Below, piece after piece: positions 1 through 64,000 of a DNA stretch of 64,000 nt. The notes under the pieces were generated by a model. That model searched no databases. It was not told where the DNA came from and saw only the letters and a list, made by a program, of their open reading frames with translations. How positions within the stretch are numbered: position 1 is the stretch's first letter; the number at the start of each line of letters is the position of its first letter. Source of the DNA: a virus. Position numbers and translations under genes: made by a program. The stretch is from IMG/VR virus record IMGVR_UViG_3300003430_000799; one strand, written 5' to 3'.

Positions 1-1517
1 TCAATTTCATCTTGAGAAAGACCTGATGATGACTCAATTCTAATTGTTTGTTTCTTATTTGTACCTTTGTCTTGAGCTGATACGTTAATAATACCATTTG
101 AATCAATGTCAAATGTAACTTCGATTTGAGGAATACCCCTCATTGATGGTGGAATACCATCCAAGTGAAATCTACCTATTGATTTGTTATCTTTAGCCAT
201 TGCTCTCTCACCTTGAAGTACGTGAATTTCAACAGATGGTTGATTATCTATAGCAGTTGAGAATATTTGAGACTTTTTAGTTGGAATTGTGGTGTTTGCC
301 TCAATTAATTTTGTAAATACACCACCCATTGTCTCAATTCCTAGTGAAAGTGGGGTAACATCCAATAAAAGTACATCTTTTACGTCACCAGCTAACACAC
401 CACCCTGAATTGCTGCTCCCAAAGCAACAACTTCATCAGGATTTACACCTTTTGATGGTTCTTTTCCGAAGAATTTCTTAACAGCCTCTTGAATTGCGGG
501 TATTCTTGTTGAACCTCCAACTAAAATTACCTCATCAATCTCTCCGATAGTAAGATTTGCGCTTGACATTGCTCTTTTACAAGGTTCAATAGTTCTTTCA
601 ACCAATTTGTCAATCAATTGTTCAAATTTGGCTCTTGTAAGTGTTTTTACAAGGTGTTTTGGTTGGTTATCAATGACCATAAAGTATGGTAAGTTGATTT
701 CAGTACTTTGAGATGATGAAAGTTCAATTTTAGCCCTTTCTGCGGCTTCTTTTAGTCGTTGTAATGACATAGAATCATCATTCCATCCCCCATTTTCATT
801 TTTAAATTCATTTGCTAACCAATCTACAATTGCTTGGTCAAAATCATCACCCCCAAGGTGTGTATCACCATCAGTTGACAATACTTCAAATACACCCCCA
901 CCCAATTCAAGGATAGACACGTCATGAGTACCACCACCACAGTCAAAAACAACGATTTTTGAGTCTTTGTTCTTCTTATCAAGACCATAAGCCAATGCTG
1001 CAGCCGTTGGTTCATTGATGATACGTCTTACATTCAACCCAGCAATCTCTCCAGCTTCCTTTGTTGCTTGTCTTTGAGCATCATTAAAGTATGCTGGAAC
1101 GGTAATTACTGCCTCAGTTACTGATTGACCCAAATAATCCTCAGCGGTTTGTTTCATCTTCTGTAATACCATAGCAGATATTTCTTGTGGGGAATATTCT
1201 TTACCATCTATATTCACTTTAGGTGTGTTATTTTTCCCTTTTACGACATTATATGGTACTCTCTTAACCTCAGACTTGATTTCGTCATAATTTGAGCCCA
1301 TAAATCGTTTAATTGAATACACAGTCTTGTCTGGATTTGTTACAGATTGTCTTTTAGCAGGGTCTCCAATCTTTCTTTCCCCTCCATCAATAAATCCAAC
1401 AATTGATGGGGTAGTTCGTTTACCTTCCGAATTGGTGATAATCACTGGTTCACCATTTTCCATAATTGCAACGCACGAATTTGTCGTACCTAAGTCAATT
1501 CCTAAAATTTTACTCAT
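1..1517 (-). CDS. dnaK: Hsp70 chaperone DnaK (3' end runs off window)
   Basis: Manual translation from ATG at 1517: [38 protein letters not shown]...[18 protein letters not shown]...[13 protein letters not shown]. Not in the ORF track because it is truncated. Confidence 0.97.
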
Positions 1518-1612
1518 AATTTTTCTGTTTTTGTTTAATAATATATTTTATTTTTTATGGAGTCAATCCAAAATTTATATTTTAATGTATAAAAACAATA
1601 CCATAGTAAAAA

Positions 1613-1642
1613 TAACTGACAATTTGTCAGTTTTTATGACAA
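1613..1642. promoter_or_regulatory. Palindromic operator-like site AACTGACAA-T-TTGTCAGTT plus extra TGACA, between divergent dnaK and aaRS-like genes
   Basis: Perfect 9-bp inverted repeat; the TGACA half-site recurs at 23.3-24.9 kb. Confidence 0.5.
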
Positions 1643-1823
1643 ATTAAATTTTTTTTATAAAATTATTGTTTTTTTAAAAAATATGTTGTATTTATTCCTA
1701 AAACAAAATCAATGGGAACTAATCTAATCAACATAAATCAAATTTTATCTTACTAATCCTCCTATTATTAGGGGGATTTTTTTTATCATATAAATTAATA
1801 AACTAAAAACACTTTTTTAAAAA

Positions 1824-2657
1824 ATGAAAAACACTAAAATTTACAACGAATTGGTTCAAAAAATGAGAACCTTCTTCCAAGCTAAAGGTTTCTTAGAAGT
1901 ACCTACTCAATCAAGACTCTCTATCTTAGCCGCATGTGAAAATCCACATAGCATCACAACATTTGAGTATTCTAATGAGGTTTGGCCATTACCGCAGACT
2001 GGACAGATGTGGCTTGAGTACGAATTATTGAAAAATCCTGAATATCCTGGAGTATATTGTATCTCAACATCATATAGACAAGAGAAAACACCAATACCTG
2101 GAAGACATGATTTAATTTTTCCTATGTTTGAGGTTGAGACTAAAGGTACTAAAGAAGATATGGTTAAACTTCAAGCTGAAATGCTGGAATATCTTGGTTT
2201 TGATACACCAAAAGTTGTTGATTATAACCAACTATGTGAACATTATGGTACAGAAATCCTTGAGGCTGAACACGAAACAAAAATGTGGGATGAAATCGGT
2301 GATTCAATTTCTCTTCAAAATTTTCCATTGCGAACAAACCCATTCTGGAATATGCAAAAAGGTGATGGAGACAAATTCAACAAAGTTGACGTAATATTAT
2401 TTGGCCAAGAGACTATTGGTTCAGCAGAAAGAAGTTGTGATAAAGAAAGTATGAAAGAAATGTTCTACACAATTGAAGGTGGAAACTACGCTGGAAAACT
2501 TTTTGAATTATTTGGTAAGGAAAGAGTAGAAAAAGATTTGGAAGATTTCTTATCTTTGGACTTCTTCCCAAGATTTGGTTGGGGTTGTGGTATGACCAGA
2601 TTGGCAAGAGCATATGAACTTAATCTTCAAAAAAAACTTAGTCTAGACATCGCTTAA
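1824..2657 (+). CDS. Class IIb aminoacyl-tRNA synthetase-like catalytic domain (AsnRS/AspRS/EpmA-like) lacking the anticodon-binding domain
   Basis: Motif 1 FFQAKGFLEVPTQ, motif 2 SYRQEK..GRHDLIFPMFEVE, motif 3 PRFGWGCGMTRL; only 277 aa. Confidence 0.85.
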   Translation: MKNTKIYNELVQKMRTFFQAKGFLEVPTQSRLSILAACENPHSITTFEYSNEVWPLPQTGQMWLEYELLKNPEYPGVYCISTSYRQEKTPIPGRHDLIFPMFEVETKGTKEDMVKLQAEMLEYLGFDTPKVVDYNQLCEHYGTEILEAEHETKMWDEIGDSISLQNFPLRTNPFWNMQKGDGDKFNKVDVILFGQETIGSAERSCDKESMKEMFYTIEGGNYAGKLFELFGKERVEKDLEDFLSLDFFPRFGWGCGMTRLARAYELNLQKKLSLDIA

Positions 2658-2659
2658 TT

Positions 2660-2845
2660 ATGGCAAAAAAACAAAATCCTGAACCGATTAACACTGGAAC
2701 TACTAAATACGAGGTTGTTGTTGATGGGGATGATATTATTCAAATATGGAAATATGACAAAAGAATCAGTAAAACACCATATGAAATAGAAAATATCTAT
2801 AAAGGAGAACCAAAATTTAATAAATTAAAAAAGGGGTCGAAATAG
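2660..2845 (+). CDS. Hypothetical small protein
   Basis: ATG 2 nt after the upstream stop; ends in a terminator. Confidence 0.7.
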   Translation: MAKKQNPEPINTGTTKYEVVVDGDDIIQIWKYDKRISKTPYEIENIYKGEPKFNKLKKGSK

Positions 2846-2859
2846 ACCCCTTTTTTTTT
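2827..2859. terminator. Bidirectional intrinsic terminator
   Basis: A-run, GGGGTC-gaaata-GACCCC, T9; between convergent genes. Confidence 0.85.
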
Positions 2860-3536
2860 CACTCTTTTCCTTCTTTAGAAGAATATTTAACCCCCATTAT
2901 CGTTCCAATTATACTAAAAGCATTAGTTAAAAGAATACCTAACATATTTGACCAAGTTGAACCTATCATTTGAGTATCTTTATTTATCAATAAAGCTAAA
3001 ATATACATAAAAGTGGTGATAATTCCGATTGATATAATCACACCTAATGCAATTGTTACAATACTCCCAATTAATTCAGTTTGTTTTCTTTTTTGTATAA
3101 TATCTAAGTCATTTAGTGCTGTTTGTTTAGCACTTTCCGCCTCAATTCTTGCTATTTCTGACTTATCCATAGCTTCCTTGAGTTCCAAACTTATTCTTTC
3201 ATTATCTTCTTTCCAAGTAATTAGTTCTTGATTTTGAATTTCTAACGTTGATTTAGTACTTTCAACATCTAATAAGGTTTTTTGGAGTTCTTCCATTATT
3301 CTCTTATTTTCTGTATTCAAATCCTCAAGTTCTCTATTTTTTATTTGAATCTGTTTTGTAATCTCCAGACGTTTTTTCCTTGATTCTGAGTCTTTTTTCT
3401 TACAAGTGTCAATATATTCTTTAAATTCTGGGTCATCTGATGTGTCCAAAATTTTTAATATGTTTCCTTCTAATCCAACATCCTTTTTATTAAGGAGGTC
3501 AATTAATTCATTCTTAGTTTGTTTACAAATTTTCAT
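2859..3536 (-). CDS. Coiled-coil protein with two C-terminal TM helices, third gene of the two-component operon
   Basis: Heptad-rich middle and hydrophobic C-terminal helices; 4-nt overlap with the response regulator. Confidence 0.8.
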   Translation of the reverse strand: MKICKQTKNELIDLLNKKDVGLEGNILKILDTSDDPEFKEYIDTCKKKDSESRKKRLEITKQIQIKNRELEDLNTENKRIMEELQKTLLDVESTKSTLEIQNQELITWKEDNERISLELKEAMDKSEIARIEAESAKQTALNDLDIIQKRKQTELIGSIVTIALGVIISIGIITTFMYILALLINKDTQMIGSTWSNMLGILLTNAFSIIGTIMGVKYSSKEGKE

Positions 3537-3964
3537 GAGTATACTTTAAATGGGGCTGTTCTATTTTTATATCCCTCATAATCTTGTCTAAACGATTCTA
3601 ATCTAGGTTCAATATCATCAGATTTAATAATCCAAAATTGAGCTCCAGCTTGTAATGCTTTTGTTTGTTCTTCAGGTTCATTGGATGATGATATTATCCC
3701 AATAATAACGTGATTTCCAAACTCAAAATTTATTTTTCTTATAAGTTCAATACCATCAAATGATGAACCTATCAAATTTAAATCAACAAAAACACACTCA
3801 GGTTTCTTGTCTCCATTTTTATGCCACTTCTCAAATAGTTTTGCGGCTTCATCAGAACTCGTCAATGCCTTTAAAGACAAACTTATATCCAATAACGAAC
3901 AAGCATCTTCAAACACCAAATGGAACAAGTCCTCATCATCAATTAACATTAAAGATTCAATCAT
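3533..3964 (-). CDS. Single-domain response regulator (CheY-like receiver)
   Basis: LIDDED acidic pocket, VFVDLN phospho-Asp, ISSS, WIIK. Confidence 0.9.
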   Translation of the reverse strand: MIESLMLIDDEDLFHLVFEDACSLLDISLSLKALTSSDEAAKLFEKWHKNGDKKPECVFVDLNLIGSSFDGIELIRKINFEFGNHVIIGIISSSNEPEEQTKALQAGAQFWIIKSDDIEPRLESFRQDYEGYKNRTAPFKVYS

Positions 3965-3969
3965 TTTTT

Positions 3970-5730
3970 TTATTTTTCTAAGTTTATTTTGAATTTAGTA
4001 CCTATTTCATTTTTTTCACAAGAAACCTCAAATCCGTGTTCATTCAATATTGCAATACAAATATTTAAACCTAATCCAGTTCCACTTTCTTTTTGTCCTT
4101 CCTTCCTTGAATATGGTTTTGAATATTTTATAAAATCTTCTTGAGTTAATCCTCGACCATTATCCTGAATAATTAAATAATTACCCTCCATTTGGACTGT
4201 CACTAACTTTGTATTTGAATCATTATATTTTAATCCATTACGAATTAAGTTATCTATTGCTGTACAAAATAATGGTTCATTTACTTCTTTCTCAATTAAT
4301 GAATGTATTTTAACCTGACTTTTGTATGATGTGGTTGATAAGAAATTATCAAGTATTTTCTTGAGGTCGCAATTTTTGACGTTTAATACTGAATCTTTTT
4401 TAACTAAATTTGTAAATTCATAAACACCATTATACACTTTTTGAGTATGTGTCAACCCATCCTTTAACATTTTGAATGGTGCGGTTATTTTTAATTCCTC
4501 CATTTGTTCTGGAGTTAATCTTCGTTCTAACGAATTAATTCCTCTAGGGATATATGTATTGATACCTGAGTGCATATCGTGTCTTAGAATCTTTGCTGCA
4601 TGCTCTAAATAGGTGTTCTTTTTCTCTATTTCAATATTTTGTTTAATGATTTCGGTTACATCATATCTGATTGAACGATACCCTTTAAGATTACCCTTTT
4701 CATCAAAATCAGCTTTAATAAATGAATCAACCCAATACAAATCACCATTTTTACTTTTGTTCGTTATTACATCATTCCATATTTTTTTCTGTTTTACTAC
4801 AACATTATACATTTCTTTCCAAAATTCTTTTGGATGTAAATTAGAACTTACAATATTGTGGTCTTTACCTATGGTTTCTCCCATTTTCCACCCTGAAACT
4901 TCTTCAAATCTTTTGTTAACATAAGTTATCCTACCTTTTTTATCCGCATTTGAAACTAATACTGAATTATCTACAAAGTTTTCAAACTCTTTTAATTCTT
5001 CTTGTGCTTTTTTAGTCTCCATAATTGAATATGTAAAAGAATATATTGACGCAATAACTTGTCCAAAATTTATTTCAATTTGTAACCAATCTCTTACCTT
5101 TAAATTCTCAAAACAAAATACTCCAATAACTTCACCACGATAAATTATTGGTACATCTAAAATAGATTTTATTTTATTTGGTCTTAAATAAGATTCAGTA
5201 AAACAAGAAGTTGCTTCGTGTTTCTCAGCATTATTGGCAACAATGATTGGGTCAATTTCTAAATGATTAAAATATGGTAAAAAATCTTTTTTATTTAAAA
5301 AAATACCTTCATCCCATATTTTATCGTTTTTTATATATAATTGTTTACAAATTATGGAACTTTTATTCTTACCATATAACCAAATTGAAACTCTATCAAC
5401 ATTTAGTACTTCAGAAATCTTTTTAGTTAAAAGTTTTCCACCCTCATTTATATTACCTTGGTAGAATAATGGATTGTGAGACTCCTCAATTATTAATTCA
5501 TTTAGTTTGTTTGAATATCTGTTGTGGTTTGTAACTAACTTTAGTTTTCTGGTGTAAACGTTTCCTAAATAACAGAATAAGGGAAATAAAAATATTAAAC
5601 TGAAAATTTCTAAAATACTCAAATAAGTTGATATCTCTTTTGGTGAAACAAGAGAAATAAGATTTATTATAACGAACAGAAACATTATAAAAAATGAAAA
5701 GTAAATAGTTCTTTTAACTTTGAATGACAT
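3970..5730 (-). CDS. Membrane sensor histidine kinase (2TM-GAF-PAS-HisKA-HATPase)
   Basis: DRVSIWLY/LDVPII GAF; ITYVNKRFEEVSGW PAS; LRHDMHS H-box; NLIRNGLKY, QDNGRG, GTGLGL boxes; start taken at ATG 5730. Confidence 0.9.
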   Translation of the reverse strand: MSFKVKRTIYFSFFIMFLFVIINLISLVSPKEISTYLSILEIFSLIFLFPLFCYLGNVYTRKLKLVTNHNRYSNKLNELIIEESHNPLFYQGNINEGGKLLTKKISEVLNVDRVSIWLYGKNKSSIICKQLYIKNDKIWDEGIFLNKKDFLPYFNHLEIDPIIVANNAEKHEATSCFTESYLRPNKIKSILDVPIIYRGEVIGVFCFENLKVRDWLQIEINFGQVIASIYSFTYSIMETKKAQEELKEFENFVDNSVLVSNADKKGRITYVNKRFEEVSGWKMGETIGKDHNIVSSNLHPKEFWKEMYNVVVKQKKIWNDVITNKSKNGDLYWVDSFIKADFDEKGNLKGYRSIRYDVTEIIKQNIEIEKKNTYLEHAAKILRHDMHSGINTYIPRGINSLERRLTPEQMEELKITAPFKMLKDGLTHTQKVYNGVYEFTNLVKKDSVLNVKNCDLKKILDNFLSTTSYKSQVKIHSLIEKEVNEPLFCTAIDNLIRNGLKYNDSNTKLVTVQMEGNYLIIQDNGRGLTQEDFIKYSKPYSRKEGQKESGTGLGLNICIAILNEHGFEVSCEKNEIGTKFKINLEK

Positions 5731-5803
5731 TTTTAAAAAAATTAACAATAATAAATATCAGATTTGTTATGATTGTTAGTATTTATTTTAAAAATATAAA
5801 ACT

Positions 5804-6604
5804 ATGTTAAAAATTGGTTCACAAGGAGCTTTAGTAAAACTCCTACAAGAAAAATTGGGGGTAACTGCCGATGGTATATTCGGTCCTGGTACTGAAAAAG
5901 TACTAAAAGAATGGCAATCTAAGAATGGGTTAGTTGCCGATGGTATTGCAGGTCAAGTGACTTTGGGTAAAATGGGAATTGAAATACCCACAGTCAAAAA
6001 AGAACCATTAAAATTGGAGAAACTTAAAGGTCACGTACCTCAAAATGTGATTGACGAGATTGGTTTAATTGCTGAAAAATTTAACCTCATCACAAATCTT
6101 CGTTTGGCACATTTCTTAGCTCAATGTTCTCACGAGTCAGGTAATTTCAAAGCGGTATCAGAAAATTTAAACTATTCAAAAGATGGTTTGATGAAAATCT
6201 TCGGTGGATATTTCCCTGGTAACTTAGCTGAATCTTATGCTCACCAACCTGAGAAAATTGCATCTCGTGTTTATGGAAGTAGGATGGGTAATGGTGATGA
6301 AACGTCAAAAGAAGGATGGAAATTCAGAGGCCGTGGCTACATTCAACTTACAGGTAAACAAAATTATGAAATCTTCTCAAAATTCATTGGTGAAGATTGT
6401 GTCGTAAATCCTGATTTGGTGGCAACTAAATACCCACTTGGTTCTGCTGCGTTCTTTTTCAACAATGTAGGTCTTTGGCCTATGTGTGATGAAGGTTCAA
6501 CAGATGATGTTGTAACAAAAGTAACAAGAAGAGTGAATGGTGGAACAAATGGTTTAGCTCATCGTTTACAAGAATTTAAAAAATTTAATAGTTTATTATC
6601 TTAA
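5804..6604 (+). CDS. Endolysin: PG-binding domain plus GH19 lysozyme/chitinase
   Basis: ADGIFGPGT PG_binding_1 repeats; AHFLAQCSHESGNF, FRGRGYIQLTG, TRRVNGGTNGL. Confidence 0.92.
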   Translation: MLKIGSQGALVKLLQEKLGVTADGIFGPGTEKVLKEWQSKNGLVADGIAGQVTLGKMGIEIPTVKKEPLKLEKLKGHVPQNVIDEIGLIAEKFNLITNLRLAHFLAQCSHESGNFKAVSENLNYSKDGLMKIFGGYFPGNLAESYAHQPEKIASRVYGSRMGNGDETSKEGWKFRGRGYIQLTGKQNYEIFSKFIGEDCVVNPDLVATKYPLGSAAFFFNNVGLWPMCDEGSTDDVVTKVTRRVNGGTNGLAHRLQEFKKFNSLLS

Positions 6605-6635
6605 AAAATAACCCCCAATAAATGGGGGTTTTTTT
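6604..6635. terminator. Bidirectional terminator
   Basis: AACCCCCA/TGGGGGTT stem with A and T tails. Confidence 0.85.
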
Positions 6636-7356
6636 ATATGAATTCTAATTCATTTGTTGTTGGATTCCAATCAATTGTAAGTGGTTTATTACTATAAGCA
6701 TATTGTTCATTAAGAACTGATGCGTTTATGTAATGAGTATCACCATCAAAAGTATAACCATAACCAGTATGAATATGACCACAAACGTGAATTTTTGGTT
6801 TTATCTCTTTAATTCTTTTAGTCAATAGTTCACACCCAAGATGGTCAGTTCTACCAATTACTTTATCTAGGTAACCATAAGCTGGTCCGTGAGTGATTAA
6901 GATGTCAGTATCAGTTGGAATATTATTCCATCTACGTTTCAGTTCCTCACCTTTTCTTGGTAGATTAAATGCCCAATCAAAGAATTCTGGTTGCCAAGGA
7001 CTACCATATATCTTCACTGGGTTTTCATCCCCAATTTGGACTTCTACTGAATTATCTCTTAGGTATTCAAAGTTCTTATAGGTATTTAATATTTCTTCGG
7101 TAGATTTGGGGATTAGGACACTTCTATGAACAAAGAATGGCTCTCTATCTATGAAACCCCAATCGTGATTACCTGCAATGAACATTTTGAAGTCATAATT
7201 TTCCAAACTATTATACCACTCACAAAAATCTTCAATTTCGTGTTTATAACCCATTGAAGATATATCCCCAGCGTGGATTAATAAATTTCCACCAATTAAG
7301 TCATCAGTGATTAATTTGTGTTTGGAGTGTGTGTCAGATATAAATGTAATTTTCAT
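6634..7356 (-). CDS. Calcineurin-like metallophosphoesterase
   Basis: ISDTH, HAGD, AGNHD, THGP, CGHIH. Confidence 0.92.
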   Translation of the reverse strand: MKITFISDTHSKHKLITDDLIGGNLLIHAGDISSMGYKHEIEDFCEWYNSLENYDFKMFIAGNHDWGFIDREPFFVHRSVLIPKSTEEILNTYKNFEYLRDNSVEVQIGDENPVKIYGSPWQPEFFDWAFNLPRKGEELKRRWNNIPTDTDILITHGPAYGYLDKVIGRTDHLGCELLTKRIKEIKPKIHVCGHIHTGYGYTFDGDTHYINASVLNEQYAYSNKPLTIDWNPTTNELEFI

Positions 7357-7405
7357 TTTTACTTTTTTTTCAAAGATAGTTATATTTATGATAAAAACAA
7401 ACTTT

Positions 7406-8413
7406 ATGAAAAAAATAATAAGATTAACTGAAAATGATTTAATAAAATTAGTTAAACGTGTGATATTTGAACAAGAAAAACCTATAGCGTATGGACCTAC
7501 AGTACTTCAACTTTATTGTGAAGGTGGTAAAGGATTAGTCACACCTGATACAATGACAACACTTAAAATTGAAATTGATAAAAATACAAATTTAAAATAT
7601 AATGGAAAAAAACCAGGTCCTTTAAAGGAAGGATATGGGGATGGATTAACCATAGCGATAAAAGATAATTCTCAAGTTTTAAAAGATTATTTAATGGTAT
7701 CACTTGGGCTTTCTTTTGGTACAATTATCAGAAACGTAAGAAAAAGAGATGGTTTACCACTTGACCCTGAAGAAAAACGAGAATTCAACACAAGATTTAA
7801 TACTTTAAGAGATAAATTTAGGTCTAATTTTCCTGGCTTACCAGCAGAACCAACAACTGACGATATAAATCATATTATTGAAGATGATTTACCAAAGTAT
7901 AATGTTGAACAAATTAATAGATTAATCAAAAATATTCAAAATTTTAAATCTGAAATTGTAAAATTTGTAGAAAATGAACTAAAATTAGGTAATAATGTTT
8001 CATTTCCTTCTGTAGATAATGTATCATTGAATAATTTAAAATTAAATGAAAAGGTATTTGTTTCAGCAGATTTTTCTATTGATAAAAATAGGATTGGTAA
8101 GACAGAAGAAGAAAACAGAAAAAAACTTTTAGATGCACTTTGTAGTACATTTAAAAAATTCATAAATAGTGGAGGAATAACGCAAAACGGAATTGTTACT
8201 ATTCCTTCTATTGAGTATTTAATAACAATTAATCCACAACTAGACACCATAATAAGAAGTATTAATAAAGATTTAAATGTGTCAGGGTCACTTACAGCAC
8301 CAATTCCAAAATTGGTTTCAGATTTAAAACTTAAATATGATAGAGTTTTAATTAACGTTACTACGATAAGTCCGCCTAGAGTTGGTGAACCTAAAACAAT
8401 TCAATTAGGATAA
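7406..8413 (+). CDS. Hypothetical protein with MKKIIRLTENDL leader
   Basis: Start reassigned to ATG 7406, downstream of TATTTAT at 7383. Confidence 0.8.
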   Translation: MKKIIRLTENDLIKLVKRVIFEQEKPIAYGPTVLQLYCEGGKGLVTPDTMTTLKIEIDKNTNLKYNGKKPGPLKEGYGDGLTIAIKDNSQVLKDYLMVSLGLSFGTIIRNVRKRDGLPLDPEEKREFNTRFNTLRDKFRSNFPGLPAEPTTDDINHIIEDDLPKYNVEQINRLIKNIQNFKSEIVKFVENELKLGNNVSFPSVDNVSLNNLKLNEKVFVSADFSIDKNRIGKTEEENRKKLLDALCSTFKKFINSGGITQNGIVTIPSIEYLITINPQLDTIIRSINKDLNVSGSLTAPIPKLVSDLKLKYDRVLINVTTISPPRVGEPKTIQLG

Positions 8414-8447
8414 AAAAAACACTACGGAAACGTAGTGTTTTTTTTTT
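8412..8447. terminator. Bidirectional terminator
   Basis: A8-CACTACG-gaaa-CGTAGTG-T10. Confidence 0.9.
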
Positions 8448-9186
8448 ACCATTCTTTTTTATTGATAATGTTTAAATCGTTATTTGAAAAAACGAAAGAA
8501 AATGCTTCATTTTTAACAATATTATTTCTAAAATTTTTATTTGGTAGTGATTCTGACATTGAATTCATAAATTGATAATCAATCCAAAGATTTATCATAT
8601 CTTGATTATCACTAATATTGTATAAATTTTTTTGATTATCAGATAATGAATTGAACCATTTCAATGTGGAATTTAAAGTTTTTTCTCCTATATAGTCAAA
8701 ATTAAATTCAACCGAAGTTATCAAACCATCATAGTACACAATCTCAACTCTGAAATCTTGATTTGTTGTGTATTGTATAATACTATCAAATTCAAAAAAA
8801 CCATATCCACTATAAAAATTTAAACGATTATCTTTTTCTAAAAATACTTCAAAATTTGTATTTTTAAAAGTTATTTTACTAGGATTTTTATAATTGTCTA
8901 ATACTAAATCATTAGAATACTCACTAACAAAATTATTTAAACTAAACATAGTTAAATCTTCATTGGAGAAATACTCACTTTTTGATGTTGGTAATCTATT
9001 ACCTTCAACAACGTATACTTTGTTTGTTTTTATTTTATTATCAGATGGAATTAAAACAGAATCTTTAATTCTATCTCTCTCAAGTAAATCAACATATTTA
9101 ACTGAAATATAACCATCATTGTATACCATTTGTGAAAATGAAATTAATGGTAGAAGACAAAGTAGGAATAAAATTGTGTTTTTCAT
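8446..9186 (-). CDS. Secreted hypothetical protein (signal peptide MKNTILFLLCLLPLISFSQ)
   Basis: Start reassigned to 9186 (9204 is an alternative), downstream of a Bacteroidota-type promoter. Confidence 0.7.
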   Translation of the reverse strand: MKNTILFLLCLLPLISFSQMVYNDGYISVKYVDLLERDRIKDSVLIPSDNKIKTNKVYVVEGNRLPTSKSEYFSNEDLTMFSLNNFVSEYSNDLVLDNYKNPSKITFKNTNFEVFLEKDNRLNFYSGYGFFEFDSIIQYTTNQDFRVEIVYYDGLITSVEFNFDYIGEKTLNSTLKWFNSLSDNQKNLYNISDNQDMINLWIDYQFMNSMSESLPNKNFRNNIVKNEAFSFVFSNNDLNIINKKEW

Positions 9187-9219
9187 TGTAGTGTTGTTTT
9201 TCATATGATTTAATAAGTA

Positions 9220-9250
9220 CAAAAGTACAATTCTATTTTCTATTTCCAAA
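9220..9250 (-). promoter_or_regulatory. Bacteroidota sigma70-type promoter
   Basis: Minus strand TTTG-N19-TACTTTTG. Confidence 0.7.
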
Positions 9251-9277
9251 ACATTAGGAGTTTTTTTAAAAAAAAAT

Positions 9278-9835
9278 TTAATCCCACCATCCACGCATTC
9301 CTGTTCCATCAAAAATATCATCCCAATTCCCTTCATTTTCATAAACACTTGGGTGTTGACCTTTCAAAATATCCCAAAGTTCATTCCACTCCTGCTCTTC
9401 TAGTTCTCTAATTCTAGCAAAATATCTATTTTTGAACTCTTTTTCTTCTTCAGAATCTTTATCAACCATTTCCAAGAAACCTGGTTTATCTTCAAGAGGT
9501 ATAAAATCATAATTAAACCCACTCAAACCTCTTCCCATTTCTTTTTCAACGATATCAAAATATCTATCTTCACGTATGTTTTTAATTATCTCAGTAGCAC
9601 GTCTCATTTTAGCTACTTTCTTCATTCTACTGTGTTGAATTTCGATACCTTTTTTTTCAACACCATTAGCGATATCATCAACACCAATTTCAATGAAATC
9701 TAATGTACCACTATAGTCCCACCAGTGATGATTCCACAGAGCTTTTCTGAATTTGTATATATTCCTAAAGAAATTAGGTAAATCTCGCATTAAAAATCGT
9801 TTGGCTCTTCCAAACCAAGTATAACTATATCCCAT
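9278..9835 (-). CDS. Hypothetical protein
   Basis: 185-aa ORF, coding-like composition. Confidence 0.75.
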   Translation of the reverse strand: MGYSYTWFGRAKRFLMRDLPNFFRNIYKFRKALWNHHWWDYSGTLDFIEIGVDDIANGVEKKGIEIQHSRMKKVAKMRRATEIIKNIREDRYFDIVEKEMGRGLSGFNYDFIPLEDKPGFLEMVDKDSEEEKEFKNRYFARIRELEEQEWNELWDILKGQHPSVYENEGNWDDIFDGTGMRGWWD

Positions 9836-9849
9836 ATGATTTAATTTTA

Positions 9850-10104
9850 TTAAAATAAGAAAAATTGTGACGAACCGAAAAGAGTTGATTTCCCTTTTCT
9901 CTTAAATGAAATCATTTTTGATTTCTTTTCCTTTTCAAAGTTAGAATTGAAAGTTGAGATGTGTTTTGAATTCATATTCATTTTCCATTTCTTCAAATAT
10001 AACTCAAATAACTTAATAGTAGTTTCAATTTGTGAATTATTTTCACAAGAATCCAATACTTTCATTATCCAAGTAAATTCTTTTAATGATTCGTTACTCA
10101 ACAT
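9850..10104 (-). CDS. Hypothetical protein
   Basis: Tightly packed ORF. Confidence 0.7.
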   Translation of the reverse strand: MLSNESLKEFTWIMKVLDSCENNSQIETTIKLFELYLKKWKMNMNSKHISTFNSNFEKEKKSKMISFKRKGKSTLFGSSQFFLF

Positions 10105-10105
10105 T

Positions 10106-10291
10106 TTATTTTTTATTATTGGGGTTATTAAATTTGTTTAAAATATTATTAACATTATATAAATCAGTAACACCATTTGATTTCAATAATTTTTGAAATA
10201 AAGGTTTACCAAATTTAAAGACCAAATAAGCAATATAGATTGAAATGGTTAGCCAAACAACACCAACCAAAGACCAAATAATTTCAGACAT
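10106..10291 (-). CDS. Small membrane protein
   Basis: N-terminal TM helix. Confidence 0.65.
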   Translation of the reverse strand: MSEIIWSLVGVVWLTISIYIAYLVFKFGKPLFQKLLKSNGVTDLYNVNNILNKFNNPNNKK

Positions 10292-10325
10292 AATTCTAAT
10301 TTTAATCTAAGATATGAAATTAGAA

Positions 10326-10628
10326 TTACTCTTCAAAATTTTTAATGTATTTTTTTATTGTTTGTCTTCTAACTTTATCAGAAACATCAGGAAAATTGTC
10401 TATAATTTCCAAATCAATTAAATCAACTAATCTTTTAACATTATTTTTGACAGGAATACCTTTATCGTCAACCATAATCTTATATTTTCCAAGAAAAGAT
10501 ATAAAATCTTCAGGTACTTCAATAACTCTATAATTACGTCTTATATAACGTAAAATCCTATCGTCAGCTTCTGAATACTTACTCAGTATATCATCTTTTT
10601 CTTCTTCAGTTATAATTAGTCTTTTCAT
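10326..10628 (-). CDS. Hypothetical protein with MKRLIITEEE leader
   Basis: Leader family; TATTTAT at 10635-10641. Confidence 0.8.
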   Translation of the reverse strand: MKRLIITEEEKDDILSKYSEADDRILRYIRRNYRVIEVPEDFISFLGKYKIMVDDKGIPVKNNVKRLVDLIDLEIIDNFPDVSDKVRRQTIKKYIKNFEE

Positions 10629-10676
10629 ATTTATATAAATATAGTATTTTAATACAAATTAAATCATTTTTTTTTA

Positions 10677-10949
10677 ATGCACAAAACAATTCACTTTTTA
10701 ATTAATAGAATTTTTAATTCTGAACTAGAACTTCTATATGGGGTGGGTAGTAATGTAGAAATACAAGACTTATTCTTTAGCACAAATAAAAAAATATATA
10801 TTATTCGGTGTAAATTATTTATTGGGGATTCAAAATTATATGAAGAAATTGGTCAAGATGGTTTAAATTTTATTGTTGAGGAAGCTTGGGAGTTTATGGG
10901 ATTTTATAATAAAAAATTTATGTTACAAATATCATTCGAATTGACTTAA
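10677..10949 (+). CDS. Hypothetical protein
   Basis: 90-aa ORF. Confidence 0.65.
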   Translation: MHKTIHFLINRIFNSELELLYGVGSNVEIQDLFFSTNKKIYIIRCKLFIGDSKLYEEIGQDGLNFIVEEAWEFMGFYNKKFMLQISFELT

Positions 10950-10989
10950 CGAATTTATATTATTATTGTTTCATTAAAATATTAATAAA

Positions 10990-11415
10990 ATGAAAAAAGT
11001 ACAAAATGGTGACACCATTACAGTCAATTATACAGGTAGATTATCTGATGGAACAATTTTTGATTCTTCATTAAATGAAGGTCGTGAACCTTTGGTTTCA
11101 ACTTTAGGTCAAAATCAATTAATCAAAGGATTTGAACAAGGATTAATGGAGATGAGTGTTGGTGATAAAAAAACAATCGAAATTGAACCAAATGATGCTT
11201 ATGGTGACTATGACCCTGAAAGAATTACTACAATCAGTAAATCTCAAGTCCCTCAAGATGTTAAAGTTGGTGAAACTTTACAAGGGATGAGTTCACAAGG
11301 TCCTATAATCGTGAAAATTTTGGATATAAATGAATCAAGTGTTGTTATAGATGCTAATCATCCATTAGCTGGTCAAAAACTAATATTTGATTTGGAATTA
11401 ATTGGTATCTCTTAA
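10990..11415 (+). CDS. FKBP-type peptidyl-prolyl isomerase (SlyD/SlpA-like, no His tail)
   Basis: VNYTGRLSDGTIFDSS, LIKGFEQGL, DAYG, DANHPLAG. Confidence 0.92.
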   Translation: MKKVQNGDTITVNYTGRLSDGTIFDSSLNEGREPLVSTLGQNQLIKGFEQGLMEMSVGDKKTIEIEPNDAYGDYDPERITTISKSQVPQDVKVGETLQGMSSQGPIIVKILDINESSVVIDANHPLAGQKLIFDLELIGIS

Positions 11416-11458
11416 GATACCAATTAATTTTTCTGATATTTATAAAGAAATTATTTTA

Positions 11459-12757
11459 ATGAAACGATTAATTATATCAGAATCAGAACGAAAAAATATA
11501 AGAAAACTTTATAAATTAGATGAGGTGGATTCAAAAAAATTCGCAAGTGATTTTTTGAATTATGCTAAGTCATTAGCCAATCAACAAAATCAATCAAGTG
11601 AAAGTGGAGGATTATCATCAACAAGTTCTTCAAGTTCTTCAAGTTCTTCAAGTGAATCTTTAGGTCAAAGTGGTAGTGTTGCCGCTGGTGAATATTTTAA
11701 ACATCCTAATGCCGATAGTATAACTTTAAAGTCATATCCATCAGCTATACCACTTAATGCCGATGCAGAAAAACTTTTAAAAAGTATATTTGCTGAAGCT
11801 GGTACACCTGATTTAACATATACAAGTACACTTAGAACTTATGAAGACCAAGCAAGAGCAAATTCACAAAACAGAAGGGTTGATATATTAAATTGGTACG
11901 GTAATGAGGTTGTCCAAGCTTGGGACAAGCTAAAAGCAAATCAAATGACACAGCAACAATTTGCTGATTTTTTAAGAGAGAGAGACAAACGTACTGGAAA
12001 ACTTATGAGTAACCACTTATCTGGTTTTGCAATTGATATTACACCATATAGTGAAAAATTTGCATCTACAGCTGAAAAATTAATGAACCAAGGTAACTCA
12101 GGGATTAGAAAAGTTCTAAGAGAAAAAGGAAATAATGCTGTACACATTGAATTTAATTTTAATGTAACTGATAAAGGTGGTATTTCATCACCAGGTAGCA
12201 GTTCAAAACAAGGTGAAAAAAAATCTGATAAAGCAATTTCTAAACAAGGAATTATTATTGATAAGAATGTTGATTCTTCTGATTATGCTATTGTTTTTGG
12301 TGGTTACCCTAGCACCCAATTTGGTGCTCAATTTATGCAACAACAAGGTAGTAATTACTTGAAAAATAAAAACGTTGCGTATAGTAATTTTGAGAATTCA
12401 TTGGATAGTGTTATAAACTATATCAAATCAACTGACCCTAATGCTAAAATTAGTTCTGTGAGTGGTTTTTCTGCTGGTGGTAAAAATGCTTGGGCTGCAG
12501 CTAAACAAGGATATAAAGCAGGACTTATAGACCCTATAGTTACTTCTGATACTATGTCTTTATTAGGAAACGATTTAACTGGAACTTTACCACAGAATGT
12601 TAAAATGGTATCAAGACAAGAGAATTGGGGTGGTCAATACAGAAAACATGGTGATAGTTTAAGTAAAATTGAAAAAACTCAACCAGATATAAGAAGAAAT
12701 GTTAGTCACTCACAAATGCCAGCACAATTCTTTTCAGAATTTGCATCATTTGTTTAA
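11459..12757 (+). CDS. Leader + Ser-rich linker + M15-like Zn peptidase + alpha/beta-hydrolase-like domain
   Basis: TSTLRTYEDQ...SNHLSGFAIDI...VHIEF (M15/LAS fold); SGFSAGG nucleophile elbow, IDP, SH; start reassigned to 11459. Confidence 0.7.
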   Translation: MKRLIISESERKNIRKLYKLDEVDSKKFASDFLNYAKSLANQQNQSSESGGLSSTSSSSSSSSSSESLGQSGSVAAGEYFKHPNADSITLKSYPSAIPLNADAEKLLKSIFAEAGTPDLTYTSTLRTYEDQARANSQNRRVDILNWYGNEVVQAWDKLKANQMTQQQFADFLRERDKRTGKLMSNHLSGFAIDITPYSEKFASTAEKLMNQGNSGIRKVLREKGNNAVHIEFNFNVTDKGGISSPGSSSKQGEKKSDKAISKQGIIIDKNVDSSDYAIVFGGYPSTQFGAQFMQQQGSNYLKNKNVAYSNFENSLDSVINYIKSTDPNAKISSVSGFSAGGKNAWAAAKQGYKAGLIDPIVTSDTMSLLGNDLTGTLPQNVKMVSRQENWGGQYRKHGDSLSKIEKTQPDIRRNVSHSQMPAQFFSEFASFV

Positions 12758-13147
12758 TTACTCATACATCATATATTCCTTTTCAGGATGTAATTTTTCA
12801 AATATTTTAAGTAACTTAGCTGCAATTGAATTAGCTTCATCTTCATTTATTCCCCCAATATCGGGACCATTACTTCTACCTAAAACTCCCAATTGGTATT
12901 CGTGTATCCATTCGTGAGCTAGAGTTCTTAAAATGTCTCTAACCATTCTTTTTTTACCTAATACTTTAATTTCTCCTTTATTATTTCTAGAACCTGTAGT
13001 CATATTCCCTAATCTCTTAGATAAAAATATGATTTTAATGTCTTGTTGTATTGGGTAATTCTTATTCAAGAACTTTATAAATTCATGAATGTATTTGTGT
13101 TTAGTTTTATCAACACACGAATCTTTATATTCTACTTTAACTTGCAT
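12758..13147 (-). CDS. HExxH zinc-metallopeptidase-like protein
   Basis: TLAHEWIHEYQ...NEDEAN. Confidence 0.7.
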   Translation of the reverse strand: MQVKVEYKDSCVDKTKHKYIHEFIKFLNKNYPIQQDIKIIFLSKRLGNMTTGSRNNKGEIKVLGKKRMVRDILRTLAHEWIHEYQLGVLGRSNGPDIGGINEDEANSIAAKLLKIFEKLHPEKEYMMYE

Positions 13148-13206
13148 ATTAAATAAATATAAGTTATTTTAATTATCATCAAATATTTATAAATAAAAGA
13201 AATAAA

Positions 13207-14034
13207 ATGAGACTAATAATTAGTGAACAAGAAAAAATTCAAATAAAAAAACTATATAATTTAACCGAATTAGATTCAAAACAATTTGCTAAGGACTTTT
13301 TAGATTATGCAATGGATTTAGCTAAAAAATCTGAATCAAGTTCTGATGGTAGTAACAATAGTACGACAGATTATTCATCCTCTACAGATAGTGGTGGTGG
13401 AAGTGGTACTTCTTCTGATTTTATTGAAATAACTAAAAAAGTTATACAAAAATTTGAAGGTGGTTATTGGAATCCTGAATGTGCCAAATATCCAGGTACT
13501 AAACATCCAAGAAAAGAAGGTGCTTATAGTAGGTCAGGTGAAACTATGTTTGGTATTGATAGAGTGGCGGGAAATATTGAAGGAAATAGTGTTACAGCAC
13601 AAGAAGGTAAAGAATTTTTTGGACTTATTGATAAGGAAAAAGAAAAAATGGGTATGGAAAGTTTTTGTAATAAATGGAAATGGAATTATGATGGTGGTGA
13701 ATTAAGACCTCAACTCCTTGAACTAGGAGCAAAATTGATGAAAAAATTATACGATTCTAATGCCAAGAGTTTCTTTAAAGGTGATACTCAAAAAGTTGTT
13801 GAAAGTAGTAGACCATTAATGTTACATTTTTCATACGCAACTTGGAATGGTCCTGGTTTCTTTCAGGGTTTCGCTAAAAGAATTAATCAAGGTGTAAAAG
13901 ATGGATTATCTATTCGTGAACTTGTTAAAATAGCCAAAGAAGACCGTACAAATAAATTTGCTGGTACTTTTTGGGCTAAAGGAACAGAAAAAGTAAATGC
14001 AGCAATTGATGATGAAGCAGGATATAGTGCTTAG
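13207..14034 (+). CDS. Leader + linker + GH108-like lysozyme
   Basis: KFEGGY...GETMFGID; N-terminal ~35 aa paralogous to the 11459 gene. Confidence 0.65.
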   Translation: MRLIISEQEKIQIKKLYNLTELDSKQFAKDFLDYAMDLAKKSESSSDGSNNSTTDYSSSTDSGGGSGTSSDFIEITKKVIQKFEGGYWNPECAKYPGTKHPRKEGAYSRSGETMFGIDRVAGNIEGNSVTAQEGKEFFGLIDKEKEKMGMESFCNKWKWNYDGGELRPQLLELGAKLMKKLYDSNAKSFFKGDTQKVVESSRPLMLHFSYATWNGPGFFQGFAKRINQGVKDGLSIRELVKIAKEDRTNKFAGTFWAKGTEKVNAAIDDEAGYSA

Positions 14035-14037
14035 ATA

Positions 14038-14382
14038 TTATTTTTTATCCTCAATTTCATCATAACAAAATAATTGACTATTATCTTTAGTTAAATAATA
14101 TTGATACCCCTCAATTTCTTTTTTTTGGGATATTATTTCTGTAGGTATTTTCATCTTACTACATAATTTATTTTTGTTTTCAGGGGTTTTAAAATCCTCC
14201 ACAGATTTAATTTCAAAAGGTTTTGTTTCCCCACTTGATGGAGGTGGTGTTCCTGTAGATGGTGGTATAGGAACAGGTGCAGGAGGTGGTGCTGGAGGTG
14301 GTACAGGACCTTGTTCCAATATGTATTTTTTCTCTAATAATATATTTCTTTCTTGAATTAATTTAGTTTTTCTATAAGACAT
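14038..14382 (-). CDS. Proline-rich hypothetical protein
   Basis: PPPAPPPAP linker; TATTTAT upstream. Confidence 0.75.
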   Translation of the reverse strand: MSYRKTKLIQERNILLEKKYILEQGPVPPPAPPPAPVPIPPSTGTPPPSSGETKPFEIKSVEDFKTPENKNKLCSKMKIPTEIISQKKEIEGYQYYLTKDNSQLFCYDEIEDKK

Positions 14383-14448
14383 AATACTTTTTTATAATAA
14401 ATATTTTATAAAAACAAAACACATCTAAAAAGATGTGTTTTTGTGTTA

Positions 14449-14634
14449 TTAACTAAATAACTTTTTAACCTTTTCCATCACTTCTCTTTGTTTATTCTCC
14501 AATTCTTGGATTTTTAACCTTTGCTCTCGATTCAAGTCTAAACTATCTCCCTTTATTCTATTTATTTCGTTGAAATATTTAGTATGTTCATTTAATAGTG
14601 AACCATAAACTTGAGCTTTTTGTTCGTCATTCAT
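14449..14634 (-). CDS. Small coiled-coil hypothetical protein
   Basis: 61-aa ORF followed by a terminator (14416-14441). Confidence 0.7.
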   Translation of the reverse strand: MNDEQKAQVYGSLLNEHTKYFNEINRIKGDSLDLNREQRLKIQELENKQREVMEKVKKLFS

Positions 14635-14648
14635 AATTTTATTTTTTT

Positions 14649-15140
14649 ATGCAATTTATCAAGAAATATGAATTTTATATCAAATTCTTTGTGATTATAT
14701 TATCAATTATACAACCTTTTATTCTTTTGTCAATATGTGGTGAATTATGGTCAATATCAAGTTATTGGAAAACACCTTTACAACCCCTTTTTATTTTAGT
14801 AAACGCAGCCACAAGTTATTTCTTTTTTAGTACTGACAAATGGCAAATACCTTCATTTTTTTTATTACTCCTGACTGCGTTTTCAATAGAACTTTATCCC
14901 ATTACTCATAACATTTTCGCGGGACTTTTTTTTCTCTCATGTTCTTATCCCTTATTAACACTTAAACGATTCCGATTATTTACGGTTTTTTATCTAATGT
15001 CTATCCTTATTTTATTATCATCAGGTATGTTGTGGTTTGAAATTTATTGTGTTTTAATACTGGGGTCATACCATCTGACAATCTTATTATATAAACATTA
15101 CTTGGATAAATTAAGAGAATATAATCATCACAAATTATAG
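14649..15140 (+). CDS. Polytopic membrane protein
   Basis: 5-6 hydrophobic segments. Confidence 0.75.
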   Translation: MQFIKKYEFYIKFFVIILSIIQPFILLSICGELWSISSYWKTPLQPLFILVNAATSYFFFSTDKWQIPSFFLLLLTAFSIELYPITHNIFAGLFFLSCSYPLLTLKRFRLFTVFYLMSILILLSSGMLWFEIYCVLILGSYHLTILLYKHYLDKLREYNHHKL

Positions 15141-15766
15141 GTTTTTTCCTCCATTCTCAACTTGTAATTATCAACATATTCATCATATCTCCATAACTCA
15201 TAATATTCGATTACAGAACCAATGTGAGCCCAATACCCCACACCTCCGTAACCTTTACAATTTTTTACCCAAAATTTCCAATCTTTACCAATAAAATTAG
15301 GATAAAATTTGTGTAAAAAATCAGCATGGTCAGAAAATGAATGTTCGAAATTATCGTATTTTCTCCATTTAATACCACCTGGTGATTCCCAATAATCTCC
15401 ATTATATAAAGTTTCATAATACTTCATACCAAAAAGATTATTTGCTTTCAAAGCAAGTTCTGATTTACCACCACCACTTTCAGCTATTGCTTGTGCCAAT
15501 TGAATACTTGCAGGGATACCACACTCAATATGGTATAATATCGCAACTTTTAGATACTCCTTACAAAAATTGGTGAAAGGGTGGTTGTTTTTGATGTTCG
15601 CATTTACCGAGAAACTAATTGCTGTAACATCTCTGTGAACTAAATTTTCATCTTCCGAAGAAACTGAAATGTTTTGTGATTTATTTAAATTTGTAAATAC
15701 TAATATAAACCACAAAATGATTACAATTACTTTTTTCATTTTGTTTTTTGTTTTGTAAAACCACAT
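15128..15766 (-). CDS. GH73 glucosaminidase (FlgJ-like) with N-terminal signal/anchor
   Basis: IPASIQLAQAIAESGGG, ANNLFGMK, WRKY, GY. Confidence 0.88.
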   Translation of the reverse strand: MWFYKTKNKMKKVIVIILWFILVFTNLNKSQNISVSSEDENLVHRDVTAISFSVNANIKNNHPFTNFCKEYLKVAILYHIECGIPASIQLAQAIAESGGGKSELALKANNLFGMKYYETLYNGDYWESPGGIKWRKYDNFEHSFSDHADFLHKFYPNFIGKDWKFWVKNCKGYGGVGYWAHIGSVIEYYELWRYDEYVDNYKLRMEEKTYNL

Positions 15767-15863
15767 TTAGTTTTACCCCATTACATAATAAATATATCAG
15801 AAGAATAGTTAAAGACTTGATTGATATAATTTTTGGTTTTACTTAGTCTTTTTTTGATTATAC

Positions 15864-16316
15864 CTACTTGTTAGCAAATCTATCCAAAATATATTCATCC
15901 AACATCTCCCAATTTTCACGATAATAATCATCATCAGAAATATAAGTTGGTTCGAATTCCCATTCATCAGCTCTACCAGAACTATATTGAATCAATTCTC
16001 CCTCCAATTCAAATATTTCACCATTATCCATTGTTTTTTCTAATCTAACATCATTGCCATCAAATTCAATTGTCGCCTCAAATTCTTTTTCAAATTTTAT
16101 TTCCAATTGAAGATTTTTACCTGAAAATACACTTTTCAAATCATTTTTAATATCGGATTCCAATTCAGCCATATTAGACCAATTTGGTTCACCTTCTAAG
16201 GTTATAGTAATTTTAGACCCTTCTATTTCAATGTCCATAATTTTATCGGAATAGAATCTTTCTAAATACTTTTTTATTGCTCCCTCAAGTTGAGATTCAT
16301 TAATTAATATTTTCAT
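15864..16316 (-). CDS. Acidic hypothetical protein, MKILINESQL leader
   Basis: Leader family. Confidence 0.8.
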   Translation of the reverse strand: MKILINESQLEGAIKKYLERFYSDKIMDIEIEGSKITITLEGEPNWSNMAELESDIKNDLKSVFSGKNLQLEIKFEKEFEATIEFDGNDVRLEKTMDNGEIFELEGELIQYSSGRADEWEFEPTYISDDDYYRENWEMLDEYILDRFANK

Positions 16317-16774
16317 TTCTTACAATTTTCAATAAATTTATTTTTGATAATATCACCATAATTTTCAATTAAATAATTTGACACCAAAAAAACAACATTC
16401 TCAAATTCAACACTATCGTCATCTAATATATCCTGAAAATGGTTGTAATATAAGAAGTCAAGAATTGCTTCTTCAACTACATTGAGAAATTTGTCAGGTG
16501 TTTCATATCGTTCACAATACAAATCCTTATTTTTCTCAAAATCATAGATTCTATCAAGTTTATCATCCATATAATCTTCGATAAGTTTTTTTGCCTTATC
16601 ATCATCAAATGGAATTTCAAATTTATTAATAAAATCCTTATAATCCATACCTAACATTCTTGACGTATCCATAATACCATCCTCGTTAGCTTTCTGTCTT
16701 ATCAAATTTTTAGTCCTCTCAACTTTATCTTCAGTTAGTTTTTTTAATTGTGACTCAGTTATTATAATTTTCAT
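16313..16774 (-). CDS. Acidic hypothetical protein, MKIIITESQL leader
   Basis: Leader family; shares the GIMDTSRMLG module. Confidence 0.8.
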   Translation of the reverse strand: MKIIITESQLKKLTEDKVERTKNLIRQKANEDGIMDTSRMLGMDYKDFINKFEIPFDDDKAKKLIEDYMDDKLDRIYDFEKNKDLYCERYETPDKFLNVVEEAILDFLYYNHFQDILDDDSVEFENVVFLVSNYLIENYGDIIKNKFIENCKK

Positions 16775-16780
16775 AATTCT

Positions 16781-17254
16781 TTATATTGAATAGTATATAT
16801 TTTGAGATGGTTTATTAACAAAATAATGTATGTTAATATAACATTTATTTTTGAATTTATTTAAATCAGTATCTTCAAATCTATAAAACAAACAAAAATC
16901 ATCAGGTAAATTTGAATATAATTCTTCCAATTTTTCTTTGATTTTATTTGTCTCAACTAAATTATTCAAGTTATTATTATATGCCATTGACAAAATATAT
17001 GATGAGTCAACTATTTTATCTGATTTCCATAAATCAATCCAATAATCCGAAAACTCAACATTATAATATTCTCCAGCCTTTTCAAGGTCAACTATCAAGT
17101 TAATAAAAATAACATTGTAATACTCATCCCAAATTTGACTTAATTCCCAACCTGTTACAAATGGAAATTTTTTGGCCAATGCTTTAACAACCAAATTAAT
17201 TCCCTTCATCTCCATCTCACCAAATTCTCCAATTCTATATCCTTCTTTTCTCAT
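16781..17254 (-). CDS. Hypothetical protein
   Basis: 157-aa ORF. Confidence 0.75.
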   Translation of the reverse strand: MRKEGYRIGEFGEMEMKGINLVVKALAKKFPFVTGWELSQIWDEYYNVIFINLIVDLEKAGEYYNVEFSDYWIDLWKSDKIVDSSYILSMAYNNNLNNLVETNKIKEKLEELYSNLPDDFCLFYRFEDTDLNKFKNKCYINIHYFVNKPSQNIYYSI

Positions 17255-17349
17255 TGTATCTAATTTTACTATAAATATAACACAATATTCTTATAAATAA
17301 AAATCCCCACCATAATATTATATGATGGGGATATAATTATGATTTTAAA

Positions 17350-17595
17350 TTAATAATCTTCATCTTCCATTTCATCCTCTTCTTCTTCATCTGAATCCAT
17401 ATCTAAGTAATATTCTTCTTCATCTTCCATTTCATCCTCTTCTTCTTCATCTTGTTCAAGTAGAGGTTTTACATTTCCAAGTTTTGAATTTATAAACTTG
17501 TTAAATTTTTTTGTTTCAATAATTAAGGAATCATTATATTGTCCTAATATTCTTTGTTTTTCAGAATCTGATAGTTCGTTTAATAAATGTTTCAT
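17350..17595 (-). CDS. Small protein with duplicated acidic tail
   Basis: DEEEEDEMEDE occurs twice (about 36-bp direct repeat, 60-bp period). Confidence 0.75.
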   Translation of the reverse strand: MKHLLNELSDSEKQRILGQYNDSLIIETKKFNKFINSKLGNVKPLLEQDEEEEDEMEDEEEYYLDMDSDEEEEDEMEDEDY

Positions 17596-17600
17596 AGTTT

Positions 17601-17720
17601 TTATTTTTTAATTGTTAATTCTTTTATTACCTCCATATTATTTTTAATCCTTTTGAATGTTTTCTTGGAGGATTTTTTACTCTTAATGTAAACTCTAGAT
17701 TTTCTTATATTTTTTGCCAT
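17601..17720 (-). CDS. Small basic protein, 39 aa (below ORF-track cutoff)
   Basis: MAKNIRKSRVYIKSKKSSKKTFKRIKNNMEVIKELTIKK; TATTTATA about 10 nt upstream; fills the gap between genes. Confidence 0.65.
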   Translation of the reverse strand: MAKNIRKSRVYIKSKKSSKKTFKRIKNNMEVIKELTIKK

Positions 17721-17751
17721 TTTTTTATTTATAAATATATTAATACAAATA

Positions 17752-17789
17752 AAAAATCCCCACTCTAATTAAAGAATGGGGATTTTTTT
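17752..17789. terminator. Member of the ATCCCCA-N-TGGGGAT terminator family (also about 17302, 19041, 20921)
   Basis: Related hairpins between minus-strand genes. Confidence 0.75.
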
Positions 17790-18210
17790 ATAACAAACTT
17801 TTATCGAAATAAAAACGAATACCAAAGCCAGCACGCACCAATTTATCTCTTGGTTCACCTTCAAAAACAATATTATTTTTACCAAAATGATATCCACCTT
17901 CAGAAGTCACACACACCTTCATCAAATCTTCATCATTGTATTTTATTACAATTATTTTTGTTCCCCAATTTTCACCATATTCATCACCCTCATCACTTTC
18001 CAATTCTTCTACTTCTGAAGTTATTTCTTCATCCATATTTAATAATTCTTTTACTTTGTCTTCTAATGAATATCGACTGATATGGTCAACATTACCTTCA
18101 ATCCAATCATCCAACTCAGTTATCACTTCATCAATATCATAGGATTCTTTAATTATTCTTTTAACCAATTTACTTAAGTCAGATTCAGTTAATTTTACTA
18201 TTCTTTTCAT
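17788..18210 (-). CDS. Acidic hypothetical protein, MKRIVKLTESDL leader
   Basis: Start reassigned to 18210. Confidence 0.8.
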   Translation of the reverse strand: MKRIVKLTESDLSKLVKRIIKESYDIDEVITELDDWIEGNVDHISRYSLEDKVKELLNMDEEITSEVEELESDEGDEYGENWGTKIIVIKYNDEDLMKVCVTSEGGYHFGKNNIVFEGEPRDKLVRAGFGIRFYFDKSLL

Positions 18211-18247
18211 TGTTTTTTTTATTAATTTATTAATAATAATAAATATA

Positions 18248-19009
18248 TCAAGAATTAAATAAATCAATTTCAGCTTGTCTTCGATTTGATACGCCTTGAG
18301 TTCCAATTGTATTATATGTTTTAATTAATTCAGCCGCCTTCTTATCATTTCCCTTTTTTAATTCTTGAAGAAATGCGGACTTCCTAACATTACCAATCCC
18401 AGAATTAAATGATAATGATACCAAAGCATCAAATTGCCCTTGTGTCACCATATACCCAGGAATTTTTTTATCCTTCCAACCCTTCAATATCTTTCGAATA
18501 TAATTTGCGTTCTCTCTAACATCTAAAACCAATAAATCATCCGCTTCTTTTTTACTCTTTAATACATCAGTCGGTTTAACATTCTGTGTGTGACCATACC
18601 CTATCGTAACAACACCCACACTATCCTTATATGCCTTATACTTCGGTTCTTTAACCCCACCTACCCTATTCTTTGGGTCACCCTCCCATTCTCTTAAAAA
18701 TGGCCATATTTTTCCACTAACACTCAATGTTGACCCATCTAACTTTTGTTTACCTGTTGATGATGGTTGACTTATTTTTTTTGTGAAATCAATATCCTTT
18801 TTTAAATTAAATGGGTCAGTAACAAAATTCATCATTTTATTATATGAATCACCTGATGTACTTTGACCAGATTTTACATTCTTCTTTTTTGGCTGACCAT
18901 ATACATAATCCATAACCTTATCCCAAGTATTTGTTATACCTTCTTCCATCATAACTTTTTCCACAATTCTAATCAAATCATCCTCGGTCAATCTTATAAT
19001 TTTTTTCAT
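18248..19009 (-). CDS. Leader + GH24 phage lysozyme
   Basis: EWEG...AYKDSVGVVTIGYGHT, QGQFDALVSLSFNSG, RRQAEIDLF. Confidence 0.9.
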   Translation of the reverse strand: MKKIIRLTEDDLIRIVEKVMMEEGITNTWDKVMDYVYGQPKKKNVKSGQSTSGDSYNKMMNFVTDPFNLKKDIDFTKKISQPSSTGKQKLDGSTLSVSGKIWPFLREWEGDPKNRVGGVKEPKYKAYKDSVGVVTIGYGHTQNVKPTDVLKSKKEADDLLVLDVRENANYIRKILKGWKDKKIPGYMVTQGQFDALVSLSFNSGIGNVRKSAFLQELKKGNDKKAAELIKTYNTIGTQGVSNRRQAEIDLFNS

Positions 19010-19077
19010 ATATTTTTTATTTTATAAATATACCAAAAAAAATATCCCCACACTAATTAAAGTATGGGGATATTAAA

Positions 19078-20274
19078 TTATAGTTTTTTCTTAATACGTT
19101 TTGACAATTCCGAAATTAATTCATCCTTGGTCTTTATCTTGGTAACAATTGGTGAGTTCTTACCATGTATTTTTTGATACATCTCCCAATCCCAAATTGA
19201 TTTGTTCTCTTTCATAGTTTTTTGATTTGTTAATTCATATAATCGACCCAATTTCTTAATCATCTTTGTTGCGGTATGTTTCATAAATCTCGCCTCATCA
19301 ATATAAAATCTTTCATAATCATCTTTATATTTTCCAATCTTATGTGAATAAGTGTTAATATAATTATCTTTATCGTCATTTACCATATGTTGAAAGAAAG
19401 GATTGTTCCTCCCTCTTGGATAAATGAAATTAATCATTTGTTCTTGTTTCCAATTCACAAGGTTAATATAAAATAATTCAAGGATACTATCAATAGCATC
19501 ATCTTCAGTATCAACATCCATACCAACCATATTCAAAATCTCATAAACTTGAGGCATATAGTTCTTTAATGATGTCTTTAAATTTTCCAATGAAAATTCT
19601 TTTGCCTCTTTTAATATTTTAAAAATCTCATTATCAACAAAAAAATTATAAAATTCTTTTGCTGTAATCTTTCCAAGATGAATCTCTGCCGCCAATTGTG
19701 TTGGTCTAACCAAATTCTCAATATGGTGAGTATAATATGAAAGAAATAAAAATCTATTCAATGGTCTTACCCCACCAAATCCCCTATTAGCACTAATTTG
19801 ATAATCAACCCTCTTAGGTAAATTTGTCTTATTCTTCTTGAAAGAATCATACGCATGTTTCAACTCATGGGCAATAATTGATATGAAACGATTTTTATTC
19901 TGTTGATAATATTCCAAGAATTCCTTATCCTCGAATTTTTCAGGAACAATAAACTCAATATTAATAATTGTCTCATCCTCTTCCACAAATACTTCCATTT
20001 GGAATTGGTCATTAACCGAAATATGTACACCTTGACCAAAACTTAAAAATGAAAAACTCCCACCTTGAACCTTATGTAACTCAACCTCCAAATTAATTGT
20101 TCTCAATTTCATATCCGAAATTGTATAATCACCAGTTAATATGGTCTTATAACTATTATCAGATTGAATGTCCTTTAAACTAGATAAAAATCTATATATC
20201 TCATCATATAACTTAATCGCACTGGGTATTATATTAACAGGTACTCCCAATGCCTCATTAATCTTTCTTCTCAT
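19078..20274 (-). CDS. HExxH-containing hypothetical protein
   Basis: IAHELKHAYD; N-terminal INE motif. Confidence 0.7.
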   Translation of the reverse strand: MRRKINEALGVPVNIIPSAIKLYDEIYRFLSSLKDIQSDNSYKTILTGDYTISDMKLRTINLEVELHKVQGGSFSFLSFGQGVHISVNDQFQMEVFVEEDETIINIEFIVPEKFEDKEFLEYYQQNKNRFISIIAHELKHAYDSFKKNKTNLPKRVDYQISANRGFGGVRPLNRFLFLSYYTHHIENLVRPTQLAAEIHLGKITAKEFYNFFVDNEIFKILKEAKEFSLENLKTSLKNYMPQVYEILNMVGMDVDTEDDAIDSILELFYINLVNWKQEQMINFIYPRGRNNPFFQHMVNDDKDNYINTYSHKIGKYKDDYERFYIDEARFMKHTATKMIKKLGRLYELTNQKTMKENKSIWDWEMYQKIHGKNSPIVTKIKTKDELISELSKRIKKKL

Positions 20275-20308
20275 AAATTAATTTTAATATAAATATACCA
20301 GTATAAAA

Positions 20309-20809
20309 CTATAATTTAATCGAATTCAAATATTCCATATAATCCCTCAAACCTAGTACATTCACCCCAATCTTCTCATAGTCTTCATATGTCTTTTCGT
20401 AAAACCCTTTTGTGTCCTTTGGTAAACGATTATGTTCACTCTCAGTTAATGTTATTGTCGTACCATACTTCTTCAATATTTTTATAAAATCCTCAACAGT
20501 CATATCAGGATTCTTTTCCAATATAGAAAATATAACCCTACTCGAAAGTGTCCTATTATATAGATGTTCCTCAACATTCCTCTCAAGTTTCTTTAATGCC
20601 CCATCAGATATTAAACCAACCTTAAAAAAACTACAACTTGTAATATCATATATCACACTCCTATTCAATCCACAAAATGTTACACATCGTGGTTCATCAT
20701 CCTTACACTCAATATACAATGGCAAAAGACATTTAAACATCTTTAATACCATATCAATTTTGGTAAATTGAATATCCGTTAATACCTTCTCTTTTTTTGA
20801 CTTACCCAT
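20309..20809 (-). CDS. Hypothetical protein, possible degenerate His-Me nuclease
   Basis: EEHLYNR...LTESEHNRL. Confidence 0.6.
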   Translation of the reverse strand: MGKSKKEKVLTDIQFTKIDMVLKMFKCLLPLYIECKDDEPRCVTFCGLNRSVIYDITSCSFFKVGLISDGALKKLERNVEEHLYNRTLSSRVIFSILEKNPDMTVEDFIKILKKYGTTITLTESEHNRLPKDTKGFYEKTYEDYEKIGVNVLGLRDYMEYLNSIKL

Positions 20810-20964
20810 AAATGTATTTGATTAATTAATTCCGTAAAATTAATACATTATTTTCAAATTCTCAAATTTTTTTTCAAAAAAGGGGTTGGGGATTTATTAC
20901 GACCGAAGGGAGAGAAAAAAAATATCCCCAATCCTAATATAAGAAATGGGGAATAATATCTTAG

Positions 20965-21846
20965 TTATAAATTTTTATAAATCATATTAAATATTTTACT
21001 CATTAAAATTTCAAGGGGTAAATTTATCTTTAAATTTATTGTGTCCGACCTTAGTTCTTCTTTATTGAAACGTTTAGAATAATATTTAATGTAACTCTCC
21101 AAGAACATATTAAAATAATATTTAAGGTCAGTTTCTTTTATTTTATGGAATATTTGATAATTATTTTTTTCCATCTCTTTATCCATAATTTTGAATATCT
21201 CATCAATATAGTTTTTACCCTTTAATTTTTCAAATAATTGTTCATCAACCAAATCACTAACAATATAGTCATTATATAATCTCTCAAGTATAGTTTTTGT
21301 ATGCTCCCAATCATAAATTTTTTGTGTCAATTCATCCTCTATTTCTTGACCACTATATGTCGGTGCCATATTATATAAATCATTAGGAAAATTTTCATTA
21401 ATGTATGTATCCAATTTTTTAGACGTGAAATCTATGGCTTCCTTTAATTGCTCAAAATTAGAATATGTCCTTTTTTCATCATATCTGAATATAACCAATT
21501 TTTTGGGGTATTTCATAATTATTTTTTTACCCTCAATACTAGCCAAATTTTCTTTTATAATATTTTCAATATTTTCATCGTCAAATTCTATATAAGCTTC
21601 ATTAAAAAGTCTAATTATTGTTTCATTTATATATTCAACATAATCCTGGAGAAACATTTCACTATTCATTGAATAATTACTTGTTCGTTTTTTTGAAAGA
21701 AATACTTGTAATTCTTGAATAATTAACTCTTTTACTGTTTTACCATAATCCCATAATCCTTTACCAATACTTCTAACTTTTGGTTTTTTCTTATAAAACT
21801 CCTTAATAATTCTCTGAAGTTGTTGTTCACTAATAATAATTTTCAT
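20965..21846 (-). CDS. Hypothetical protein, MKIIISEQQL leader
   Basis: Leader family. Confidence 0.8.
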   Translation of the reverse strand: MKIIISEQQLQRIIKEFYKKKPKVRSIGKGLWDYGKTVKELIIQELQVFLSKKRTSNYSMNSEMFLQDYVEYINETIIRLFNEAYIEFDDENIENIIKENLASIEGKKIIMKYPKKLVIFRYDEKRTYSNFEQLKEAIDFTSKKLDTYINENFPNDLYNMAPTYSGQEIEDELTQKIYDWEHTKTILERLYNDYIVSDLVDEQLFEKLKGKNYIDEIFKIMDKEMEKNNYQIFHKIKETDLKYYFNMFLESYIKYYSKRFNKEELRSDTINLKINLPLEILMSKIFNMIYKNL

Positions 21847-21915
21847 AAATTAATTTTAATATAAATATATCAATTTAAAAAGGGGTTGGGGATTGATTAC
21901 GACCGAAGGGAGAAT

Positions 21916-22344
21916 TTATTTATCCCAAAATTTTTTATCTTTATTTCTTTTAAGCATTTTTTTATACCTTATAACCTCATCAACATTTACAAATCTAAAC
22001 CCATTGTATTCAAATGATTTATTATCAATCAAATCATCAATGTCAAATCCTGCCCAATTATTAAAAAATTCAATATCTTCAGTCCTATATTCATCATTAT
22101 CCCCAAATATCCATTTTGATGGTTTTATTATCACATCCAAATCATTCACATCATCCAACAACCCCTTAACAACTAATGGTGCAGAACCAAATATGGCATA
22201 ATCCCCATCCTCTAAACCATACCCCTTTAACTCATTCAATAGATATTTCAATCGCTCCCTAACCCCATCTTCCTTAATCTCATATATTAACTTATCAACC
22301 AATTTAACCAATTCACCCTCAGTTAATCTTATAATTCTTTTCAT
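21916..22344 (-). CDS. Leader + Pol-beta-superfamily nucleotidyltransferase-like domain
   Basis: AIFGSAPL...DVNDLDVII (GS...DxD). Confidence 0.7.
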   Translation of the reverse strand: MKRIIRLTEGELVKLVDKLIYEIKEDGVRERLKYLLNELKGYGLEDGDYAIFGSAPLVVKGLLDDVNDLDVIIKPSKWIFGDNDEYRTEDIEFFNNWAGFDIDDLIDNKSFEYNGFRFVNVDEVIRYKKMLKRNKDKKFWDK

Positions 22345-22420
22345 TATCTAATTTTTAATATAAATATATCAATTTAAAAAGGGGTTGGGGTTTGATATCG
22401 AGTATAACGAGAAAATGTTT

Positions 22421-22897
22421 TTACAAATTATCACAAACCAATTTAATTAATTTAATATACTCATCCAATGATAAATTATTTTTGGAATTATTAACAAATT
22501 TAGTTACAATAATAGTATTCTCAATTGTATATCCCAACTCACTATCCAACCTATCTAATGAAATTGAATTCCAATCATTCTCTTTGTATGATAATGGTTG
22601 TTTTGATATATAACATAAATTATTTTGTTCCTTGAGTTTGTCCTCAATAATCTTATCTGTCAGTTGAAAATCCAAGTTATTTCTTTTAGCTCTATGTTTT
22701 GCACTCTCAACCCTATAATGTATCAAATTATTTCCTCTCCACTTTTTCTGTTTTTCAATATATTCCTCTTTATCTATATTATTTTTGTAATTTAACGACA
22801 AACAAGTTTTACACTTGTTTTTTCTGCTTGAATAAAATAATGATGGAGTTTTTTCCCCACATATTATACAACAATGTTCATTTATATTTCTTCCCAT
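22421..22897 (-). CDS. HNH-like endonuclease with N-terminal Zn finger
   Basis: CIICG..CKTC; SISLDRLDSELGY..EN...VNNSKN. Confidence 0.75.
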   Translation of the reverse strand: MGRNINEHCCIICGEKTPSLFYSSRKNKCKTCLSLNYKNNIDKEEYIEKQKKWRGNNLIHYRVESAKHRAKRNNLDFQLTDKIIEDKLKEQNNLCYISKQPLSYKENDWNSISLDRLDSELGYTIENTIIVTKFVNNSKNNLSLDEYIKLIKLVCDNL

Positions 22898-22921
22898 ATA
22901 TATAAATATCACAAAAAACAT

Positions 22922-23460
22922 TTTATTGTTTTTTTTCTAAAATTTGTAATTTTTCTCCAGAAATTTTTTTTTACATTTTCACTTATATAAGGGGTGACTT
23001 ACTTTTTACCCAAAATTTTTTTTCATATATGGGTATTTCCCAATTTTCCAAAATTTTTACCATAAATTTTTTTTACCCCATATACTTTATTTAGGGGATT
23101 GTCCCCCCTATATACGAAGAAAACAGGGGAGGGAGCAAGGGGGGATACGTAGGAGGGGAGGGGTCTATAAGGTAATATGGGACTACAGGGGGGAGCATCC
23201 CCCTATTTTCAAGGTTCAAAGTCAAAAAAGTAATAGCTCCCTCCCTGTGTCAAATTAAACCCTATGACATTTTGACATAGTCCTCCCTCCTTCGTATATG
23301 TTATGGATTGTATATATGGGGGACTGACAGAATGACAAAGGAGGGATTAGATGTATTACGTATATGGGGGACTGACAATATGACATGGGGAACACCTTCG
23401 TATATGTTATGGATTGTATACATCCCCAACTGACATTATGACAGAATAAAAAGATTAATA
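22922..23460. other. Non-coding, repeat-rich strand-switch region; candidate replication origin
   Basis: Genes diverge here and G/C skew flips; G-tracts; TGACA repeats; 26-bp direct repeat at 23289-23314 and 23395-23420. Confidence 0.5.
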
Positions 23461-23464
23461 AATG

Positions 23465-23496
23465 TTTGGTGGTGTGATGGGGAATGATTATCTTTG
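23465..23496 (+). promoter_or_regulatory. Bacteroidota sigma70-type promoter
   Basis: TTTG-N20-TATCTTTG. Confidence 0.75.
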
Positions 23497-23517
23497 TGTA
23501 ACAAAATAATTCCTTAT

Positions 23518-23889
23518 ATGATTGAGAACGTTGTTAAGAAATACTTCAAGGGTAAGACATATGATGCGATTGGTTGTGGGTTCACCATTACCTATAAGGT
23601 TAATGTTAATACTAGAGAGGTTAAGACAGTTGCTGGACATTCATTCAAGTGTATTGACTTGAATATAAAGATTATTAATTGTAGTAACGCATACAACCCC
23701 AATAGTATGGGTAATATCTTTCATACATATAGAAGGAGTAATTGGATGTATAATGATGTAAGGATGGTAGTTAGGGAAGATTTGAATAGATGGTTTGGTT
23801 GTATCTTCTCCACTTACTTTTATAGAGATGTTAGTACTAGGTTATGTGATAATGTTAATATTAAGTTGAATAAGTTTACTTACAAATAA
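23518..23889 (+). CDS. Hypothetical protein
   Basis: ATG 23518 follows the promoter. Confidence 0.7.
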   Translation: MIENVVKKYFKGKTYDAIGCGFTITYKVNVNTREVKTVAGHSFKCIDLNIKIINCSNAYNPNSMGNIFHTYRRSNWMYNDVRMVVREDLNRWFGCIFSTYFYRDVSTRLCDNVNIKLNKFTYK

Positions 23890-23967
23890 TACCATTGGGG
23901 AACTAAATGGTGTGGTGAATCGTTATATTATTGTAATGATTATTCACCCACCTATAATACAACTGAT

Positions 23968-24366
23968 ATGATATACGCTAATGATAGACTTGAAGGGATG
24001 ACCAAGTACAAGGTTAATAAGATTAAGGATAAGGTTATGGAGTATTGTGTTAATGCTCTTGGGTATAGAAAGACATTGGGTATCAGTGGGATAACTTTAT
24101 CATATATTGAGTGTGATGATTGGGGAATGTATGACCCTGACACCCACCACATCTATGTGTATATGAATAACATTAAGACTGTTAGTGATTTAACTAGAAC
24201 TATTATCCACGAGTATACCCACTCTGTCCAGGATATTAGTAAGTCATATACTAAACTATATAAGAAGTTTGGGTATGAGAACCACCCAATGGAGATTGAG
24301 GCTTATGGTAATGAGAAGGTTTACAATAGGAAGGTATTGAACTATCTTCGTAGGGAACTAAAATAG
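23968..24366 (+). CDS. HExxH zinc-metallopeptidase-like protein
   Basis: WGMYD, TIIHEYTHSVQ, NHPMEIEA. Confidence 0.75.
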   Translation: MIYANDRLEGMTKYKVNKIKDKVMEYCVNALGYRKTLGISGITLSYIECDDWGMYDPDTHHIYVYMNNIKTVSDLTRTIIHEYTHSVQDISKSYTKLYKKFGYENHPMEIEAYGNEKVYNRKVLNYLRRELK

Positions 24367-24372
24367 ATTATT

Positions 24373-24525
24373 ATGTTGTATATTATTGCTTGGGTATTGG
24401 TTATTGTTGGAGGGGTTGCTTTATTCCTCTACACTGGGGAACTTATTAGTAACAAGTATCCCCAATCTTGGTTTGCTGATATGTGGAGGTCTCATATATC
24501 GGATATAGACCCTGATGACAGGTGA
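24373..24525 (+). CDS. Small membrane protein, 50 aa (below cutoff)
   Basis: MLYIIAWVLVIVGGVALFLYTGELISNKYPQSWFADMWRSHISDIDPDDR; terminator at about 24577-24606. Confidence 0.65.
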   Translation: MLYIIAWVLVIVGGVALFLYTGELISNKYPQSWFADMWRSHISDIDPDDR

Positions 24526-25541
24526 GTAGTTAGTTTATTTAGAGAGTCAGTTCGTATTTCGAATTGAAGATTAAAGAAGTCCCCCTCGGTGAGTGGGGAT
24601 TTTTTGTTTATGTCAGATATGATGTCATTCATATTACAATAAGATAACACGTATATTGGTTTGGGTTGTAACTTGGAGGTGTATATTGTGTATATACAAG
24701 TCCCACTTATATCATCCTGACAATATGTCACCACATATCTTTCGTTTATTTGAGATATTGTGGTGGGGATGTTGGTTAAAAACTGGTTCATAATTTAGTA
24801 TATTTGGGTCTGACACTATGTCAGTCGTTAATTTTTATGTTAAAATTGTTAAAAAATTTGGAAATGTCATTGTGTCAGGTGGAGGGGACAATCCCTTTAC
24901 CCACTTTTAAACAAATGATTTCCCACTTCTTCCCACAATTATCCACCAATAAATAGTGTTAATGATAGCTAAAACGTAATTTTTTGTGTCTGGAGGTATC
25001 ATTAGAGGTATTTTTTTTACTATATACATTTCTCAGAGAAAAAAGTTTGTTATCTTTGAGGGTTGGGTGGGACACATAGTGTCTTAGGAATAGGACTAAT
25101 ATAGAGTATAATATGAATACTTCAACCCCATCTTTGATGGATATGATAATGTTTAAATGATTATACAAATGAGTCTTATAGTGTTCATATAATTGGGCAT
25201 AATGAAATCCATTGATAATAACCCTTGTAATAATTTACCATAAAATATCATTGAAATAGACGATAGTCTAATATATCGTTGATATTGATGATAAATTACG
25301 ATTGTGGAGGATTTAATTACACTTACCATATATGGAGTCGGAGACGTATGAGAAAGTGTTGTGGTGAGGAAATGTGAGGGTTATATAAAGGATTACCAAA
25401 TAATAATGGGGAATTGGATTATGAGCGGAATGAATAGTGGAACGGAGTGGAGCGGTTCACCCACTGAAGGTGGGGGAAATGAAATGGGAGTGAGTAATTT
25501 AATTCCCCATTATTGTATTTATATGATAAAAGAAATATAAT

Positions 25542-26102
25542 ATGAAAATAATAATAACTGAAGAACAATTAAGATTGATTATTGAAAATGAGGGTGGGGG
25601 TAATTTAATGGATTTCACTAAAATACCTAAAATTGGATTACCATATAATAAATGGGATAGTTACTTTTTGTTTATGAATAAGAAGAATGGGGGTAACTAT
25701 GATGGGTATTATATTGATGGTAACCTTGATTTAAGAAAATACAATATGGATGATTATATTGATGATTTTAATTTTGACTATGAGGAAGACAGGCCATTTG
25801 GATTTGAGTATTTGGTTAGGGTGAATGGTTTTTTACATTTAAGGAATAGTGAGATTAGTGATTTGAGTAATTTGAAATATGTGGAAAGTTATTTGAATAT
25901 TAATAATACTAAGATTGATAGGTTGCCTGAGTTGGAATATGTTGGTGGTGGATTTGCGATGGAAAATACTGAGATAAGTGAGTTACCAAAATTAAAATAT
26001 GTTGGTGGTGTATTGTCTATATCAGGTAGTCCACTAGTGAAAGATTATGATAAACTAAGGGAAACAAACCCACAGGTTTGGAAAAAAATAAATAGAGGTT
26101 AA
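25542..26102 (+). CDS. Leader-array gene 1: LRR-like 20-aa repeat protein
   Basis: MKIIITEEQL; LPELEYVGG repeats. Confidence 0.85.
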   Translation: MKIIITEEQLRLIIENEGGGNLMDFTKIPKIGLPYNKWDSYFLFMNKKNGGNYDGYYIDGNLDLRKYNMDDYIDDFNFDYEEDRPFGFEYLVRVNGFLHLRNSEISDLSNLKYVESYLNINNTKIDRLPELEYVGGGFAMENTEISELPKLKYVGGVLSISGSPLVKDYDKLRETNPQVWKKINRG

Positions 26103-26103
26103 T

Positions 26104-26511
26104 ATGAAAATAATAATTAATGAGAATCAGTATAAACTTCTTTTGGAGAACTATTTAGAAATCTTAAAAAATAATTCATTGCTGGATTCTACAGGAATTG
26201 AAGGAAGGTTCTTAAACAAGAGACAAGCTAAAGAATTGGAAAATGAAATAGTAAGTAACTATTCAGATGAACTTAAATTCGGAAAAGAAGATAATGATAT
26301 AAGAAGAAATATTTTTAATATTGATAATCCGCTTGCTGAAAAAACTATCAATGGTGTAACATTAAAAATTGTAGAAGGTTTGATTAAAAATAAGCGAAAA
26401 ACTTATCTTTTATATGCTGATAATCAATTGATAGGTGAATTTTATTCTGTAAAAGATATAAAAAATATCGTAGACTTTTTAGAAAGTAAATTAATTAAAA
26501 ATTTAAAATGA
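26104..26511 (+). CDS. Leader-array gene 2: hypothetical
   Basis: MKIIINENQY. Confidence 0.8.
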   Translation: MKIIINENQYKLLLENYLEILKNNSLLDSTGIEGRFLNKRQAKELENEIVSNYSDELKFGKEDNDIRRNIFNIDNPLAEKTINGVTLKIVEGLIKNKRKTYLLYADNQLIGEFYSVKDIKNIVDFLESKLIKNLK

Positions 26512-26520
26512 AATTGAGTT

Positions 26521-27024
26521 ATGAAAGTAATAATTAGTGAGGAACAATTAAGATTGATTATTGAATCTGAGGATAAAAGAAAATTATTTAGAGTCCCTGT
26601 GGATTTTTTAATAAATCACACTAATGCTATACTAAACAATTACAAGAAGAAAGGGTTTGATGGGATTATAGTTGAGGGTGAGTTGGATTTGAGTGAATCT
26701 GATTTGAACTTAATTGAAAATCTATTAGATAATATTGTTAAAGTTGAGGGTTATTTGAGTTTACAAAATTCGCAAATAACATCATTGGGTAAATTAGAAG
26801 AAGTTAAAGGTTATTTGGATTTAATTAAATGTACAAAATTAACAGATTTGGGTAATTTAATTTCAGTTGGGGCTTTGAATTTAAGATTTGTACCAATTAC
26901 ATCTTTGGGTAAATTAAAAGAAGTTAGGGGAACTTTATATATTGAAGATTGTCCCCTCGCTAAATTAAGTGATGAGGAGATTAGAAGTCAGGTAGAAATA
27001 AAAAGAAAAATATATAGAGGTTAA
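26521..27024 (+). CDS. Leader-array gene 3: LRR-like repeat protein
   Basis: MKVIISEEQL; ITSLGKLEEVKGYL repeats. Confidence 0.85.
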   Translation: MKVIISEEQLRLIIESEDKRKLFRVPVDFLINHTNAILNNYKKKGFDGIIVEGELDLSESDLNLIENLLDNIVKVEGYLSLQNSQITSLGKLEEVKGYLDLIKCTKLTDLGNLISVGALNLRFVPITSLGKLKEVRGTLYIEDCPLAKLSDEEIRSQVEIKRKIYRG

Positions 27025-27025
27025 T

Positions 27026-27466
27026 ATGAAAGTAATAATTAGTGAAGAACAATTAAGACAGATTATTGAATCTGAGAATGAAAGGAAGTTATTAAATGTT
27101 CCAGGTAACTTATTTTATAATAAGGCTTATGAAATTTTGAATAACTATAAGAAGAAGGGGTTTGATGGTATTAAAGTACTTGGGGGTCTAAGTTATAACA
27201 AAGAATACACGGATTTTGATATAATATTTGATAATGTAGTTGAGGTTGGGGATTATTTGGATTTGAACTATACCAATATTAAATCATTGGGTAATTTGGA
27301 GTATGTCGGTGGTAATTTATATCTTGCTCATTGTAGAAAAATAAAATCATTAGGTAAATTAAAATATGTTGGTGAGAATTTATTTATCGATAGTTGTCCC
27401 CTCGCTAAATTAAGTGATGAGGAGATTAAAAGTCAGATAGAGATAAAAGGAAAAATATATAGATAA
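27026..27466 (+). CDS. Leader-array gene 4: LRR-like repeat protein
   Basis: Paralog of gene 3; near-identical 3' ~70 bp. Confidence 0.85.
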   Translation: MKVIISEEQLRQIIESENERKLLNVPGNLFYNKAYEILNNYKKKGFDGIKVLGGLSYNKEYTDFDIIFDNVVEVGDYLDLNYTNIKSLGNLEYVGGNLYLAHCRKIKSLGKLKYVGENLFIDSCPLAKLSDEEIKSQIEIKGKIYR

Positions 27467-27467
27467 T

Positions 27468-28016
27468 ATGAAAATAATAATTAGTGAGGAACAATTGGAT
27501 AAGATGAAATCCAAATTAATGGGTTTGGTTAATAAGGAGGGATTTGATGGTACTGCTAAGATGTTGGGTATATCTAAACTTAAGTTATTTAAGTTGGTTG
27601 ATTATGGTATTGAGGAATTGGGTATTTATAATTTATTTCCCATTATGGTTGAGGAGAATAATGTATATAAGGGATGTGAGATTACAGTTGATTATTTTGA
27701 GGAGGGTTATCGTATTGATTGGTTGTATGAAATGGATATTGATGGTGGTAAGTTATTTGTTGTATCTATTGCGACACCTGATTTTGATGAAGGTATGGTA
27801 TATGTGGATAATAGTCATTCATTTGTGGAAGGTGGTATTATTAATTTTCAGAGTTACAATAATGGACTTGATTATAAGGTTAAAACGATTAGTTATGATA
27901 TTCCCACCGAATTTGGTAGTATTGATGAAATGATGAATTGGTATAATAATGAATATCTTCCGAAGACATATGAGATAATAAAAAGACAAGCTAAAGAGAT
28001 AGGTACACAAATATGA
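27468..28016 (+). CDS. Leader-array gene 5: acidic paralog family B
   Basis: YKGCEI...IPTEF...WY.NEY.PKTY. Confidence 0.85.
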   Translation: MKIIISEEQLDKMKSKLMGLVNKEGFDGTAKMLGISKLKLFKLVDYGIEELGIYNLFPIMVEENNVYKGCEITVDYFEEGYRIDWLYEMDIDGGKLFVVSIATPDFDEGMVYVDNSHSFVEGGIINFQSYNNGLDYKVKTISYDIPTEFGSIDEMMNWYNNEYLPKTYEIIKRQAKEIGTQI

Positions 28017-28579
28017 AAGTAATAATTAGTGAAGAACAATTGGATAAGATGAAATCTAAATTGATGGGTCTTATAGATAAGATGGGATTTTTGAATACTG
28101 CTGAGATGTTGGGGGTATCAGAAATTAAGTTATTGGGAATGATTGACTATGATATTAGTGGAATAACGTTATTTGACTTATTTCCAGTATTGGTTGATAT
28201 AAAGAAGGAATATAAGGGTTGTGAGATTGTGGTTGATTGGTATAAGGATGATGATTATGGTGTTTATTGGGTATATAATGAACAAGTAGGTAATTATCAA
28301 ATAAATTGTATTACAATGGCTTTTCCTGAGTTTCCTATTGGTAAAATATATGTTGAGAATGCTCATTGTTGGGTTGATAATAATTTAGAGATAAGTGATT
28401 TTAATAATAAAATTGATTATGATGTAGAGACAATTAATTATGAAATTCCCACCAAATTTGATAGTTGGGATGATATGGTTAAATGGTATGAGAATGAGTA
28501 TTTTCCAAAAACATATAAGATAATCGAAAAACAAGCGTTTGAAATAATTAAACAATTAAAACTAAAGAATAAAATCTAA
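28013..28579 (+). CDS. Leader-array gene 6: acidic paralog family B
   Basis: Paralog of gene 5. Confidence 0.85.
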   Translation: MKVIISEEQLDKMKSKLMGLIDKMGFLNTAEMLGVSEIKLLGMIDYDISGITLFDLFPVLVDIKKEYKGCEIVVDWYKDDDYGVYWVYNEQVGNYQINCITMAFPEFPIGKIYVENAHCWVDNNLEISDFNNKIDYDVETINYEIPTKFDSWDDMVKWYENEYFPKTYKIIEKQAFEIIKQLKLKNKI

Positions 28580-29037
28580 TGAGAATAATAATTAATGAGG
28601 AACAATTAAGATTGATTATTGAATCTGAAAGTAAGGATAATTTATTTTCTATTCCTGTTGGGTTTTTGATGGACTATACTGATTCGATATTGGATAACTA
28701 TAAGAATAAAAAAGATTATGATGGGATTAGAGTTGAGGGTAGTTTGCATCTGGATAAATTACCTGAAGATGTAATAAATAAGATACTTGGAGAGGTGGTT
28801 GAGGTTGATGGATTTATTAATTTGCAAGATAAAGATATTGAGTCATTGGGTAAATTGAAAAGGGTTACAGGTTCATTGGTGTTAATTCGTTGCAAAAAGT
28901 TGGAATCATTTGGTAATTTGGAATATGTTGGGTTGAACTTGGTTATTACCAATACACCCCTTTCTAAATTTAGTAAGGATGAAATAGCGGAAATGGTTGA
29001 TGTGGATAGAGATAGAATAATTAAAACAGGATTATAA
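28579..29037 (+). CDS. Leader-array gene 7: LRR-like repeat protein
   Basis: MRIIINEEQL; IESLGKLKRVTGSL. Confidence 0.85.
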   Translation: MRIIINEEQLRLIIESESKDNLFSIPVGFLMDYTDSILDNYKNKKDYDGIRVEGSLHLDKLPEDVINKILGEVVEVDGFINLQDKDIESLGKLKRVTGSLVLIRCKKLESFGNLEYVGLNLVITNTPLSKFSKDEIAEMVDVDRDRIIKTGL

Positions 29038-29038
29038 T

Positions 29039-29401
29039 ATGAAAATAATAATTAGTGAGAGCAAATTTGAAAAGTCGATTCAGAAAAAATTGGATGAGAC
29101 TTTGAGCTATTTAAAGATGGACGCTGAAGCTAATCCAAAAGATTATACCAAATTATTTTCTGAAAACATTGGCAATGTTGATGGAATTAAAGTTATGAGT
29201 ATTGATGTTTTGAAAGTACCAGAACTTAAATTTGATATTGAGGTTGAGGTTATTCTTGACAATGACATTCCTTTTGATAAGTGGGATACTATTGATATAA
29301 TATTAAAGGAAATTGTTTGGAGTATTAAAAATGATTTAATGATTAAATTAAAACTTAGTTTGGGTAACTTAACAATAAACAATAAAATGACTGATTGGTA
29401 A
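29039..29401 (+). CDS. Leader-array gene 8: hypothetical
   Basis: MKIIISESKF; weak similarity to the 31572 gene (C-terminal W). Confidence 0.8.
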   Translation: MKIIISESKFEKSIQKKLDETLSYLKMDAEANPKDYTKLFSENIGNVDGIKVMSIDVLKVPELKFDIEVEVILDNDIPFDKWDTIDIILKEIVWSIKNDLMIKLKLSLGNLTINNKMTDW

Positions 29402-29402
29402 T

Positions 29403-29945
29403 ATGAGAATAATAATTAGTGAAGAACAATTTGATAAGTATCAACAGAAGATGTTGGATGCAATTAATAAGTATGGATTTTCGGATGCTGTTAATATATT
29501 GGGTATTAATAGTATGAGGTTGGCACAATTAACTAATATTCCTATAAAGGGTGATACATTTTTTAAACATAATGAAGCTGTTGTTGGTCAATTATTAAAA
29601 GATTTGGTTGATATCAATGATGTATATAATGGATGTGAATTGGATTATGATTATTCGGAGGGTACAATTGCTTGGCGATGTAATTTTGATGACAAATATT
29701 ATACAAATACTTATGCCACCCCTTATTATACCAATAACGATTCAACTCCTATTGAAACTATAGGATTTATGGTGGATGATAACGATTATTTTGATATTGA
29801 TGGTTATCTTAAAGAGATGAAGAGTCCAACTGAGTTTAAGAATGTTGATGAATTAATTAGTTGGTTTGAGAATGAATATAAACCTACAGTATATAAAACA
29901 ATAAAGAGACATCTTAAACAATTTAAGGAGAAATATAATTTATGA
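29403..29945 (+). CDS. Leader-array gene 9: acidic paralog family B
   Basis: YNGCEL...PTEF...WFENEYKPTVY. Confidence 0.85.
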   Translation: MRIIISEEQFDKYQQKMLDAINKYGFSDAVNILGINSMRLAQLTNIPIKGDTFFKHNEAVVGQLLKDLVDINDVYNGCELDYDYSEGTIAWRCNFDDKYYTNTYATPYYTNNDSTPIETIGFMVDDNDYFDIDGYLKEMKSPTEFKNVDELISWFENEYKPTVYKTIKRHLKQFKEKYNL

Positions 29946-30697
29946 AAATAATAATAAGTGAAAATCAATTGAAACAGATTATTGAATCTGAGAATATGAA
30001 GAAACTATTAAGTATTCCTACTGAATTATTTTATAATAAGGTGGATGCTATTTTGGATAACTACAAGAAGAAAGGATTTGATGGTATTAAGTTAGTTGGT
30101 GATGTTAATTTTAATTCAGTGTTCTATATGGATTTTGATAGAATATTTGAACACATAGTTGAGATTGATGGAAATTTGGATTTAGGACGTACCTCTATTG
30201 AAAGTTTGGGTAAACTTAAATATGTTGGTGGTAATTTGATGTTATATGACACATCAATTAAAAGTTTGGGTTCTTTGGAAGAAGTTGGTGGTTATTTGGA
30301 TGTATCTCATTCCAAAATTGAAGATTTGGGGAATTTAACTTCTGTTGGTGATTGGTTCGTATTATGGAAAGCACCTATTAAAAGTTTGGGTAAACTTAAA
30401 TCTGTTGGTAGTTATTTAGATTTACAAATGACCTCTATTGAAAGTTTGGGTGAATTAAAATCTGTTGGTGGTTATTTGTATTTATCTGATACCCCTATTG
30501 AAAGTTTGGGGGAATTAGAATCTGTTGGTGGTGGTTTGGCTTTAGAACGTACCCCTATTGAAAGTTTGGGTGAATTAAAATCTGTTGGTGGTGATTTGAC
30601 GTTAAATAAGACTCCACTTGGGGGAAGGTTAAAATCAAAGATGAGTAAAGATGAAATTAAAAATAAATTTGGAGTAAATGGTAATTTATATATATGA
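29942..30697 (+). CDS. Leader-array gene 10: LRR-like protein with 7 tandem 20-aa repeats
   Basis: (T/S/A)xIESLGxLKxVGGxLxLxx repeats. Confidence 0.9.
   Translation: MKIIISENQLKQIIESENMKKLLSIPTELFYNKVDAILDNYKKKGFDGIKLVGDVNFNSVFYMDFDRIFEHIVEIDGNLDLGRTSIESLGKLKYVGGNLMLYDTSIKSLGSLEEVGGYLDVSHSKIEDLGNLTSVGDWFVLWKAPIKSLGKLKSVGSYLDLQMTSIESLGELKSVGGYLYLSDTPIESLGELESVGGGLALERTPIESLGELKSVGGDLTLNKTPLGGRLKSKMSKDEIKNKFGVNGNLYI
30191..30610 (+). repeat. Seven imperfect tandem 60-bp repeats encoding LRR-like units
   Basis: Units start at 30191, 30251, 30311, 30371, 30431, 30491, 30551. Confidence 0.9.
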
Positions 30698-31041
30698 AAA
30701 TAATAATAACTGAAGAACAATATAATGAATTAACTGATTGGGATATCTATTCTCAGTTGAGTCCTTGGTCAAGAAGGAGGATGCAATATATTGATATTAA
30801 ATCATCATTGGAACGTCACATTAAAAGAAACACTAAAATGATTCTTGATAATCCTATTGAGGCAACTGAAGGACTTATATATAAAATAATTTGGGACACT
30901 ATTCCTCTTATTTGGAATGTTAATATGGAGGAAGATGAATTTGATAAATATTTTCGTGAAATATATCCATTAATAAATAAAAAGTATGGTGAATATATTC
31001 AATCTGAGGTTGACAGGATTTATGATGAGGAATGGGATTAA
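30694..31041 (+). CDS. Leader-array gene 11: hypothetical
   Basis: MKIIITEEQY; RRR module similar to the C-terminal half of the 33621 gene. Confidence 0.8.
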   Translation: MKIIITEEQYNELTDWDIYSQLSPWSRRRMQYIDIKSSLERHIKRNTKMILDNPIEATEGLIYKIIWDTIPLIWNVNMEEDEFDKYFREIYPLINKKYGEYIQSEVDRIYDEEWD

Positions 31042-31057
31042 TAATTTTGTTATATTG

Positions 31058-31570
31058 TTACCAAGCATCATCATCGTCAAAAAATCTAATTGATTTATCA
31101 ATATCACGAATGGGTCTATTTTCAAATTCTTCTTTATATCTTGTATTCAAATAATTAATTAATGTTTTTTCATATTCTTCATTAGTTAATGATAAAAAAT
31201 TCTTTGCTAAGGATTTAATTGGTTTGATGAGACTAAATTCTCTAATAAAAAACCTACCCCAATGATTCTTCTCAAATGCTTTGTTTCCATTTTTATCTAA
31301 CCACTGATATGCGATAAGTTGTGGTTCATCTGGGTAAAGTCTTTCAATTGTTAGGTTATTGAATATGTCATCTAATAATTGGTAGTATAAATCGTTTGGT
31401 TCTAATTGCAATATTTCTAATACTTTATCAACACCAACCATTTTAACAACTTCTAATAAACCTTGTCGTTCAATTAGTCTTTCTAATTTTTCTTTGACTG
31501 TGTTATTTGATTCCTCATTAATAACCCCCATCATTTCTTGAATTCTATTTATTTGTTCTTGTAGATTCAT
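31058..31570 (-). CDS. MNLQEQ-leader array gene
   Basis: MNLQEQINRIQEMMGVINE; KLERLIERQGL module shared with 33121. Confidence 0.85.
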   Translation of the reverse strand: MNLQEQINRIQEMMGVINEESNNTVKEKLERLIERQGLLEVVKMVGVDKVLEILQLEPNDLYYQLLDDIFNNLTIERLYPDEPQLIAYQWLDKNGNKAFEKNHWGRFFIREFSLIKPIKSLAKNFLSLTNEEYEKTLINYLNTRYKEEFENRPIRDIDKSIRFFDDDDAW

Positions 31571-31571
31571 A

Positions 31572-31964
31572 TTACCATTGTCTATCTTTATTAGTGTTTA
31601 TTGAATCTTCTACTTGTAATTTAATATTGGGTATATATTTTTTAAGCTGCCATTGTAGTTCATAGATGAAGGCTTCTTCATCCATGGCCGCAAATATTGA
31701 TTCATATTTGATTATTATTTGAACTATGAATGTTTTGTCTGTTGGATTGATATTGGTTACTTGAACACTATTTAAGGATTCAAGGAAGTCACAAGCGTCA
31801 AATGAAATAATTTCTTCACTATCAGCATTCATTTCTTTACATATTTGTTTAACATAATCAATTTCTCTATTGATGAGGTTTTGGATTGCTGATAATTTTT
31901 TGTTATCTTCATTGATTGTCCCCATCATTTCTTGGATTCTATTTAATTGTTCTTGTAGATTCAT
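31572..31964 (-). CDS. MNLQEQ-leader array gene
   Basis: MNLQEQLNRIQEMMGTINE. Confidence 0.85.
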   Translation of the reverse strand: MNLQEQLNRIQEMMGTINEDNKKLSAIQNLINREIDYVKQICKEMNADSEEIISFDACDFLESLNSVQVTNINPTDKTFIVQIIIKYESIFAAMDEEAFIYELQWQLKKYIPNIKLQVEDSINTNKDRQW

Positions 31965-32209
31965 TTTTTTGTCTTTTTTACACAGTTAGGATATCTTTTA
32001 CCAAACATTGTTTTCATTCCTTTTTGAGTATAACCAGGCCAACATTTTTCGGTTAATTCTTTTTTTGAATTATCAATTCCACATTGATGACATAGATATG
32101 GTTCATCACCACCTTCAGAGAATTTCCAAGACCAACCACATTCTTTACAAGTTATAGTTTTATCAAATTCTTCTCTTAATATTCTTCTTATTGTTTGTTG
32201 TAAATTCAT
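31961..32209 (-). CDS. MNLQ-leader gene with Zn ribbon and CWxGY...PNCV module
   Basis: CKECG..CHQCG; EKCWPGYTQKGMKTMFGKRYPNCVK. Confidence 0.8.
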   Translation of the reverse strand: MNLQQTIRRILREEFDKTITCKECGWSWKFSEGGDEPYLCHQCGIDNSKKELTEKCWPGYTQKGMKTMFGKRYPNCVKKTKK

Positions 32210-32847
32210 ATTATTTCATTCTTAACTTTATCCCATAAACCTTTATTAACAATATAATTTGCAACATCATTAATTGATTTTTTAAAATCCCAATATCTTT
32301 CATCAGATATCCATTTTTTTATTATATCTCCGACTTGTTTATTTGATTTTGAAGCAAGATATGATGAAATTTTTTTAATTCTCCATTCATCAATATCATC
32401 GTTATCATAATTTTCTTCTACATATGGTCTACCAGTATCATTTAATTGATTAATAACTTCTTTTTTTAATTCATTGAAATCGTCAACCATTTTGGGACCA
32501 TATTTAATATTACCATCTTCGTTAGTCCATAATCTATATTCAATATTTTTACCAACTCTTTTATATGCACCACCTTCAATCTTATCTCCATCAACATAAT
32601 ATGGTATTAAAATAAAATCATCGTTTTTAAACAATATAATATCAGGTAAATCATTTACTAGTTTTTCTTGTAATTTATCTAAATTTCTAACTCTTGAGAG
32701 TCCTGAGTTTTTACCTATAAAAAGTTTTTCTTTCTCATCCCAATATAGATGTCCTTTACTATTAATCGCATCCAAATAGTCATCAATGTTTTCATTAATA
32801 ACCCCCATCATTGATTGTATTCTATTTAATTGTTCTTGTAGGTTCAT
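32206..32847 (-). CDS. MNLQEQ-leader array gene
   Basis: MNLQEQLNRIQSMMGVINE. Confidence 0.85.
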   Translation of the reverse strand: MNLQEQLNRIQSMMGVINENIDDYLDAINSKGHLYWDEKEKLFIGKNSGLSRVRNLDKLQEKLVNDLPDIILFKNDDFILIPYYVDGDKIEGGAYKRVGKNIEYRLWTNEDGNIKYGPKMVDDFNELKKEVINQLNDTGRPYVEENYDNDDIDEWRIKKISSYLASKSNKQVGDIIKKWISDERYWDFKKSINDVANYIVNKGLWDKVKNEII

Positions 32848-33119
32848 AATCTTCTGTATATTGATGAATCAACATAATAGGTTACACTTGACTTCTTTTC
32901 ATCAGATGTTCCCTTTTCCATTAATCCTTTTTTAACCAGTTTATTTGCCATCTTTATTTCTTCAGATGTCATAAATTTTCTCAATCTAACTTCGTCTCCA
33001 AAATCTTCAAGGAATTTTCTTTCATCATCAGATAAATCTTTAATCATATCATCTAATGAACTTTCATTGATAATTCCCATCATTTCTTGTATTCTATTTA
33101 TTTGTTCTTGTAGGTTCAT
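32844..33119 (-). CDS. MNLQEQ-leader gene, possible winged-helix
   Basis: ANKLVKKGLMEK...VTYYV. Confidence 0.75.
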   Translation of the reverse strand: MNLQEQINRIQEMMGIINESSLDDMIKDLSDDERKFLEDFGDEVRLRKFMTSEEIKMANKLVKKGLMEKGTSDEKKSSVTYYVDSSIYRRL

Positions 33120-33120
33120 A

Positions 33121-33624
33121 TTACATTAAGTTGTGTTCTACTTTTATGTCTATATTTTTTGGTATAAATGGTAAAAGAATGACATAAATAATTTCCATAA
33201 TTTCACCTTGGATTTCCCACCAATAATCTTCTTGCCATAAATCTGAGTCCCATAAATCTTTTGGTTCGTAATTATCATCAGTTAACAACATTACAGTTCC
33301 ATCACCTATTTTGGCATATACATACCATACATCATCACCTTCTTCATCAATATCGGTAATCTCGAAAGTAAAATCATATCCACCAGTATTGACATCGAAA
33401 TCATCTATTGAAAATGTTTTATCAAGAAAGAAATCTTGTGTTAATTGAAATGGTGTGGTTTCTAATATTTTTGATACTTTGTCAACACCAATCATTTTAA
33501 CAATTTCTACTAAACCTTGACGTTCAATTAATCTTTCCAATTTTTGTCTTGGTGAATTGATTGAGTCTTCATTAAGAGTACCCATCATTGATTGTATTCT
33601 ATTTATTTGTTCTAATAAATTCAT
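33121..33624 (-). CDS. MNLLEQ-leader acidic gene
   Basis: Leader plus shared second module. Confidence 0.85.
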   Translation of the reverse strand: MNLLEQINRIQSMMGTLNEDSINSPRQKLERLIERQGLVEIVKMIGVDKVSKILETTPFQLTQDFFLDKTFSIDDFDVNTGGYDFTFEITDIDEEGDDVWYVYAKIGDGTVMLLTDDNYEPKDLWDSDLWQEDYWWEIQGEIMEIIYVILLPFIPKNIDIKVEHNLM

Positions 33625-34256
33625 GACATCTTGTTATACAAATTTTTTATTTTGTCATCAAACATTTCTGAAACATCTTTAACAAATTTAATTTCTTCTT
33701 GTTCAGGTAATTCATCATACCCCATTTCATAATCTTCCCATATAATATATTCAACACATTTTAAAACCAATTCATATTTAAATTGTTCATAACTTTCTGT
33801 TTCATAATACACTTGTTGTGCAAACAATTTAAATAATTTTTGCAGTCTATTAAATTCTATTCTTCTACGAAAGAATGTTGATTCAGTCATAATACCCTTC
33901 ATTGATTGATTTTCAACAATGATTTTATTAAGTGTTAATGAATCTGAAGTTAGATTATTAAACACATTTTTTAGAACATTAGTTCTAAATTCATCACCTA
34001 ATGATTCAGGTATAAATGTATCCAAATAGTTTTTAACTCTACCTTTAAGAACTTTTAATGTTTTCTTTGGTTTGCTATATTCAAATACTGGTTCGTTTAA
34101 TTGGTCAGATATAAACCAAAATATAATTTTGTTTCCTTTTTCTCTTGGATATATTGATGTTGTTAGAACATTAACAACTTTCTTAAATATTCTTTCTTTT
34201 CTATTTTCATCAATTTCTTCCCTTAATATTCTTCTTATTGTTTCTTGTAAGTTCAT
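33621..34256 (-). CDS. MNLQET-leader gene (first of the minus array)
   Basis: TATTTAT at 34274-34280. Confidence 0.85.
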   Translation of the reverse strand: MNLQETIRRILREEIDENRKERIFKKVVNVLTTSIYPREKGNKIIFWFISDQLNEPVFEYSKPKKTLKVLKGRVKNYLDTFIPESLGDEFRTNVLKNVFNNLTSDSLTLNKIIVENQSMKGIMTESTFFRRRIEFNRLQKLFKLFAQQVYYETESYEQFKYELVLKCVEYIIWEDYEMGYDELPEQEEIKFVKDVSEMFDDKIKNLYNKMS

Positions 34257-34348
34257 TTGTAGATATTATCAATATAAATATTAAAAGATGAATAAAAAAA
34301 GGTGATAAGATAACCTATCACCTTTTAATAAGAACTTTTTCTTGTTGA

Positions 34349-34636
34349 TTACATTGGTAATGTTGGGTCAACTGGAGTTTCTGTTTGTCCCTTGCTTCCT
34401 CTTTTGGAAACAATCCATTTGTCAACGGATGCAATACCGAATGACGCAATTGTTAAATACATAAATCCATCAAAGATGAATTGATTGATTAACAATTCTT
34501 TTCCTGTGACACCAGTAACGATGTCAACACCCATTGCAATTACCATCATCATAAATGAAATGAATCCAACTACTGATTTTTCGTTGATGTCATTTTCATC
34601 TTTAAACATTTCAATAAAAAAATACTTTTTCTTCAT
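34349..34636 (-). CDS. Two-TM membrane protein, holin-like
   Basis: Two hydrophobic helices, charged C-terminal tail; holin role is inferred. Confidence 0.6.
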   Translation of the reverse strand: MKKKYFFIEMFKDENDINEKSVVGFISFMMMVIAMGVDIVTGVTGKELLINQFIFDGFMYLTIASFGIASVDKWIVSKRGSKGQTETPVDPTLPM

Positions 34637-34746
34637 AGGTTTGGTTTTTAATAATAAATATCTTAAACCATCACCTTTTACTATTTACTTTTTTGATTAT
34701 ATGTATTTACTCGTGCTCTATTGAGCCAGAAGTCCGTTTTTAATTT

Positions 34747-35130
34747 TTATATGTTTTTGGATATAATCTTATTATATTCTTCATCACATAGAGTTCTATA
34801 CCATCCAATATCAGTTCTGAGTTTACCAGGTTTTCCTGTTACTTCACAAATGTTCATACTTTCAATTTCAGCTTGAGATATTCTTTTATGGACTTCACTT
34901 GTTGCCGCATTGATGTAGAATCTCAATCCTCCGAACTTTTCTTTAACTTGACATACTTCTTTATTCCAACCAAGTTCAATAAGGTCGGTGATAAGGTCTT
35001 TGATAAGAGGAAACCAACCTAACCCAACTTCAAAGAAATCTGAGTCTGTGATTGGATTTGATTCCAAATTAAAACCATTTTTAAAGCCCCCAATTGATTG
35101 GAGGAATTCATCCATTTGTTCTTTGTTCAT
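34747..35130 (-). CDS. Conserved phage hypothetical protein
   Basis: QVKEKFGGLRFY...ICEVTGKPG...RTLC motif. Confidence 0.8.
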   Translation of the reverse strand: MNKEQMDEFLQSIGGFKNGFNLESNPITDSDFFEVGLGWFPLIKDLITDLIELGWNKEVCQVKEKFGGLRFYINAATSEVHKRISQAEIESMNICEVTGKPGKLRTDIGWYRTLCDEEYNKIISKNI

Positions 35131-35356
35131 AATCAATTATATTTTTTATAAGGTTTAACATTGTTTCATTTTCCATATAACCATCAAATTGTTCTCCGTG
35201 ATTATCTATGGATAGAATATTATCGCCATTAACTGCGTCAAATACTTCGGTTGTTGGTTCTTTACTAACATAGACATTGAAATTACCCCATCTATATCTG
35301 TAACCGTTATACACAATACTACATTCGTATTTCAAATTAAGTTTATTTTTTTGCAT
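35108..35356 (-). CDS. Hypothetical protein
   Basis: Overlapping operon ORF. Confidence 0.65.
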   Translation of the reverse strand: MQKNKLNLKYECSIVYNGYRYRWGNFNVYVSKEPTTEVFDAVNGDNILSIDNHGEQFDGYMENETMLNLIKNIIDYEQRTNG

Positions 35357-35738
35357 ATAACTTCACAACATTTTCTGCTTTAGTATTGATATTATAAATA
35401 AACCAAGGTATATTCCAAGAAGAATAGTCATCTAAGATAGTTTGAATTATTTTTATTGTATTAGGGTGTTGTGGTACTAACTTACTTTTTCGACAAGCGA
35501 TTTTAATTATATTATAATACCATTTATTAACTTTATCATTCATTTTAGTCTTATTTAATTTACTTGCTTCAGCAAGCATTCTCCTAAATTTAATATTTGA
35601 ACGAATTTCTTCCTCACTTAATGAATTTTCCGACATAAGTTTTCTCAGTAATTTAGATTCAATCTTATTTGGGATATGCTTATTTGGATTATTTCGTATT
35701 ATTTTAGCTTTTTTTGTTTCTATTAAATCGTATATCAT
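35343..35738 (-). CDS. Basic hypothetical protein
   Basis: 131-aa ORF. Confidence 0.7.
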   Translation of the reverse strand: MIYDLIETKKAKIIRNNPNKHIPNKIESKLLRKLMSENSLSEEEIRSNIKFRRMLAEASKLNKTKMNDKVNKWYYNIIKIACRKSKLVPQHPNTIKIIQTILDDYSSWNIPWFIYNINTKAENVVKLYAKK

Positions 35739-35772
35739 ATTATTAAAATTTTAATTAAACAAACCATACTAT

Positions 35773-35865
35773 GTATAACAAGGTATATAAATATAACCTA
35801 TTATAGTTCAGTGTATAATATTAATGTATTACTTAGGTTACATTTCATATACCAAATCGTTATAA
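35773..35865. repeat. Long imperfect intergenic palindrome with attC-like layout
   Basis: TATAAC..GGTATAT..TAACCTA / TAGGTTA..ATATACC..GTTATA. Confidence 0.55.
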
Positions 35866-35910
35866 ACAATTTAAAGATTCATCATTTTTATAATTCCCTT
35901 TAGTATCATA

Positions 35911-36276
35911 TCAGAACCATCCTAATTTATTTAATTCGTTAAGAAATGACCTAAAGTGTTTAATGCCATTTTCATTCATTTCTTCTAATAACTCATTGAT
36001 TACATTTGGGTCATTTTCATAAACACTTTGAAACCATGTCGGATTATCCCAATATTCTTCTTTCCAAGGTTTGATATTTTTATCAGTAAACTTTATATCA
36101 AAACCTTGATAGAAAGTTTCATTATCATCTTTGTATGTTCTTATGGCTTCCCAACTATAATCTTCATTTTCATAATGAGCACTTAATGATGTATGTATTT
36201 TTACATCAAGGAATTCAGGTTGTGGTTCAGTTTCTCTAACATACCAAACACCATCAATTTGTATTCTGTCTTTCAT
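35911..36276 (-). CDS. Hypothetical protein
   Basis: MKDRIQIDGVWYVRE. Confidence 0.75.
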   Translation of the reverse strand: MKDRIQIDGVWYVRETEPQPEFLDVKIHTSLSAHYENEDYSWEAIRTYKDDNETFYQGFDIKFTDKNIKPWKEEYWDNPTWFQSVYENDPNVINELLEEMNENGIKHFRSFLNELNKLGWF

Positions 36277-36631
36277 CTTCTTCTGTTTTTTCTAATAATT
36301 CTAATCCTTTTTTAATATCGTCATTGTAATCCAAATAGTCAAGTTCAGGATTACAAGCATTTTCAACTAAAACTTCATATCCCATTAATATTCTTCCATA
36401 TATGTGGGAGATATTGGATTGGAAAAAATCAAAATAAAATTCGTACTTGAATCCTTCTCTACTTTCACAATCTTTAATTATTTCTGTATAATCTTCATCG
36501 TCTTCCCAATCTTCTTTAAGTTTTTCCCATTCTCTACTATTGGTTGGGTCAATCTTACATAATTCTTCTGTGAATTGTAAGAAGTTTCTCAATTTATCAA
36601 TGTGTTTCTGTGGGGCTTTGGCCATTCTCAT
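36254..36631 (-). CDS. Hypothetical protein
   Basis: Start likely MRMAKAP at 36631, which avoids the overlap. Confidence 0.7.
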   Translation of the reverse strand: MRMAKAPQKHIDKLRNFLQFTEELCKIDPTNSREWEKLKEDWEDDEDYTEIIKDCESREGFKYEFYFDFFQSNISHIYGRILMGYEVLVENACNPELDYLDYNDDIKKGLELLEKTEEDERQNTN

Positions 36632-36632
36632 A

Positions 36633-37019
36633 TTATCCAATTTTTTTCCAATCTTTTGTAAATTCATTTTCAAGGTGGTATAATCCTGGTTCAAACTTTT
36701 GAGTAACCAAGACTATTTGGAGAGCTGTTTCAAGTTCTCTGTATATTCTTTCTGCTGATTTTGTTAAAGGTTCTTCGCAACTTAATATGTCTGCAATATC
36801 ATTTTCAACGTGAAGTCCATATTCACCTCTTATCCATACAACATTAAGATTACTTAATAGTTTTAGGTGACCTTCAGTCATTTGAAATGTTTTACCTTTA
36901 AGGTCATTCATTTGTTTTGCTTGTTCAAATAGTTCATCTAATGTTTTCCAATCAACTTCACATTGGTCAGGACTACCATAAGTTTCCAATTGTGTTTTAA
37001 GCCATTTTAGTTGTATCAT
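36633..37019 (-). CDS. Hypothetical protein
   Basis: Operon ORF. Confidence 0.75.
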   Translation of the reverse strand: MIQLKWLKTQLETYGSPDQCEVDWKTLDELFEQAKQMNDLKGKTFQMTEGHLKLLSNLNVVWIRGEYGLHVENDIADILSCEEPLTKSAERIYRELETALQIVLVTQKFEPGLYHLENEFTKDWKKIG

Positions 37020-37270
37020 ATCCCTTTTCTTTTTAATTCAGTAATTTCTTTATTTAAGTTTTCAATTAGTGGGATTAGTGCATTTAATCCACGTTCATAT
37101 GCTTCAGATATTTTATGTTCACTTTGTTCTGCTTGCCATTTAGCACCTTCTATAAAAGAATCATAATCTCTTACATTACCATTAAAATACCTTTCTTCAG
37201 TATCTATTACTCTATTTACAGGAATATTACTATATTTTTTTGCGGCTTCTTCAAGTTTTTCGTTTTTCAT
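37016..37270 (-). CDS. Hypothetical protein (LEEAA...FIEGAKWQ module)
   Basis: Module typical of Bacteroidota phage early genes. Confidence 0.75.
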   Translation of the reverse strand: MKNEKLEEAAKKYSNIPVNRVIDTEERYFNGNVRDYDSFIEGAKWQAEQSEHKISEAYERGLNALIPLIENLNKEITELKRKGI

Positions 37271-38025
37271 AATGGAAATTTATAATTAATTAAATACTCT
37301 AAAATTTCTTCTTTTGAATTATTTTTAAAAAAGTGTATCCATTCTTCTCTATCGATGTTTTCTTCAACTTTTTTCAATGTTTCTTGTTTAGGTTCATTTG
37401 GCATTGCGTGGTAAGGTAAAACTTCAGTACTTGAAAATAAATGTCCTCCTCCTTTTTCTTCTTCTCTAACTATGTGGGTCTGTTTGGCTACATCATACCC
37501 AATATAAGTTCCTTTTGACCAATTTGAAAATACTTTAATCCAAACTTCTTCACCTTGTGTTGGATTCCATTCTTGTTTAGGTTCTTCTTGTGGAAAAACA
37601 ATTTCATATCTTAAAACATTATCATAACCTCTACATCTAAAATTATTACAATCTTCTACACCACAATTTTCGCATATCCGTTGTTTTTCAACTTCAACCT
37701 CCTCACAACTTGGATTCTTTACATACCACTCCAAGAATGTTTCATCAATAGCTTGTACACCATCTTTGATTAAGTCTTGGTCTGTTGTTAGGATGATTTT
37801 TTTAAATTCATCACCAACAATATTTTCAATACATTTATGTATTTTTCCTCGATATAGTGACCATTCCCCTGCTTTAGGATTCTCATCATTGGTGATGTAG
37901 ATGTTATAATCTATATGGTCAGAAATACCTCTATTATGGTCAGAAACTACATAATACTTAGTATTGGGTGATTTAGCTAAACTACCTGTTCCTTTGTCTG
38001 TTGGTAATACGTGTATGTTTTTCAT
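37267..38025 (-). CDS. Hypothetical protein (MKNIHVLPTDK...KIILTTDQDLIKDGVQAID)
   Basis: Start taken at ATG 38025. Confidence 0.75.
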   Translation of the reverse strand: MKNIHVLPTDKGTGSLAKSPNTKYYVVSDHNRGISDHIDYNIYITNDENPKAGEWSLYRGKIHKCIENIVGDEFKKIILTTDQDLIKDGVQAIDETFLEWYVKNPSCEEVEVEKQRICENCGVEDCNNFRCRGYDNVLRYEIVFPQEEPKQEWNPTQGEEVWIKVFSNWSKGTYIGYDVAKQTHIVREEEKGGGHLFSSTEVLPYHAMPNEPKQETLKKVEENIDREEWIHFFKNNSKEEILEYLINYKFPL

Positions 38026-38026
38026 A

Positions 38027-38422
38027 TTATTTGTTTTTAACTTTATCAATCAATATATTAATTAGAACATCCTCAGCCTCCTCATAAGTTCCATAATAAT
38101 CATCATAAATTTTATCTTTAAATCCCTCCCATATACAATATGTGAATATGTTTGTCATATCAAAACCCCCTTCAATGAGTCCAATGATATTATATTTCTC
38201 TCTGAACCATTTGAAGACCTGTTGTTTGAGTGGTATTTCAACAAACCTATCATCAAACTTCTCTTTCATTATATCACCAATGTCAACACCTTCAACATCA
38301 AGAACATCCATAAACTTCCACAAAATATGTCCATTTGGATTACCAACTTTTAAACAAGGTTCATTAAATCCCAACTCTTTAAGTTGGAGTGCTTGTTCGT
38401 AAGATACAAATAAATCTTTCAT
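38027..38422 (-). CDS. YEQALQLKELGF paralog 3
   Basis: One of three tandem paralogs. Confidence 0.85.
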   Translation of the reverse strand: MKDLFVSYEQALQLKELGFNEPCLKVGNPNGHILWKFMDVLDVEGVDIGDIMKEKFDDRFVEIPLKQQVFKWFREKYNIIGLIEGGFDMTNIFTYCIWEGFKDKIYDDYYGTYEEAEDVLINILIDKVKNK

Positions 38423-38805
38423 TATGGTTTGTTTTTAACGATTTCAATTAATTTGTTGGTAAGGGAATTCTCGCATTCCTCATACGTATTGTATTTATGT
38501 CCCTCCCACCTATCATCTTCTGAGTTGATGTAGTATCTACACCAAGGATACATTCCTTCAATATACCCATGCAATTCACACTTCTCTCTGAACCATCGTA
38601 GAACTTGTTGTTTGAGTGGAGCTGTAACTTTATTAATTTTACTCGCATCACTATTTTTAGCTGAATTTATGTCATAAGATGATAATTGAGGTACTGTCAT
38701 CAATTTATTTTCATCATCTTGGTTATAACCAAATAGACAAGGTTCATCAAATCCAAGTTCTTTTAACTGAATAGCTTGCTCATAAGATATAAATAAATCT
38801 TTCAT
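38422..38805 (-). CDS. YEQALQLKELGF paralog 2
   Basis: One of three tandem paralogs. Confidence 0.85.
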   Translation of the reverse strand: MKDLFISYEQAIQLKELGFDEPCLFGYNQDDENKLMTVPQLSSYDINSAKNSDASKINKVTAPLKQQVLRWFREKCELHGYIEGMYPWCRYYINSEDDRWEGHKYNTYEECENSLTNKLIEIVKNKP

Positions 38806-38806
38806 A

Positions 38807-39211
38807 TTATTTTTGTTTAACTACTTCAATTAACTTGGATATACAAGCATCTTCAGCTTCTTCATAAGAATTATATCCTCTTTGTATAGGTTTATCAGCT
38901 CTTCCATCTTCAACAAAATAACTGATTAAAAAACCAAATGTCTTATTATCATCTACAAATATCTCACAATAATAATCATATTTCTCACGAAACCATTTTA
39001 AGACTTGTGATGATGTTGGTAATCCAATGTTCTCAACCTTAGAACCCCAAATTTGAGCACTCCATTCTTCGTGACTATTTGTAATTGGACTTCTTTGTTC
39101 TGAATAACAATATCTGACATCTTCATCAGGTATATTGTACCAAGCCCAACAAAGTTCATCGAATCCCAGTTGTTTCAGTTCTAAAGCTTGAGTGTGTGTG
39201 ATAAATTCCAT
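38807..39211 (-). CDS. YEQALQLKELGF paralog 1
   Basis: One of three tandem paralogs; promoter TTTG-N19-TATCTTTG at 39233-39263. Confidence 0.85.
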   Translation of the reverse strand: MEFITHTQALELKQLGFDELCWAWYNIPDEDVRYCYSEQRSPITNSHEEWSAQIWGSKVENIGLPTSSQVLKWFREKYDYYCEIFVDDNKTFGFLISYFVEDGRADKPIQRGYNSYEEAEDACISKLIEVVKQK

Positions 39212-39244
39212 TATTGTGTTTTTTTGTTAGGACAAAGATATGAT

Positions 39245-39496
39245 TTAATCCTCAATTTCCAAAATGTAATTTGAGTTTTTGGTTGAAAATATTAATTTAT
39301 TTCCATCTTTGGTGAATGAGGTAATTTCTGTGGTTAACCAAGTATAACTGAAATGATGGGGGTCAATCATAACTGACCTACCTTCAGCTGGTTCATCGTG
39401 TTTATTGGAAAATCTTCCATCTTCATCCCATTCAATGAATATCACTTGTTCACCTATTATGGTTTTATTGTCTCTTTCTCTGGTTAATCTGTACAT
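39245..39496 (-). CDS. Hypothetical protein
   Basis: WLTTEI...FSTKNSNY. Confidence 0.75.
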   Translation of the reverse strand: MYRLTRERDNKTIIGEQVIFIEWDEDGRFSNKHDEPAEGRSVMIDPHHFSYTWLTTEITSFTKDGNKLIFSTKNSNYILEIED

Positions 39497-39702
39497 ATAT
39501 TTGTGTTAGGTTCAATGATTATAATTTGTTTTGGTTTATCTAATTTATCCAATCGTTTTTTATAACGTTCTTCTTCAGCTTTCCAACTTTGATATTCTTT
39601 TCTGAAGTCATCAAATGTATAATTTTCTTTTTCAAGAAAAGATTTAAGTTCATTTACTGGGAGTTTACCAACTTTATTATAAAATTCTTCTTTGTAACTC
39701 AT
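39484..39702 (-). CDS. Hypothetical protein
   Basis: 72-aa ORF. Confidence 0.7.
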   Translation of the reverse strand: MSYKEEFYNKVGKLPVNELKSFLEKENYTFDDFRKEYQSWKAEEERYKKRLDKLDKPKQIIIIEPNTNICTD

Positions 39703-39716
39703 ATTTTTATTTTTTG

Positions 39717-39826
39717 TAGTTAGGACAGGATTCGAACCTGTATTCTCAGATAATCATTTGTTCTCAGATTTTACTCCTCCAAACGAACTCCTTTCCTCCG
39801 GCGGATTACCAACTTCCAACCTAACT
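39717..39826 (-). ncRNA. tRNA-like element 1 (acceptor AGTTAGG/CCTAACT, T-arm; no canonical anticodon arm)
   Basis: ACAGG-TTCGAAT-CCTGT T-arm; compensatory acceptor-stem changes relative to elements 2-4. Confidence 0.7.
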
Positions 39827-39831
39827 TTTTG

Positions 39832-39923
39832 TAGTCCTGACAGGATTCGAACCTGTAAATTGTGAAGGGGTTACGACCTTACCTATATTCTATTTTTGCG
39901 TCTACCAATTCCGCCACAGGACT
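39832..39923 (-). ncRNA. tRNA-like element 2
   Basis: AGTCCTG/CAGGACT acceptor, GGCGGAATTGGTAGACGC D-arm, T-arm; ~40-nt centre without a canonical anticodon stem. Confidence 0.75.
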
Positions 39924-39927
39924 ATTT

Positions 39928-40206
39928 TTAGTTCATAGGTCTTTTACTCAAGATTTCATCAATCTGTTTTAATATATCTCCAGATGAATCAGTAATAGTT
40001 AATAAAGAAATAATATCTAATCTTGTTTTCATTTCCTCTGTTAAACCCCATCCACTAGAACATCTTTCAGCTTGCTTACCAAACATTTCTATAAACTTAT
40101 CTTCAACTGCTCGTCTTAATGGCCAATCACCTCCAAATGGAACTTTATTTCTATCAATAGGACCTATTTTACAAAACCAATATTCTAATTTTTCTTTATT
40201 TTTCAT
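39928..40206 (-). CDS. Hypothetical protein between tRNA-like elements
   Basis: 92-aa ORF. Confidence 0.75.
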   Translation of the reverse strand: MKNKEKLEYWFCKIGPIDRNKVPFGGDWPLRRAVEDKFIEMFGKQAERCSSGWGLTEEMKTRLDIISLLTITDSSGDILKQIDEILSKRPMN

Positions 40207-40221
40207 ATCATTTTATTTTTG

Positions 40222-40298
40222 TAGTCCTGACAGGATTCGAACCTGTAAACTTCCCCTTCACTTAAGGAGGGGTCACGTGTGCCTTCCGCCACAGGACT
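40222..40298 (-). ncRNA. tRNA-like element 3 (near tRNA size; atypical anticodon arm, possibly Leu-UAA-like)
   Basis: Same acceptor and T-arm; CCCCT/AGGGG stem around CCTTAAGTGA. Confidence 0.65.
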
Positions 40299-40307
40299 AT
40301 TGTGTCA

Positions 40308-40338
40308 CAAAATTACAATTTGATTTTCTTATTTCAAA
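40308..40338 (-). promoter_or_regulatory. Bacteroidota-type promoter directly upstream of tRNA-like element 3
   Basis: TTTG-N19-TAATTTTG. Confidence 0.7.
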
Positions 40339-40340
40339 AT

Positions 40341-40889
40341 TTAATCAAAAATATATTTTCCCACCCATTCAGTTTTAATTAAAATTCCATTTTTTAAATA
40401 CTCATCTTTAGTTTCAAACTCAAATCCAATAGGCATCTTTAGTTGTTGGAGGGATTTGATAAATTCAATAAAATCCCCTCCATACCAATTATTACCTTTA
40501 TCTAATTGTCCTGCTTTAAAGGCCTCTCTCATATCCTCCTCTGTGTACTTATACTTCGCTTTGGCTTTGTTATAGCCTTGGAAAAATCCATGATAAACAT
40601 CGTCTTGTGCAGTTTCATATATTGAATGATTTTTAGAATACTCTTCTGCCAACCTTTCAACATCATCTTCAATTGGTGGTAATAAATCTACACCATTGAG
40701 AATGGAAGCTCCATTTAAAGGTAAATGTGCTATGATTTTTTTATATCTACCTTTATTAGGATTTACCGAATCTAAAGGATAATTGCCAACTTTATTTTTG
40801 TTAATCTTAATATGCCAATCACCTTCCGTAATCTTACTATCATCGACAACAAGTAGATAGTTGTCTGTTTTAATTATGTTGTGTCTCAT
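40341..40889 (-). CDS. Hypothetical protein between tRNA-like elements
   Basis: KKIIAHLPL...YTEEDMREAF modules. Confidence 0.75.
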   Translation of the reverse strand: MRHNIIKTDNYLLVVDDSKITEGDWHIKINKNKVGNYPLDSVNPNKGRYKKIIAHLPLNGASILNGVDLLPPIEDDVERLAEEYSKNHSIYETAQDDVYHGFFQGYNKAKAKYKYTEEDMREAFKAGQLDKGNNWYGGDFIEFIKSLQQLKMPIGFEFETKDEYLKNGILIKTEWVGKYIFD

Positions 40890-40906
40890 AGTCTATTAAT
40901 TTTTTG

Positions 40907-41019
40907 TAGTCCTGACAGGATTCGAACCTGTATTTGTATATGTTTGTGACCTCGACTGCCGCTGTATCCTCAAACTAAATCACCTGCCGATGTGCGTCTA
41001 CCAATTCCGCCACAGGACT
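40907..41019 (-). ncRNA. tRNA-like element 4
   Basis: Arms identical to element 2; ~60-nt unrelated centre. Confidence 0.75.
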
Positions 41020-41028
41020 AATTTTTTA

Positions 41029-41060
41029 CAAAAATAGACACACCAATTGACATTTCCAAA
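41029..41060 (-). promoter_or_regulatory. Bacteroidota-type promoter directly upstream of tRNA-like element 4
   Basis: TTTG-N20-TATTTTTG. Confidence 0.7.
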
Positions 41061-41143
41061 CAATAATCAAAAAATATTTTGGTTATAGATGTTTTTGTTA
41101 TTTTAAAATATTTATATTTAAATAAAAATACAAAAAAAACACA

Positions 41144-41398
41144 ATGAAAAAGATAGTAAAACTTACAGAAACAGATTTAACTAGATTGGTTAAAAGAGTA
41201 ATCAATGAAGAGTATTGGAAGGATTATAATGAGGAATTAGAAGAACTAGAATCTAATTTGGATATGATTCAGGAAAGACTTGAGGGACTAACTCAAATTA
41301 TTGATAATGATGATAATTTAGACGATGATGAAAAGGATAATTTACAAGATTATGTTGATGAATTATATATTAGGTGTAAACCAAAGAAAAGACGATAA
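41144..41398 (+). CDS. Small acidic protein, MKKIVKLTETDL leader
   Basis: Leader; TATTTAT at 41109; terminator at 41399-41433. Confidence 0.8.
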   Translation: MKKIVKLTETDLTRLVKRVINEEYWKDYNEELEELESNLDMIQERLEGLTQIIDNDDNLDDDEKDNLQDYVDELYIRCKPKKRR

Positions 41399-41434
41399 AA
41401 AATAAACCCCATCTAAATCAGGTGGGGTTTTTTA

Positions 41435-44263
41435 TTAGAACTTATGACTAACACCCAATGTTAAAGTCACACCAGGATTAACACTATTGAATACTTGTTT
41501 CTCAGCTTTATAGGAGTGATAAAAACTCTCAACTCTATCATTAAGAATATTTTGAACTCTAAAATCAATTGATGTATTCTTAATCTTTTGACTTACAGAA
41601 AGATTCAATGAATGGAATGATTCATCATAAACATCAGGAGATAATCCAGTTCCAACAATGGATAATGTTTGTCCTTTAACATTATAAAACAACCCAACAT
41701 TCAACCCAATTTTATCGTTCTTATAAGATAATCCAGTATTGATTACAAATGGTGATTGTCCTGCCATAACTCTTGTATTGTCTATGTTTTCATTTAACCT
41801 TTCATATTGTTTTCTTGCTTGATATTCTGTCTCTGTCATCGTTATTTGTGACTTAACGAGTGTGACATTGGTATTGAAATAAAAGTTCTTTAGAAACGAT
41901 TTTCTTAACTCAAATTCCAATCCATACACATCACCATTACCAACATTCCTTGGTTGATATTCAGTTGATGTTTGTTGTTCAGGTATTCTAACAAGTTCAA
42001 TTGGATTATTGAAATGTTTATAAAACCCAGATATTGAATATAAATCATTTTTATTGGATAACTCCCATCTTAAATCCAAGTTATCAATATTTGTTGATTT
42101 CAAATTTCCATCCCAAGTTCCATTATATGTGAATAAACCACCATTGAATATTCTATTTGTGATTGGGTCTAATATCTGAGCATAAGATAATTCCTTGAAT
42201 GATGGTCTCGCAATCGTTCTTGAATATGATGTTCTTAGATTTTGTTTTGGTGTTATTGAATATATGATATTTGTTGATGGGAATAGATTTATCGTTTCCA
42301 TAACTTTATCATTAACCAAATTGTTTCCATTCACATCACCATTGGCATATCTTATATCTCTTCCTGTATGTCTTTGAATAAAGTATTCAGTTCTTAACCC
42401 CAAATTAATCTTTAACTTGTTTTTGATATTATAATCACCTGAAACATATACACCAAGATTATTAACATTTGATGAATATTGATTTGGATTTGGATTCACA
42501 TTACCAGATTGAATATAAGTTCCATTGACATCAGATGGATATAAGTTATCACTATTCATAACAAGATTGGGGTCTGGTGATGCCCAAGATTGTGGTTTTG
42601 AAAACATCAATTCAAATAACTTGATTTCATAGTTTCTCAATTTATATACGTGAGATAAACCAAAGTTCAATTTGAAGTTTTCATATTCTTTATTTATATC
42701 AATCTTTGATTGGTTATTAAATTCACCCAAGTTTCTCCATATCCTTGATGGATTTCCCGCTTCACCTGATGAGAATGAATATGAACCATCATAACTAAAT
42801 GGTGTCTTTCTAATGTCAGGGTCAATTGATGATGAATAAGTTGGGGATAATTTCCAATCAATATTCCAATTGTTTATCTTGTGTTTTCCACTTAATAGTA
42901 AATTGGTTAATCCTCTTTGATTGTATTCAAGATTATATGATGTTGCATCATAACCTGATTGTCCAACAGCTGATGAATTGTTTGATATGTTGAACTTACC
43001 AGCTCTACTTTCACCACTCTGTAAATGAATTAGATTTAATTTGTATTTACTCTTACCTTTAACAAAATTGAATCCAACTAAACCTCCCAATAGATTATTA
43101 ATTTCAGTTAATTGTCCTGATTGTTTTGTTGCATAAATCAAATCATATTGTGAGTTATCAGTTACCCTTTGGTATTCACCATACTTTACATTAGTATAAA
43201 ATCTATAATCTGTTTTTTGATTTAATGATACAATATAACCAAACTTTTTATTTGTTCTTCCATAAGAAAATCCACCGCCAAAATCCAAGAATGGCATACC
43301 ATTAACACCACCCAATTCAGGATTCAAACTTCTTAAAGTATTAATAATATTCTGTTGATGTTGTGCTGAACTTATACTTGATGGTTTGTTATATGGGGTT
43401 GGGATATAACTACTTCTTAGTTCATTTGGTAATCTTCTTATTCCACCATCAAATCCTAATATGTCAGTCATACTTCCTTTCTCACTAAAGAAATTATTAT
43501 TGAAGTGGGTTTGATTATTAAATCCTGTGGTTATTGAAAATGAACCTTGTGGTGTTTCAGGTATATCTTTTGTTTCAATATTTATTAATCCACCTGTAAA
43601 ATCTGCTGGTAATTCAGCTGAGAAACTTTTTGATACGACAATATTATTTAATAAATTGGTGGGGAATATATCCATTTGAAGTGAGTTTCTGTCGGGGTCT
43701 AACCCAGGTATTTCAACACCATTCATTATTGTCTTTGAGTATCTATCACCCAATCCTCTAACATAAACATATTTTCCATTATCTATTGATACACCAGTGA
43801 CTCGTTTACTTGCTTCAACGGCATTACCATCACCAGTTGATTTCATTTTCTCAGAACTAATACCATCAACCATTGTGACTGATTTCATTTTCATATCAAT
43901 CAGACCAATTTCATTTTTAACAATTCTGTCTGCGGTAATAACAACTTCACCAGTTTCTAATACATCTTCTTTAAGAATAATATCAGGGATGGTTGTTAAT
44001 TCACCAACCAATACAATATTTTCTTGGATTTCTTTTTTATATGAGACATATGAGAACTCTAATGTAACAGTGTCTTTGTCTGAGTCTATTGTGAATATAC
44101 CTTCAATGTCTGTTGTTGTACCAACTGAAGTTTCTTTGATTATAACTGTAACACCAATTAGAGGTTCTTTTGTATTTTCATCAACAACTTTACCAATGAT
44201 TGTAAATTGTGAAAAGGATTTAAATGATAATAGGAGTAATAGGACTAGAAAGATATTTTTCAT
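41435..44263 (-). CDS. TonB-dependent outer-membrane receptor (Bacteroidota type)
   Basis: Signal peptide; N-terminal GKVVDENTKEPLIGVTV domain; plug VYVRGLGDRY...GGLINIET; SRTIARPSF; C-terminal Phe. Confidence 0.92.
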   Translation of the reverse strand: MKNIFLVLLLLLSFKSFSQFTIIGKVVDENTKEPLIGVTVIIKETSVGTTTDIEGIFTIDSDKDTVTLEFSYVSYKKEIQENIVLVGELTTIPDIILKEDVLETGEVVITADRIVKNEIGLIDMKMKSVTMVDGISSEKMKSTGDGNAVEASKRVTGVSIDNGKYVYVRGLGDRYSKTIMNGVEIPGLDPDRNSLQMDIFPTNLLNNIVVSKSFSAELPADFTGGLINIETKDIPETPQGSFSITTGFNNQTHFNNNFFSEKGSMTDILGFDGGIRRLPNELRSSYIPTPYNKPSSISSAQHQQNIINTLRSLNPELGGVNGMPFLDFGGGFSYGRTNKKFGYIVSLNQKTDYRFYTNVKYGEYQRVTDNSQYDLIYATKQSGQLTEINNLLGGLVGFNFVKGKSKYKLNLIHLQSGESRAGKFNISNNSSAVGQSGYDATSYNLEYNQRGLTNLLLSGKHKINNWNIDWKLSPTYSSSIDPDIRKTPFSYDGSYSFSSGEAGNPSRIWRNLGEFNNQSKIDINKEYENFKLNFGLSHVYKLRNYEIKLFELMFSKPQSWASPDPNLVMNSDNLYPSDVNGTYIQSGNVNPNPNQYSSNVNNLGVYVSGDYNIKNKLKINLGLRTEYFIQRHTGRDIRYANGDVNGNNLVNDKVMETINLFPSTNIIYSITPKQNLRTSYSRTIARPSFKELSYAQILDPITNRIFNGGLFTYNGTWDGNLKSTNIDNLDLRWELSNKNDLYSISGFYKHFNNPIELVRIPEQQTSTEYQPRNVGNGDVYGLEFELRKSFLKNFYFNTNVTLVKSQITMTETEYQARKQYERLNENIDNTRVMAGQSPFVINTGLSYKNDKIGLNVGLFYNVKGQTLSIVGTGLSPDVYDESFHSLNLSVSQKIKNTSIDFRVQNILNDRVESFYHSYKAEKQVFNSVNPGVTLTLGVSHKF

Positions 44264-44321
44264 ACTTATGGTTTTGACAAATCATAAATAGGAAAAATAG
44301 TTGATATAGTAAATTCTTTTG

Positions 44322-44340
44322 TATTAACTTATTGTTAAGT
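44322..44340 (-). promoter_or_regulatory. Pho-box-like site ACTTAACAATAAGTTAATA
   Basis: 18/19 identical to the site at 61310-61328; TAACA/TAATA at 11-bp spacing. Confidence 0.55.
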
Positions 44341-44342
44341 TA

Positions 44343-45194
44343 TTAAAATGCCATCACATCAAAATGGACTAATTCTCCATTTATTTGTCCAATGTTTTCT
44401 CCGTGTAAATCTTTTGTTGATATATTGTTTTCTTCCAACTTCAATAATAACTCTCTGTATTTTTCAATATAGTCTATTAGTTCATCAAATGTTATACTTA
44501 CACTTGGAGTTGGTTTTTCTCTTTTTGGTATGTAATAATTGTCTTCATCGTCATCATCAAACTCCTCATCTTCCTCATCATCTTCGTCATTACTATAATA
44601 ACCACTGATACCAATTGGTGGGAGTTCATCTTCAGGTTCAGGACTTTCCAATCTATCAACCAAATTATCCAAAAACTCATCATCATAATCATCCCAAAAA
44701 TCAGAATCAGAATAGTTTGCACCCATATAAAACATCGTTGTGTAAATATCTTTTTCTGTTTTTGGAATTGGGTTGGCTTTATCCATTAAAATACCATAAA
44801 TGTTATATTTGGGATAAAATTCGTATCCATAATAATTAACAATACCTGGTATTTCTTTCCCTACTATTTTTTCAATCCCTTTGATTTCATCTTGGTCTTG
44901 GGTTAGTTTCAATATCTTATTGTTATCAACTAAAAAGGCCATTCCATAATAACCTCTTCCAGCATATTTGATTTTTTTAATACCAAACTTATCAACCAAA
45001 TCATTAACAATATCGTTAATACTATTTCCTGATAATCCTGTTTTGATTTTGGTAATACCTCTTTCAGTACCTGAAATAACATCTTTTCTCCAGTCTTTTT
45101 TTAATTTCTTAACGTTTTTAATATCACCATAATCATCAAATTGTTCACTTACGAACTCATTCAAGATTTTTCTTATAATGTTTTTATTTACCAT
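44343..45194 (-). CDS. Protein-kinase-like fold protein with acidic insert
   Basis: GRGYYGMA P-loop, ILKLT, DLHGENIG catalytic loop, HFD. Confidence 0.75.
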   Translation of the reverse strand: MVNKNIIRKILNEFVSEQFDDYGDIKNVKKLKKDWRKDVISGTERGITKIKTGLSGNSINDIVNDLVDKFGIKKIKYAGRGYYGMAFLVDNNKILKLTQDQDEIKGIEKIVGKEIPGIVNYYGYEFYPKYNIYGILMDKANPIPKTEKDIYTTMFYMGANYSDSDFWDDYDDEFLDNLVDRLESPEPEDELPPIGISGYYSNDEDDEEDEEFDDDDEDNYYIPKREKPTPSVSITFDELIDYIEKYRELLLKLEENNISTKDLHGENIGQINGELVHFDVMAF

Positions 45195-45825
45195 ATTTTT
45201 CTTTGTGTGCTTTCAATATTGTTTGTATGACTTCTTCTTGGTCTTTTGATTTCATATTGTGAATTGGTTTATTTTCTTCAAACCAAGTTCTTACCACCTC
45301 TTCAAATGGGAGTCTCTTTAATTTTGCAAGTCTTTTGAATCCTTGTATTTGTGCTGGAATTTCGTGAGCTTGTTGATAATATTTCTTTGAAATTTTAGGA
45401 CTTTTCTTGTTTAAATTAAATTCATCGTAGTATTGTTGTAATCCGTGTTCCAATTCGTGAGCAATAATTATATTTAATTCACCAATGATATCATACATTT
45501 GTTTCTTCAAGTTATCAGGATTAACTTTAAGGATTATTTCAACAACATCATCATCAGTTGAATAAGCTCCATTAAGAAGAAATCTGTCCAAATTATCATC
45601 GTAGATAATTTTAAATTCTATTGTAAATTCGACCTCATAATCATCGAATCGATAAGAATCCATTTCTTCTTCAGAAGAAATATCTTCAGGTAAATAAAAT
45701 TCACCTTCTTCTTTTCTTTTAATTATGTCCGTTAAATCTCTAACTACTTTTCTAACAACATTCCTTTCAATTCTTGACTCATTGATAATTGAACGAAGTT
45801 GACTTTCACTAATTATTATTTTCAT
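45184..45825 (-). CDS. Leader + HExxH metallopeptidase-like domain
   Basis: MKIIISESQL; IAHELEHGLQ...HEIPA. Confidence 0.75.
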   Translation of the reverse strand: MKIIISESQLRSIINESRIERNVVRKVVRDLTDIIKRKEEGEFYLPEDISSEEEMDSYRFDDYEVEFTIEFKIIYDDNLDRFLLNGAYSTDDDVVEIILKVNPDNLKKQMYDIIGELNIIIAHELEHGLQQYYDEFNLNKKSPKISKKYYQQAHEIPAQIQGFKRLAKLKRLPFEEVVRTWFEENKPIHNMKSKDQEEVIQTILKAHKEKYGK

Positions 45826-46472
45826 ATAAATAACTCACCTTTTACTCCAAATTTATTTTTAATTTCATCTTCACTCATTCCACTATCTTTTAATTCTTTT
45901 CCAAGGGGTGTATTAGTTAACATCAAATCACCACCAACTGAAATTAAATTAGGTAATGATTCAATGTCTGTATTATCCAAACCTAAATCATATTCAACTT
46001 CTTTTAATTTAGGTAGGGAGGTGATTTTTGAATGAGCATAATATAAATCCCCAACTGACATTAAATTAGGTAGTGAGGTAATTTTACAACGATTTGTAAT
46101 ATATAATTGTTTATTAGTACTAACCAAATCATCCAAATCACTATTTAATCTGAAAAAATTTATTGTTTTCAAATTTGGTAAATTGAATATTAAGTCAATT
46201 GTCGTTTTAGATAAGTTAATATCCACATCTAAATTAGTCTTTTTTATTATTTTTTTCAAATTTATTACTGATGGTTTATATTTAAAAAGTTTGAATAATT
46301 CTTCATAATGTCCCAATATTGTACTCTGTTTTATCTTTAAACCTTTTGCAATCTGGAATGCAATATCAATATTTGTTTCATCAAATGTTTCAATTAATTC
46401 CATAATCTGTCCGAGATATTCCTCGTTTTCCAATATTAGTTTATACTGACTTTCTGTTATTATTATTTTCAT
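45822..46472 (-). CDS. Leader + LRR-like repeat protein
   Basis: ITSLPKLKEV/LPNLISVGG repeats; duplicate of 46469. Confidence 0.85.
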   Translation of the reverse strand: MKIIITESQYKLILENEEYLGQIMELIETFDETNIDIAFQIAKGLKIKQSTILGHYEELFKLFKYKPSVINLKKIIKKTNLDVDINLSKTTIDLIFNLPNLKTINFFRLNSDLDDLVSTNKQLYITNRCKITSLPNLMSVGDLYYAHSKITSLPKLKEVEYDLGLDNTDIESLPNLISVGGDLMLTNTPLGKELKDSGMSEDEIKNKFGVKGELFI

Positions 46473-47062
46473 ATAAATAACGTACCTTTAACTCCAAATT
46501 TATTTTTTATTTCATCTTTACTCATTCCACTATCTTTTAATTCTTTTCCAAGTGGGGTTTTTTCTAAACCTAAAGTACGCCCAACTGAAATTAAATTAGG
46601 TAATGATTCAATTTTTGTACCCTCTAACTCAAGAGTACCAACTTCTTTTAATTTAGGTAATGAGGTTATTTTACAGTTAGATGAAAAAAATAATTGTTTA
46701 TTTGTACTTACTAACTCATCCAAATCACCATCATTTAATGTGTAAAATGTAATTATTTGTAATTTTGGTAATTTGAATATTAAGTCAATTGTTTTTTTGG
46801 ATAAACTAATCTTAACATCTAAAATAGTCTTTTTTGTTATTTTTTTTAAATTTCCTATTCTTGGTTTATAATTAAAAACTTCAAATAACTCTTTGTAATG
46901 TTCCAATATTGTGCTCGGTTTTATCTTCAAACCTTTTGCAATCTGGAATGCAATATCAATATTTGTTTCATCAAATGTTTCAATTAATTCCATAATCTGT
47001 CCGAGATATTCCTCATTCTCCAATATTAGTTTATACTGACTTTCTGTTATTATTATTTTCAT
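46469..47062 (-). CDS. Leader + LRR-like repeat protein (one repeat fewer)
   Basis: First ~48 codons near-identical to 45822. Confidence 0.85.
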   Translation of the reverse strand: MKIIITESQYKLILENEEYLGQIMELIETFDETNIDIAFQIAKGLKIKPSTILEHYKELFEVFNYKPRIGNLKKITKKTILDVKISLSKKTIDLIFKLPKLQIITFYTLNDGDLDELVSTNKQLFFSSNCKITSLPKLKEVGTLELEGTKIESLPNLISVGRTLGLEKTPLGKELKDSGMSKDEIKNKFGVKGTLFI

Positions 47063-47063
47063 T

Positions 47064-48704
47064 TTATATTTCGTTTAATCTATCTGTTAAATATTGATTA
47101 TATATATGTCTATCTATATCAGGATACCAATTGTCATTGAAACTAGGTTTTGGAAAATCAATACTTCCTTCACTTAATAATTCATTAAATACACAACTAG
47201 GATTATCATAACAATTCTCATAGTATTCATCAAGAGTGTCCTCATCAATATTATTAGTATAATCTTTCAAATCAATTTGTATCTTAATTGTCTCATCACT
47301 GAATTCAAATACACTACCATATTCTTCTAAAGCTGATTTTAAGGTGTCTCTTAAATAATCAACATATTCATTACCAGCAATATCGTTTTCTGTTGAACTC
47401 AAAGCGTTACGGATATCGTCATTATTATCATATTGTTCTATTTTTTCCTCCAAAGATATATCTTCATCAACTTCATCACCACTTTTACTAATCCATTCGT
47501 TAATGATTGACTCAATTAATTTTTCATTTTCAGGGTTTACATAGTAATCAAGTGCTGATTTCCAATCACTTCCCCAATCCATATGCCAAACATCATCCCA
47601 AATTGAATCGGACATTATTTGTTCATACCAACTTTCTCTTTTAACCATCTCTTTACCCTCACTATTTTTATATCTACGAGTTGAATAAGTATCACCCTGT
47701 AAATATGTTCCAAGCTCATTTGGTGATAGTTCCAAAACAAATTTTGTTTGGGTAGGTTCAAAATCAATAATACCCATCTTACCCAACTTTCTTTTTAAAC
47801 CTCTTGTATTAAATAATTTAGGTCTATCGTTATATATTTTTCTAATTGTTACATCAGGTAAATCAGATAACTTGAAATCTTGGTCAGCACCATATTCAGT
47901 TCCAAAACCTTGGATTAAATAATCCTCTTCTTCTCCTCCACCACCTAAAGTATAGAATAAAGGTTCGATATATTGATGATATTCTTCTTTTGGTTTTGAG
48001 TTCTTAGGACCTTTTAATTGATATAATATCCCATTACTTCCAATTGCAGCAGTTAAATGACTTCTATTTAACTTATATTTTCCTCCTGGTAAAACTCTAT
48101 CACTTCTTAATGAATATAGATAACCATAAGAACTTCTTCCACAATGTCCCATTCTCTCACATTCTTCAGGTGAGTTTTTAACATTTAGGTCAGCCCAATA
48201 ATATCCTTCACCATCTTCATTTCTAAAATCAATTAGGATTGGAGCATTTTCAATATAATTTATCTTACCTTGACCAACATTTAGTTGGTCGTGCCATTGA
48301 GTTGATAGTGAAGCAATTTGTACTATTGATAAATCATCCAAACTACTTTTGTTACCATTTAATCCTACTCGGATATAATCCATTATTCCAGGTAATACTC
48401 TTCTGAGTGTAGATGTGGTCATTGAATTTATACGATGCTGTGCCCATTTTAACATATCTTTATGTGCAACACCAGGGTTTGACTTAGTTTTATTATCTTC
48501 ATAATAATATTTTAGATATTTGTTAGCCAACCATATTGCTAATTTTCCACAAACTTCATCGAATACTTCAGCTATATTTGGACTTAATCCCAACTTATCC
48601 ATTAGGATTTCTTTTTTGGATTCATTCAACAATCCAAAATTATCATTATATTCCTTTAATAAATTTAGGATTTTTTTATGGTAATATTTTTCTTTTAATT
48701 TCAT
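47064..48704 (-). CDS. Large protein with PcfJ-like core and acidic C-terminus
   Basis: WH...EECERMGHCGRS...LYSLRS...YQLKGPKNSKP. Confidence 0.65.
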   Translation of the reverse strand: MKLKEKYYHKKILNLLKEYNDNFGLLNESKKEILMDKLGLSPNIAEVFDEVCGKLAIWLANKYLKYYYEDNKTKSNPGVAHKDMLKWAQHRINSMTTSTLRRVLPGIMDYIRVGLNGNKSSLDDLSIVQIASLSTQWHDQLNVGQGKINYIENAPILIDFRNEDGEGYYWADLNVKNSPEECERMGHCGRSSYGYLYSLRSDRVLPGGKYKLNRSHLTAAIGSNGILYQLKGPKNSKPKEEYHQYIEPLFYTLGGGGEEEDYLIQGFGTEYGADQDFKLSDLPDVTIRKIYNDRPKLFNTRGLKRKLGKMGIIDFEPTQTKFVLELSPNELGTYLQGDTYSTRRYKNSEGKEMVKRESWYEQIMSDSIWDDVWHMDWGSDWKSALDYYVNPENEKLIESIINEWISKSGDEVDEDISLEEKIEQYDNNDDIRNALSSTENDIAGNEYVDYLRDTLKSALEEYGSVFEFSDETIKIQIDLKDYTNNIDEDTLDEYYENCYDNPSCVFNELLSEGSIDFPKPSFNDNWYPDIDRHIYNQYLTDRLNEI

Positions 48705-50428
48705 AAATGGTATCTTTCAATATAATTTAAGCTGTCATTTAGTTGTTCATTGAAGTAATCATTGTCAATATCAACTTCATCTATATCAGGTCTTCCCCAA
48801 TAAGGTTTTGATATAATGTCTCTACCAACTAACTCTTTAAATACATCGGAGGTAGAAAAGTCACCATAATCTTCTTCTATTCTATCATATACTTCAATAA
48901 CTTCTGGGTCATCAATATCAACAAGTTCTCCAATATCACCTTCAATATCAATACTAATATCAACTCCATAATCATTCCAAATAACTGAACCATAACCTTC
49001 AAGTGTAGTTAATAAAGATTCTTTTAATTTTCCAATTGCCGAATCAGCTATACTATCACGATAACAATTGTGATAAACTTCGTAAATATAATTAATAATT
49101 AAATTTCTGGTATCAATTTCTCTTATTAAATTAGCCAGTCTTGATATTTGTAAACTCCATTCTGTAATCTTTTCAACTTCTTCCAATTGTTTTAATTGTT
49201 CTTCAGTTGGTTTCATCATTTTTAATAATCTTATCATATGTGACCTTAATCCACCATAAACATTTTCTTTTAAAACTTTTTCTAATGATGGTTCTTTATA
49301 ACTAGGTAATGAATATTCTTCACTAATCCATTCATATAATTCATCAAATTTGTTGCGGTCTAAAAGAGCTTGTGATAAGTATGTTTTATTCACCACATGC
49401 CTTGAACTATAAGGATTACTACTTTGGTTTTTTGTGGTGTAAATTACTTCATCATTATCAATATAATAATGTATAGAATCAAACTCTATTTCCACATAAA
49501 AATCTGTTGGTAATGGTTCAACTTCTATTTCAATTCCCAATTCAGCCATTTTACTTTTTAACCCTCTTGATTTGAATATTTCAGGTCTAATTTCATACAA
49601 ATCTTTGAGTGTTTGTATTGGTAAATCTTCTAATTTGAAATCTTGTTGTGAAGCATATTCAGTTCCAAATCCTTTGATGAAATAATCATCATCTTCATCT
49701 TGTAAATCAAATAAAGGTAAAATGAATTTATGATATTCTTCTTTTGGTTTTGAGTTCTTAGGACCTTTTAATTGGTATATTATCCCATCATTACTTATTG
49801 ATGCTGTTAAATGACTATCATTAACCTTATACTTTCCATCTGGTGTAAATCTATAGCTCCTTAATGAATATAATGACCCAGAAGAACTTCTTCCACAATG
49901 TCCCATCCTTTCACACTCTTCAGTGGAATTATTCGTTTGTAGGTCAGCCCAATAATACCCTGTACCATTTTCATTCCTAAAATCAATTAGGATTGGATTG
50001 TTTTCAATATAATTTATTTTACTATCACCAACATTCAAACTATCGTGCCATTCTTTGGATTTGTTATAAATTTCCGAATAATTCAAATTATCCAAAGATG
50101 ACTTATTTCCATTTAATCCAACAACAATGTAATCTTTGATTGATGAAAATTGAGTTATCCAATAATTGGTTCTAAAAAACAATCCTTTTAATGCTTCTTG
50201 AGGTGTACGATAATCATTTGGAAAATTTTTGGAATAATATTCACCTATTTTTTTAGCCATCCATACTGATAAAGGACCGAACTTATCATCAAGTATTTTT
50301 GCATTTTCTTCCGACATTCCAATCTTATCTATCAATACTTTAAGTTTGGATTCAGTAAGAATATCACTATGTTTGGAGTTATACTCTTTTAATAATTGTA
50401 TTATTTTCTTTTGATTAATTAATGACAT
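48701..50428 (-). CDS. Paralog of 47064 (PcfJ-like core)
   Basis: Same core; start reassigned to 50428 after TATTTAT at 50448. Confidence 0.65.
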   Translation of the reverse strand: MSLINQKKIIQLLKEYNSKHSDILTESKLKVLIDKIGMSEENAKILDDKFGPLSVWMAKKIGEYYSKNFPNDYRTPQEALKGLFFRTNYWITQFSSIKDYIVVGLNGNKSSLDNLNYSEIYNKSKEWHDSLNVGDSKINYIENNPILIDFRNENGTGYYWADLQTNNSTEECERMGHCGRSSSGSLYSLRSYRFTPDGKYKVNDSHLTASISNDGIIYQLKGPKNSKPKEEYHKFILPLFDLQDEDDDYFIKGFGTEYASQQDFKLEDLPIQTLKDLYEIRPEIFKSRGLKSKMAELGIEIEVEPLPTDFYVEIEFDSIHYYIDNDEVIYTTKNQSSNPYSSRHVVNKTYLSQALLDRNKFDELYEWISEEYSLPSYKEPSLEKVLKENVYGGLRSHMIRLLKMMKPTEEQLKQLEEVEKITEWSLQISRLANLIREIDTRNLIINYIYEVYHNCYRDSIADSAIGKLKESLLTTLEGYGSVIWNDYGVDISIDIEGDIGELVDIDDPEVIEVYDRIEEDYGDFSTSDVFKELVGRDIISKPYWGRPDIDEVDIDNDYFNEQLNDSLNYIERYHL

Positions 50429-50524
50429 AATATTTTTTCTATAAACTATAAATATTAAAGATTCTGTCTTTATACCTATTAACCCACAAAAATAAAACCC
50501 CACTTTTTATGGTGGGGATTTTTT

Positions 50525-50965
50525 TTATTTTAAGTATTTTAGTTTATATATTGTTTGATTCAAAAGTGTACAGACATTATCAATTTCATTCTGTAACCAA
50601 CTATCTTTACAACAATCCCTAAGTTTGGTTACTTTATCACAAACATTATGAAAGAAAGATACAGTTGATTCATTACCTTTATATTCAACTAAAGGATAGT
50701 TTTTATAACCTTTAACAATACCATATTTACCTTGATACGATTCTGTAATACTATCTATGAGACCAACAATTCCATCATAATAACCTTCTAATGCCTTATG
50801 TTCGGCAAATGATTCAGTTTGAAGGTGAAATGTGTGTGCTTGAGTTCTTGAATGAAATAACAATGATATCATTTCAACAAAATCACCTTTATCTGATTCT
50901 TGTTCTAGGATTAAACCTCTTTTCTTAGCTTCTTCCATTACTGTTTTTTTAATTTTATCTTCCAT
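50525..50965 (-). CDS. Ferritin/Dps-like four-helix protein
   Basis: HTFHLQTESFAEHKAL..YY...D...ESYQG...YKL. Confidence 0.75.
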   Translation of the reverse strand: MEDKIKKTVMEEAKKRGLILEQESDKGDFVEMISLLFHSRTQAHTFHLQTESFAEHKALEGYYDGIVGLIDSITESYQGKYGIVKGYKNYPLVEYKGNESTVSFFHNVCDKVTKLRDCCKDSWLQNEIDNVCTLLNQTIYKLKYLK

Positions 50966-51076
50966 ATTTTTTTATTTATAAATATAACAATAAAATGAAA
51001 AAAGGAGACAATTACGTCTCCTTTTATAGGACCGATAGAATCGGACTCCACCACCTCATTTTTCTAAATAAGGAAA

Positions 51077-51208
51077 CTACTTCTTATGGCAAGAACTATC
51101 TTTTTCAACCTTGTGACAGGTTTTCTCAACTTTAGCGCAACAAGCTTTCTTTGCTGGACAACAAGCTACCATAAGAACTACAAACATACCAAATAAAAAC
51201 AATTTCAT
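51077..51208 (-). CDS. Small Cys/His-rich lipoprotein, 43 aa (below cutoff)
   Basis: MKLFLFGMFVVLMVACCPAKKACCAKVEKTCHKVEKDSSCHKK. Confidence 0.7.
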   Translation of the reverse strand: MKLFLFGMFVVLMVACCPAKKACCAKVEKTCHKVEKDSSCHKK

Positions 51209-51226
51209 ATCCAAGTAATTTAAAGT

Positions 51227-51502
51227 TTATTTTGTGACTAGAGCTTCAATCTTTGATTTGACAATCTCTGTCATATCATAAGTATTTACATTGGTTGTAA
51301 TTATTGAATCAACAAGTTTATCATAAGGAATATGTACCAAAAAGTCAACTCCATTGAAAAATGTTAACGCATTTTTAAGTTCCAAAGAACCTTGAATCAT
51401 TTTAAGAAACAACTTGAATTGAACATCGTTAATGAAATTCTCGTTAAGGATTGTTCCAAATTTTTCATTAACAATCTTGATGTTATACATTGTCGTGTTC
51501 AT
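51227..51502 (-). CDS. Hypothetical protein
   Basis: 91-aa ORF. Confidence 0.75.
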   Translation of the reverse strand: MNTTMYNIKIVNEKFGTILNENFINDVQFKLFLKMIQGSLELKNALTFFNGVDFLVHIPYDKLVDSIITTNVNTYDMTEIVKSKIEALVTK

Positions 51503-51755
51503 TTGTCTGAGTTATTTTATTGTAATTAAAATTACTTGCGAATTCCATTGCATCTTCTAAATTATTCCAACACATTTCAGTCCATAAAGAGTTCCAATAA
51601 ACATCATCTTTTTTTCTGTGAGCTAAAATATACCAAGATAAATTGTGTCTTTCAATTTGTATGTGAAAATTGTTTTTTCTACAATTCCAACTCAATGTAC
51701 GATTTTCAACTTTTTGAATGAATGTGGTTTTGTTTACTACCTTCTTAGTTACCAT
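51483..51755 (-). CDS. Hypothetical protein
   Basis: 90-aa ORF. Confidence 0.65.
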   Translation of the reverse strand: MVTKKVVNKTTFIQKVENRTLSWNCRKNNFHIQIERHNLSWYILAHRKKDDVYWNSLWTEMCWNNLEDAMEFASNFNYNKITQTNEHDNV

Positions 51756-52183
51756 TTTGATTTATTTTGAAGTTCTCTTTGAATATCTCTTTCTTTAATC
51801 AAATTTCTTTTATCGTGAAGTTTGTTCCCTTGTGCCAAGACTATTTCAACTTTAACCAGTCCCCTATCATTAACATAAATTTTGGTTGGGACAATTGTTA
51901 AACCATTAATAAGTTTTGATTTCAATTTATTAAGCTCAGATTTCTTTAATAACAACTTTCTTTCCCTTTTTGGTTCTCCATTTGGTAAAGATATTGAAAT
52001 ATTTTTAACAAACAATTCTTGGTCTTTAAAATAACAATAAGTGTCAGTTAAATTCGCATTTCCATTACGGATGGATTTAACTTCCATTCCTGTCAATACA
52101 ATTCCAGCTTGATAAGTTTCAAGGAATGTATATTCAAATTTGGTTTTTCTATTTTCAATATTCATCTTCGTCTTCATCATCAT
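51749..52183 (-). CDS. smpB: SsrA-binding protein SmpB (central loop shortened)
   Basis: NRKTKFEYTFLETYQAGIVLTGMEVKSIR...RERKLLL...GLTIVP...VKVEIVLAQGNKLHDKR. Confidence 0.9.
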   Translation of the reverse strand: MMMKTKMNIENRKTKFEYTFLETYQAGIVLTGMEVKSIRNGNANLTDTYCYFKDQELFVKNISISLPNGEPKRERKLLLKKSELNKLKSKLINGLTIVPTKIYVNDRGLVKVEIVLAQGNKLHDKRNLIKERDIQRELQNKSKW

Positions 52184-52391
52184 ATTCTAATTCCCAATTT
52201 GCTTCATTAACTTTGTTTTTGACATATTCCTCCAATTCTTTGGCGACTTCCAAGTATTTTTTTCTTAACTCGTGGAATTTTTCATCCTCTATTTCTTTGA
52301 ACGAGGAGTAGTGTTTGAAACAATAGTGGAATCCTTCTTGATTCATTCTATAATGAACATTATTCCAGTTTTCAGCTTCTTCTGCTTTCAT
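52155..52391 (-). CDS. Hypothetical protein
   Basis: EGFHYCFKHYSSF. Confidence 0.75.
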   Translation of the reverse strand: MKAEEAENWNNVHYRMNQEGFHYCFKHYSSFKEIEDEKFHELRKKYLEVAKELEEYVKNKVNEANWELEYDDEDEDEY

Positions 52392-52405
52392 AATAATTTT
52401 ATTTT

Positions 52406-52630
52406 TTAATTCTTAGTTAAATTGGTTTTTATCCAACACCCTATGAATTTAGCTTGTTCAAGTAATTGTTTTTCAAATTCTTTCGCATCTTCATTTTTAA
52501 TGAAAACCTTTGCTTGTCTTCGTGTATCATCTGACCATCCCGTTTTTACATACCAAGTTACAGTCCAACTTTCAACTTCTGTAACTATTTGTATTTTCTC
52601 TTTAGGGAGAAACAATTTTAATAAGTTCAT
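52406..52630 (-). CDS. Hypothetical protein
   Basis: 74-aa ORF. Confidence 0.7.
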   Translation of the reverse strand: MNLLKLFLPKEKIQIVTEVESWTVTWYVKTGWSDDTRRQAKVFIKNEDAKEFEKQLLEQAKFIGCWIKTNLTKN

Positions 52631-52646
52631 ATTTTATTTTTTTAAA

Positions 52647-52883
52647 TTATTTTACCAATTGATAATTTTCATCGTTAATTAATTTCAATACTTTCTTCTC
52701 AACAGTGGTGTTCAATGCTGGTTTTCTTGCCATCTCAGTCAAACCTTTAGAAAAGATGACCTGATACTTCAATGTGTTTTTGTTGTAGTATCTAATGACA
52801 TAGATATATTCACCATTGTTATTAACTAATAAACCATTGCTTTTACCTAATAAAATCTGTCCCAATGTTTTTTCAGTAGTCAT
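52647..52883 (-). CDS. Hypothetical protein
   Basis: Start taken at 52883, after the repeated promoter. Confidence 0.65.
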   Translation of the reverse strand: MTTEKTLGQILLGKSNGLLVNNNGEYIYVIRYYNKNTLKYQVIFSKGLTEMARKPALNTTVEKKVLKLINDENYQLVK

Positions 52884-52918
52884 ATGATTGTGTTTTTTAT
52901 TAAGTGATTCAATACTAT

Positions 52919-53792
52919 TATAACCAATCAAACAACCATAAAGTTCCAAGTTTGATTATTTTTTTTTAGTGTTTATCAATTCCACCACATAGTCAAAAGT
53001 GTGTATATATTTATGTTATAAGTAATAAAAATTACTCAAAATACCCTTGTCCAGAAAACAAAATTTTTTCACCATCATTACGTTTATAAACAATTTCTCC
53101 TGAAATAACATCATTAAGGATGATTGTAACAATTTCATCAAAAATTTCGTTTCCGTAATCAAAAACCCTAACCATATCACCTCTTTTCAAATTAATATTT
53201 TCCATAATCGTAATTTTTACATACTTATAACAGCAAATATGTGTAAGTTTTATTGTTGTGAACACAAAAATAAGAAAAGATTTTTAATAAAAAGAAAACT
53301 CCAATAATTTTTTATTTACTTGAACAGGTAGGTCCCAAACCTCTTTCAATACTTTGACCATCAGTCAATACTCTCCCACAACGTAAACAACTACCAGTAT
53401 GGGAAATTTCAACATTTTCATTCAATAAGTCAAATTTTCCCTCTTCAACTTTGGATAAAACCCAAGCAATCGCTGTGGCAGTAGGAATGTTAACCACATT
53501 TCCTTTATTGTATATTTTACCACTGAAATAAGTTCCAATGCGTTTGAAATTCATATATTCCATCTCCACACTAATGTGAGTGTACCACTTACCATTGAAA
53601 AGGGATTTTGTGATTGTGTAAGTGTACTCCTTACCAGTTTTGAGTGATTTAATCACAAAAGAAGCACCATTATTGTTTTTCTCAGCTTTGATAACCGAAG
53701 TAAGACTTGTTGATGGAATTACGTGTTTCATATTTGATATTATTTGTGATGTTAATAATAGTATAACCAATCAAACAACCATAAAGTTCCAA
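52919..53792 (-). promoter_or_regulatory. Identical 31-bp promoter-like element at 52919-52949 and 53762-53792
   Basis: Minus strand TTGGAACTTTATGGTTGTTTGATTGGTTATA followed by AT or CT (TATAAT/TATACT), each ~30 nt before an ATG. Confidence 0.7.
53312..53731 (-). CDS. Hypothetical protein with C-terminal Zn ribbon (DUF6011-like)
   Basis: CLRCGRVLTDGQSIERGLGPTC. Confidence 0.75.
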   Translation of the reverse strand: MKHVIPSTSLTSVIKAEKNNNGASFVIKSLKTGKEYTYTITKSLFNGKWYTHISVEMEYMNFKRIGTYFSGKIYNKGNVVNIPTATAIAWVLSKVEEGKFDLLNENVEISHTGSCLRCGRVLTDGQSIERGLGPTCSSK

Positions 53793-53899
53793 CCAAATAA
53801 AAAAACTCCAATAATTTTTTACAATTATCGGAGTTCTATATATTGACCAACATAAGAAAGGGAAGTTGGGGATTTGTGAAATATAAATATATCAAATTT

Positions 53900-54286
53900 T
53901 CAAAAAATCTTATTTATTATAAAAAAAAGTTGATTTTCTACCTTTTTAGGTAAAGTTTTTTTGGTATACCAACCACATTCATCGTGTTCACTACCATCAA
54001 TTGCTTCATCCAAATCAATATTTATCTTTTTATCAATCTCATATAAGAACAAATAGAATTTCATTTTTGACCCACCATTCAATGTTGCCACATAATCCAA
54101 GTTATCAACAATCTGATATCCTGTCTCTTCCCTAAACTCCCTTACAGCACCATCTTGAATACTTTCACCTTTCTCCAAATGTCCTCCAGGAACTGACCAA
54201 ATACCTGGTAAACTCCCTTTTTGACTTCTTTTACATAATAAACAATGATTTTTATATTTTAATAAAATACCTGCACAATTTCCCAT
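53900..54286 (-). CDS. Nudix hydrolase
   Basis: PGGHLEKGESIQDGAVREFREETG. Confidence 0.93.
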   Translation of the reverse strand: MGNCAGILLKYKNHCLLCKRSQKGSLPGIWSVPGGHLEKGESIQDGAVREFREETGYQIVDNLDYVATLNGGSKMKFYLFLYEIDKKINIDLDEAIDGSEHDECGWYTKKTLPKKVENQLFFIINKIF

Positions 54287-54312
54287 AATGAATTATTATT
54301 ATATTTATATAT

Positions 54313-54660
54313 ATGAAGTTAAGTATAAATGACAACATTTTCAAGGTAAAAATTCAAACATCACCTGAAGAAACTCAAGAAGGTATGATGAACAAAACCT
54401 TTGACAAAACATTCAATGGAATGTTATTTGTAATGAGAAACCAAGAACATTGTTTTTGGATGAAAAATTGTATTATCCCTTTAGATATAATCTTTATTGA
54501 TAATGATGTCATAACCAAAATATATCACAATTGTCAACCAATGACTGATGAATCACATAAAAATTATTGTGGTGAAGGAAACTTTATACTTGAAGTAAAA
54601 GGTGGAACTTGTAAAAAATTAGGAATAAAAAAGGGGGATAATGTATTATTCCCCCTTTAA
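54313..54660 (+). CDS. DUF192-family protein
   Basis: GMM...GMLF...FWMKNCIIPLDIIFI...LEVKGG. Confidence 0.88.
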   Translation: MKLSINDNIFKVKIQTSPEETQEGMMNKTFDKTFNGMLFVMRNQEHCFWMKNCIIPLDIIFIDNDVITKIYHNCQPMTDESHKNYCGEGNFILEVKGGTCKKLGIKKGDNVLFPL

Positions 54661-54662
54661 TC

Positions 54663-56168
54663 TTAACCTTTCATTACTTTTTTAATAATACCCCTAAAAT
54701 AGTTTTCGTTTACATTGTCCCCTTTCTCGGCATTAATTCTGTCTTTTAGAATTTGAACAAACTCATCTTTTATTTCTTTAATAAAATCAGTTGTTTTGTA
54801 AGGACCAAAACCACCACCTAATGCTGATGTTTGGAAATTAGTAATACATTTGTGTCCGCCACTATTGTTCTTGATTACATCATAAGCAGTTGTATAAATA
54901 GAATCTAATACAGCCAATTCAAATTCACTTAATTCAACATAAGGTTTACTCATTGTTTTACTAACAATTTTTTTCCATTCTTCTAATCCTCTTTCATAAT
55001 CAGGATATTTCTTTGATAAAAAGTTTTCAAACTTTCTTGGTATTTCATTATACCCTTTTATACTATTACCATAAAATGCTACTAGGTCTTTTGCCGTAAA
55101 TCCAACACTCTCACCAGGTACGAATTTTTTACTAGTCTCAGCAACTTTTTTTAATCTATTTGCAGTAATTTTAATTTGTTCCAATTCACTCTTTCTTCCT
55201 TCAAGAATGCCTCTATTTATTTCCCCCAAATCAATTCCTTTTAGTCCTCGTTGTTCCTTAAAAGGATTACAAGAAACTTGTAAAAGTCCAACAGAACCCC
55301 AAGTAATAACTTGAAAATCAGCATCAGGATATAATTTAAAACTCACATATCTATCATATGAACCAGGTTTTATCATACTTCCACCACCATCTTTAATAAT
55401 GATGCCATCTTCATATGATTGTTTACCATAACCTCTCATCTGTTCAATATACTTCTCCCTATTCATCTGTAAATCTTCAACACCTGACCAACCTTCTTCT
55501 TTCATAATTTGTTTTATCTTGTTGAGAATACTAATCAATGAAGGCTCACACTCTAAAACTAATCTTTCTAAAAATCCTTTTTTGTTCTTAAATGCTAATA
55601 ATAATTTGTTGGTAACTAATCCCATCAACATTTTATTTTTTTCTACAGGTAAACCTTTATCAAGATTAAAGATATAATTGTTAACATCATCAATTGAAAT
55701 TCCCATAACCCTAAAGTTGGCCGAATCCACAGTTGAAATTAATTTAATATCTCCTGATGGAAACAAATCTTTTGGTGATAATATACCTGATATTGTTTCA
55801 ACATTAGACCTCGCACTTTTGAAACTTGTTGACGTATCACCCTCAACACCTGATTGTGAATCGTGGTGGTCTGTGTGAATCAAAAACATTGGTTTTCCGT
55901 GAGCAAAGTCAACCAACACAGGCATAACTCCACCACTTGCTTCGGGTTTCTTTATTGCCCATTCTTGGTCACCATATTGGATGACTTCAGCATCAACTAC
56001 TTTGATACCATTATCTTCCAAGTATTTTTTCATTCCTAATGCAGATGTAACTCCATCCAGTCAAAGGTCCTGATGAAAGTAGACCTTCGCTTTTTTGTAG
56101 CGAAGAGCAAGAGAATTAATATCTCTTATTCCACTTTCAATCAGGACCATTTTGTGTGATTTTTTCAT
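54663..56168 (-). CDS. DHH-superfamily phosphoesterase, interrupted by an in-frame TGA (56061-56063) within motif I
   Basis: From ATG 56168: ...VYFHQDL*LDGVTSALGMKKYLE...VLVDF...HTDHHD...VDSA...GGH; the ORF-track start at 56033 lacks motif I. Confidence 0.75.
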
Positions 56169-56236
56169 TTATTGTTTTTTTATTAATAAATATTGAGTTT
56201 TTTATAATATAAAATGTTGGGTTAATTATTTTTAAT

Positions 56237-57160
56237 TTACATCACCAATAATTTCAAAGCGTCAATTGGGTCAACTGATTTAACCATTGATGATAGAGGT
56301 GATGATGTTTGAGGTGGAGTAAATGTTGGTAGTTCAGATTTCATTGGTAATTCACTACCCATAGAACTTAATTGTTGTCCTTGGGGTGTTGATTCAAATT
56401 CGGCCATTTTATCAGCTAAGTCAGGAACTTTTTTGATTAATTCTTCTGGTGGTCCAGAAAAATTACCCAAACCTAGTGAATCTAATAATCCTAAATAAAA
56501 TTTTGTATTATTTGTTAACTTTCTAACAGCTTGTCTACCTAATGGTTTAAATATTAAACCACCTTTACCTGCTTTTACAAATAAATCAACCCATGTCTTT
56601 ACAGTTTCAACTAAACCTTTACCTAACCAAGGAAACTTACCAACACTTTTTTCTAATACCTCAATTAGTTTTACTCCCCATGATGGTGCCTTTTCAATCA
56701 TTTTAGCAACAGGACCTCCAAGATTTTTTGCTGCTTCAGCTATCTTAACGGCATCTTTAGCCAAAACAGCTCCTTTAAATAATTCAGCTCCTTTCCCACC
56801 AAGTTTTAAAACAGAAACAACTGGTGCTGCAATTAAATCACCAAAAATAGGTAATGCTCCAATCCAAGATAAAATAGCATATAATTTATCACCTTGTCTC
56901 CAATAATCAAATCCATTAACCAAATCAATCGCCGAACCAATACCAGGTATTAATCCAGCCCAATCCAAAACAGTGTTATACCATTTAGCTTCGTTTATTG
57001 GAATTTTCACATTAGGATTTAATAATTTAAACATTTCAATTATTATCAACTTGTCATCTTTGGATAATCTATCCCATTTTTCATTAAGAATTTTTATTCT
57101 TTCTTGTTGATAAATTATGTTGATTTTTGTCCTAAACTCTTTTTCAGTTAAGATTTCCAT
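56237..57160 (-). CDS. Protein with pre-toxin-TG-like hydrophobic helical domain
   Basis: LDWAGLIPGIGSAIDLVNG..Y..QGD..YAILSWIGALPIFGD. Confidence 0.6.
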   Translation of the reverse strand: MEILTEKEFRTKINIIYQQERIKILNEKWDRLSKDDKLIIIEMFKLLNPNVKIPINEAKWYNTVLDWAGLIPGIGSAIDLVNGFDYWRQGDKLYAILSWIGALPIFGDLIAAPVVSVLKLGGKGAELFKGAVLAKDAVKIAEAAKNLGGPVAKMIEKAPSWGVKLIEVLEKSVGKFPWLGKGLVETVKTWVDLFVKAGKGGLIFKPLGRQAVRKLTNNTKFYLGLLDSLGLGNFSGPPEELIKKVPDLADKMAEFESTPQGQQLSSMGSELPMKSELPTFTPPQTSSPLSSMVKSVDPIDALKLLVM

Positions 57161-57201
57161 ATTTTTTTATTTATAAATATTAACATAAATAAAAAAAGGG
57201 T

Positions 57202-58035
57202 CTAATTTGACCCTTCTTTCATATTTTTAAAAATATGTGATATCACATCTACAGTCCATCCATTCCCAAGTAATTTAAACCTTTCGGTGTTTGAGACTCC
57301 CCTTGTATAATTTAATGGTACTGTTTGTAATAGTTCACAATCTTGTGGTGTATATTTGTATATCTGACCCAATTCATTTTTACAAAAAGATGAAACCTGT
57401 CCTTTATACATTGATGCCGTTAAACAAGATGCCTTGTCTCTATATGACTTAACAACATCCTTTCTTGTTCCCCTACCATAGAATGGTAAATCTAAATAGT
57501 TTGGATATTTGTCCTTAAAGTCTGGAGTGATAACATCACAAATATTTAATCCCAAATCTTTTGGTTGTGTTATATTTGGAATATTTGTCCAATACAACCT
57601 TGGTCTATTTTGTGCTGAAACTAATCTACTATTAATCTTAATTGGTTTCACACCAAGATGTTCAGTGATTACATCTTGCCATTCTTCTCTCATTACAACA
57701 TTCTCCAATAAAAAATACTTTGGATTTGTTTCTTTTAATAGTCTAACATACTCAAAGAATAATTTACTCCTTGGGTCATCGAAATTCAATTGTTTCCCTA
57801 CCTTTGAGAATCCTTGGCAAGGTGACCCACCTATAAGAAGGTCGATTGGTGGTAAATCACTTCCTTTAATTTCCGTTATATCCCCCAATTGAATTGTGTT
57901 GGGATAATTTTGTTGTGTAACCTTAATTGAACTTTTATCAATCTCGGATGCAAAATACTTATCATATTTTATGCCAATTCTATTTAGGGCAATTTGACCA
58001 CAACTTAACCCATCAAACAAACTTAATACATTCAT
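57202..58035 (-). CDS. C5 cytosine DNA methyltransferase
   Basis: VLSLFDG, GGSPCQGFS, LLENV, QNRPRLYW, LGNGWT. Confidence 0.93.
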   Translation of the reverse strand: MNVLSLFDGLSCGQIALNRIGIKYDKYFASEIDKSSIKVTQQNYPNTIQLGDITEIKGSDLPPIDLLIGGSPCQGFSKVGKQLNFDDPRSKLFFEYVRLLKETNPKYFLLENVVMREEWQDVITEHLGVKPIKINSRLVSAQNRPRLYWTNIPNITQPKDLGLNICDVITPDFKDKYPNYLDLPFYGRGTRKDVVKSYRDKASCLTASMYKGQVSSFCKNELGQIYKYTPQDCELLQTVPLNYTRGVSNTERFKLLGNGWTVDVISHIFKNMKEGSN

Positions 58036-58394
58036 TTAAACACTTCTATTTTTGTTTCTGTTTTTATTAATTCACTCCAAGTACCTTTGTAAGTTGTTGC
58101 TTTGACTGGTCTATTATCAATCCAATGATATTCTTGACCATCCTTACATCTTGGTTTATCCATTATTAGTCCGTGGAATTTGAATCCTTTCAATCTTAAC
58201 CAATCTTCCGTAATATGTCTATCTTTTGACTCTCTTGCGGTAAAAAAAGTTATAATGTTTCCTTCATCATACCACTTATTTAATAGTAATCTACTATCTT
58301 CAAAGTGTAATGCAAATGGAAATAAATGGGAATCTTCATTGTTAATATCTTCGCATATTGTTCCATCAATATCAATCAAAAAAATCTTATTCAT
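58032..58394 (-). CDS. Small HAD-superfamily phosphatase
   Basis: LIDIDGTI, FTAR, MDKP, WIDN. Confidence 0.85.
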   Translation of the reverse strand: MNKIFLIDIDGTICEDINNEDSHLFPFALHFEDSRLLLNKWYDEGNIITFFTARESKDRHITEDWLRLKGFKFHGLIMDKPRCKDGQEYHWIDNRPVKATTYKGTWSELIKTETKIEVFK

Positions 58395-59461
58395 AATTCT
58401 ATGTTTTTAAATATATGTGTTATTACATCAACTGTCCATCCGTTACCTAACATCTTTCTTGCTTGACTATCACTTACAACATTAGTATATCCATTAGGTA
58501 TTGTTTGTAGTCTTTCCATTTCAATTCGGTAAAGTTTTCTGTATTTCCAAGTTGAGTCAACAATAAAATCTAAAGGACTTTCAACAGTTACTAAACAATT
58601 ACCTTTGTTATTTTTATTTGGTGCATACATCTTAAATTCTTTACTCCTTGGAGTTGAATCTCTACCAGTTTCAATTCTTATTTTTCTCCTCATTTCTTTA
58701 CCCTCCTTAGTTCTAGTTTCATAAAATGAAAATGGTACTTCGTTGGATAAATCTATATTAACTCTTTTTCCATTATTCGCATATAGTGTTACAATACCAT
58801 CTTCATTAATGGTTATAGGGTTACCATAAGACTTAGTTAATGAATCTATTTTTTCATCAATAGTCATATTACAAGAGTCATCAACAATGATATCTTTTAA
58901 AGTAATTCCTTTGTCAATTGGTTGATTAATATTTGGAATGTTTGTCCAATATAATCTTCTTCTGTTTTGGGCTGAAACCAAGGTTGAATTTATTTCAATC
59001 GGTTCTAATCCCAAGACATTACTTATTATGGTTTCCCATTTTTTTAACATTTTAACATTCTCCAATAAAAAATATTTTGGTTTAACTTCTTTTAATAGCC
59101 TTACATATTCCCAAAACAAATATGATTGTCCTTGAAATTCAAAACCTTCATCTTTTAATTTAAGATACTGTTCTAATGTTAATATTTCAATATCTTCTTT
59201 TGTTGACATCCCTTTCATTTTACCAGCAAATGAAAGATTTTGACAGGGTGACCCACCACACATCAATGTAATTGTTGGTAAATCACTTCCATTTATTTGT
59301 GTAATATCTCCCAATTGAATCGTGTTAGGATAGTTGTGTTGGGTTACTTTGATACTATGTTTATCTACCTCAGAAGCATAATAATTTTCATATTTAATCC
59401 CAACACGATTCAATGCGATTTGTCCACAACTCATCCCATCAAAAAGACTCAGTACGTTCAT
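58391..59461 (-). CDS. C5 cytosine DNA methyltransferase (paralog, different target-recognition region)
   Basis: VLSLFDG, GGSPCQ, LLENV, LGNGWT. Confidence 0.93.
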   Translation of the reverse strand: MNVLSLFDGMSCGQIALNRVGIKYENYYASEVDKHSIKVTQHNYPNTIQLGDITQINGSDLPTITLMCGGSPCQNLSFAGKMKGMSTKEDIEILTLEQYLKLKDEGFEFQGQSYLFWEYVRLLKEVKPKYFLLENVKMLKKWETIISNVLGLEPIEINSTLVSAQNRRRLYWTNIPNINQPIDKGITLKDIIVDDSCNMTIDEKIDSLTKSYGNPITINEDGIVTLYANNGKRVNIDLSNEVPFSFYETRTKEGKEMRRKIRIETGRDSTPRSKEFKMYAPNKNNKGNCLVTVESPLDFIVDSTWKYRKLYRIEMERLQTIPNGYTNVVSDSQARKMLGNGWTVDVITHIFKNIEL

Positions 59462-59710
59462 TTACTTCTGTAGGTTTTCAATTTTTCTATTAAGATACCA
59501 AAGAGCTTTTTTAAGGTCTTCAACTTCTTTATTTTTATCTTTTTTACCAGCTCTTCCAACATATTTAACTACATTGAATAGATACGCATCTTTGTCAAGT
59601 CCCCAAGCCTCACATACTTTTACGACTTCATATGGGTCTTGTTCTCCCCCATAATGACTGGGGTGGTTAACCATTTCTTTATTTTCCCAAGTTTTCATTA
59701 AGGTCTCCAT
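59462..59710 (-). CDS. DUF3310-like protein
   Basis: VNHPSHY...NVVKYVGRAGKK...EDLKKALWYL. Confidence 0.88.
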   Translation of the reverse strand: METLMKTWENKEMVNHPSHYGGEQDPYEVVKVCEAWGLDKDAYLFNVVKYVGRAGKKDKNKEVEDLKKALWYLNRKIENLQK

Positions 59711-59904
59711 TTTTGATAAGTTGTTTTATTTTGTTCAATATTATCTTCAACATTCTTTTGACTATCAATTAATTTTTCCAAGGTTTCATCAAGTAAACTA
59801 TTTCCCTTTTCTTTTTCTAAAAGGTAGTGTGATAATTGAATAATTTTTGTTTCTTTCCAACCTTTTCCATCGGTTAGAGTCATTCTTAGTTTAAGGTTTT
59901 CCAT
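59698..59904 (-). CDS. Hypothetical protein
   Basis: 68-aa ORF. Confidence 0.65.
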   Translation of the reverse strand: MENLKLRMTLTDGKGWKETKIIQLSHYLLEKEKGNSLLDETLEKLIDSQKNVEDNIEQNKTTYQKWRP

Positions 59905-59978
59905 ATGATTATTAGATTTTAGTAAATAAAAAAAGGTTCTAACTTTTGTCAGAACCTTTAAATAAGTTTGTGTTTAGA

Positions 59979-61241
59979 TTAAAACTCTAATAACTGATTT
60001 GCTTGTTCCGACCAAGTCCAATTGAATATTGTTTTGTTTGCACCAATACTTCTATTAGTTACATTGGTTGCATATGAACTTGTTCCATTTTTGAACACGT
60101 TACTCAATAAGACATTTGTAGGAAGTATAACTTGTAAATTAGAAAAAGTCAAAACTCCGTTAGTTAAATTATCTATAGAACATGTAGAATTTGTTGGATT
60201 TGATATTGATAAATCACCTCTTCCACTAATTGATGGGTCTGGAAAATCAAAGAAGAAAATATTTTCAAAACTTCCTCTTGGACAAGCTCTAAAATCACCC
60301 AATTCAGCTTCACTACTACCTTTAACTGAACCATTTTTAATTGTATTTGAAGCTAAATAAGTACCTTCAGGACCATCAATTTCTAATGCGTGGTCTGTGG
60401 CATTCCCACATATTACAATGAAATTATTTAATGTTCCACCCCAAGATTGGTCAGTATCAATTGCATCATCACCTGAATACCAAACAATAAGATTAGTAAC
60501 ATTTACATTACCACCAAAGAATTCAATACCATCATCTTGGTTTCCAACAATTTCAATATTTTCAACTATTGTTGATGAACCAACACCGCCCAATGTTAAA
60601 CCATTGATTTCATTTCCATTTCCAATATTTGCACCTCCGTGTCTAATCGAAACATATTTTAATACACCAGAATTGTCATTTGGATTATTACCACCATATA
60701 AACCATTTAAATCAGTCGTTGGTATTCCCTCAATTTGAACTTCAGATGCTGAGGCTGATATTGGAGCATAACCTAGAATAATCACACCTCCCCATAAACC
60801 TTGTGAAGTTGGGTCTAAATTTGGACTTACGAAGTTACCATTTCTTACTTGTTCCAATGTGATTTCATCCGCAACAGATGTAAAGATGATTGGTAGGTTT
60901 GATGTTCCTTCTGCGATTAATTTAGAACCTCTTGATACTAATAAGGCAGTTGCATTTGAACCTGTACCAGCTTGTCCTTTAATAATCGTTCCTGGTTCAA
61001 TTGTGAGTGTTGCACCATTTGTGATGGTAATTCTTCCAGCCAATTCATAGATGTTGTCGGATGTCCAAGTTGTGTTTGTTGTAATGTTTGATGTGATAAT
61101 AACATTTGTTGATATACCTTGACAAGTGCCATCAACACAAATTTGTCCATTTGGACATATTGTATCAACACATTTATCTTTTGTTCCACAAGATGTTAAA
61201 ATTGTTGCTAATACAATGAATAAAAATAAAACTTTTTTCAT
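59979..61241 (-). CDS. Surface lipoprotein with beta-helix-like repeats, of the type usually paired with TonB receptors
   Basis: Lipobox LTSC; GLWGGVIILG, NSGVLKYVSIRHGG, EINGLTLGGVG, DDGIEFFGG. Confidence 0.8.
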   Translation of the reverse strand: MKKVLFLFIVLATILTSCGTKDKCVDTICPNGQICVDGTCQGISTNVIITSNITTNTTWTSDNIYELAGRITITNGATLTIEPGTIIKGQAGTGSNATALLVSRGSKLIAEGTSNLPIIFTSVADEITLEQVRNGNFVSPNLDPTSQGLWGGVIILGYAPISASASEVQIEGIPTTDLNGLYGGNNPNDNSGVLKYVSIRHGGANIGNGNEINGLTLGGVGSSTIVENIEIVGNQDDGIEFFGGNVNVTNLIVWYSGDDAIDTDQSWGGTLNNFIVICGNATDHALEIDGPEGTYLASNTIKNGSVKGSSEAELGDFRACPRGSFENIFFFDFPDPSISGRGDLSISNPTNSTCSIDNLTNGVLTFSNLQVILPTNVLLSNVFKNGTSSYATNVTNRSIGANKTIFNWTWSEQANQLLEF

Positions 61242-61309
61242 AAAATAATTTTTTTGGTTTATTAACTGATTATATATAATCTTAGTTTGTTAATAAAACC
61301 AAATTTCAA

Positions 61310-61328
61310 TATTACCTTATTGTTAAGT
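61310..61328 (-). promoter_or_regulatory. Pho-box-like site ACTTAACAATAAGGTAATA
   Basis: Matches 44322-44340. Confidence 0.55.
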
Positions 61329-62013
61329 TTTTTGTCTGTAATACATATGACATAACCTTTCTCTTGAATAATGGAATTAAAGTTTCTTCCATTGGTATGT
61401 CTTTTTCACAATGAAGATAAAATGCTGGTAGTGTATTATCGGATGAGTGTATATGTTTTAATAAATCATCCCCAAATTTTTCTACAATATTGAACTTATC
61501 ATAGCCCTTGTACTTTCTGATATTGTACTCCCAAATCTTTATTATTTGACTAGATTTGGTATAGAAATAACCTTTCTTAGAACCAATGTTATCTTCATTA
61601 TATATCGATACTATTTCTATTGAATCATAAACAACTGTCCATATTGATTTAATAATATCAAAGTAATCTTGGAGTTTGGATAAACTATATTGTAATATAG
61701 TTTTGAGTTCGTTTAATTCGGTGACTTTGAGTGGAGGTAAATCTTTTGTTTTTAAATCAATAAAAGTTAACTCATCATCATAACTGGTGAGTTTCTTATC
61801 TGTATATAATATTTTATTATTTTTGATGATGTTTTGGACATTAGCAAGATGTAGTGTTATTTCAGTAAACATAGGATAGACTTTCATTTCTTCCAATTGT
61901 TTATTCAATTTTTGGAAATAACCTAATAAAACATATTGTTTCTGTTCTGCGTCTATGACTCCATCAAATATCCAATCTGTGTCCATCACAAACTTTAATT
62001 TATTTTTTCCCAT
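61312..62013 (-). CDS. Hypothetical protein
   Basis: 233-aa ORF. Confidence 0.8.
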   Translation of the reverse strand: MGKNKLKFVMDTDWIFDGVIDAEQKQYVLLGYFQKLNKQLEEMKVYPMFTEITLHLANVQNIIKNNKILYTDKKLTSYDDELTFIDLKTKDLPPLKVTELNELKTILQYSLSKLQDYFDIIKSIWTVVYDSIEIVSIYNEDNIGSKKGYFYTKSSQIIKIWEYNIRKYKGYDKFNIVEKFGDDLLKHIHSSDNTLPAFYLHCEKDIPMEETLIPLFKRKVMSYVLQTKNLTIR

Positions 62014-62048
62014 ATCAAAAATATAACTAAAGTTTTTTAAAAAATAAA

Positions 62049-63479
62049 TTAATTTGTTCTTACAACAACAAAATTGTATCTAGTACCATCAGGTCCTGAA
62101 ATAAAGACATCATCATATGTTCCATCATAACTTGATATTACTCCAATACCATCACTATCAACAATATCTTCAGCAACACCTTTTACATTAACATAACTAT
62201 GAATACTATCTTCCATATCCATACCTTTTAACCAACGAACTGGATTATCCATAGCTTTTCTAACATAATTACTTACTTTTTCTTCAATCATTTCTTCTGT
62301 TGGTTCATCATCAGGTACAATACTATCTAATTCATCTTGAAGTTCATCTATTTGTTGTTCCAAATCATTAATTTCATCTTCCTCTTGTGTATTTTCCAAT
62401 TGTTCTTTCAAATCACTTATCTGATTCTCCAATTGTTCTTTTCTTTCCTCTTGTTCATCAGTTAGTTCAAAATCTTGTTTTCTAAAATATCCTTCAGGAT
62501 AATCCCTTATATCCCTTTCATAAAACTCCTCAATATACTCTCTGATAGATTCTTTATCAATATTATCCATTAATAAATAATTAGACAACCCATTTAATCC
62601 AATTTCATCTAATAATTGTTCTTGATAGTCAACTGCAGCATCATACATATCGTCATATGTTCCAACCATATATTCTTTACCCCTCAATCCAGTAACCTCA
62701 AAACTATATAATGTTCCATAAGGTTTATAATTTGTTGGGATTATATAATATACATCAGCACCTTGTGATTTTAGTTCTTCAATTTCATTAAGTAAATCAA
62801 TACTCTTATCTTCTAAACTTTCTAATTCTTCTTTGGTTGCTGTGTCTTTTATTGATTTATATCTGTATTGAATATCTTCATATTCCTCCATTTTAGATTT
62901 AATTTCAGTAATGGTTTCTTCATCTATTTCATCTAATTTACCCTCTCTAACTAAATGGTTAAATAAAGCATTTGCTGCCAATCCCTCTTCATCAATATCA
63001 GGATTATCTAATCCCCAATCATTATCTTCTCTCCTTGATTCAGCTTCTCCCATTTTCTTTAATTCTTCTCTTCTCATTCTCATCGCAGCAATTGGTGTTC
63101 CATAGTCATGAACCCATCCTTTAACATAAACACCATCCAATCTTGATATTTTGGTATTACTTATGTTCAAACTACCCATAACTTTTACATTTCCCAATGT
63201 TTGAAGTGGAACACCTGATACATCCAAATCACCATCAACAATTGCAACATTACCCAAATTAGTCATAGTGTTATCTGACCCAATTAATTTCAAATTACCT
63301 GTAATGTATAATGGTTTACCTTTAAACTTTTTAATACCAGTAACCTTGGGATTATATGATGCGTATTTTAATAAATCCAAATAATCTTGTGGTGATATTT
63401 TGTAATATTCTTCATCTTGTTCTTTAAGAACCTTTACCAATTTCTCAAATTGTTTACTATCTATGATAATTTTTTTCAT
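62049..63479 (-). CDS. Leader + LRR-like repeats + acidic coiled-coil protein
   Basis: MKKIIIDSKQF; NLGNVAIVDGDLDV repeats. Confidence 0.8.
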   Translation of the reverse strand: MKKIIIDSKQFEKLVKVLKEQDEEYYKISPQDYLDLLKYASYNPKVTGIKKFKGKPLYITGNLKLIGSDNTMTNLGNVAIVDGDLDVSGVPLQTLGNVKVMGSLNISNTKISRLDGVYVKGWVHDYGTPIAAMRMRREELKKMGEAESRREDNDWGLDNPDIDEEGLAANALFNHLVREGKLDEIDEETITEIKSKMEEYEDIQYRYKSIKDTATKEELESLEDKSIDLLNEIEELKSQGADVYYIIPTNYKPYGTLYSFEVTGLRGKEYMVGTYDDMYDAAVDYQEQLLDEIGLNGLSNYLLMDNIDKESIREYIEEFYERDIRDYPEGYFRKQDFELTDEQEERKEQLENQISDLKEQLENTQEEDEINDLEQQIDELQDELDSIVPDDEPTEEMIEEKVSNYVRKAMDNPVRWLKGMDMEDSIHSYVNVKGVAEDIVDSDGIGVISSYDGTYDDVFISGPDGTRYNFVVVRTN

Positions 63480-63569
63480 ATAATTAAAATATATTTTTAT
63501 TTACATATAATAAATAGTCCAAGAATACACTATTAAGTTGTTATTTGATATTTATATATATAGATTTTT

Positions 63570-64000
63570 ATGAATTGTGGTATATACAAAATATTAAACA
63601 AAACAAATAATAAAGTTTATATCGGAAGTTCAATAAACCTTTCTAACCGACAATATAAACATTTTTGGATGTTAAAAAAAGGTATTCACGATAACATTTA
63701 TCTACAAAAATCATTTAATAAAAATGGAGATGATAATTTCACATTTGAAATATTGGAGTATTGTGAAGAAAAAGATTTAATTTCAAGAGAAAATCATTAT
63801 ATTAATGAATATAAATCCTACGAAATGGATTTTGGTTACAATTTAGCATTGGTTAGTGATTCTAGAAGAAATGTTTTAACTGAAAAGGTTAAACTTAAAT
63901 TATCAAAGTACAATCAAGAAAAAAATGGTAACTTCAAAAGTTTTTTTCTTATTAACTTAGAAAATGGGGAACGAAGAATATTTGATAACTTAAAAGATGG
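63570..64000 (+). CDS. GIY-YIG homing-endonuclease-like protein (partial)
   Basis: MNCGIYKILNKTNNKVYIGSS...H.N..LQ...F.FEILE...REN.YI...GYN. Confidence 0.9.
   Translation, partial: MNCGIYKILNKTNNKVYIGSSINLSNRQYKHFWMLKKGIHDNIYLQKSFNKNGDDNFTFEILEYCEEKDLISRENHYINEYKSYEMDFGYNLALVSDSRRNVLTEKVKLKLSKYNQEKNGNFKSFFLINLENGERRIFDNLKD

Follow-up and report, generated by a model that had tools for sequence, protein, structure and literature searches.

Leader genes in the window

The window, the whole stretch of 64,000 nucleotides analysed in this study (IMG/VR virus record IMGVR_UViG_3300003430_000799), carries genes whose products begin with one of a few short amino acid patterns (Table 1). A strict pattern scan of all six reading frames identified 29 leader ORFs, 17 of class A (MKIIISE-type), five of class B (MKKIIRLTE-type) and seven of class C (MNLQEQ-type). 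All of the strict leaders lie at, or a few codons from, the first possible start, and their ORFs encode 82-335 amino acids. About eight further ORFs carry looser variants, assigned to classes D and E. Leader genes make up about one third of the genes in the window, the outermost being those at 7406 (first) and 63479 (last).

Table 1. Leader genes and TATTTAT motifs along the window.
Feature	Position	Strand	Remarks
B-leader gene, 335 aa	7406..8413	+	uncharacterised payload; ATG 7406 is 16 nt past TATTTAT
D-type leader gene (MKRLIITE-type), 100 aa	10326..10628	-	
D-type leader gene, 432 aa	11459..12757	+	weak M15 peptidase match
D-type leader gene, 275 aa	13207..14034	+	
114-aa gene	14038..14382	-	weakly leader-like start; upstream motif
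Two A-leader genes	15864..16774	-	starts 16774, 16316; downstream of 157-aa gene, motif 17271-17277
81-aa gene	17350..17595	-	weak D-like start
B-leader gene, 140 aa	17788..18210	-	ATG start 18210
B-leader GH24 lysozyme gene	18248..19009	-	leader, linker of about 100 aa, GH24 at residues 123-247
398-aa gene	19078..20274	-	7-residue start ending I-N-E
A-leader gene, 293 aa	20965..21846	-	uncharacterised payload
B-leader gene, 142 aa	21916..22344	-	
TATTTAT motif	25516..25522	+	19 nt ahead of first gene of A array
11 tandem A-leader genes	25542..31041	+	starts 25542, 26104, 26521, 27026, 27468, 28013, 28579, 29039, 29403, 29942, 30694; several LRR-like; three with common small helical module
Array of 7 C-leader genes	31058..34256	-	starts 34256, 33624, 33119, 32847, 32209, 31964, 31570; two with short ILREE-type variant
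B-leader gene, 84 aa	41144..41398	+	acidic
283-aa gene	44343..45194	-	loose E-type leader IRKILNE
Three A-leader genes	45184..47062	-	starts 47062, 46472, 45825; 45825 gene has HExxH; downstream of 575-aa and 546-aa genes, heading motif of unit at 50448-50454
476-aa gene	62049..63479	-	loose leader ending VLKE
Equivalent TATTTAT sites	7383, 11437, 13184, 41109	+	
Equivalent TATTTAT sites	10635, 14397, 18239, 19024, 20289, 21861, 22360, 34274, 50448, 63510	-	ATAAATA on + strand

Comparison of 37 window proteins by BLASTP (E<1e-3) after trimming of the first 30 residues gave 27 clusters, namely an LRR-like family of eight members, one cluster of three, one of two and 24 singletons. A short N-terminal leader of 7-22 residues, a T4-type feature, is thus present at the head of 27 unrelated payload groups. 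The original prediction of about 35 otherwise unrelated proteins with common short N-terminal leaders agrees with the 29 strict and about eight loose leaders found here. When residues 2-16 of every called protein were clustered without bias, clusters of 17, five and four proteins emerged in the window, against only one cluster, of three, in the control clustering of residues 41-56.

It is extremely improbable that the leader proteins represent one or more old paralog families that kept their N-termini while the rest diverged, with no addressing function for the leader. The eight A-led proteins of the LRR-like family are truly paralogous, and a second helical module is common to several A- and C-led proteins, where it follows the leader. 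However, the same leader heads GH24 lysozyme, HExxH, zinc-ribbon and LRR-like proteins, and one payload occurs with different leader classes across phages.

Two candidate identities for the leaders were rejected. Sec, Tat and lipoprotein signal peptides, defined by a basic N-region followed by a hydrophobic core of at least 10 residues, do not fit because the leaders are charged and amphipathic and lack the hydrophobic core; genuine signal peptides of the same genomes are unlike the leaders and fall in a mixed cluster of 10. An N-terminal LRR cap does not fit since the same leaders also head non-LRR proteins.

A promoter motif shared with virion genes

Analysis of the regions upstream of the leader genes revealed the motif TATTTAT within 50 nt of all 30 leader genes that head a transcription unit, compared with 86 of 263 other unit-heading genes (p 6e-14). 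The motif is also found ahead of terminase, protease, scaffold, sheath, tube-like and gp25/baseplate genes. Of six DNA-metabolism genes examined, five lack it (DNA polymerase B, 5'-3' exonuclease, RecA-like, RNR and ThyA). The DnaB-like helicase, a replication gene, carries the motif as well, so the TATTTAT genes are only presumed to form a 'late' class. TATTTAT is distinct from the T4 late promoter. The overall excess of the 8-mer ATATTTAT is only mild (32 observed, about 22 expected); the signal comes from where, and in which orientation, the 8-mer stands with respect to gene starts. The leader genes share this promoter motif with virion genes, and they may be co-expressed with the prohead genes.

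Leader ends and exchange of leaders between payloads

The claim that most leaders end in (I/L)-x-E held at the sequence level in the slightly wider form (I/L/V)-x-E. In the B leader conservation reaches Glu22, present in 21 of 22 sequences and preceded by V-I-x; conservation of the C leader runs up to I-N-E19, and the A leader contains I-x-E7 and I-I-E15. Residues 3-25 hold 2.0 sites of the type [IL]xE in leader proteins and 0.45 in other proteins, and residues 26-48 of the leader proteins hold 0.42. The enrichment is partly a product of how leaders were defined and concerns a motif of low information (background of 1.6 per 100 aa).

In three ortholog pairs payload homology restarts directly past the leader glutamic acid. 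In the relative G1, the homolog of the 398-aa protein has an A-like leader of 21 residues that ends in L-S-E, and homology starts right past the glutamic acid; the G1 homolog of the 476-aa protein carries another leader, ending in VLSE, with the same junction. Homologous payloads are found with an A leader in one phage and a C or E leader in another. The leaders are modular and swappable.

Synonymous codons from more than one box encode the conserved leader residues (Leu TTA/CTT/CTA, Ser AGT/TCN, Arg AGA/CGN), and the B leader peptide occurs in 8261 protein clusters (50% identity); this indicates that selection acts on the leader peptide and that the leaders are conserved as peptides rather than as DNA. 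The same two observations weigh against a role for the repeated 5' ends as nucleic acid, either as recombination anchors or as an A/U-rich translation-initiation region with the peptide as a by-product. Such a role is hardly credible, even with the near-identical 5' ends of genes in the arrays and with promoter and leader cassettes whose places differ between the window and the relative G3, both of which it would fit. Recombination at the leaders may be a secondary consequence. Some metagenomic proteins contain a second, internal copy of the B motif, and hence B is not strictly an N-terminal signal.

Relatives and the head module

The leaders extend across an uncultured, abundant clade of T4-like jumbo phages, about 300 kb in size and probably with Bacteroidota as hosts. 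In a complete relative of 308.6 kb, about 40 of the 393 called ORFs are leader genes. The head module and its protease were read in close relatives, outside the window's own 295-kb contig. Of these, G3 has 85-97% DNA identity to the window over syntenic blocks, and its head genes stand in the T4 order: those for the terminase and portal come first, then two small genes, and after these the genes for the protease, an acidic scaffold and a gp23-type capsid protein. The module recurs in G6, a complete relative, and leader genes adjoin it in both G3 and G6. A Pfam S77 protease (E 5e-24) was identified in three of five related contigs, and a relative's protease is 34% identical to T4 gp21 (BLASTP, E 1.6e-18). 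The gp23-type capsid protein matches T4 gp23 in the PDB (E 1e-24), and [IL]xE sites in the capsid protein and protease are placed as in T4 gp23 and gp21. A short similarity between the predicted mature N-terminus of the capsid protein and the start of a neighbouring 296-aa protein was unsupported by BLASTP.

At least 598 stretches in IMG/VR encode a close relative of the clade's protease, with identity of at least 79% among the 80 listed. Searches of GenBank phages returned no matches for 20 kb of the DNA (megablast) and nothing relevant for 34-residue A, B, C and short-C leaders (tblastn, E up to 10). A 35-base probe from the window had no match in IMG/VR. A B-leader profile matched LR756508 only marginally and had no hit in Flavobacterium phage immuto or Microcystis phage Mel-JY01, and a full-text literature search with the B core motif found no paper.

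Payload proteins

Among the payload identities of the original prediction, the GH24 lysozyme domain of the B-led protein was confirmed (Pfam, 6.5e-26) and the HExxH motif of an A-led payload is present and kept in its homolog. The LRR-like assignment (a Recep_L_domain match near the cut-off) and the M15 peptidase match in the 432-aa D-led protein (below the cut-off) are weak, and the GH108 and nucleotidyltransferase payloads found no confirmation in Pfam or PHROGs. Zinc-ribbon proteins also occur among the payloads. PHROGs and Pfam searches were blank for most window payloads, Pfam was almost blank for 99 metagenomic B-led proteins, and the ESM Atlas gave a weak virus cluster only. Most payloads are acidic; the median pI is about 5 and the median size 186 aa. 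A 550-aa A-led protein of G3 matches PHROG 342, 'internal virion protein with endolysin domain' (3.7e-14). A GH19 endolysin is separate from the window's B-led GH24 lysozyme.

These properties bear on the suggestion that the leader is an uncleaved virion-docking tag, or an address to another part of the particle such as the neck, whiskers, baseplate or head surface. The shared promoter motif spans tail and baseplate genes besides head genes, parts in contact with the host typically carry LRR-like proteins and cell-wall hydrolases, as found among the payloads, and acidic payloads suit an outside position better than a DNA-filled head. We nevertheless consider docking decidedly unlikely, given that the payloads are small, unlike trimeric fibres or spikes, and that the start of homology exactly past (I/L)-x-E, together with the gp21-type protease, is better explained by cleavage within the prohead.

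The phage encodes a DnaK, an FKBP isomerase whose gene lies between leader genes, and a two-module AAA+ protein (Clp-like ATPase). Short hydrophobic cores with basic residues beside them, such as KIIIS and KKIIRL, resemble Hsp70-binding motifs. Both features, and the internal B copies, which suit a binding module, would favour an intracellular handle unrelated to the virion, in the form of chaperone or unfoldase recognition or of a shared helix by which host-takeover proteins expressed late would oligomerise or be localised. This explanation is unlikely, as it leaves unexplained why conservation stops at a glutamic acid with I/L/V at -2, why the junctions fall there and why the genes are co-regulated with virion genes.

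Comparison with known systems and proposed function

The capsid-targeting sequence of T4 comprises 10 residues and gp21 cuts past L/I-x-E, while the internal proteins of T-even phages are diverse with the tag alone conserved (PMC9026906, PMC3012670). The leader proteins resemble T4 IPI-III and Alt in having a short N-terminal tag with an (I/L)-x-E end on unrelated, fast-evolving proteins, in belonging to a lineage with a gp21-family protease and a T4-ordered head module, and in payload genes that differ between close relatives while the tag is kept. In contrast to T4, with its single tag class and about five tagged genes, the present phages have at least three to five classes and about 40 tagged genes per genome, tags reach 22 residues, payloads are mostly acidic and the leader system is known from sequence alone. 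Classic T4 internal proteins are basic. Comparison of the leaders with T4 N-termini detected no sequence similarity beyond a general style (amphipathic, with an I/L-x-E end), in peptides too short to establish or exclude homology.

Paralogs with identical N-termini have been reported in the jumbo phages phiKZ, 201phi2-1 and SPN3US (PMC5694885). Like the present phages, these are jumbo phages, and many of their head-internal proteins are cut past glutamic acid by a diverged gp21-like protease. Their propeptides differ, being mostly longer than 100 residues with an S/A-x-E motif and belonging to another phage lineage, and the head module described here is much closer to that of T4. The Dar anti-restriction proteins of phage P1 are protective proteins that, as proposed here for the payloads, are loaded at head morphogenesis and delivered with DNA, but they are loaded hierarchically via DarA/Hdf and have, as far as is known, no common short cleaved tag; no homology of the leader system to them was seen. 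The PHROG 342 match in G3 and the B-led GH24 lysozyme of the window recall T7 gp16, although T7-type core proteins are large and have no removable tag, and the match is confined to the hydrolase domains.

Overall, the head module, the common promoter motif, the (I/L/V)-x-E ends, the swapped leaders and the Glu junctions make T4-style prohead-targeting propeptides, followed by protease cleavage, the best explanation of the leaders, and we hold it with about even confidence. The capsid-targeting and injection reading of the original prediction thus gains from the protease lineage, the promoter, the (I/L/V)-x-E ends and leader exchange; core binding, cleavage, packaging and injection of the leader proteins are predicted steps. 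In this mechanism, leader genes would be transcribed from the TATTTAT-type promoter class of head, tail and lysis genes, and the N-terminal 7-22 residues, probably a short beta-branched stretch and then an amphipathic helix with an N-cap, would bind the assembling prohead core. The gp21-family protease would then cut past the glutamic acid of the leader-terminal (I/L/V)-x-E, and the mature payload would be retained in the head and exit with the DNA at infection. Payloads may include cell-wall hydrolases, such as GH24 and the multi-domain peptidoglycan hydrolase of one relative, and fast-evolving takeover or anti-defence effectors.

Against T4-style targeting stand the number of cargo species, about 40 per genome and far above T4, the mostly acidic payloads, the sometimes internal B motif and a tag lacking similarity to that of T4. 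A complex prediction that paired the scaffold-like protein of G3 with residues 1-60 of a B-led protein scored 0.00, which, obtained without controls, is uninformative either way.

A more elaborate form of prohead targeting treats leader classes A-E as an addressing code, in which each class would have its own prohead-core partner or layer, or would set an order of ejection. The phage DnaK, FKBP and Clp-like machinery would keep the roughly 40 mostly acidic cargos competent for loading, and internal B motifs would mark polyproteins split by the prohead protease into several cargos. Taken jointly with these chaperone and polyprotein parts, the code is highly doubtful.

Significance

Since the leaders resemble the head-loading tags of T4, dozens of swappable proteins may enter the host with the DNA. 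If the leaders are loading tags, this would be by far the largest known repertoire of co-injected phage proteins, at about 40 per genome. The tagged proteins turn over rapidly between close relatives and almost all have no assigned function; they would form a catalogue of candidate effectors for the first minutes of infection, among them cell-wall enzymes and proteins of anti-defence and takeover, in phages whose hosts are probably Bacteroidota. The leaders would also serve as short, portable tags with which proteins of choice could be loaded into such phages. Given the abundance of the clade, in terms of both IMG/VR stretches (at least 598) and B-tag clusters (8261), thousands of 'hypothetical' proteins could be annotated at once.

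Leader classes and payloads

Analysis of the window (29% GC, about 92% coding, phage-like) by a six-frame scan with strict patterns revealed 17 ORFs with an A leader (MKIIISE-type), five with a B leader (MKKIIRLTE-type) and seven with a C leader (MNLQEQ-type); about eight further ORFs carry looser variants. D leaders are of the MKRLIITE-E-K type and E leaders are a short helix with an ILKEE or ILREE end. As originally noticed, the sharing of these short N-terminal peptides by unrelated proteins is real and far beyond chance. The 37 leader proteins fell into 27 BLASTP clusters once the first 30 residues were trimmed, and neutral clustering of all called proteins on residues 2-16 gave clusters of 17, 5 and 4, against a single cluster of three for control residues 41-56. 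Plain paralogy is poorly supported and appears highly improbable.

Payloads, the parts behind the leaders, are mostly acidic, with a median pI of about 5, and small, with a median length of 186 aa; most of those in the window have no Pfam or PHROG match. Among the predicted activities, a GH24 lysozyme was borne out in a B-led protein, where a linker of about 100 residues separates leader and lysozyme domain; alignment with phage lysozymes from elsewhere starts only at about residue 77. The HExxH motif was likewise found in one A-led protein and is conserved in a homolog. The largest payload family is LRR-like, as proposed, with weak likeness, and the M15 peptidase match of one leader protein is present but below the cut-off. 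In the close relative contig G3, an A-led 550-aa protein is a multi-domain peptidoglycan hydrolase (PHROG 'internal virion protein with endolysin domain', 3.7e-14); judged from its sequence, it may count as a virion-type payload in favour of T4-style prohead targeting and cleavage.

A second short module (about L-I-x3-G-x7-M-L-G-I-x4-L, helix-turn-helix-like by eye) follows A and C leaders in several otherwise different proteins. Its occurrence behind both classes suggests proteins assembled from three parts, a leader, an adaptor and a payload.

Features of the window and of relatives G3 and G6
Feature	Genome	Coordinates	Strand	IMG/VR locus
11-gene leader array	window	25542-31041	+	
7-gene leader array, convergent to the plus-strand array	window	34256-31058	-	
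Three-gene leader group	window	47062-45184		
Single leader genes, scattered	window	from 7406 to 63479		
Otherwise different proteins with second short module	window	27468-28016, 28013-28579, 29403-29945, 16313-16774, 31058-31570, 33121-33624		
DHH-type gene	window	55900-56236	-	
SusC-like receptor	window	41435-44263	-	
SmpB	window	51749-52183	-	
Two C5 cytosine methyltransferases	window	57202-59461	-	
NUDIX hydrolase	window	53900-54286	-	
GAF-PAS histidine kinase with receiver protein	window	2859-5730	-	
DnaK/Hsp70	window	3-1517	-	
FKBP-type prolyl isomerase	window	10990-11415	+	
Likeness of capsid protein and protein two genes downstream	G3	33972-34862 and 36741-38582		
Same likeness	G6	264974-266200		
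Scaffold-like protein	G3	38619-40184	-	L040:5620-7185
Two-module AAA+ protein	G3	52609-54639		L020:12609-14639

Exchange of leaders and their spread

Comparison between relatives revealed that leaders are exchanged. The payload at 33121-33624 has a C leader in the window and an A leader in its homolog from G1, a more distant relative (38% over 114 aa, E 2e-10); the HExxH payload (45184-45825) is A-led in the window and E-led in G3 (E 9e-9). Three ortholog pairs between window and G1 (window 20274, window 63479 and the DHH gene) have differing leaders, and in all three the Glu of an [IL]xE immediately precedes the start of homology. Where G3 covers the window, homologs in G3 were found for none of four B-led and only two of seven C-led payloads; G3 carries other B-led genes at nearby positions instead. 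In G3, B, D-like and E-like leader genes directly adjoin the capsid gene, and in the complete-genome relative G6, D- and B-led genes form an operon near packaging genes.

The window copy of the DHH-type gene contains an in-frame TGA and a degraded leader, still with an L-I-E end before the SGIRD common to both copies. The G1 ortholog has a full A leader, and its FHQD-LDG lacks the two additional codons, Leu and stop, of the window copy. The TGA could reflect a pseudogene, bypass or recoding.

Conserved leader residues are encoded by synonymous codons from different boxes (Leu TTA/TTG/CTT/CTA, Ser AGT/TCN, Arg AGA/CGN). The leader is a peptide-level feature, and a DNA-level explanation, poorly supported beside this codon usage, must be rated very remote. 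Among 1.84 billion cluster representatives, the B-leader profile (34 columns) matched 8261 at E<=1e-3 and 700 at E<=1e-10, with the match at residue 1 in about 130 of the 150 matches listed. All members sampled came from collections of metagenomes or read archives and were unnamed or labelled 'hypothetical protein'; A, B, C and short-C leaders were not found in GenBank phages.

Metagenomic proteins P0019, P0021, P0022, P0025 and P0058 carry the B motif twice, at the N-terminus and 100-180 residues in; this could reflect polyproteins, fusion of gene calls or a binding helix present as a repeat. An internal copy is compatible with a module for binding or cleavage but not with a signal confined to the N-terminus, and it speaks against the T4-style reading. 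An intracellular handle, for instance for the phage's own DnaK/FKBP/Clp set, is one of the two main rival readings of the leaders, possible if unlikely.

Cleavage-type motif and head module

In T4 the first 10 residues of IPIII serve as the tag, gp21 cleaves after L/I-x-E, and the internal proteins of T-even phages are diverse with the tag alone conserved (PMC9026906, PMC3012670, PMC5694885). Conservation of the B leader extends to Glu22 (21 of 22 sequences), preceded by V-I-x, and then collapses; that of the C leader extends to I-N-E19, and the A leader has I-x-E7 and often also I-I-E15. Leader proteins average 2.0 [IL]xE in residues 3-25, against 0.42 in their own residues 26-48 and 0.45 in other proteins; the motif is a frequent one, at 1.6 per 100 aa, and the leader definition itself accounts for part of this enrichment. 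In the capsid protein, L-K-E44 and I-N-E60 lie in a stretch that aligns immediately before the conserved VRR segment in T4 gp23, and the gp21-family protease has L-I-E18 at the place of L-I-E9 in T4 gp21. An uncleaved or external virion-docking tag is the other main rival reading, and we consider it rather improbable.

The second gene downstream of the capsid gene encodes a protein whose E-type leader ends in L-K-E, with A-T-S-E-S-G-S next, similar to I-N-E / A-T-S-D-G-S-S of the capsid protein; the likeness is short and of low complexity, and BLASTP reports no match.

Across syntenic blocks, G3 (128.5 kb) and the window share 85-97% identity, with an overlap at window positions 1-35300. Its head genes, in coding order on the minus strand, are large terminase, portal, two small proteins, protease, scaffold-like and capsid, which equals T4 20-67-68-21-22-23; this module was seen in relatives and not on the DNA of the window itself. 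The protease belongs to the gp21 family (Pfam S77 E 5e-24, 34% identity to T4 gp21), the major capsid protein is gp23-type (T4 gp23 structures match at E about 1e-24), and the scaffold-like protein between their genes is very acidic. The latter has a four-fold tandem DEDYMSTM repeat, and its N-terminal helices resemble E-type leaders. G3 also encodes a 676-aa AAA+ protein (PHROG 'ATP-dependent protease' E 3e-244).

Promoter motif

TATTTAT occurs on the sense strand 6-30 nt before the ATG of every single and every array-first leader gene. In window, G3 and G1 it precedes 30/30 unit-heading leader genes vs 86/263 other unit-heading genes (Fisher p 6e-14), and in G6 6/6 vs 78/189. It also lies upstream of terminase, protease and scaffold genes (G3) and of sheath, tube-like and gp25 genes (G1). 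It was absent before DNA polymerase B, 5'-3' exonuclease, RecA-like gene, RNR and ThyA, the exception among replication genes being a DnaB-like helicase. This places leader genes in the promoter class of virion genes, which we infer to be 'late'.

In G1 (L025-L035) the motif often ends 4-6 nt before the ATG of many genes, vs 12-30 nt in the window; if it is a -10-type element, leaderless or nearly leaderless mRNAs would be implied.

The phage clade and interpretation

IMG/VR contains many related contigs (29-31% GC, up to 214 kb) with all three leaders in arrays, and a contig of 295,135 bp bears the protein set of the window. Close relatives of the clade protease are encoded on at least 598 IMG/VR stretches (>=79% identity among the 80 matches listed, L041-L120), and the clade is very abundant in metagenomes. 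G6 (IMGVR_UViG_3300032280_000442; 308,574 bp, direct terminal repeats, rated 100% complete) has the same head module. The leader scan proposed for a whole genome, run here on G6 by profile and clustering, identified 32 A/B/C genes; with the D and E groups included, leader genes make up about 40 of the 393 called ORFs and are found mostly between 18 and 124 kb.

Host-like genes of the window include a SusC-like TonB-dependent receptor, SmpB, methyltransferases, a NUDIX hydrolase and a kinase (see table). The receptor, which has a CarboxypepD_reg domain, suggests a Bacteroidota host. Chaperones of the phage's own are also encoded in the window: DnaK/Hsp70 (Pfam 3e-238) and, between leader genes, an FKBP-type prolyl isomerase.

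For the predicted capsid targeting, lineage, promoter class, motif position and module junctions make the T4-style reading the best available explanation; the case is circumstantial, and we give it about an even chance. Acidic payloads, leaders without similarity to the T4 tag and about ten times the T4 number of tagged genes count against it. The tag principle in T4 has been known since the 1990s; what would be new here is a multi-class, approximately 40-member version of it in an abundant uncultured clade.

Follow-up and report, generated by a model that had tools for sequence, protein, structure and literature searches.

Eight genes of the window (the whole 64,000-nucleotide stretch of IMG/VR virus record IMGVR_UViG_3300003430_000799) appear to be germline-encoded and to belong to a large family, specific to phages, of small LRR proteins with a single domain. 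In this family, on codon comparisons, the exposed xLxLxx surface is under diversifying selection and the variation is inherited, not programmed. Together the eight proteins resemble a heritable repertoire of binders that recombines and is caught up in an arms race with some target. We hold this explanation as a whole, including the host-cell targets proposed below, about as firmly as we doubt it.

The initial annotation had listed seven genes with repeats of about 20 to 21 aa, and a 20-aa repeat HMM trained on all seven full units in gene 29942 returns precisely those seven (29942, 27026, 26521, 28579, 45822, 25542, and 46469, all at E <= 2e-6), with the next-best window ORF at E 0.48. They carry 3 to 8 rungs each, at 19 to 21 aa per rung, and members of the family are built of a 17-aa leader, then an N-cap, then n 20-aa rungs (consensus I-x-S-L-G-x-L-x-x-V-G-G-x-L-x-L-x-x-T-x), and finally a two-helix C-cap; no domains besides the LRR were found in these proteins. 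Gene 62049, also named earlier as a repeat carrier, is missed by the repeat HMM even on iterated search, but profile alignment makes it a divergent eighth member, its first 116 aa aligning with the family profile across about three rungs (hhalign probability 96.9%, E 1.8e-10). Fused to this LRR region are an acidic coiled-coil tail of ~350 aa and a C-terminal globular part, and a single-copy ortholog is kept in the relative G001 (ORF 101242, 40.6% identity along the full length). Further similarity searches place 26521 just above the Pfam cut-off for Recep_L_domain (23.4 bits against 21.8), and the nearest Atlas clusters of the family are all from Uroviricota. A literature search found no paper describing such a phage LRR family.

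Table. LRR genes, interleaved cassettes, and candidate promoter motifs in the window (rungs counted in register; E-values against the repeat HMM).
Feature	Coordinates	Strand	Description
LRR gene 25542	25542..26102	+	186 aa; leader MKIIITEEQLRLIIENE, N-cap, 4 rungs, short C-cap; E 1.3e-8 (1.6e-14 after iteration)
LRR gene 26521	26521..27024	+	167 aa; 4 rungs of 19-21 aa; C-cap CPLAKLSDEEIRSQVEIKRKIYRG; E 1.5e-13
LRR gene 27026	27026..27466	+	146 aa; 3 rungs; E 2.6e-20
LRR gene 28579	28579..29037	+	152 aa; 3 rungs; E 9.6e-11
LRR gene 29942	29942..30697	+	251 aa; leader aa 1-17, N-cap aa ~20-70, 8 rungs, two-helix C-cap aa 225-251
LRR gene 45822	45822..46472	-	216 aa; leader, three-helix N-cap, two longer helix-backed turns, 4 short rungs (19-20 aa), C-cap; E 8.9e-10
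LRR gene 46469	46469..47062	-	197 aa; 3 rungs; tandem paralog of 45822 (70.5% aa)
Divergent member 62049	62049..63479	-	476 aa; leader MKKIIIDSKQFEKLV, N-cap, ~3 rungs (aa ~55-125)
Non-LRR cassette	26104..26511	+	same leader (MKIIINENQYKLLLEN), interleaved within LRR array
Non-LRR cassette	27468-28016		similar
Non-LRR cassette	28013-28579		similar
Non-LRR cassette	29039-29401		similar
Non-LRR cassette	29403-29945		similar
Non-LRR cassette	30694-31041		similar
Candidate promoter motif TATTTATA	25516..25523	+	18 nt upstream of the 25542 ATG
Motif TATTTATA	50447..50454	-	precedes gene 48701-50428

The repeat period in 29942 is exactly 20 aa, with units beginning at aa 86, 106, 126, 146, 166, 186, and 206 after a partial first rung, and its strand segments (NLMLYD, YLDVSH, WFVLWK, YLDLQM, YLYLSD, GLALER, DLTLNK) had been read correctly; those of 25542 are FLHLRN, YLNINN, GFAMEN, and VLSISG. 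The reported one-repeat difference between 45822 and 46469 corresponds to one 20-residue rung, and the C-cap that both were said to have in common with 29942 is indeed present (TPLGKELKDSGMS.DEIKNKFGVKG.LFI, 56-58% identity over the last ~85-89 aa). Repeat number varies beyond the window as well, with 3, 4, or 5 rungs among 27 close homologues of 45822 and from 1 to 22 units per IMG/VR locus. The non-LRR cassettes of the array were assigned to no Pfam or PHROG family.

AlphaFold models of 29942 (pLDDT 93.4) and 45822 (pLDDT 92.5), a prediction proposed with the original observation, are both LRR solenoids with one beta-strand per rung, on xLxLx, and a poorly packed leader (pLDDT ~58 in 29942). 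The leucines would build the solenoid core and the x residues of xLxLxx would line one face, the predicted binding surface. As modeled, the variable positions face outward on the main beta-strand and are not buried (DSSP on the models together with standard LRR geometry), in keeping with the annotation's assignment of this strand to a binding-type face. The best matches, by structure and by profile, are to LRR proteins that function by binding: Vibrio FlrP (PDB 8z5u; profile E 5e-14; VIA Z 16.8, rmsd 3.6 over 178 residues, for 29942), Yersinia YopM (4e-8), and the Shigella/Salmonella IpaH/SspH LRR domains, and PDB titles among the matches include IpaH, SspH1, and SlrP LRR domains in complex with host proteins. 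All of these resemble the window proteins in having 20-residue units without convex helices in a near-straight beta-solenoid. The window family differs in its core (V-G-G-x-L-x-L-x-x-T-x-I, with one added residue before LxL and Thr replacing Asn), in its own N- and C-caps, in lacking an E3 ligase domain and the Sec signal that FlrP carries, and in being phage-encoded in multigene arrays behind an N-terminal leader. Repeats of this core type also occur in long eukaryote-like proteins. Among the best BFVD matches are proteins of Amsacta moorei entomopoxvirus, Klosneuvirus, Catovirus, and Marseillevirus, likewise virus-encoded, tandemly expanded LRR families, although those large DNA viruses infect eukaryotes and several of the matches are named F-box/LRR, whereas the window family is from a bacteriophage and has 20-aa units.

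The contrast between a constant framework and a varying xLxLxx segment, first noticed in 29942, extends to 405 unique units of the wider family, in which variability peaks at positions 13, 15, 17, and 18, which are the x of xLxLxx, with 2.9-3.6 bits, and framework positions 1, 3, 4, 5, 7, 10, 11, 14, 16, and 19 reach at most 0.9 bits. Neutral evolution, which would have told against a binding role, does not describe the variable codons: in the 45822 subfamily, across 12 members with four rungs, pN(var) is above the pS of the LRR block in all 62 pairs. The values are 0.281 against 0.075 for five independent pairs (Fisher p 1.4e-8) and 0.187 against 0.014 for three recent pairs (p 1.2e-6); framework pN is 0.055. 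Between 45822 and 46469, pN is 0.64 at variable codons and 0.13 in the framework (framework pS 0.40), and in the last three rungs of 29942 pN(var) is 0.70-0.91 against a framework pS of 0.09-0.26. Framework pS in general can be lowered by codon bias and gene conversion.

If the x positions were simply free to vary, the repeats having expanded neutrally in a recombination-prone region with no specific binding function, then pN should not exceed pS, yet pN(var) is 3.7-13 times the pS of the same block, reaching ~13 in the most recently diverged clade, while purifying selection (omega 0.2-0.5) acts on framework, caps, and leader and the family persists across many phage lineages with intact ORFs. 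LRR proteins in general do show high entropy at x positions, many neighboring genes are fast-evolving ORFans, and two ortholog pairs have omega <= 1 at variable codons, but we regard such relaxed constraint as very unlikely. Compared with their orthologs in the syntenic relative L001, neither 25542 (omega 0.54) nor 27026 (3 nonsynonymous changes, no synonymous ones) has an excess at its variable codons, and the strong selection signal therefore stems from one subfamily. Selection also seems to be episodic rather than continuous, because the LRR blocks are unchanged, with whole-gene omega of 0.24-0.31, in comparison with the close relative L056.

The diversity arises, as far as sequence comparison indicates, by point substitution at the face, by gain and loss of whole rungs, by exchange of the LRR blocks that lie between two conserved flanks (the N-terminal one and that of C-cap and leader), and by turnover of entire genes, which are gained, lost, or replaced in a hyperplastic region of this T4-type jumbo phage. 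The LRR blocks are mosaic, with the pS of the N-domain and that of the LRR block disagreeing in both directions, and junction DNA running from C-cap to leader is repeated at 84% identity between 26521 (26895-27054) and 27026 (27340-27496). Two of four LRR genes in L001 are orthologous to window genes; the orthologs of 25542 (90% nt) and 27026 (85% nt, 74% aa) are found there and one of 26521 is absent. The "antibody-like" label of the initial annotation finds no support, since 9-12 kb of the LRR locus are 100% identical across three separate metagenomes, no change separates the LRR block from that of a 94%-identical relative, and the substitution spectrum is not adenine-specific, with G-T, C-T, and C-G changes included. 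These results also largely refute a diversity-generating retroelement (DGR), or VLR-like cassette assembly, rewriting the strands within the phage population, to which we attach almost no probability. A constant, modular framework and a variable face enriched in Asn, Asp, and Tyr, as DGR variable regions are, would suit programmed hypervariation. DGRs act through adenine mutagenesis of AAY codons, however, and that chemistry cannot yield E, K, Q, R, M, or W, which make up ~21% of the variable residues; self-comparison, moreover, shows no near-identical copy resembling a template repeat.

The source is an uncultured giant T4-type phage whose host is probably in the Bacteroidota. Homologues of 39 of the 101 window ORFs occur in G001, which carries genes for a T4 portal, prohead protease, and capsid (the T4-type head module is thus seen in relatives rather than in the window's own genome), relatives carry LRR arrays of 16 or more genes, and TonB receptor homologues are all from Bacteroidota. 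Gene 25542 heads an 11-gene plus-strand operon, and gene 48701-50428 opens the minus-strand run containing 46469 and 45822. The motif that precedes both also lies 15-29 nt upstream of the portal, prohead protease, and large structural ORFs of G001, so that TATTTAT is common to LRR operons and head genes. An M[KR][IVL][IL]I[STN]E leader is common to 18 window genes with varying codons (omega 0.21). Of 75 distinct leaders in the family, 91% have an [IL]xE within their first 20 aa, compared with 34-35% for other ORFs, an enrichment that is partly circular because the motif sits inside the leader that defined the set. The T4 prohead protease cuts (I/L)-x-E type sites. Because TATTTAT matches head genes and the leader with its (I/L)-x-E site is common to many unrelated proteins, the LRR proteins may, by analogy with T4 internal proteins, be packaged in the capsid and delivered alongside the DNA, although some form of leader on about 30 of the 101 window ORFs is many for a capsid cargo signal and counts against this. 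The T-even internal proteins are described as very diverse defence proteins, directed against host enzymes, whose only common feature is a capsid targeting sequence (PMC3012670). IPI, IPII, and IPIII are likewise unrelated small hyperplastic-region proteins of T4-type phage with only a short N-terminal leader in common, and relatives of the window phage have the T4-type prohead protease; the candidates here, in contrast, include a repeat-protein family with a tunable face, and their leader differs in sequence and sits on many more genes, with packaging and cleavage putative.

The same genes could instead encode interchangeable virion-surface adhesins, the short conserved N-terminus or the N-cap docking each LRR module on a fibre or baseplate and the variable face binding the host surface. 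Receptor-binding proteins likewise show diversifying selection at an exposed face, the LRR operons carry a motif that precedes structural genes, and LRR units of the same kind occur within a 2983-aa protein of another phage that matches the PHROG "virion structural protein" (E 4.6e-31), although that match fits a virion-surface role and a cargo role alike. Phage Goslar offers a precedent, with a shared N-terminal module followed by carbohydrate-binding, hydrolase, or LRR domains and a proposed role in host recognition (bioRxiv 10.64898/2026.04.21.720040). The leader here is, however, merely ~17 aa long and common to about 30 unrelated small ORFans, no recognisable tail gene adjoins the LRR genes within the window, and the only homologue in a cultured phage (temperate Edwardsiella phage Edno5; 37% over 130 aa) belongs to the early accessory region, where it sits between cI repressor and exo/recT, and not to a tail module. 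We consider surface adhesins unlikely, though far from negligible. That Edno5 homologue, a distant one, is also the sole positional hint of host-defence targets. Binding to the phage's own proteins, as assembly factors or structural accessories such as chaperones for many paralogous virion components, would be in line with the apparently late class of the LRR genes and with FlrP, the nearest solved relative, a structural brace that binds the flagellar rod. Partners in the same genome would nevertheless impose co-evolutionary constraint and not strong diversifying selection, and the rapid gene turnover between close relatives would be left unexplained; we think this highly improbable.

The inherited binder set has a parallel in germline LRR immune repertoires, such as the plant NLR and receptor LRRs and lamprey VLR, which also combine a constant framework with positively selected exposed xLxLxx residues, variable repeat number, and segment exchange among paralogs (cf. 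PMC6771003). The roles are reversed here, in that the virus owns the repertoire, and the window family has no signalling domain; nor does it have the somatic assembly of lamprey VLR, its locus being identical across samples. If the proteins were adhesins, host range would be widened or shifted among Bacteroidota with variable surfaces. On the explanation that we prefer, each paralog most likely binds a different variable host-cell target during infection, for host takeover or counter-defence.

When the seven full units of 29942 are used to build a 20-residue HMM, it matches exactly seven genes in the window (E 2e-77 to 2e-6), with the next-best ORF at E 0.48, and these are the seven repeat genes that the initial annotation had named, none further. 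Together they hold 29 rungs, each rung being one LRR unit of about 20 aa. The repeat HMM does not pick up 62049, the additional gene of the initial annotation, yet the family profile does match its first 116 residues (hhalign 96.9%, E 1.8e-10); in contrast to the small LRR genes, 62049 has an ortholog over its whole length in G001, a related IMG/VR record of 282 kb. The six-residue strand strings quoted from 29942 are correct, and the period is exactly 20 residues. Genes 45822 and 46469, said to differ by a single repeat, are tandem paralogs that are 70.5% identical and one 20-residue rung apart, and they do have their C-cap, the two-helix end, in common with 29942. Across 405 units the consensus is I-x-S-L-G-N-L-x-x-V-G-G-x-L-x-L-x-x-T, with L at position 14 in 94% and at position 16 in 91%, and T, C or S at position 19. 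The genes carry the defining LRR unit, tandem repeats of 20-30 aa with LxxLxLxx(N/C/T)xL, modified by one residue inserted between V and LxL relative to that segment.

LRR genes (rungs counted in register) and other features discussed in the text, by window position
Position	Strand	Feature	Rungs
7388-22344, 41144-41398		At least 6 genes with a third leader, MKK/R-I-I/V-R/K-LTExDLxxLVKRVI; three genes with a fourth, MKRLIIxExEK	
23968-24366		ORF with HEYTH motif	
24792-25541		Non-coding stretch of ~750 bp upstream of LRR operon	
25542 (start)	+	LRR gene	4
26521 (start)	+	LRR gene	4
27026 (start)	+	LRR gene, 146-aa product	3
28579 (start)	+	LRR gene	3
29942 (start)	+	LRR gene	8
31058-34256	-	7 tandem unrelated genes with second leader, converging on LRR array; no Pfam or PHROG family	
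39832-39923	-	Rfam tRNA match	
40222-40298	-	Rfam tRNA match	
40907-41019	-	Rfam tRNA match	
41435-44263	-	942-aa TonB-dependent-receptor-like gene with Bacteroidota-style signal peptide, inside phage	
45184-45825	-	Same leader, MKIIISESQL, as LRR genes, with HELEH (HExxH) metalloprotease-like motif; directly downstream of two LRR genes; no Pfam match	
45822 (start)	-	LRR gene	4
46469 (start)	-	LRR gene	3
47064-48704	-	Large paralog, 546 aa, at head of operon of 46469 and 45822	
48701-50428	-	Large paralog, 575 aa, at head of same operon	
62049 (start)	-	LRR gene	

AlphaFold models of 29942 (pLDDT 93.4) and 45822 (pLDDT 92.5) are solenoids with an N-cap and the two-helix C-cap, and DSSP on these predicted models places one strand on the xLxLx of each successive rung, the one parallel beta-strand per unit that marks an LRR solenoid. 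The N-terminal "domain" of 45822 is modelled as a three-helix cap followed by two longer helix-backed turns, and the leader, the initial ~20 residues, is loosely packed in each of the two models. Against the PDB, the family profile matches Vibrio FlrP (E 5.2e-14), YopM (3.7e-8), IpaH (3e-4) and SspH LRR domains, with EGFR-type chains appearing only at E ~0.08. Exhaustive structure comparison with VIA-align likewise puts FlrP (8z5u), described as a "typical LRR protein" and a brace of the flagellar rod, at the top (Z 16.8, rmsd 3.6, 178/180 residues), the top 50 being mostly LRR proteins; Foldseek against the PDB gave weak E-values of ~1e-2. The LRR models of Pfam miss this repeat type, all scoring below their gathering thresholds (LRR_4 13-16 bits vs 27; LRR_EndoS 16.8 vs 27.9). 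Recep_L_domain (PF01030, cut-off 21.8 bits) is narrowly exceeded by 26521 (23.4) and 29942 (22.0), falls short in 25542 (21.1) and 28579 (17.2) and does not match the remaining LRR genes; many homologues carry a precomputed match to it, and this probably reflects a common V/I-x-G-x-L-x-I rung motif. No additional domain was found in the LRR proteins.

The family is large. Near-length candidates at E <= 1e-3 form 1393 clusters at 90% identity, all of them unnamed metagenome proteins, and the repeat region alone has 2514 representatives at 50% identity, among them long multidomain proteins that are heterogeneous (PI3/4-kinase domain, PcfJ-like) and uninformative on function. In the ESM Atlas, every one of the nearest clusters belongs to Uroviricota. 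A scan of genome contigs by the leader pattern alone confirmed no family member, which says little on bacterial homologues, and no account of a phage LRR multigene family turned up in the literature searched.

Within the unit, variability is concentrated at the x positions of xLxLxx (13, 15, 17 and 18), hereafter the face, where entropy over the 405 unique units is 2.9-3.6 bits compared with at most 0.9 in the framework; solvent exposure of the face was judged from DSSP and LRR geometry. In the 29 rungs of the window, Asn, Asp and Tyr are over-represented among face residues and Lys and Ile under-represented, and the two core positions are Leu in 45 of 58 cases. High entropy at x positions is a generic property of LRRs, so selection was tested with DNA, by counting methods rather than site models. 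Among 12 four-rung members of the 45822 subfamily, compared at the DNA level, 62/62 informative pairs have higher nonsynonymous divergence (pN) at the 16 face codons than synonymous divergence (pS) over the whole LRR block, with framework pN at 0.055. In five phylogenetically independent pairs, pN is 0.281 vs pS 0.075 (Fisher p 1.4e-8); for the three pairs of most recent divergence the values are 0.187 and 0.014 (p 1.2e-6). Within the window, 45822 and 46469 differ by pN 0.64 at face codons vs 0.13 in the framework, and in the three youngest rungs of 29942 face pN is 0.70-0.91 vs a framework pS of 0.09-0.26. Framework pS may be lowered by codon bias and conversion. Genes 25542 and 27026 have no excess at face codons relative to their orthologs in L001, a 270-kb ENA contig. 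Neutral evolution of the variable residues, one part of the outcome that the initial annotation had said would count against its proposal of a binder repertoire, is contradicted in the 45822 subfamily by the 62/62 pairs with pN above pS. The repeat observation itself is borne out and strengthened. Fold, face location and positive selection support that proposal; "antibody-like", the term then used for it, is an overstatement.

The diversity appears to have been built by ordinary evolution of blocks and genes. Among near-identical proteins the number of rungs is 3, 4 or 5, and across IMG/VR loci a gene may hold from 1 to 22 units. The pS of the N-terminal stretch can be either lower or higher than that of the LRR block (0.11 and 0.36 for 45822 against related locus L022; 0.14 and 0.00 for L022 against L098), and one homologue joins a 46469-like N-terminal stretch to 45822-like rungs, which together indicate that blocks are exchanged between conserved flanks. 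The DNA of the junction from a C-cap to the next leader is itself repeated, at 84% identity over 160 bp, and would be a plausible substrate for recombination. Whole genes turn over as well, since L001 has four LRR genes of which just two are orthologous to window genes, and the arrays of other phages comprise 5, 9 and at least 16 such genes. Tandem arrays of 14 to at least 16 LRR genes at three loci (L023, L025 and L038; IMG/VR 3300027863_001119 and 3300005573_001079) have a leader of their own, MLNKLSFNNIFIPRKIDEIEEKE, with 4-22 rungs per gene, a 583-aa gene holding 22, and in these arrays variability reaches positions 8, 9, 11 and 12 too.

VLR-like programmed variation was considered and rejected. 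Variation by a DGR was rejected because window self-comparison reveals no near-identical template copy, substitutions are not adenine-specific, and 21% of face residues are unreachable from AAY codons; the identity of the locus in three samples argues against any programmed mechanism. Those samples are three JGI metagenomes with 9-12 kb stretches of 23225-37466 at 100% identity. Over 9 kb of the related locus L056, at ~94% identity, 45822 and 46469 are 96.8% and 99.0% identical with whole-gene omega of 0.31 and 0.24, and their LRR blocks have zero changes. There is no ongoing hypermutation.

On the basis of relatives rather than its own genome, we infer that the window comes from a jumbo phage of T4 type with a Bacteroidota host. 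G001, which is 96% complete, has homologues of 39/101 window ORFs (27-67% aa identity) in local synteny, and its T4-type head genes, for the portal (E 1.6e-77), the prohead protease (4e-25) and the gp23 capsid protein (2e-65), stand in T4 order; homologues of the window's TonB-dependent receptor (27-42% identity) all belong to Bacteroidota. The prohead protease family PF03420 occurs in 4/5 related IMG/VR records (E ~1e-24). L001 is syntenic with the window at roughly 70-90% nucleotide identity, and a 295-kb contig is recorded as carrying the product of 27026. A nucleotide search of a phage collection with the window returned no match; the sole tblastn match was Edwardsiella phage Edno5. The window is AT-rich (GC 27-34%), and its ORFs are short and densely packed, with frequent ATGA overlaps. 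ARAGORN calls one of the three Rfam tRNA matches, a tRNA-Leu with anticodon TAA; the remaining matches span 92 and 113 nt and hence carry insertions. The TonB-like gene has its best homologues in Bacteroidales and Saprospiraceae MAGs (35-42% identity) and is strongly conserved against L056 (omega 0.05). The two large paralogs beside 46469 have a single G001 homologue (45% and 37% identity), omega of 0.39-0.47 against L056 and no family match, and Pfam and PHROGs gave no matches for the interleaved cassettes and large neighbouring ORFs.

Eighteen window genes, among them LRR genes and members of five or more unrelated families, start with M[KR][IVL][IL]I[STN]E, the beginning of a leader whose residues are kept while its codons vary (omega 0.21). 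A short portable leader on otherwise unrelated proteins, the hallmark by which T4 internal proteins were compared, is therefore present here, and in other lineages the same LRR body follows other leaders such as MKNLIRKILKEY and MLNKLSFNNIFIPRKIDEIEE. L/I-x-E is the recognition type of the T4 prohead protease, and [IL]xE falls within the first 20 aa of 91% of 75 distinct family leaders vs 34-35% of other ORFs, although this motif is itself inside the leader consensus. By eye, the LRR proteins have no hydrophobic signal peptide, their N-terminus being charged and amphipathic. Some leader is found on ~30/101 window ORFs; the second type, MNLQEQINRIQEMMGxINE or MNLQETIRRILREE, is also on three G001 genes. 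At ~133.9-159.7 kb (L072-L074), G001 has another expanded leader-tagged family, ~35 tiny genes of 53-95 aa that start MKTKIxLGKSV or MKEVIxPRIxLGKSV, are rich in xSV repeats (SSVxxSV...) and lie in two opposed arrays adjoining its LRR array.

TATTTAT lies 12-30 nt upstream of the genes that lead the two LRR operons and of 62049, and in G001 it precedes the portal, the prohead protease and several ORFs of 1200-2100 aa; this common motif suggests a late, structural expression class for the LRR operons. The T4 late promoter, TATAAATA, was checked as the sense motif and set aside, as the sense strand of the window reads TATTTAT(A), and matches at 45825 and 46472 are artefacts of coding ..LFI* overlapping the next ATG. 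The non-coding stretch before 25542 is unusually G-rich (GC skew +0.35), contains GGAGTGGAGCGGTTCACCCACTGAAGGTGGGGG immediately before the TATTTATA motif, and is a candidate RNA element or regulatory region.

We hypothesize that the LRR proteins have host-defence targets; the main rival is that they are adhesins. If they were adhesins, this would agree with another phage in which the same LRR type lies within a giant protein matching a virion-structural PHROG, and with Goslar, where a shared N-terminal module accompanies LRR or sugar-binding domains and is proposed to serve host recognition (bioRxiv 10.64898/2026.04.21.720040), but the Edno5 homologue, the sole one in a cultured phage, lies in an early accessory region between repressor and exo/recT, which points the other way. 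A defence-directed role has a precedent in the T-even internal proteins, a diverse anti-host-defence set sharing only a capsid targeting sequence (PMC3012670). In its fullest form, which we regard as a long shot, Bacteroidota T4-type jumbo phages would pack a genome-encoded repertoire of LRR "paratopes" into the capsid by means of the portable leader and deliver it along with the DNA, so that every paralog could neutralise its own host immune sensor or effector ahead of all phage gene expression.

If this were true, these phages would possess a pre-made, evolvable, multi-specific counter-defence arsenal on one scaffold. Known counter-defence proteins of phages are mostly one-off small folds; here, in contrast, a single tunable scaffold is present in up to at least 16 copies per genome with a positively selected binding face, for which the window contributes a clean codon-level selection test. 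If the leader is a loading signal, T4 capsid targeting would extend to a class of environmental jumbo phages. The family would give hundreds of natural binders, whose targets could expose unknown Bacteroidota defence or surface systems, and it would be the phage-side counterpart to host LRR immune repertoires.

Follow-up and report, generated by a model that had tools for sequence, protein, structure and literature searches.

Four short stretches of DNA from an uncultured Bacteroidota phage raise the question of what an RNA is for when it keeps the upper half of a tRNA but replaces the anticodon and variable region with unrelated sequence. The DNA analysed (the window) is 64 kb long, and the four elements, which we name A–D, all lie on its minus strand. 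Element A (40907–41019, 113 nt; start 41019, discriminator 40907) carries a structured insert of 62 nt, element B (40222–40298, 77 nt; start 40298, discriminator 40222) has a reduced frame, element C (39832–39923, 92 nt; start 39923, discriminator 39832) carries an insert of 41 nt, and element D (39717–39826, 110 nt; start 39826, discriminator 39717), which begins 5 nt past C, one of ~60 nt. Each retains the acceptor stem, the T arm and the D/T-loop elbow, with a 7-bp acceptor stem and a 5-bp T stem closing the consensus T-loop UUCGAAU. Each element has one copy of the 17-nt T arm ACAGG-TTCGAAT-CCTGT, and these four are the only exact copies in the 64 kb, against 0.06 copies expected. At its 3′ end each element has A73, then C and an A-rich trailer, with CCA not encoded, and the ordinary tRNAs of these phages have the same CCA-less trailers, again C and then an A-rich run. 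The acceptor AGTCCTG/CAGGACT is common to A, B and C; that of D is AGTTAGG/CCTAACT, in which three pairs are altered on both sides relative to A–C, so that the stem is fully compensated. The frames of A and C are identical, including a leucine-type D arm with the loop AAUUGGUAGA that is the exact D arm of bacterial tRNA-Leu, and the D arm of element D is of a non-leucine type with GG. Read off the sequence, U48 and A73 are kept in A, B and C. The inserts, 24–62 nt across the four elements, are unrelated to one another. A previous sequence-only reading of this DNA had described four such elements with a constant T arm, common acceptors, missing CCA and variable inserts, together with the compensated acceptor of D and the leucine-type D arm shared by C and A, and all of this was found as it had been described.

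General tRNA tools treat the elements unevenly. The Rfam tRNA model RF00005 gives A, B and C 40.9, 40.4 and 41 bits (gathering threshold 29), but these scores come from the frame alone, as 35–57 nt in A and C (57 in A) or 11 nt in B are read as an insertion at the anticodon arm; element D, at 17.8 bits, falls under the 29-bit threshold. ARAGORN makes a single call among the four, B as Leu-UAA. None of A, C and D has, in register, an anticodon arm of the usual form, with a 5-bp stem, a 7-nt loop, U33 and purine 37. In B, a CCCCU/AGGGG stem at the anticodon position closes a loop of 10 nt, not 7, which contains CUUAAGU, the core of the leucine UAA anticodon loop, and element B derives from tRNA-Leu(UAA). 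The earlier remark that only B resembles an anticodon arm is correct, with the difference in loop size. Compared with class II tRNA-Leu as modelled in RF00005, A and C have the D arm of a normal phage tRNA-Leu such as that of L053, A–C have A73, U48 and a canonical T loop, and B keeps the UAA core; in contrast, A, C and D have no anticodon arm, B has the 10-nt loop, and the inserts take the place of both the anticodon and variable arms.

Could these still be unusual decoding tRNAs, with an enlarged anticodon loop in B and inserts that are spliced out of A, C and D? The Leu(UAA) call for B, a long variable arm in relatives of B, and a true, CCA-encoding tRNA(UAU) with the same T arm and acceptor speak for this. 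However, A, C and D have no anticodon stem–loop in register, the loop is 10 nt in B and 12 nt in its relatives, relatives also encode a normal tRNA-Leu(UAA), and no intron or ribozyme family of Rfam matches the inserts. Furthermore, we know of no bacterial splicing system for inserts of 25–160 nt at the anticodon site. We consider decoding very unlikely. The earlier proposal of non-decoding RNAs selected for structure is supported for A, C and D and is likely for B.

A covariance model of the frame (R1, trained on 45 members from other contigs and not a published family) finds exactly four matches in the window, C at 78.2, A at 70.6, B at 55.1 and D at 49 bits, the next match reaching 15.9, and finds 6–17 matches in each of the relatives' records. 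The frame is shared by more than 200 contigs of uncultured phages, in which it amounts to 193 distinct elements with ~155 insert types, 17–161 nt long, and up to ~13 elements per phage fragment. A 25-mer of the frame was found at 46 IMG/VR loci and 60 metagenome loci, and a sister frame in at least 120 more. The 25-mer is missing from 185,579 prokaryote genomes except for one mis-binned phage contig, by which an origin from a host tRNA or att site was rejected, and none of 50,697 records of isolate phages has the frame. The elements form a phage-specific family of great diversity. Many members sit inside pure tRNA arrays, a few nucleotides from the next tRNA. No companion protein is universal at the family loci: the most widespread neighbour cluster occurs in 35 of 227 loci, its representative is not recognised by Pfam, and the other leading clusters consist of ordinary phage genes. 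Full-text literature searches, which do not cover the older T4 and T5 papers, returned no description of the family.

The frame varies in a manner that indicates structural selection. Acceptors occur in a series of compensated versions (AGTCCTG/CAGGACT, AGTCAGG/CCTGACT, AGTTAGG/CCTAACT, AGTCTTG/CAAGACT, AGTCCTA/TAGGACT and GGTCAAG/CTTGACT), and the T stem likewise (ATAGG/CCTAT and ACAAG/CTTGT). The leucine-type D arm, which element D does not have, is present in ~61% of the members, and 112 of the 118 elements that have it carry U48; A73 was found in 17 of 20 members that were detected by the model and not by the pattern. These compensated variants bear out the selection on structure that had been suggested from the window alone, and the arms of the relatives are conserved with compensatory changes rather than decaying at random. 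The remaining notion that the elements are decaying pseudogenes of tRNAs that were duplicated within an array is hardly tenable. Some inserts do look like recombination scars, for example in the 125-nt element of L014, but arms and inserts are conserved with compensatory changes over hundreds of contigs, some members have their own promoters, and the comparative data already contradict it.

The inserts, too, are selected, folded RNA modules, as judged from their comparison across phages. The A-type insert was found on five further frames, and all 27 modelled pairs form in six of the six sequences; in this alignment both partners differ in six pairs, two of which lie within the insert, a result reached by 0 of 500 shuffles. 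The A-type insert also has an invariant loop, at about 40951–40965 of the window. The insert of B is identical in L002, where it sits on a changed acceptor, and the 90-nt relatives of B in L185, L217 and L174 have the same enlarged loop, here of 12 nt, and a long variable arm. Element C carries a conserved hairpin in its insert (AAGG, loop UCGUAACC, CCUU), and in relatives of this insert, which sit on the other acceptor type in L147, L172, L132 and L182, one pair at the hairpin base is compensated. For the insert of D, the sole homologue is an identical copy in L014. Elsewhere in the family, the pseudoknot helix of one insert type contains two pairs in which both partners differ, and compensatory changes are present in further types, the covariation counts of each type being drawn from 3–6 sequences. 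Folding of the inserts is slightly better than that of their shuffles (mean z −0.58, p = 6e-4), and T-loop-like hairpins are found inside 6 of 155 types. Rfam families were not found in the inserts, either in the window and 14 loci at gathering thresholds or in the region and 19 isolated elements at permissive E-values. An architecture common to all inserts, or a universal stem at the anticodon position, was not found across the family; a stem at that position is weakly enriched, and so the idea of one mechanism for all members may be wrong. The suggestion of processed carriers of variable guide or antisense sequences divides at this point. Its carrier half, in which RNase P and RNase Z would release the RNAs, fits best, but the guide or antisense half finds no support: the inserts are folded and covarying, and their complementarity within the window is limited to chance-level matches of 11–14 nt.

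Two of the elements have promoters of their own. That of A (41029–41060, minus strand) consists of TTTG, 20 nt and TATTTTTG, and that of B (40308–40338, minus strand) of TTTG, 19 nt and TAATTTTG; both match the complete Bacteroidota-type consensus TTTG-N19/20-TAnnTTTG, and in both the element lies 9 nt past the end of the −7 box, as the promoters assigned to these two elements from the sequence had implied. Across the family a −7 box lies 6–12 nt upstream in 16 of 186 contexts compared to 0.7% in controls, an enrichment of ~13-fold, and the ~45-nt promoter cassette of B also stands ahead of family members in at least eight other contigs. Small ORFs are interleaved on the same strand, of 182 aa (40341–40889, start 17 nt past A), 92 aa (39928–40206, start 15 nt past B) and 72 aa (39484–39702, start 14 nt past D); none belongs to a known family or has a Pfam or PHROG function. 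Homologues of the 182-aa ORF in other phages adjoin different inserts or none, an 86%-identical homologue of the 92-aa ORF comes after a family member in L179, and the 72-aa ORF is found in L048 directly behind a single element with a different insert. We found no coupling between insert type and the neighbouring or downstream ORF.

Comparison with the close relatives L014 and L048, whose flanks are ~96–97% identical to the window, shows that whole cassettes differ and that the breakpoints fall in the constant arms or the A-rich trailer. L014 lacks precisely element A and has the 182-aa ORF behind the same promoter, and in the window A is flanked by the direct repeat AAAAAATT. The 125-nt element of L014 has an insert that includes a piece of another element's 3′ end, and some inserts look like recombination debris. 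Inserts and ORFs are swapped between close relatives at the constant arms.

What, then, keeps the fold? The positions of the promoters and ORFs would fit pure punctuation, in which the frames only direct RNase P and RNase Z cuts in polycistronic early transcripts, fixing mRNA ends and stability, and the inserts are filler. Promoters lie directly upstream of A and B, ORFs start 14–17 nt past A, B and D, and family-wide an ORF start lies 10–30 nt downstream in 39% of cases compared to 9% at random positions. However, filler would not be conserved in unrelated contexts with compensatory changes, one and the same insert adjoins different ORFs or none, many members lie within pure tRNA arrays, D and not an ORF comes after C, and in L014 the 182-aa ORF lies behind the same promoter minus A. 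Punctuation of mRNAs, as proposed earlier, is thus probably a real side effect, but it leaves the conserved inserts unexplained, and we consider it unlikely as the whole explanation.

The cassette differences in turn would fit a role at the DNA level, with the constant arms as recombination anchors or as ends of mobile cassettes that shuffle accessory ORFs among phages, which would resemble the promoter/stem-loop cassettes reported in the hyperplastic regions of T4-type phages. The breakpoints in L014 and L048, the direct repeat around A with its precise absence from L014, and the occurrence of one insert on different frames are consistent with this. Anchors, however, need neither compensated stems nor U48, a GG/T-loop elbow or covarying insert helices, and no recombinase co-occurs with the family, the most widespread neighbour cluster reaching only the 35 of 227 loci given above. 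Since many similar copies are present, recombination at the repeats is an expected by-product. The earlier idea of homology anchors finds support as an observed consequence but not as the reason for keeping an RNA fold, and we regard it as improbable as the primary role. Equally improbable is that the frame itself is the active part and the RNAs are decoys or sponges for binders of the tRNA upper half, such as tRNA-targeting defence toxins, LeuRS, EF-Tu or tRNA-modifying enzymes. The frame does vary far less than the insert, keeps the leucine identity set and is present in several copies per genome; but the conserved, covarying and highly diverse inserts would go unexplained, and known anticodon nucleases attack exactly the part that is absent from these RNAs.

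We think it probable that the elements are non-decoding RNAs built on a leucine-tRNA frame, processed by tRNA enzymes, possibly charged with leucine, and acting in trans through the insert. A and B would be transcribed from their own promoters, starting a few nucleotides ahead of the mature 5′ end, and C and D through read-through. The RNAs would be excised by the host's RNase P, RNase Z and CCA-adding enzyme, as would the phage's ordinary CCA-less tRNAs, and would persist as small L-shaped molecules; the same cuts would incidentally separate the downstream mRNAs that begin 14–17 nt later. The insert would be the working part, acting on a host or phage partner, and its fast turnover suggests that the role is accessory and may lie in counter-defence or in taking over the host. 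The RNAs may also be leucylated, since the frame keeps the complete identity set of bacterial LeuRS, for which the anticodon and variable arms are dispensable. Leucine identity in E. coli rests on A73, A15–U48, G18G19 and A20a with an intact D/T-loop interaction, and a minimal E. coli tRNA-Leu without anticodon and variable arms is still charged (PMC9976931). By sequence, this set is present in A and C, partial in B and doubtful in D, and the leucine-type D arm could persist through ancestry and folding needs alone.

To place the family among known systems, we compared it with other RNAs that combine a tRNA-like part with foreign sequence. tmRNA has a tRNA-like upper half with an anticodon-blind synthetase and another RNA, often with pseudoknots, as its lower half. 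In contrast, A–D have U3–A70 instead of G3–U70, no recognisable tag frame and a length of 77–113 nt compared to ~350 nt, and a search of the region at E ≤ 10 gave no Rfam tmRNA match, while the real phage tmRNA in L010 is detected by Rfam at 76 bits; tmRNA identity was rejected. YrlA and bacterial Y RNA, which end in a Ro-binding stem with a closed 'acceptor', do not fit either, as the ends of the elements sit in the acceptor stem and tRNA is the only Rfam match.

The tRNA-like stable RNAs of T4 and T5 have been known since the 1970s–80s, and to our knowledge they have been without known function for about 50 years. T5 RNA1 and RNA2 (AY543070) are annotated as misc_RNA, 'tRNA-like stable RNA with unknown functions', and like the family they lie in a tRNA region where small ORFs and promoters alternate with the tRNAs. 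In RNA1, paired ends, a T arm and a leucine-type D arm whose loop is AAUUGGUAGA enclose ~75 nt of inserted sequence. The T arm of RNA2, GCAGG-UUCGAAU-CCUGU, is the same as one of the family variants, and this RNA also contains an internal T-loop-like hairpin. However, they differ in their acceptors, are single copies with no known insert library, and score 19.4 and 21.4 bits with R1, below the ordinary tRNAs of T5. T4 rnaC (species 1 RNA, 139 nt), likewise annotated as a stable RNA, combines a large folded insert with a 3′ end made up of a canonical T arm and an acceptor-like strand; rnaC and rnaD (species 2 RNA) are at the end of the T4 tRNA cluster, adjoin a homing endonuclease gene and have no annotated function. 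Neither has the leucine-type D arm, and rnaD is without a clear tRNA frame. As rnaC scores 25.9 bits with R1, in the range of ordinary T4 tRNAs, the model finds no sequence homology of the family to T5 RNA1/RNA2 or T4 rnaC, which match no better than ordinary tRNAs. In their layout, T5 RNA1, RNA2 and T4 rnaC may nevertheless be read as the same build, a tRNA frame with a large insert. This build, together with the leucine-specific frame with its LeuRS identity set and the huge phage-specific family, is what is new compared to the sequence-only reading.

A broader proposal, which we find doubtful but offer as a possibility, is that these elements form a class of trans-acting phage sRNAs, a library of hundreds of structured modules on anticodon-less leucine-tRNA frames that host enzymes would mature, extend by CCA and leucylate. 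Charging or EF-Tu binding would then be part of the mechanism, as in tmRNA with alanine, modules would be swapped at the arms in an arms race, and the same scheme would also explain the stable RNAs of T4 and T5.

These results bear on annotation, as tRNA finders miss or mislabel such genes, with one 'tRNA-Leu' and three misses by ARAGORN in this window. The family also has an engineered parallel, the tRNA scaffold for producing recombinant RNAs, in which, as reportedly designed by Ponchon and Dardel, a cargo RNA replaces the anticodon arm and the cell's tRNA enzymes process and stabilise the product; the scaffold is a laboratory device, whereas the elements described here are natural, phage-encoded and built on a leucine frame. 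In summary, the family turns the isolated oddities of T4 and T5 into a comparative set in which over 150 insert types share one constant frame, structures are backed by covariation, and inserts and cassettes are swapped naturally between near-identical phages, and it makes processing, charging, insert binding and effects on host takeover or defence directly testable.

Reading the minus strand of the window from 41300 to 39500 identified four tRNA-shaped elements, A (41019-40907; 113 nt, insert 62 nt), B (40298-40222; 77 nt, insert 24-29 nt), C (39923-39832; 92 nt, insert 41 nt) and D (39826-39717; 110 nt, insert about 60 nt), in which an insert takes the place of the anticodon and variable region within a leucine-tRNA-type frame of acceptor stem, D arm and T arm. 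The T arm ACAGG-TTCGAAT-CCTGT is common to all four, giving 4 copies in 64 kb compared to 0.06 expected. The acceptor is AGTCCTG/CAGGACT in A, B, and C, and AGTTAGG/CCTAACT in D, with three pairs altered on both sides. The D arm, with loop AATTGGTAGA, is identical in A and C and is that of bacterial tRNA-Leu. At the 3′ ends, A73 is followed by C and an A-rich trailer, and CCA is encoded in none of the four. The inserts show no mutual similarity, and only B has a stem at the anticodon position (CCCCU/AGGGG), which encloses a 10-nt loop. The ends, arms, acceptors, CCA-less trailers, and inserts described in the sequence-only reading were re-read and borne out in every detail. ARAGORN called B alone, as Leu-UAA. 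With the Rfam tRNA model, scores of 40-41 bits were reached by A, B, and C, solely because the centre was passed over as an insertion, and D scored 17.8 bits.

The sequences argue that selection acts on RNA structure, in frame and inserts alike. Among members picked out by a covariance model instead of a fixed-pattern search, six or more acceptor-stem versions occur, all fully compensated, the T stems form a compensated set of three, and A73 is present in 17/20 members. A U directly precedes the T stem in 112/118 elements with a leucine-type D arm, consistent with the A15-U48 tertiary pair. The A-type insert was found in six contigs, always within a frame, and those frames differ from the window's; in the alignment of the six sequences, all 27 modelled pairs form in each, and six pairs, two of which belong to the long helix of the insert, are changed on both sides, a result matched by 0/500 shuffles. 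Compared with A, the locus L242 on another phage contig differs at one position in the insert and about nine in the frame, with all stem differences compensated. One insert type forms a pseudoknot whose second helix has two pairs altered on both sides, other types have whole helices replaced and loops kept constant, and the hairpin of C (loop UCGUAAC/GC) is retained, with a single compensated pair, in inserts carried by the other acceptor type. Taken together, inserts had slightly better folds than shuffled sequences (mean z -0.58, p = 6e-4). We therefore rejected decaying pseudogenes on the basis of the compensated stems, covarying insert helices, and recurring inserts, and the earlier proposal that the elements are not decoding tRNAs and are selected for structure holds for A, C, and D and is likely for B. 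The enlarged loop of B, with core CUUAAGU, is retained in 90-nt relatives in which the long variable arm is still present, so B descends from tRNA-Leu(UAA). This loop (40251-40260, minus strand) contains the palindrome CUUAAG, also retained in the 90-nt relatives, which could permit loop-loop dimerisation. A second T-arm-like hairpin (UUCRANY loop) occurs in 6/155 insert types compared to 0.4 expected (L030, L010, L137, L144, L190, and L196), either a nested piece of tRNA or a T-loop module that makes tertiary contacts.

Two close relatives, L014 and L048, have flanks 96-97% identical to the window. Element A, which lies between two copies of AAAAAATT in the window, is precisely absent from L014, where one copy is found. 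In L014, the B insert, the 92-aa ORF, and the C insert give way to one element carrying a different insert, and in L048 the span from the A insert to the D insert, two ORFs included, gives way to one element whose insert is different again. The breakpoints fall in the constant arms or the A-rich trailer, so the arms do act as recombination substrates; to this extent the suggestion that they are homology anchors for cassette exchange is supported. Inserts and ORFs assort independently of each other: the 182-aa ORF has homologues beside a different insert or no insert, and A-type inserts adjoin other ORFs. Beside the array, an indel of 350 nt (41080-41430), absent from the 96%-identical L014, holds an 84-aa ORF (41144-41398, plus strand).

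The family is very large and phage-only. The 25-nt 3′ end of the elements (T arm, acceptor strand, and A) was found at 46 IMG/VR and 60 metagenome loci, and a sister frame, whose acceptor is the compensated AGTCAGG/CCTGACT, was found at at least 120 loci. Among 185,579 prokaryote species, one genome each, the sole occurrence of the 3′ end was on a copy of one of these phage contigs that had been mis-binned, and neither frame was present among 50,697 records of isolate phages. Extraction gave 193 distinct CCA-less elements with about 155 insert types, of which 127 were represented once, and insert lengths of 17 to 161 nt (median 58). R1, a covariance model of the frame made here from 45 members on contigs other than the window, found exactly A, B, C, and D in the window and 6-17 matches in each of the relatives' records, with roughly 9-13 strong ones in the three richest. 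Many members lie inside ordinary phage tRNA arrays, where normal tRNAs carry the same CCA-less trailers. Exactly the T arm and acceptor of the insert-bearing elements also occur in a 90-91-nt tRNA of other phages that encodes CCA, has UAU as its anticodon and carries a long extra arm (L003, L005, L017, L025, L036, L038, L041, and others; e.g. L005:7816-7908). The anticodon stem of this tRNA covaries, and it resembles an AUA decoder of class-II shape. Another CCA-encoding tRNA with this T arm and acceptor (L080:1039-1219, minus strand) has a clear anticodon stem enclosing about 105 extra nt, possibly a short intervening sequence. On one phage contig with many family members there is also a full tmRNA (L010:202-583, plus strand; Rfam, 76 bits).

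The window has a G+C content of about 29%, and no family match was found for most of its large ORFs. Directly upstream of A, in a stretch that otherwise resembles a phage accessory region, a 942-aa ORF (41435-44263, minus strand) encodes a SusC-type TonB-dependent receptor, with CarboxypepD_reg, Plug, and TonB-dependent-receptor barrel domains. Its presence either marks an auxiliary outer-membrane gene of host type or hints at a host among the Bacteroidota. A full Bacteroidota-type promoter, TTTG-N19/20-TAnnTTTG, lies exactly 9 nt before A and before B, and the host is probably a member of the Bacteroidota. Close relatives in IMG/VR are fragments of 62-141 kb at 19-48% CheckV completeness, indicating a phage of about 300 kb. 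Three ORFs of no known family follow the elements: one of 182 aa starts 17 nt after A, one of 92 aa 15 nt after B, and one of 72 aa 14 nt after D. The start of D lies 5 nt past C. A promoter cassette of about 45 nt (TTTGGAAAT..., TAATTTTG, TGAnACAAT; 40292-40338, minus strand) is conserved nearly letter for letter before family members, including those of different phages (L004, L009, L010, L011, L037, L039, and L091), and may travel with the elements. Tandem paralogous ORFs of 127 and 134 aa (38422-39211, minus strand) both match phrog_25117, and several further diverged copies of this segment occur in L014, L070, and L137, so that a small gene family is undergoing expansion beside the array.

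Rfam searches excluded the elements from tmRNA and YrlA-type RNA and found no membership in any other Rfam family. The closest likeness is to phage stable RNAs. T5 RNA1 and RNA2, annotated as 'tRNA-like stable RNA with unknown functions', lie in a region of interleaved tRNAs, promoters, and small ORFs; in RNA1 a leucine-type D arm and a T arm flank an insert of about 75 nt, and the T arm of RNA2 is identical to a variant within the present family. T4 rnaC has a canonical T arm and acceptor strand at its end, around a large insert. R1 scored these three RNAs at 19-26 bits, not above the ordinary tRNAs of T5 and T4; the architecture is in common, the sequence family is not. Our literature search found no description of a leucine-tRNA-framed phage RNA family; the family is a new, very large variant among the known, unexplained phage tRNA-like stable RNAs.

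On sequence grounds, A-D are conserved structured RNA genes, with promoters at A and B; all further steps are what we infer. A and B would be transcribed as small RNAs from their own promoters, and C and D by read-through. RNase P, RNase Z, the CCA-adding enzyme, and T-loop-modifying enzymes recognise the part of tRNA that is conserved here, and the tRNA machinery would excise the RNAs, which the L-shaped frame would stabilise. Excision would also detach the mRNAs downstream, each with a short A-rich leader; mRNA punctuation, proposed earlier as a function, is thus likely a side effect. Of the proposal that the RNAs are processed carriers of guide or antisense sequences, the carrier idea fits best and the guide or antisense idea is unsupported. 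LeuRS is among the few synthetases that ignore the anticodon, which may be why the leucine frame became the carrier. The conserved part of the frame, complete by sequence in A and C, partial in B and doubtful in D, is exactly the bacterial LeuRS identity set (A73, A15-U48, G18G19, and A20a; PMC9976931), and E. coli tRNA-Leu variants without anticodon and variable arms are still chargeable (PMC9976931). The RNAs are thus possibly leucylated, and the insert would be their functional, trans-acting part.

Follow-up and report, generated by a model that had tools for sequence, protein, structure and literature searches.

A probable short translational bypass in a phage DHH phosphoesterase gene, on the remains of a homing-endonuclease-type cassette

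To our knowledge, efficient programmed bypassing in bacteria and phages has essentially not been documented outside T4 gene 60 and its homologues. The synthetic stop-hops that Weiss made in 1987 were reportedly inefficient, with a yield of about 1%. Gene 60-type cassettes are carried by a MobA homing-endonuclease element (Manning & Atkins preprint, 10.1101/2022.08.31.505936), and one proposal is that bypassing is driven forward by pairing of the mRNA as it leaves the ribosome (10.1101/2024.12.09.627546). Synthetic stop-hops in which matched codons flank a stop codon work in Escherichia coli; according to a 2016 review, a natural in-frame stop-hop was not known, and shorter counterparts had long been expected (PMC5009743). 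In the literature after this review, we found nothing on short-gap bypassing.

In the present work, we analyzed a window of 64,000 nt, the stretch of DNA taken from the IMG/VR virus record IMGVR_UViG_3300003430_000799, and describe in it a DHH phosphoesterase gene whose first catalytic motif is interrupted by CTT-TGA-CTG. From comparative sequence analysis we propose, with a probability of roughly 0.8, that the site is a programmed short translational bypass ("stop-hop") located on the remains of a homing-endonuclease-type mobile cassette.

Comparison with T4 gene 60 and MobA revealed several shared features: (i) a stop codon stands immediately past the take-off codon, (ii) a free-standing HNH-type gene, here HNH-like, is combined with a replacement N-terminal coding segment and a gap, and (iii) the distribution among relatives is patchy and recombination-like. 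Other features set the two systems apart. The gap is 3-8 nt long (a hop of 6-11 nt), compared with 50 nt in gene 60 and 20-50 nt in its homologues, and the matched codons are leucine CUU/CUN instead of glycine GGA. The gap lacks a take-off stem-loop; instead, a 17-bp long-range helix enclosing ~46 nt ends exactly at the take-off. The host gene encodes a DHH phosphoesterase and not a topoisomerase, and the nuclease family differs from that of T4 MobA and has no Pfam match.

The synthetic E. coli stop-hops (Weiss et al. 1987; PMC5009743) resemble the window site in that nine nucleotides, CUU-stop-CUN, would give one amino acid. Unlike them, the site occurs in nature, where many phages conserve it along with a linked, covarying helix, and it has sister variants with non-triplet gaps. 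The "byp" elements of Magnusiomyces capitatus mitochondria (PMC5009743) are also short blocks inserted into coding genes and skipped by the ribosome; they use an unused sense codon in the A site, relaxed mitochondrial decoding and little mRNA context, whereas the phage site has a stop codon between strictly matched codons, and a specific helix. Bypassing borne by a homing cassette is therefore already known, and what is new here is the very short gap, the leucine codons and the long-range 5' helix.

The interrupted gene lies on the minus strand. From the start ATG (56168-56166), 35 codons (ORF1, 56064..56168) run to CAT CAG GAC CTT and are followed by TGA, CTG and GAT GGA. ORF1 supplies the N-terminal strand together with the first half of DHH motif I (…VYFHQDL) and is homologous to residues 1-35 of uninterrupted 499-aa homologues. 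Directly 5' of the proposed take-off codon CTT (Leu35, 56064..56066) stands GAC (56069-56067). The in-frame stop TGA (56061..56063), which is proposed to be the slow A-site codon, forms the entire 3-nt gap in the window, and the proposed landing codon CTG (Leu, 56058..56060) follows; its last base, 56058, is the lower bound that the initial annotation gave for the element. Decoding is proposed to resume at GAT 56057 of the next two codons, GAT GGA (56057-56052). The remainder of the DHH/DHHA1-like phosphoesterase (ORF2, 54663..56057) begins with DGVTSALG…, contains the DHH motif (55871-55863) and GGH (54860-54852), and ends with TAA at 54665-54663. The TGA (56063-56061) shares its reading frame with the 456-aa ORF 56033..54663, which is all that gene callers report (from ATG 56033), whereas the predicted hop product has 499 aa. 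Relative to the uninterrupted proteins, exactly six extra bases are present in the window. Thus, the coordinates of the initial annotation, which had placed ATG 56168 in frame with the 456-aa ORF across CTT-TGA-CTG, are borne out.

An assembly artefact was considered and rejected because the same insert occurs in many independent assemblies and in a contig of an independent DNA run; the latter matches the window over 54724-56081 with zero differences, so the insert is real and not a read or assembly error. Two metatranscriptome runs provided contigs identical to parts of the gene (55703-56006) and to the upstream region (56156-582), none of which bridges 56058-56066. The GC content of the window is ~29%, and its 46 long ORFs are terminated by TAA (27), TGA (14) and TAG (5). 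Since TGA ends 14 of these 46 ORFs, it is a normal stop here and the code is not globally recoded, as had been argued at the outset. Recoding that is global or specific for one stop codon (code 4 or 25, selenocysteine, a suppressor tRNA) was rejected on this ground and because relatives have TAA or TAG at the same site. A protein identical to the window product was observed on a 295 kb contig, and weak DNA matches connect the window to uncultured phages of 630-640 kb; the source is an uncultured freshwater jumbo phage.

The AF2 model of a 96%-identical uninterrupted homologue (pLDDT 77.7) was used for structural comparison, and all top Foldseek matches are DHH/DHHA1 enzymes, namely PggH, GdpP, RecJ and NrnA (E 1e-4 to 1e-2). 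Among 46 homologues, D85, D98-H99-H100, D146 and G435-G436-H437 are invariant, and H32, D34 and D36 are kept in at least 90%. The match to Pfam PF01368 (E = 0.028, 15 bits) is below the cut-off of 28.1, a few homologues have a precomputed match to the same family, and no PDB sequence match was found. As judged from the model, the protein has the DHH/DHHA1 fold, and its assignment to the DHH family, originally made from motif I, is upheld by the Foldseek matches and by the DxD, DHH and GGH residues, which are invariant or nearly so across the 46 homologues. The DxD is present in the window protein only if the hop occurs.

Uninterrupted homologues read straight through the site. FHQDLDG was found in about 70 uninterrupted IMG/VR loci, the homologue in LR745206 reads IYFHKDLDGVTSALAMK at the site, and the proteins that are 94-96% identical to the window product are uninterrupted and have 493-499 aa. 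The leucine at this position is encoded by TTR in 32 of 37 uninterrupted alleles, and the window strongly prefers TTR among the Leu codons.

Interrupted loci were gathered by homology searches and DNA pattern searches; with the degenerate metagenome pattern, most matches were due to chance. The resulting set includes 67 loci (36 unique) from independent metagenomes, which are interrupted at the same codon and represent 12 sequence variants. All 12 share the same layout: CTT, then one of the stop codons TGA, TAA or TAG, then 0, 2 or 5 further bases, then CTT, CTG or CTA, and finally GAY GG. The corresponding hops are 6, 8 and 11 nt long; two of these three length classes change the frame, and the 6-nt hop of the window is in frame. 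The 6-nt class consists of CTT-TGA-CTG (the window type), CTT-TGA-CTT, CTT-TAA-CTT and CTT-TAG-CTT. The 8-nt class consists of two variants, CTT-TGACG-CTA and the same with CTG. The 11-nt class consists of CTT-TGACGAAA-CTT and the same with CTA (two variants), CTT-TGACGGCA-CTA, CTT-TGACGGGT-CTT, CTT-TGAGGAAA-CTT and CTT-TGAGGGAA-CTT.

The codons on both sides of the gap follow strict rules. All 67 interrupted loci have CTT as the take-off codon, even where protein homology alone led to the locus, and pattern searches for TTA or TTG as take-off codons gave 17 matches, none of them homologous. When all frames are scanned from the take-off onward, the first CTN triplet is the landing codon in each of the 12 variants; it is CTT, CTG or CTA and never TTR. 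The window follows this rule with a CUN-matched pair, CTT at take-off and CTG at landing. Because GAY GG follows the landing codon in every variant, removal of the gap restores DLDG. The frame-changing 8- and 11-nt classes, together with the three stop codons, imply that no single read-through or reassignment event explains the family. The initial annotation had suggested checking whether relatives conserve Leu-stop-Leu and covarying stem bases or simply have DLDG; this comparison came out positive, and it added all three stops and the gaps of the 8- and 11-nt classes. With 67 interrupted loci, the insert is not unique to the window genome. The original proposal of a stop-hop from CTT to CTG that rebuilds FHQDLDG is supported by the uninterrupted homologues, which have this very sequence, and by CTT/stop/CTN being kept in the 12 variants.

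The coding sequence in front of the take-off codon is highly structured. RNAfold of 56168-56055 (114 nt) gave -43.3 kcal/mol with z = -7.4, and 0 of 200 shuffles folded as well. The window fold is a three-way junction that includes a long helix (56148-56130 with 56083-56066) and two hairpins (56128-56108 and 56106-56084). Independently, RNAalifold predicted a 17-bp helix (56147-56130 with 56083-56067) from 29-33 distinct interrupted sequences. In this consensus, the 5' arm (GTCCTGAT-T-GAAAGTGGA) occupies 56130..56147 and the 3' arm (TCTACTTTCATCAGGAC) occupies 56067..56083, both on the minus strand; the 3' arm covers the V/I-Y-F-H-Q-D codons and ends with the base immediately before the take-off codon. 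In the helix, 97.5% of cells are paired, compared with 35-43% in slid controls. Three pairs are changed on both sides (G-C/A-U, C-G/U-A and A-U/G-C), the 3'-arm base in each of them being a synonymous third-codon position, and the covariation score was reached by 0 of 500 shuffles.

The outer 8 bp of the helix distinguish the two kinds of alleles: they are complete (8/8) in 27 of 29 interrupted sequences, whereas in 37 uninterrupted sequences 2-6 of the 8 are pairable (Fisher p = 4e-19, uncorrected for phylogeny). The mean MFE is -35 kcal/mol in interrupted and -11.6 kcal/mol in uninterrupted sequences. The inner 9 bp are largely a consequence of the conserved ESG and YF codons, and uninterrupted alleles have them too. 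The long stem noticed in the initial annotation is thus confirmed by the RNAfold z-score of the window and by compensatory changes among relatives. The two inner hairpins (56084..56128, minus strand) noticed with it fared less uniformly: they are folded in the window in both the MFE and the centroid structure, but they are conserved only within part of the family, with 67% and 51% of cells paired in fixed register across relatives and with different hairpins in other subfamilies. We infer that the helix stimulates hopping. Since the gap and the stem ride on one cassette, their co-occurrence partly reflects linkage and descent and is not independent evidence of function.

The cassette can be recognized by a gene next to it. 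Directly upstream of the phosphoesterase gene, with its stop abutting the ATG, an HNH-like ORF of ~298 aa was found in 24 of 65 interrupted loci and in 0 of 67 uninterrupted loci. Residues H242, D244, H245, N267 and N276 (H-x-D-H...N...N) are invariant in this ORF, which also contains several Cys pairs. Its best structural matches are HNH nucleases, with weak Z scores of 4.5 (an HNH nicking endonuclease) and 3.7, and its PHROG match is phrog_5104, of unknown function. Pfam and PDB sequence searches gave no match, a PDB profile search was empty, a whole-model Foldseek search gave no match, and none of ~70 close relatives is annotated with a nuclease function. The assignment of the ORF as a nuclease rests on the motif and the weak structural match.

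Several comparisons between loci outline the cassette and its movement. Locus L022 differs from its body relative L018 by a 927-nt insertion of the HNH-like ORF, and the cassette-like sequence ends at the gap, which marks the right-hand junction. In the gene-body tree, interrupted and uninterrupted alleles are interleaved, and at least 5-7 changes are needed. Among the closest relatives of the window is the uninterrupted locus L002, which is syntenic and 91% identical over 5.3 kb and has sharply different first ~45 codons. The cassette is far less diverged than the gene bodies, with pS of 0-0.3 versus 0.45-0.77.

The window itself retains only the end of the HNH-like gene, that is, the last nine codons and the stop (TQYLLIKKQ and stop; 56169..56198, minus strand). 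This block is common to L082 and L096, which bear the nuclease-like gene, and to L112, which lacks it; the homology of the window to L082 begins at 56201. Other nuclease-less loci also keep the last ~30 nt of the ORF, and there is no copy of the HNH-like gene elsewhere in the window. The TATTTAT motif upstream of the start codon sits within this 30-nt remnant of the deleted gene. A 307-aa ORF at 56237-57160 was considered as a nuclease and rejected, since it has no family match, is also present beside the uninterrupted L002 and is absent from the interrupted L112 and L091.

Given that the HNH-like gene stands upstream in 24 of 65 interrupted and 0 of 67 uninterrupted loci, the site is probably the bypass part of a homing-endonuclease-type cassette and a short-gap counterpart of T4 mobA/gene 60. 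In the proposed history, the HNH-like gene would have inserted just upstream of the phosphoesterase gene, and the stem, the gap and a replacement gene start would have arrived with it. The gap is likely to abolish the target of the nuclease, whose cleavage of the conserved motif-I DNA is putative. In the window genome, the nuclease gene would later have been deleted, and the stem and gap kept. The initial annotation had viewed the site as a means for regulated production of the phosphoesterase; the data point instead to a selfish origin, an HNH-type homing cassette with a gap that the ribosome must tolerate.

The stop-hop itself may proceed as follows. Ribosomes would start at ATG 56168, translate 35 codons and then stall, the P site holding peptidyl-tRNA-Leu on CUU and the A site UGA. 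The tRNA would then unpair, the mRNA would slip by 6 nt, the same tRNA would re-pair with CUG, and decoding would resume at GAU. The predicted product, ...FHQDL-DGVTS..., is a 499-aa DHH/DHHA1 phosphoesterase with the DxD intact, and VYFHQDLDGVTSALGMK is its predicted junction peptide. At take-off, the 3' arm of the 17-bp helix is expected to be inside the ribosome and, by analogy with the model for gene 60, re-zipping of the helix behind it most likely draws the mRNA forward. A more general reading is that re-zipping drives a natural series of 6-, 8- and 11-nt hops, in each of which a mechanical "pull" continues until the first matching CUN reaches the P site; we consider this reading tentative and give it slightly less than an even chance. 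A tRNA-Leu reading CUU, CUG and CUA was not identified, the window encoding only tRNA-Leu(UAA), and a host look-up found only four homologues in MAGs; their contigs are short, the taxa unrelated, and the DNA is probably that of mis-binned phages. Bypassing is by far the most economical explanation of the locus because of the covariation in the helix, the strict codon logic in 12 variants, the persistence of the site after nuclease loss and the existence of a stemless pseudogene lineage.

The strongest alternative, which we nevertheless regard as unlikely, is that the gap leaves the DHH gene dead while the homing cassette carries such alleles into new phages faster than they decay, so that no full-length protein is made. 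It agrees with the metatranscriptome contigs, which stop short of the junction, and with the cassette being much younger than the gene bodies; for the latter reason, conservation of the bodies largely predates the cassette and is, taken alone, weak evidence of function afterwards. Among unique interrupted alleles, 44 of 45 have an in-frame upstream start, and 43 of 45 have a downstream ORF without a further stop, which is full-length in 31 and reaches the locus end in 12. The upstream 25 codons are likewise under purifying selection, with pN/pS of 0.31 among interrupted alleles; the upstream peptide is also conserved in uninterrupted homologues, and thus this conservation is uninformative on a nascent-peptide signal. 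The nuclease gene has been lost in 41 of 65 interrupted loci, so no drive remains there, yet the stem, the gap and both ORFs are intact. Nor would a dead allele be expected to acquire compensatory stem changes, to keep the take-off/stop/landing logic over 12 variants at a cassette divergence of up to ~15%, or to hold its landing codon at CTN with no drift to the preferred TTR.

A single lineage, the L092 group (identical in six loci), bears on both sides of this question. It is the exception to the open downstream ORFs, with a nonsense codon in the gene body (TAA at the invariant Ser of the RSN motif) that no other lineage has, and no other interrupted lineage lacks the outer stem. This group shows decay in our data and links the loss of the stem to the loss of the gene, which speaks against dead alleles elsewhere in the family. 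It shows as well that the gene is dispensable in this lineage, as the dead-allele explanation would have it.

Conventional recoding is a distinctly poorer candidate. It would involve read-through in the 6-nt class, with two residues added, and a -1/+2 frameshift at CTT_T in the 8- and 11-nt classes, with three to four residues added. For each gap, the connecting frame is without a stop codon, and the site resembles the +1 site of prfB (RF2) in the CUU UGA C shift heptamer, in the SD-like purine stretch (AGGA) just upstream, and in the P-site tRNA-Leu on CUU facing UGA. Unlike in prfB, a +1 shift here ends after 9 codons and would leave the window with a 44-aa dead end; the downstream ORF occupies frame 0 in the window and frame +2 in relatives, which also have TAA and TAG. 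Two different mechanisms would be required at one homologous site, read-through would have to operate on TGA, TAA and TAG alike, and the tRNA on CUU is unable to re-pair in the -1 frame (CCU or UCU). Moreover, two to four variable residues would be placed between two catalytic Asp, at a position where every uninterrupted homologue has DLDG, and the gap bases vary without coding constraint.

Still less probable is removal of the 6-11 nt at the RNA level, by editing or by a cut-and-rejoin reaction beside the helix, followed by conventional translation. A strong conserved helix does abut the gap, and the metatranscriptome contigs end on either side of the site; such removal would need neither matched Leu codons nor an adjacent stop, yet both are invariant. 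The helix has no family match in Rfam, and excision of 3-8 nt is not a process known to us from bacteria or phages.

Least credible is a split gene, in which the 35-aa peptide acts together with a separate protein made from ATG 56033 (the 456-aa ORF reported by gene callers), or the truncated protein acts alone: the eight codons from the landing codon to the first Met (DGVT[ST]A[LI][GA]), which encode half of motif I, are under strong purifying selection (pN/pS 0.17 at pS 0.71) and 5 of the 67 interrupted loci have no ATG at this Met, which together rule out simple internal initiation, while uninterrupted homologues also conserve the Met, as an internal residue, and the landing codons CTT and CTA are not start codons.

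Read as a programmed bypass, the family provides a minimal study system, with a 110-nt signal, a 3-8-nt gap, twelve natural variants, compensatory stem changes and a natural loss-of-stem control, and it is relevant to the question of how the message is moved by mRNA structure behind the ribosome. It has a practical consequence for annotation, since gene callers cut such genes short, in this case to 456 of 499 aa. It also indicates that selfish nucleases can insert into the DNA of a catalytic motif without killing the gene. If the helix does pull the mRNA, the family would be a compact natural test bed for the model of bypassing by exit-side mRNA pairing, and homing elements would make routine use of short bypassing to reside in catalytic motifs without harm.

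In the window, a C5 cytosine methyltransferase gene (57202-58035, minus strand) is separated from the DHH/DHHA1-like phosphoesterase gene (the DHH gene) by a 307-aa ORF (56237-57160, minus strand) that matched no family. This ORF is missing from the homologous metagenomic loci L112, L091, and L113, which are otherwise syntenic with the window, and is therefore an indel in its own right. In related phages, including L091 and L113, the DHH gene is preceded by one to three C5 cytosine methyltransferase genes as tandem, diverged copies.

In part of the interrupted loci, the ORF directly upstream of the DHH gene encodes a ~298-aa protein (L004:1957-2852, L022:1965-2852, L088:3645-4553, L226:3959-4831, and others). 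About 70 proteins of this family are known; they share zinc-finger-like Cys pairs and an H-x-D-H...N...N motif at the C-terminal side, match no Pfam family, and are assigned to phrog_5104 (unknown function). They may constitute a previously undescribed family of HNH homing endonucleases.

The sole tRNA gene of the window, tRNA-Leu(UAA) (40221-40298, minus strand), fits the dominant TTA codon of the phage and does not match the CTN codons of the proposed ribosomal hop. Two 653-aa homologs of the DHH protein, P0039 and P0048, contain the Pfam domains of sigma-70 (ECF) regions 2 and 4; they are phosphoesterases fused to a sigma-factor-like module.

Roughly 50 nt upstream of its motif-I site (L071:2976), the uninterrupted allele L071 carries an in-frame TGA and then ATG, giving IND*MKRY; L070, a near-identical relative, has INDLKKRY there. 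The difference may stem from a substitution or an error, or may reflect a stop-start split. One interrupted lineage, comprising L092 (1244-1356 and downstream), L100, L106, L114, L115, and L214, has lost the long-range mRNA stem's outer 8 bp, and the invariant Ser of its RSN motif is replaced by TAA. The DHH gene of this lineage looks like a pseudogene, and the lineage shows that phages can dispense with this gene.
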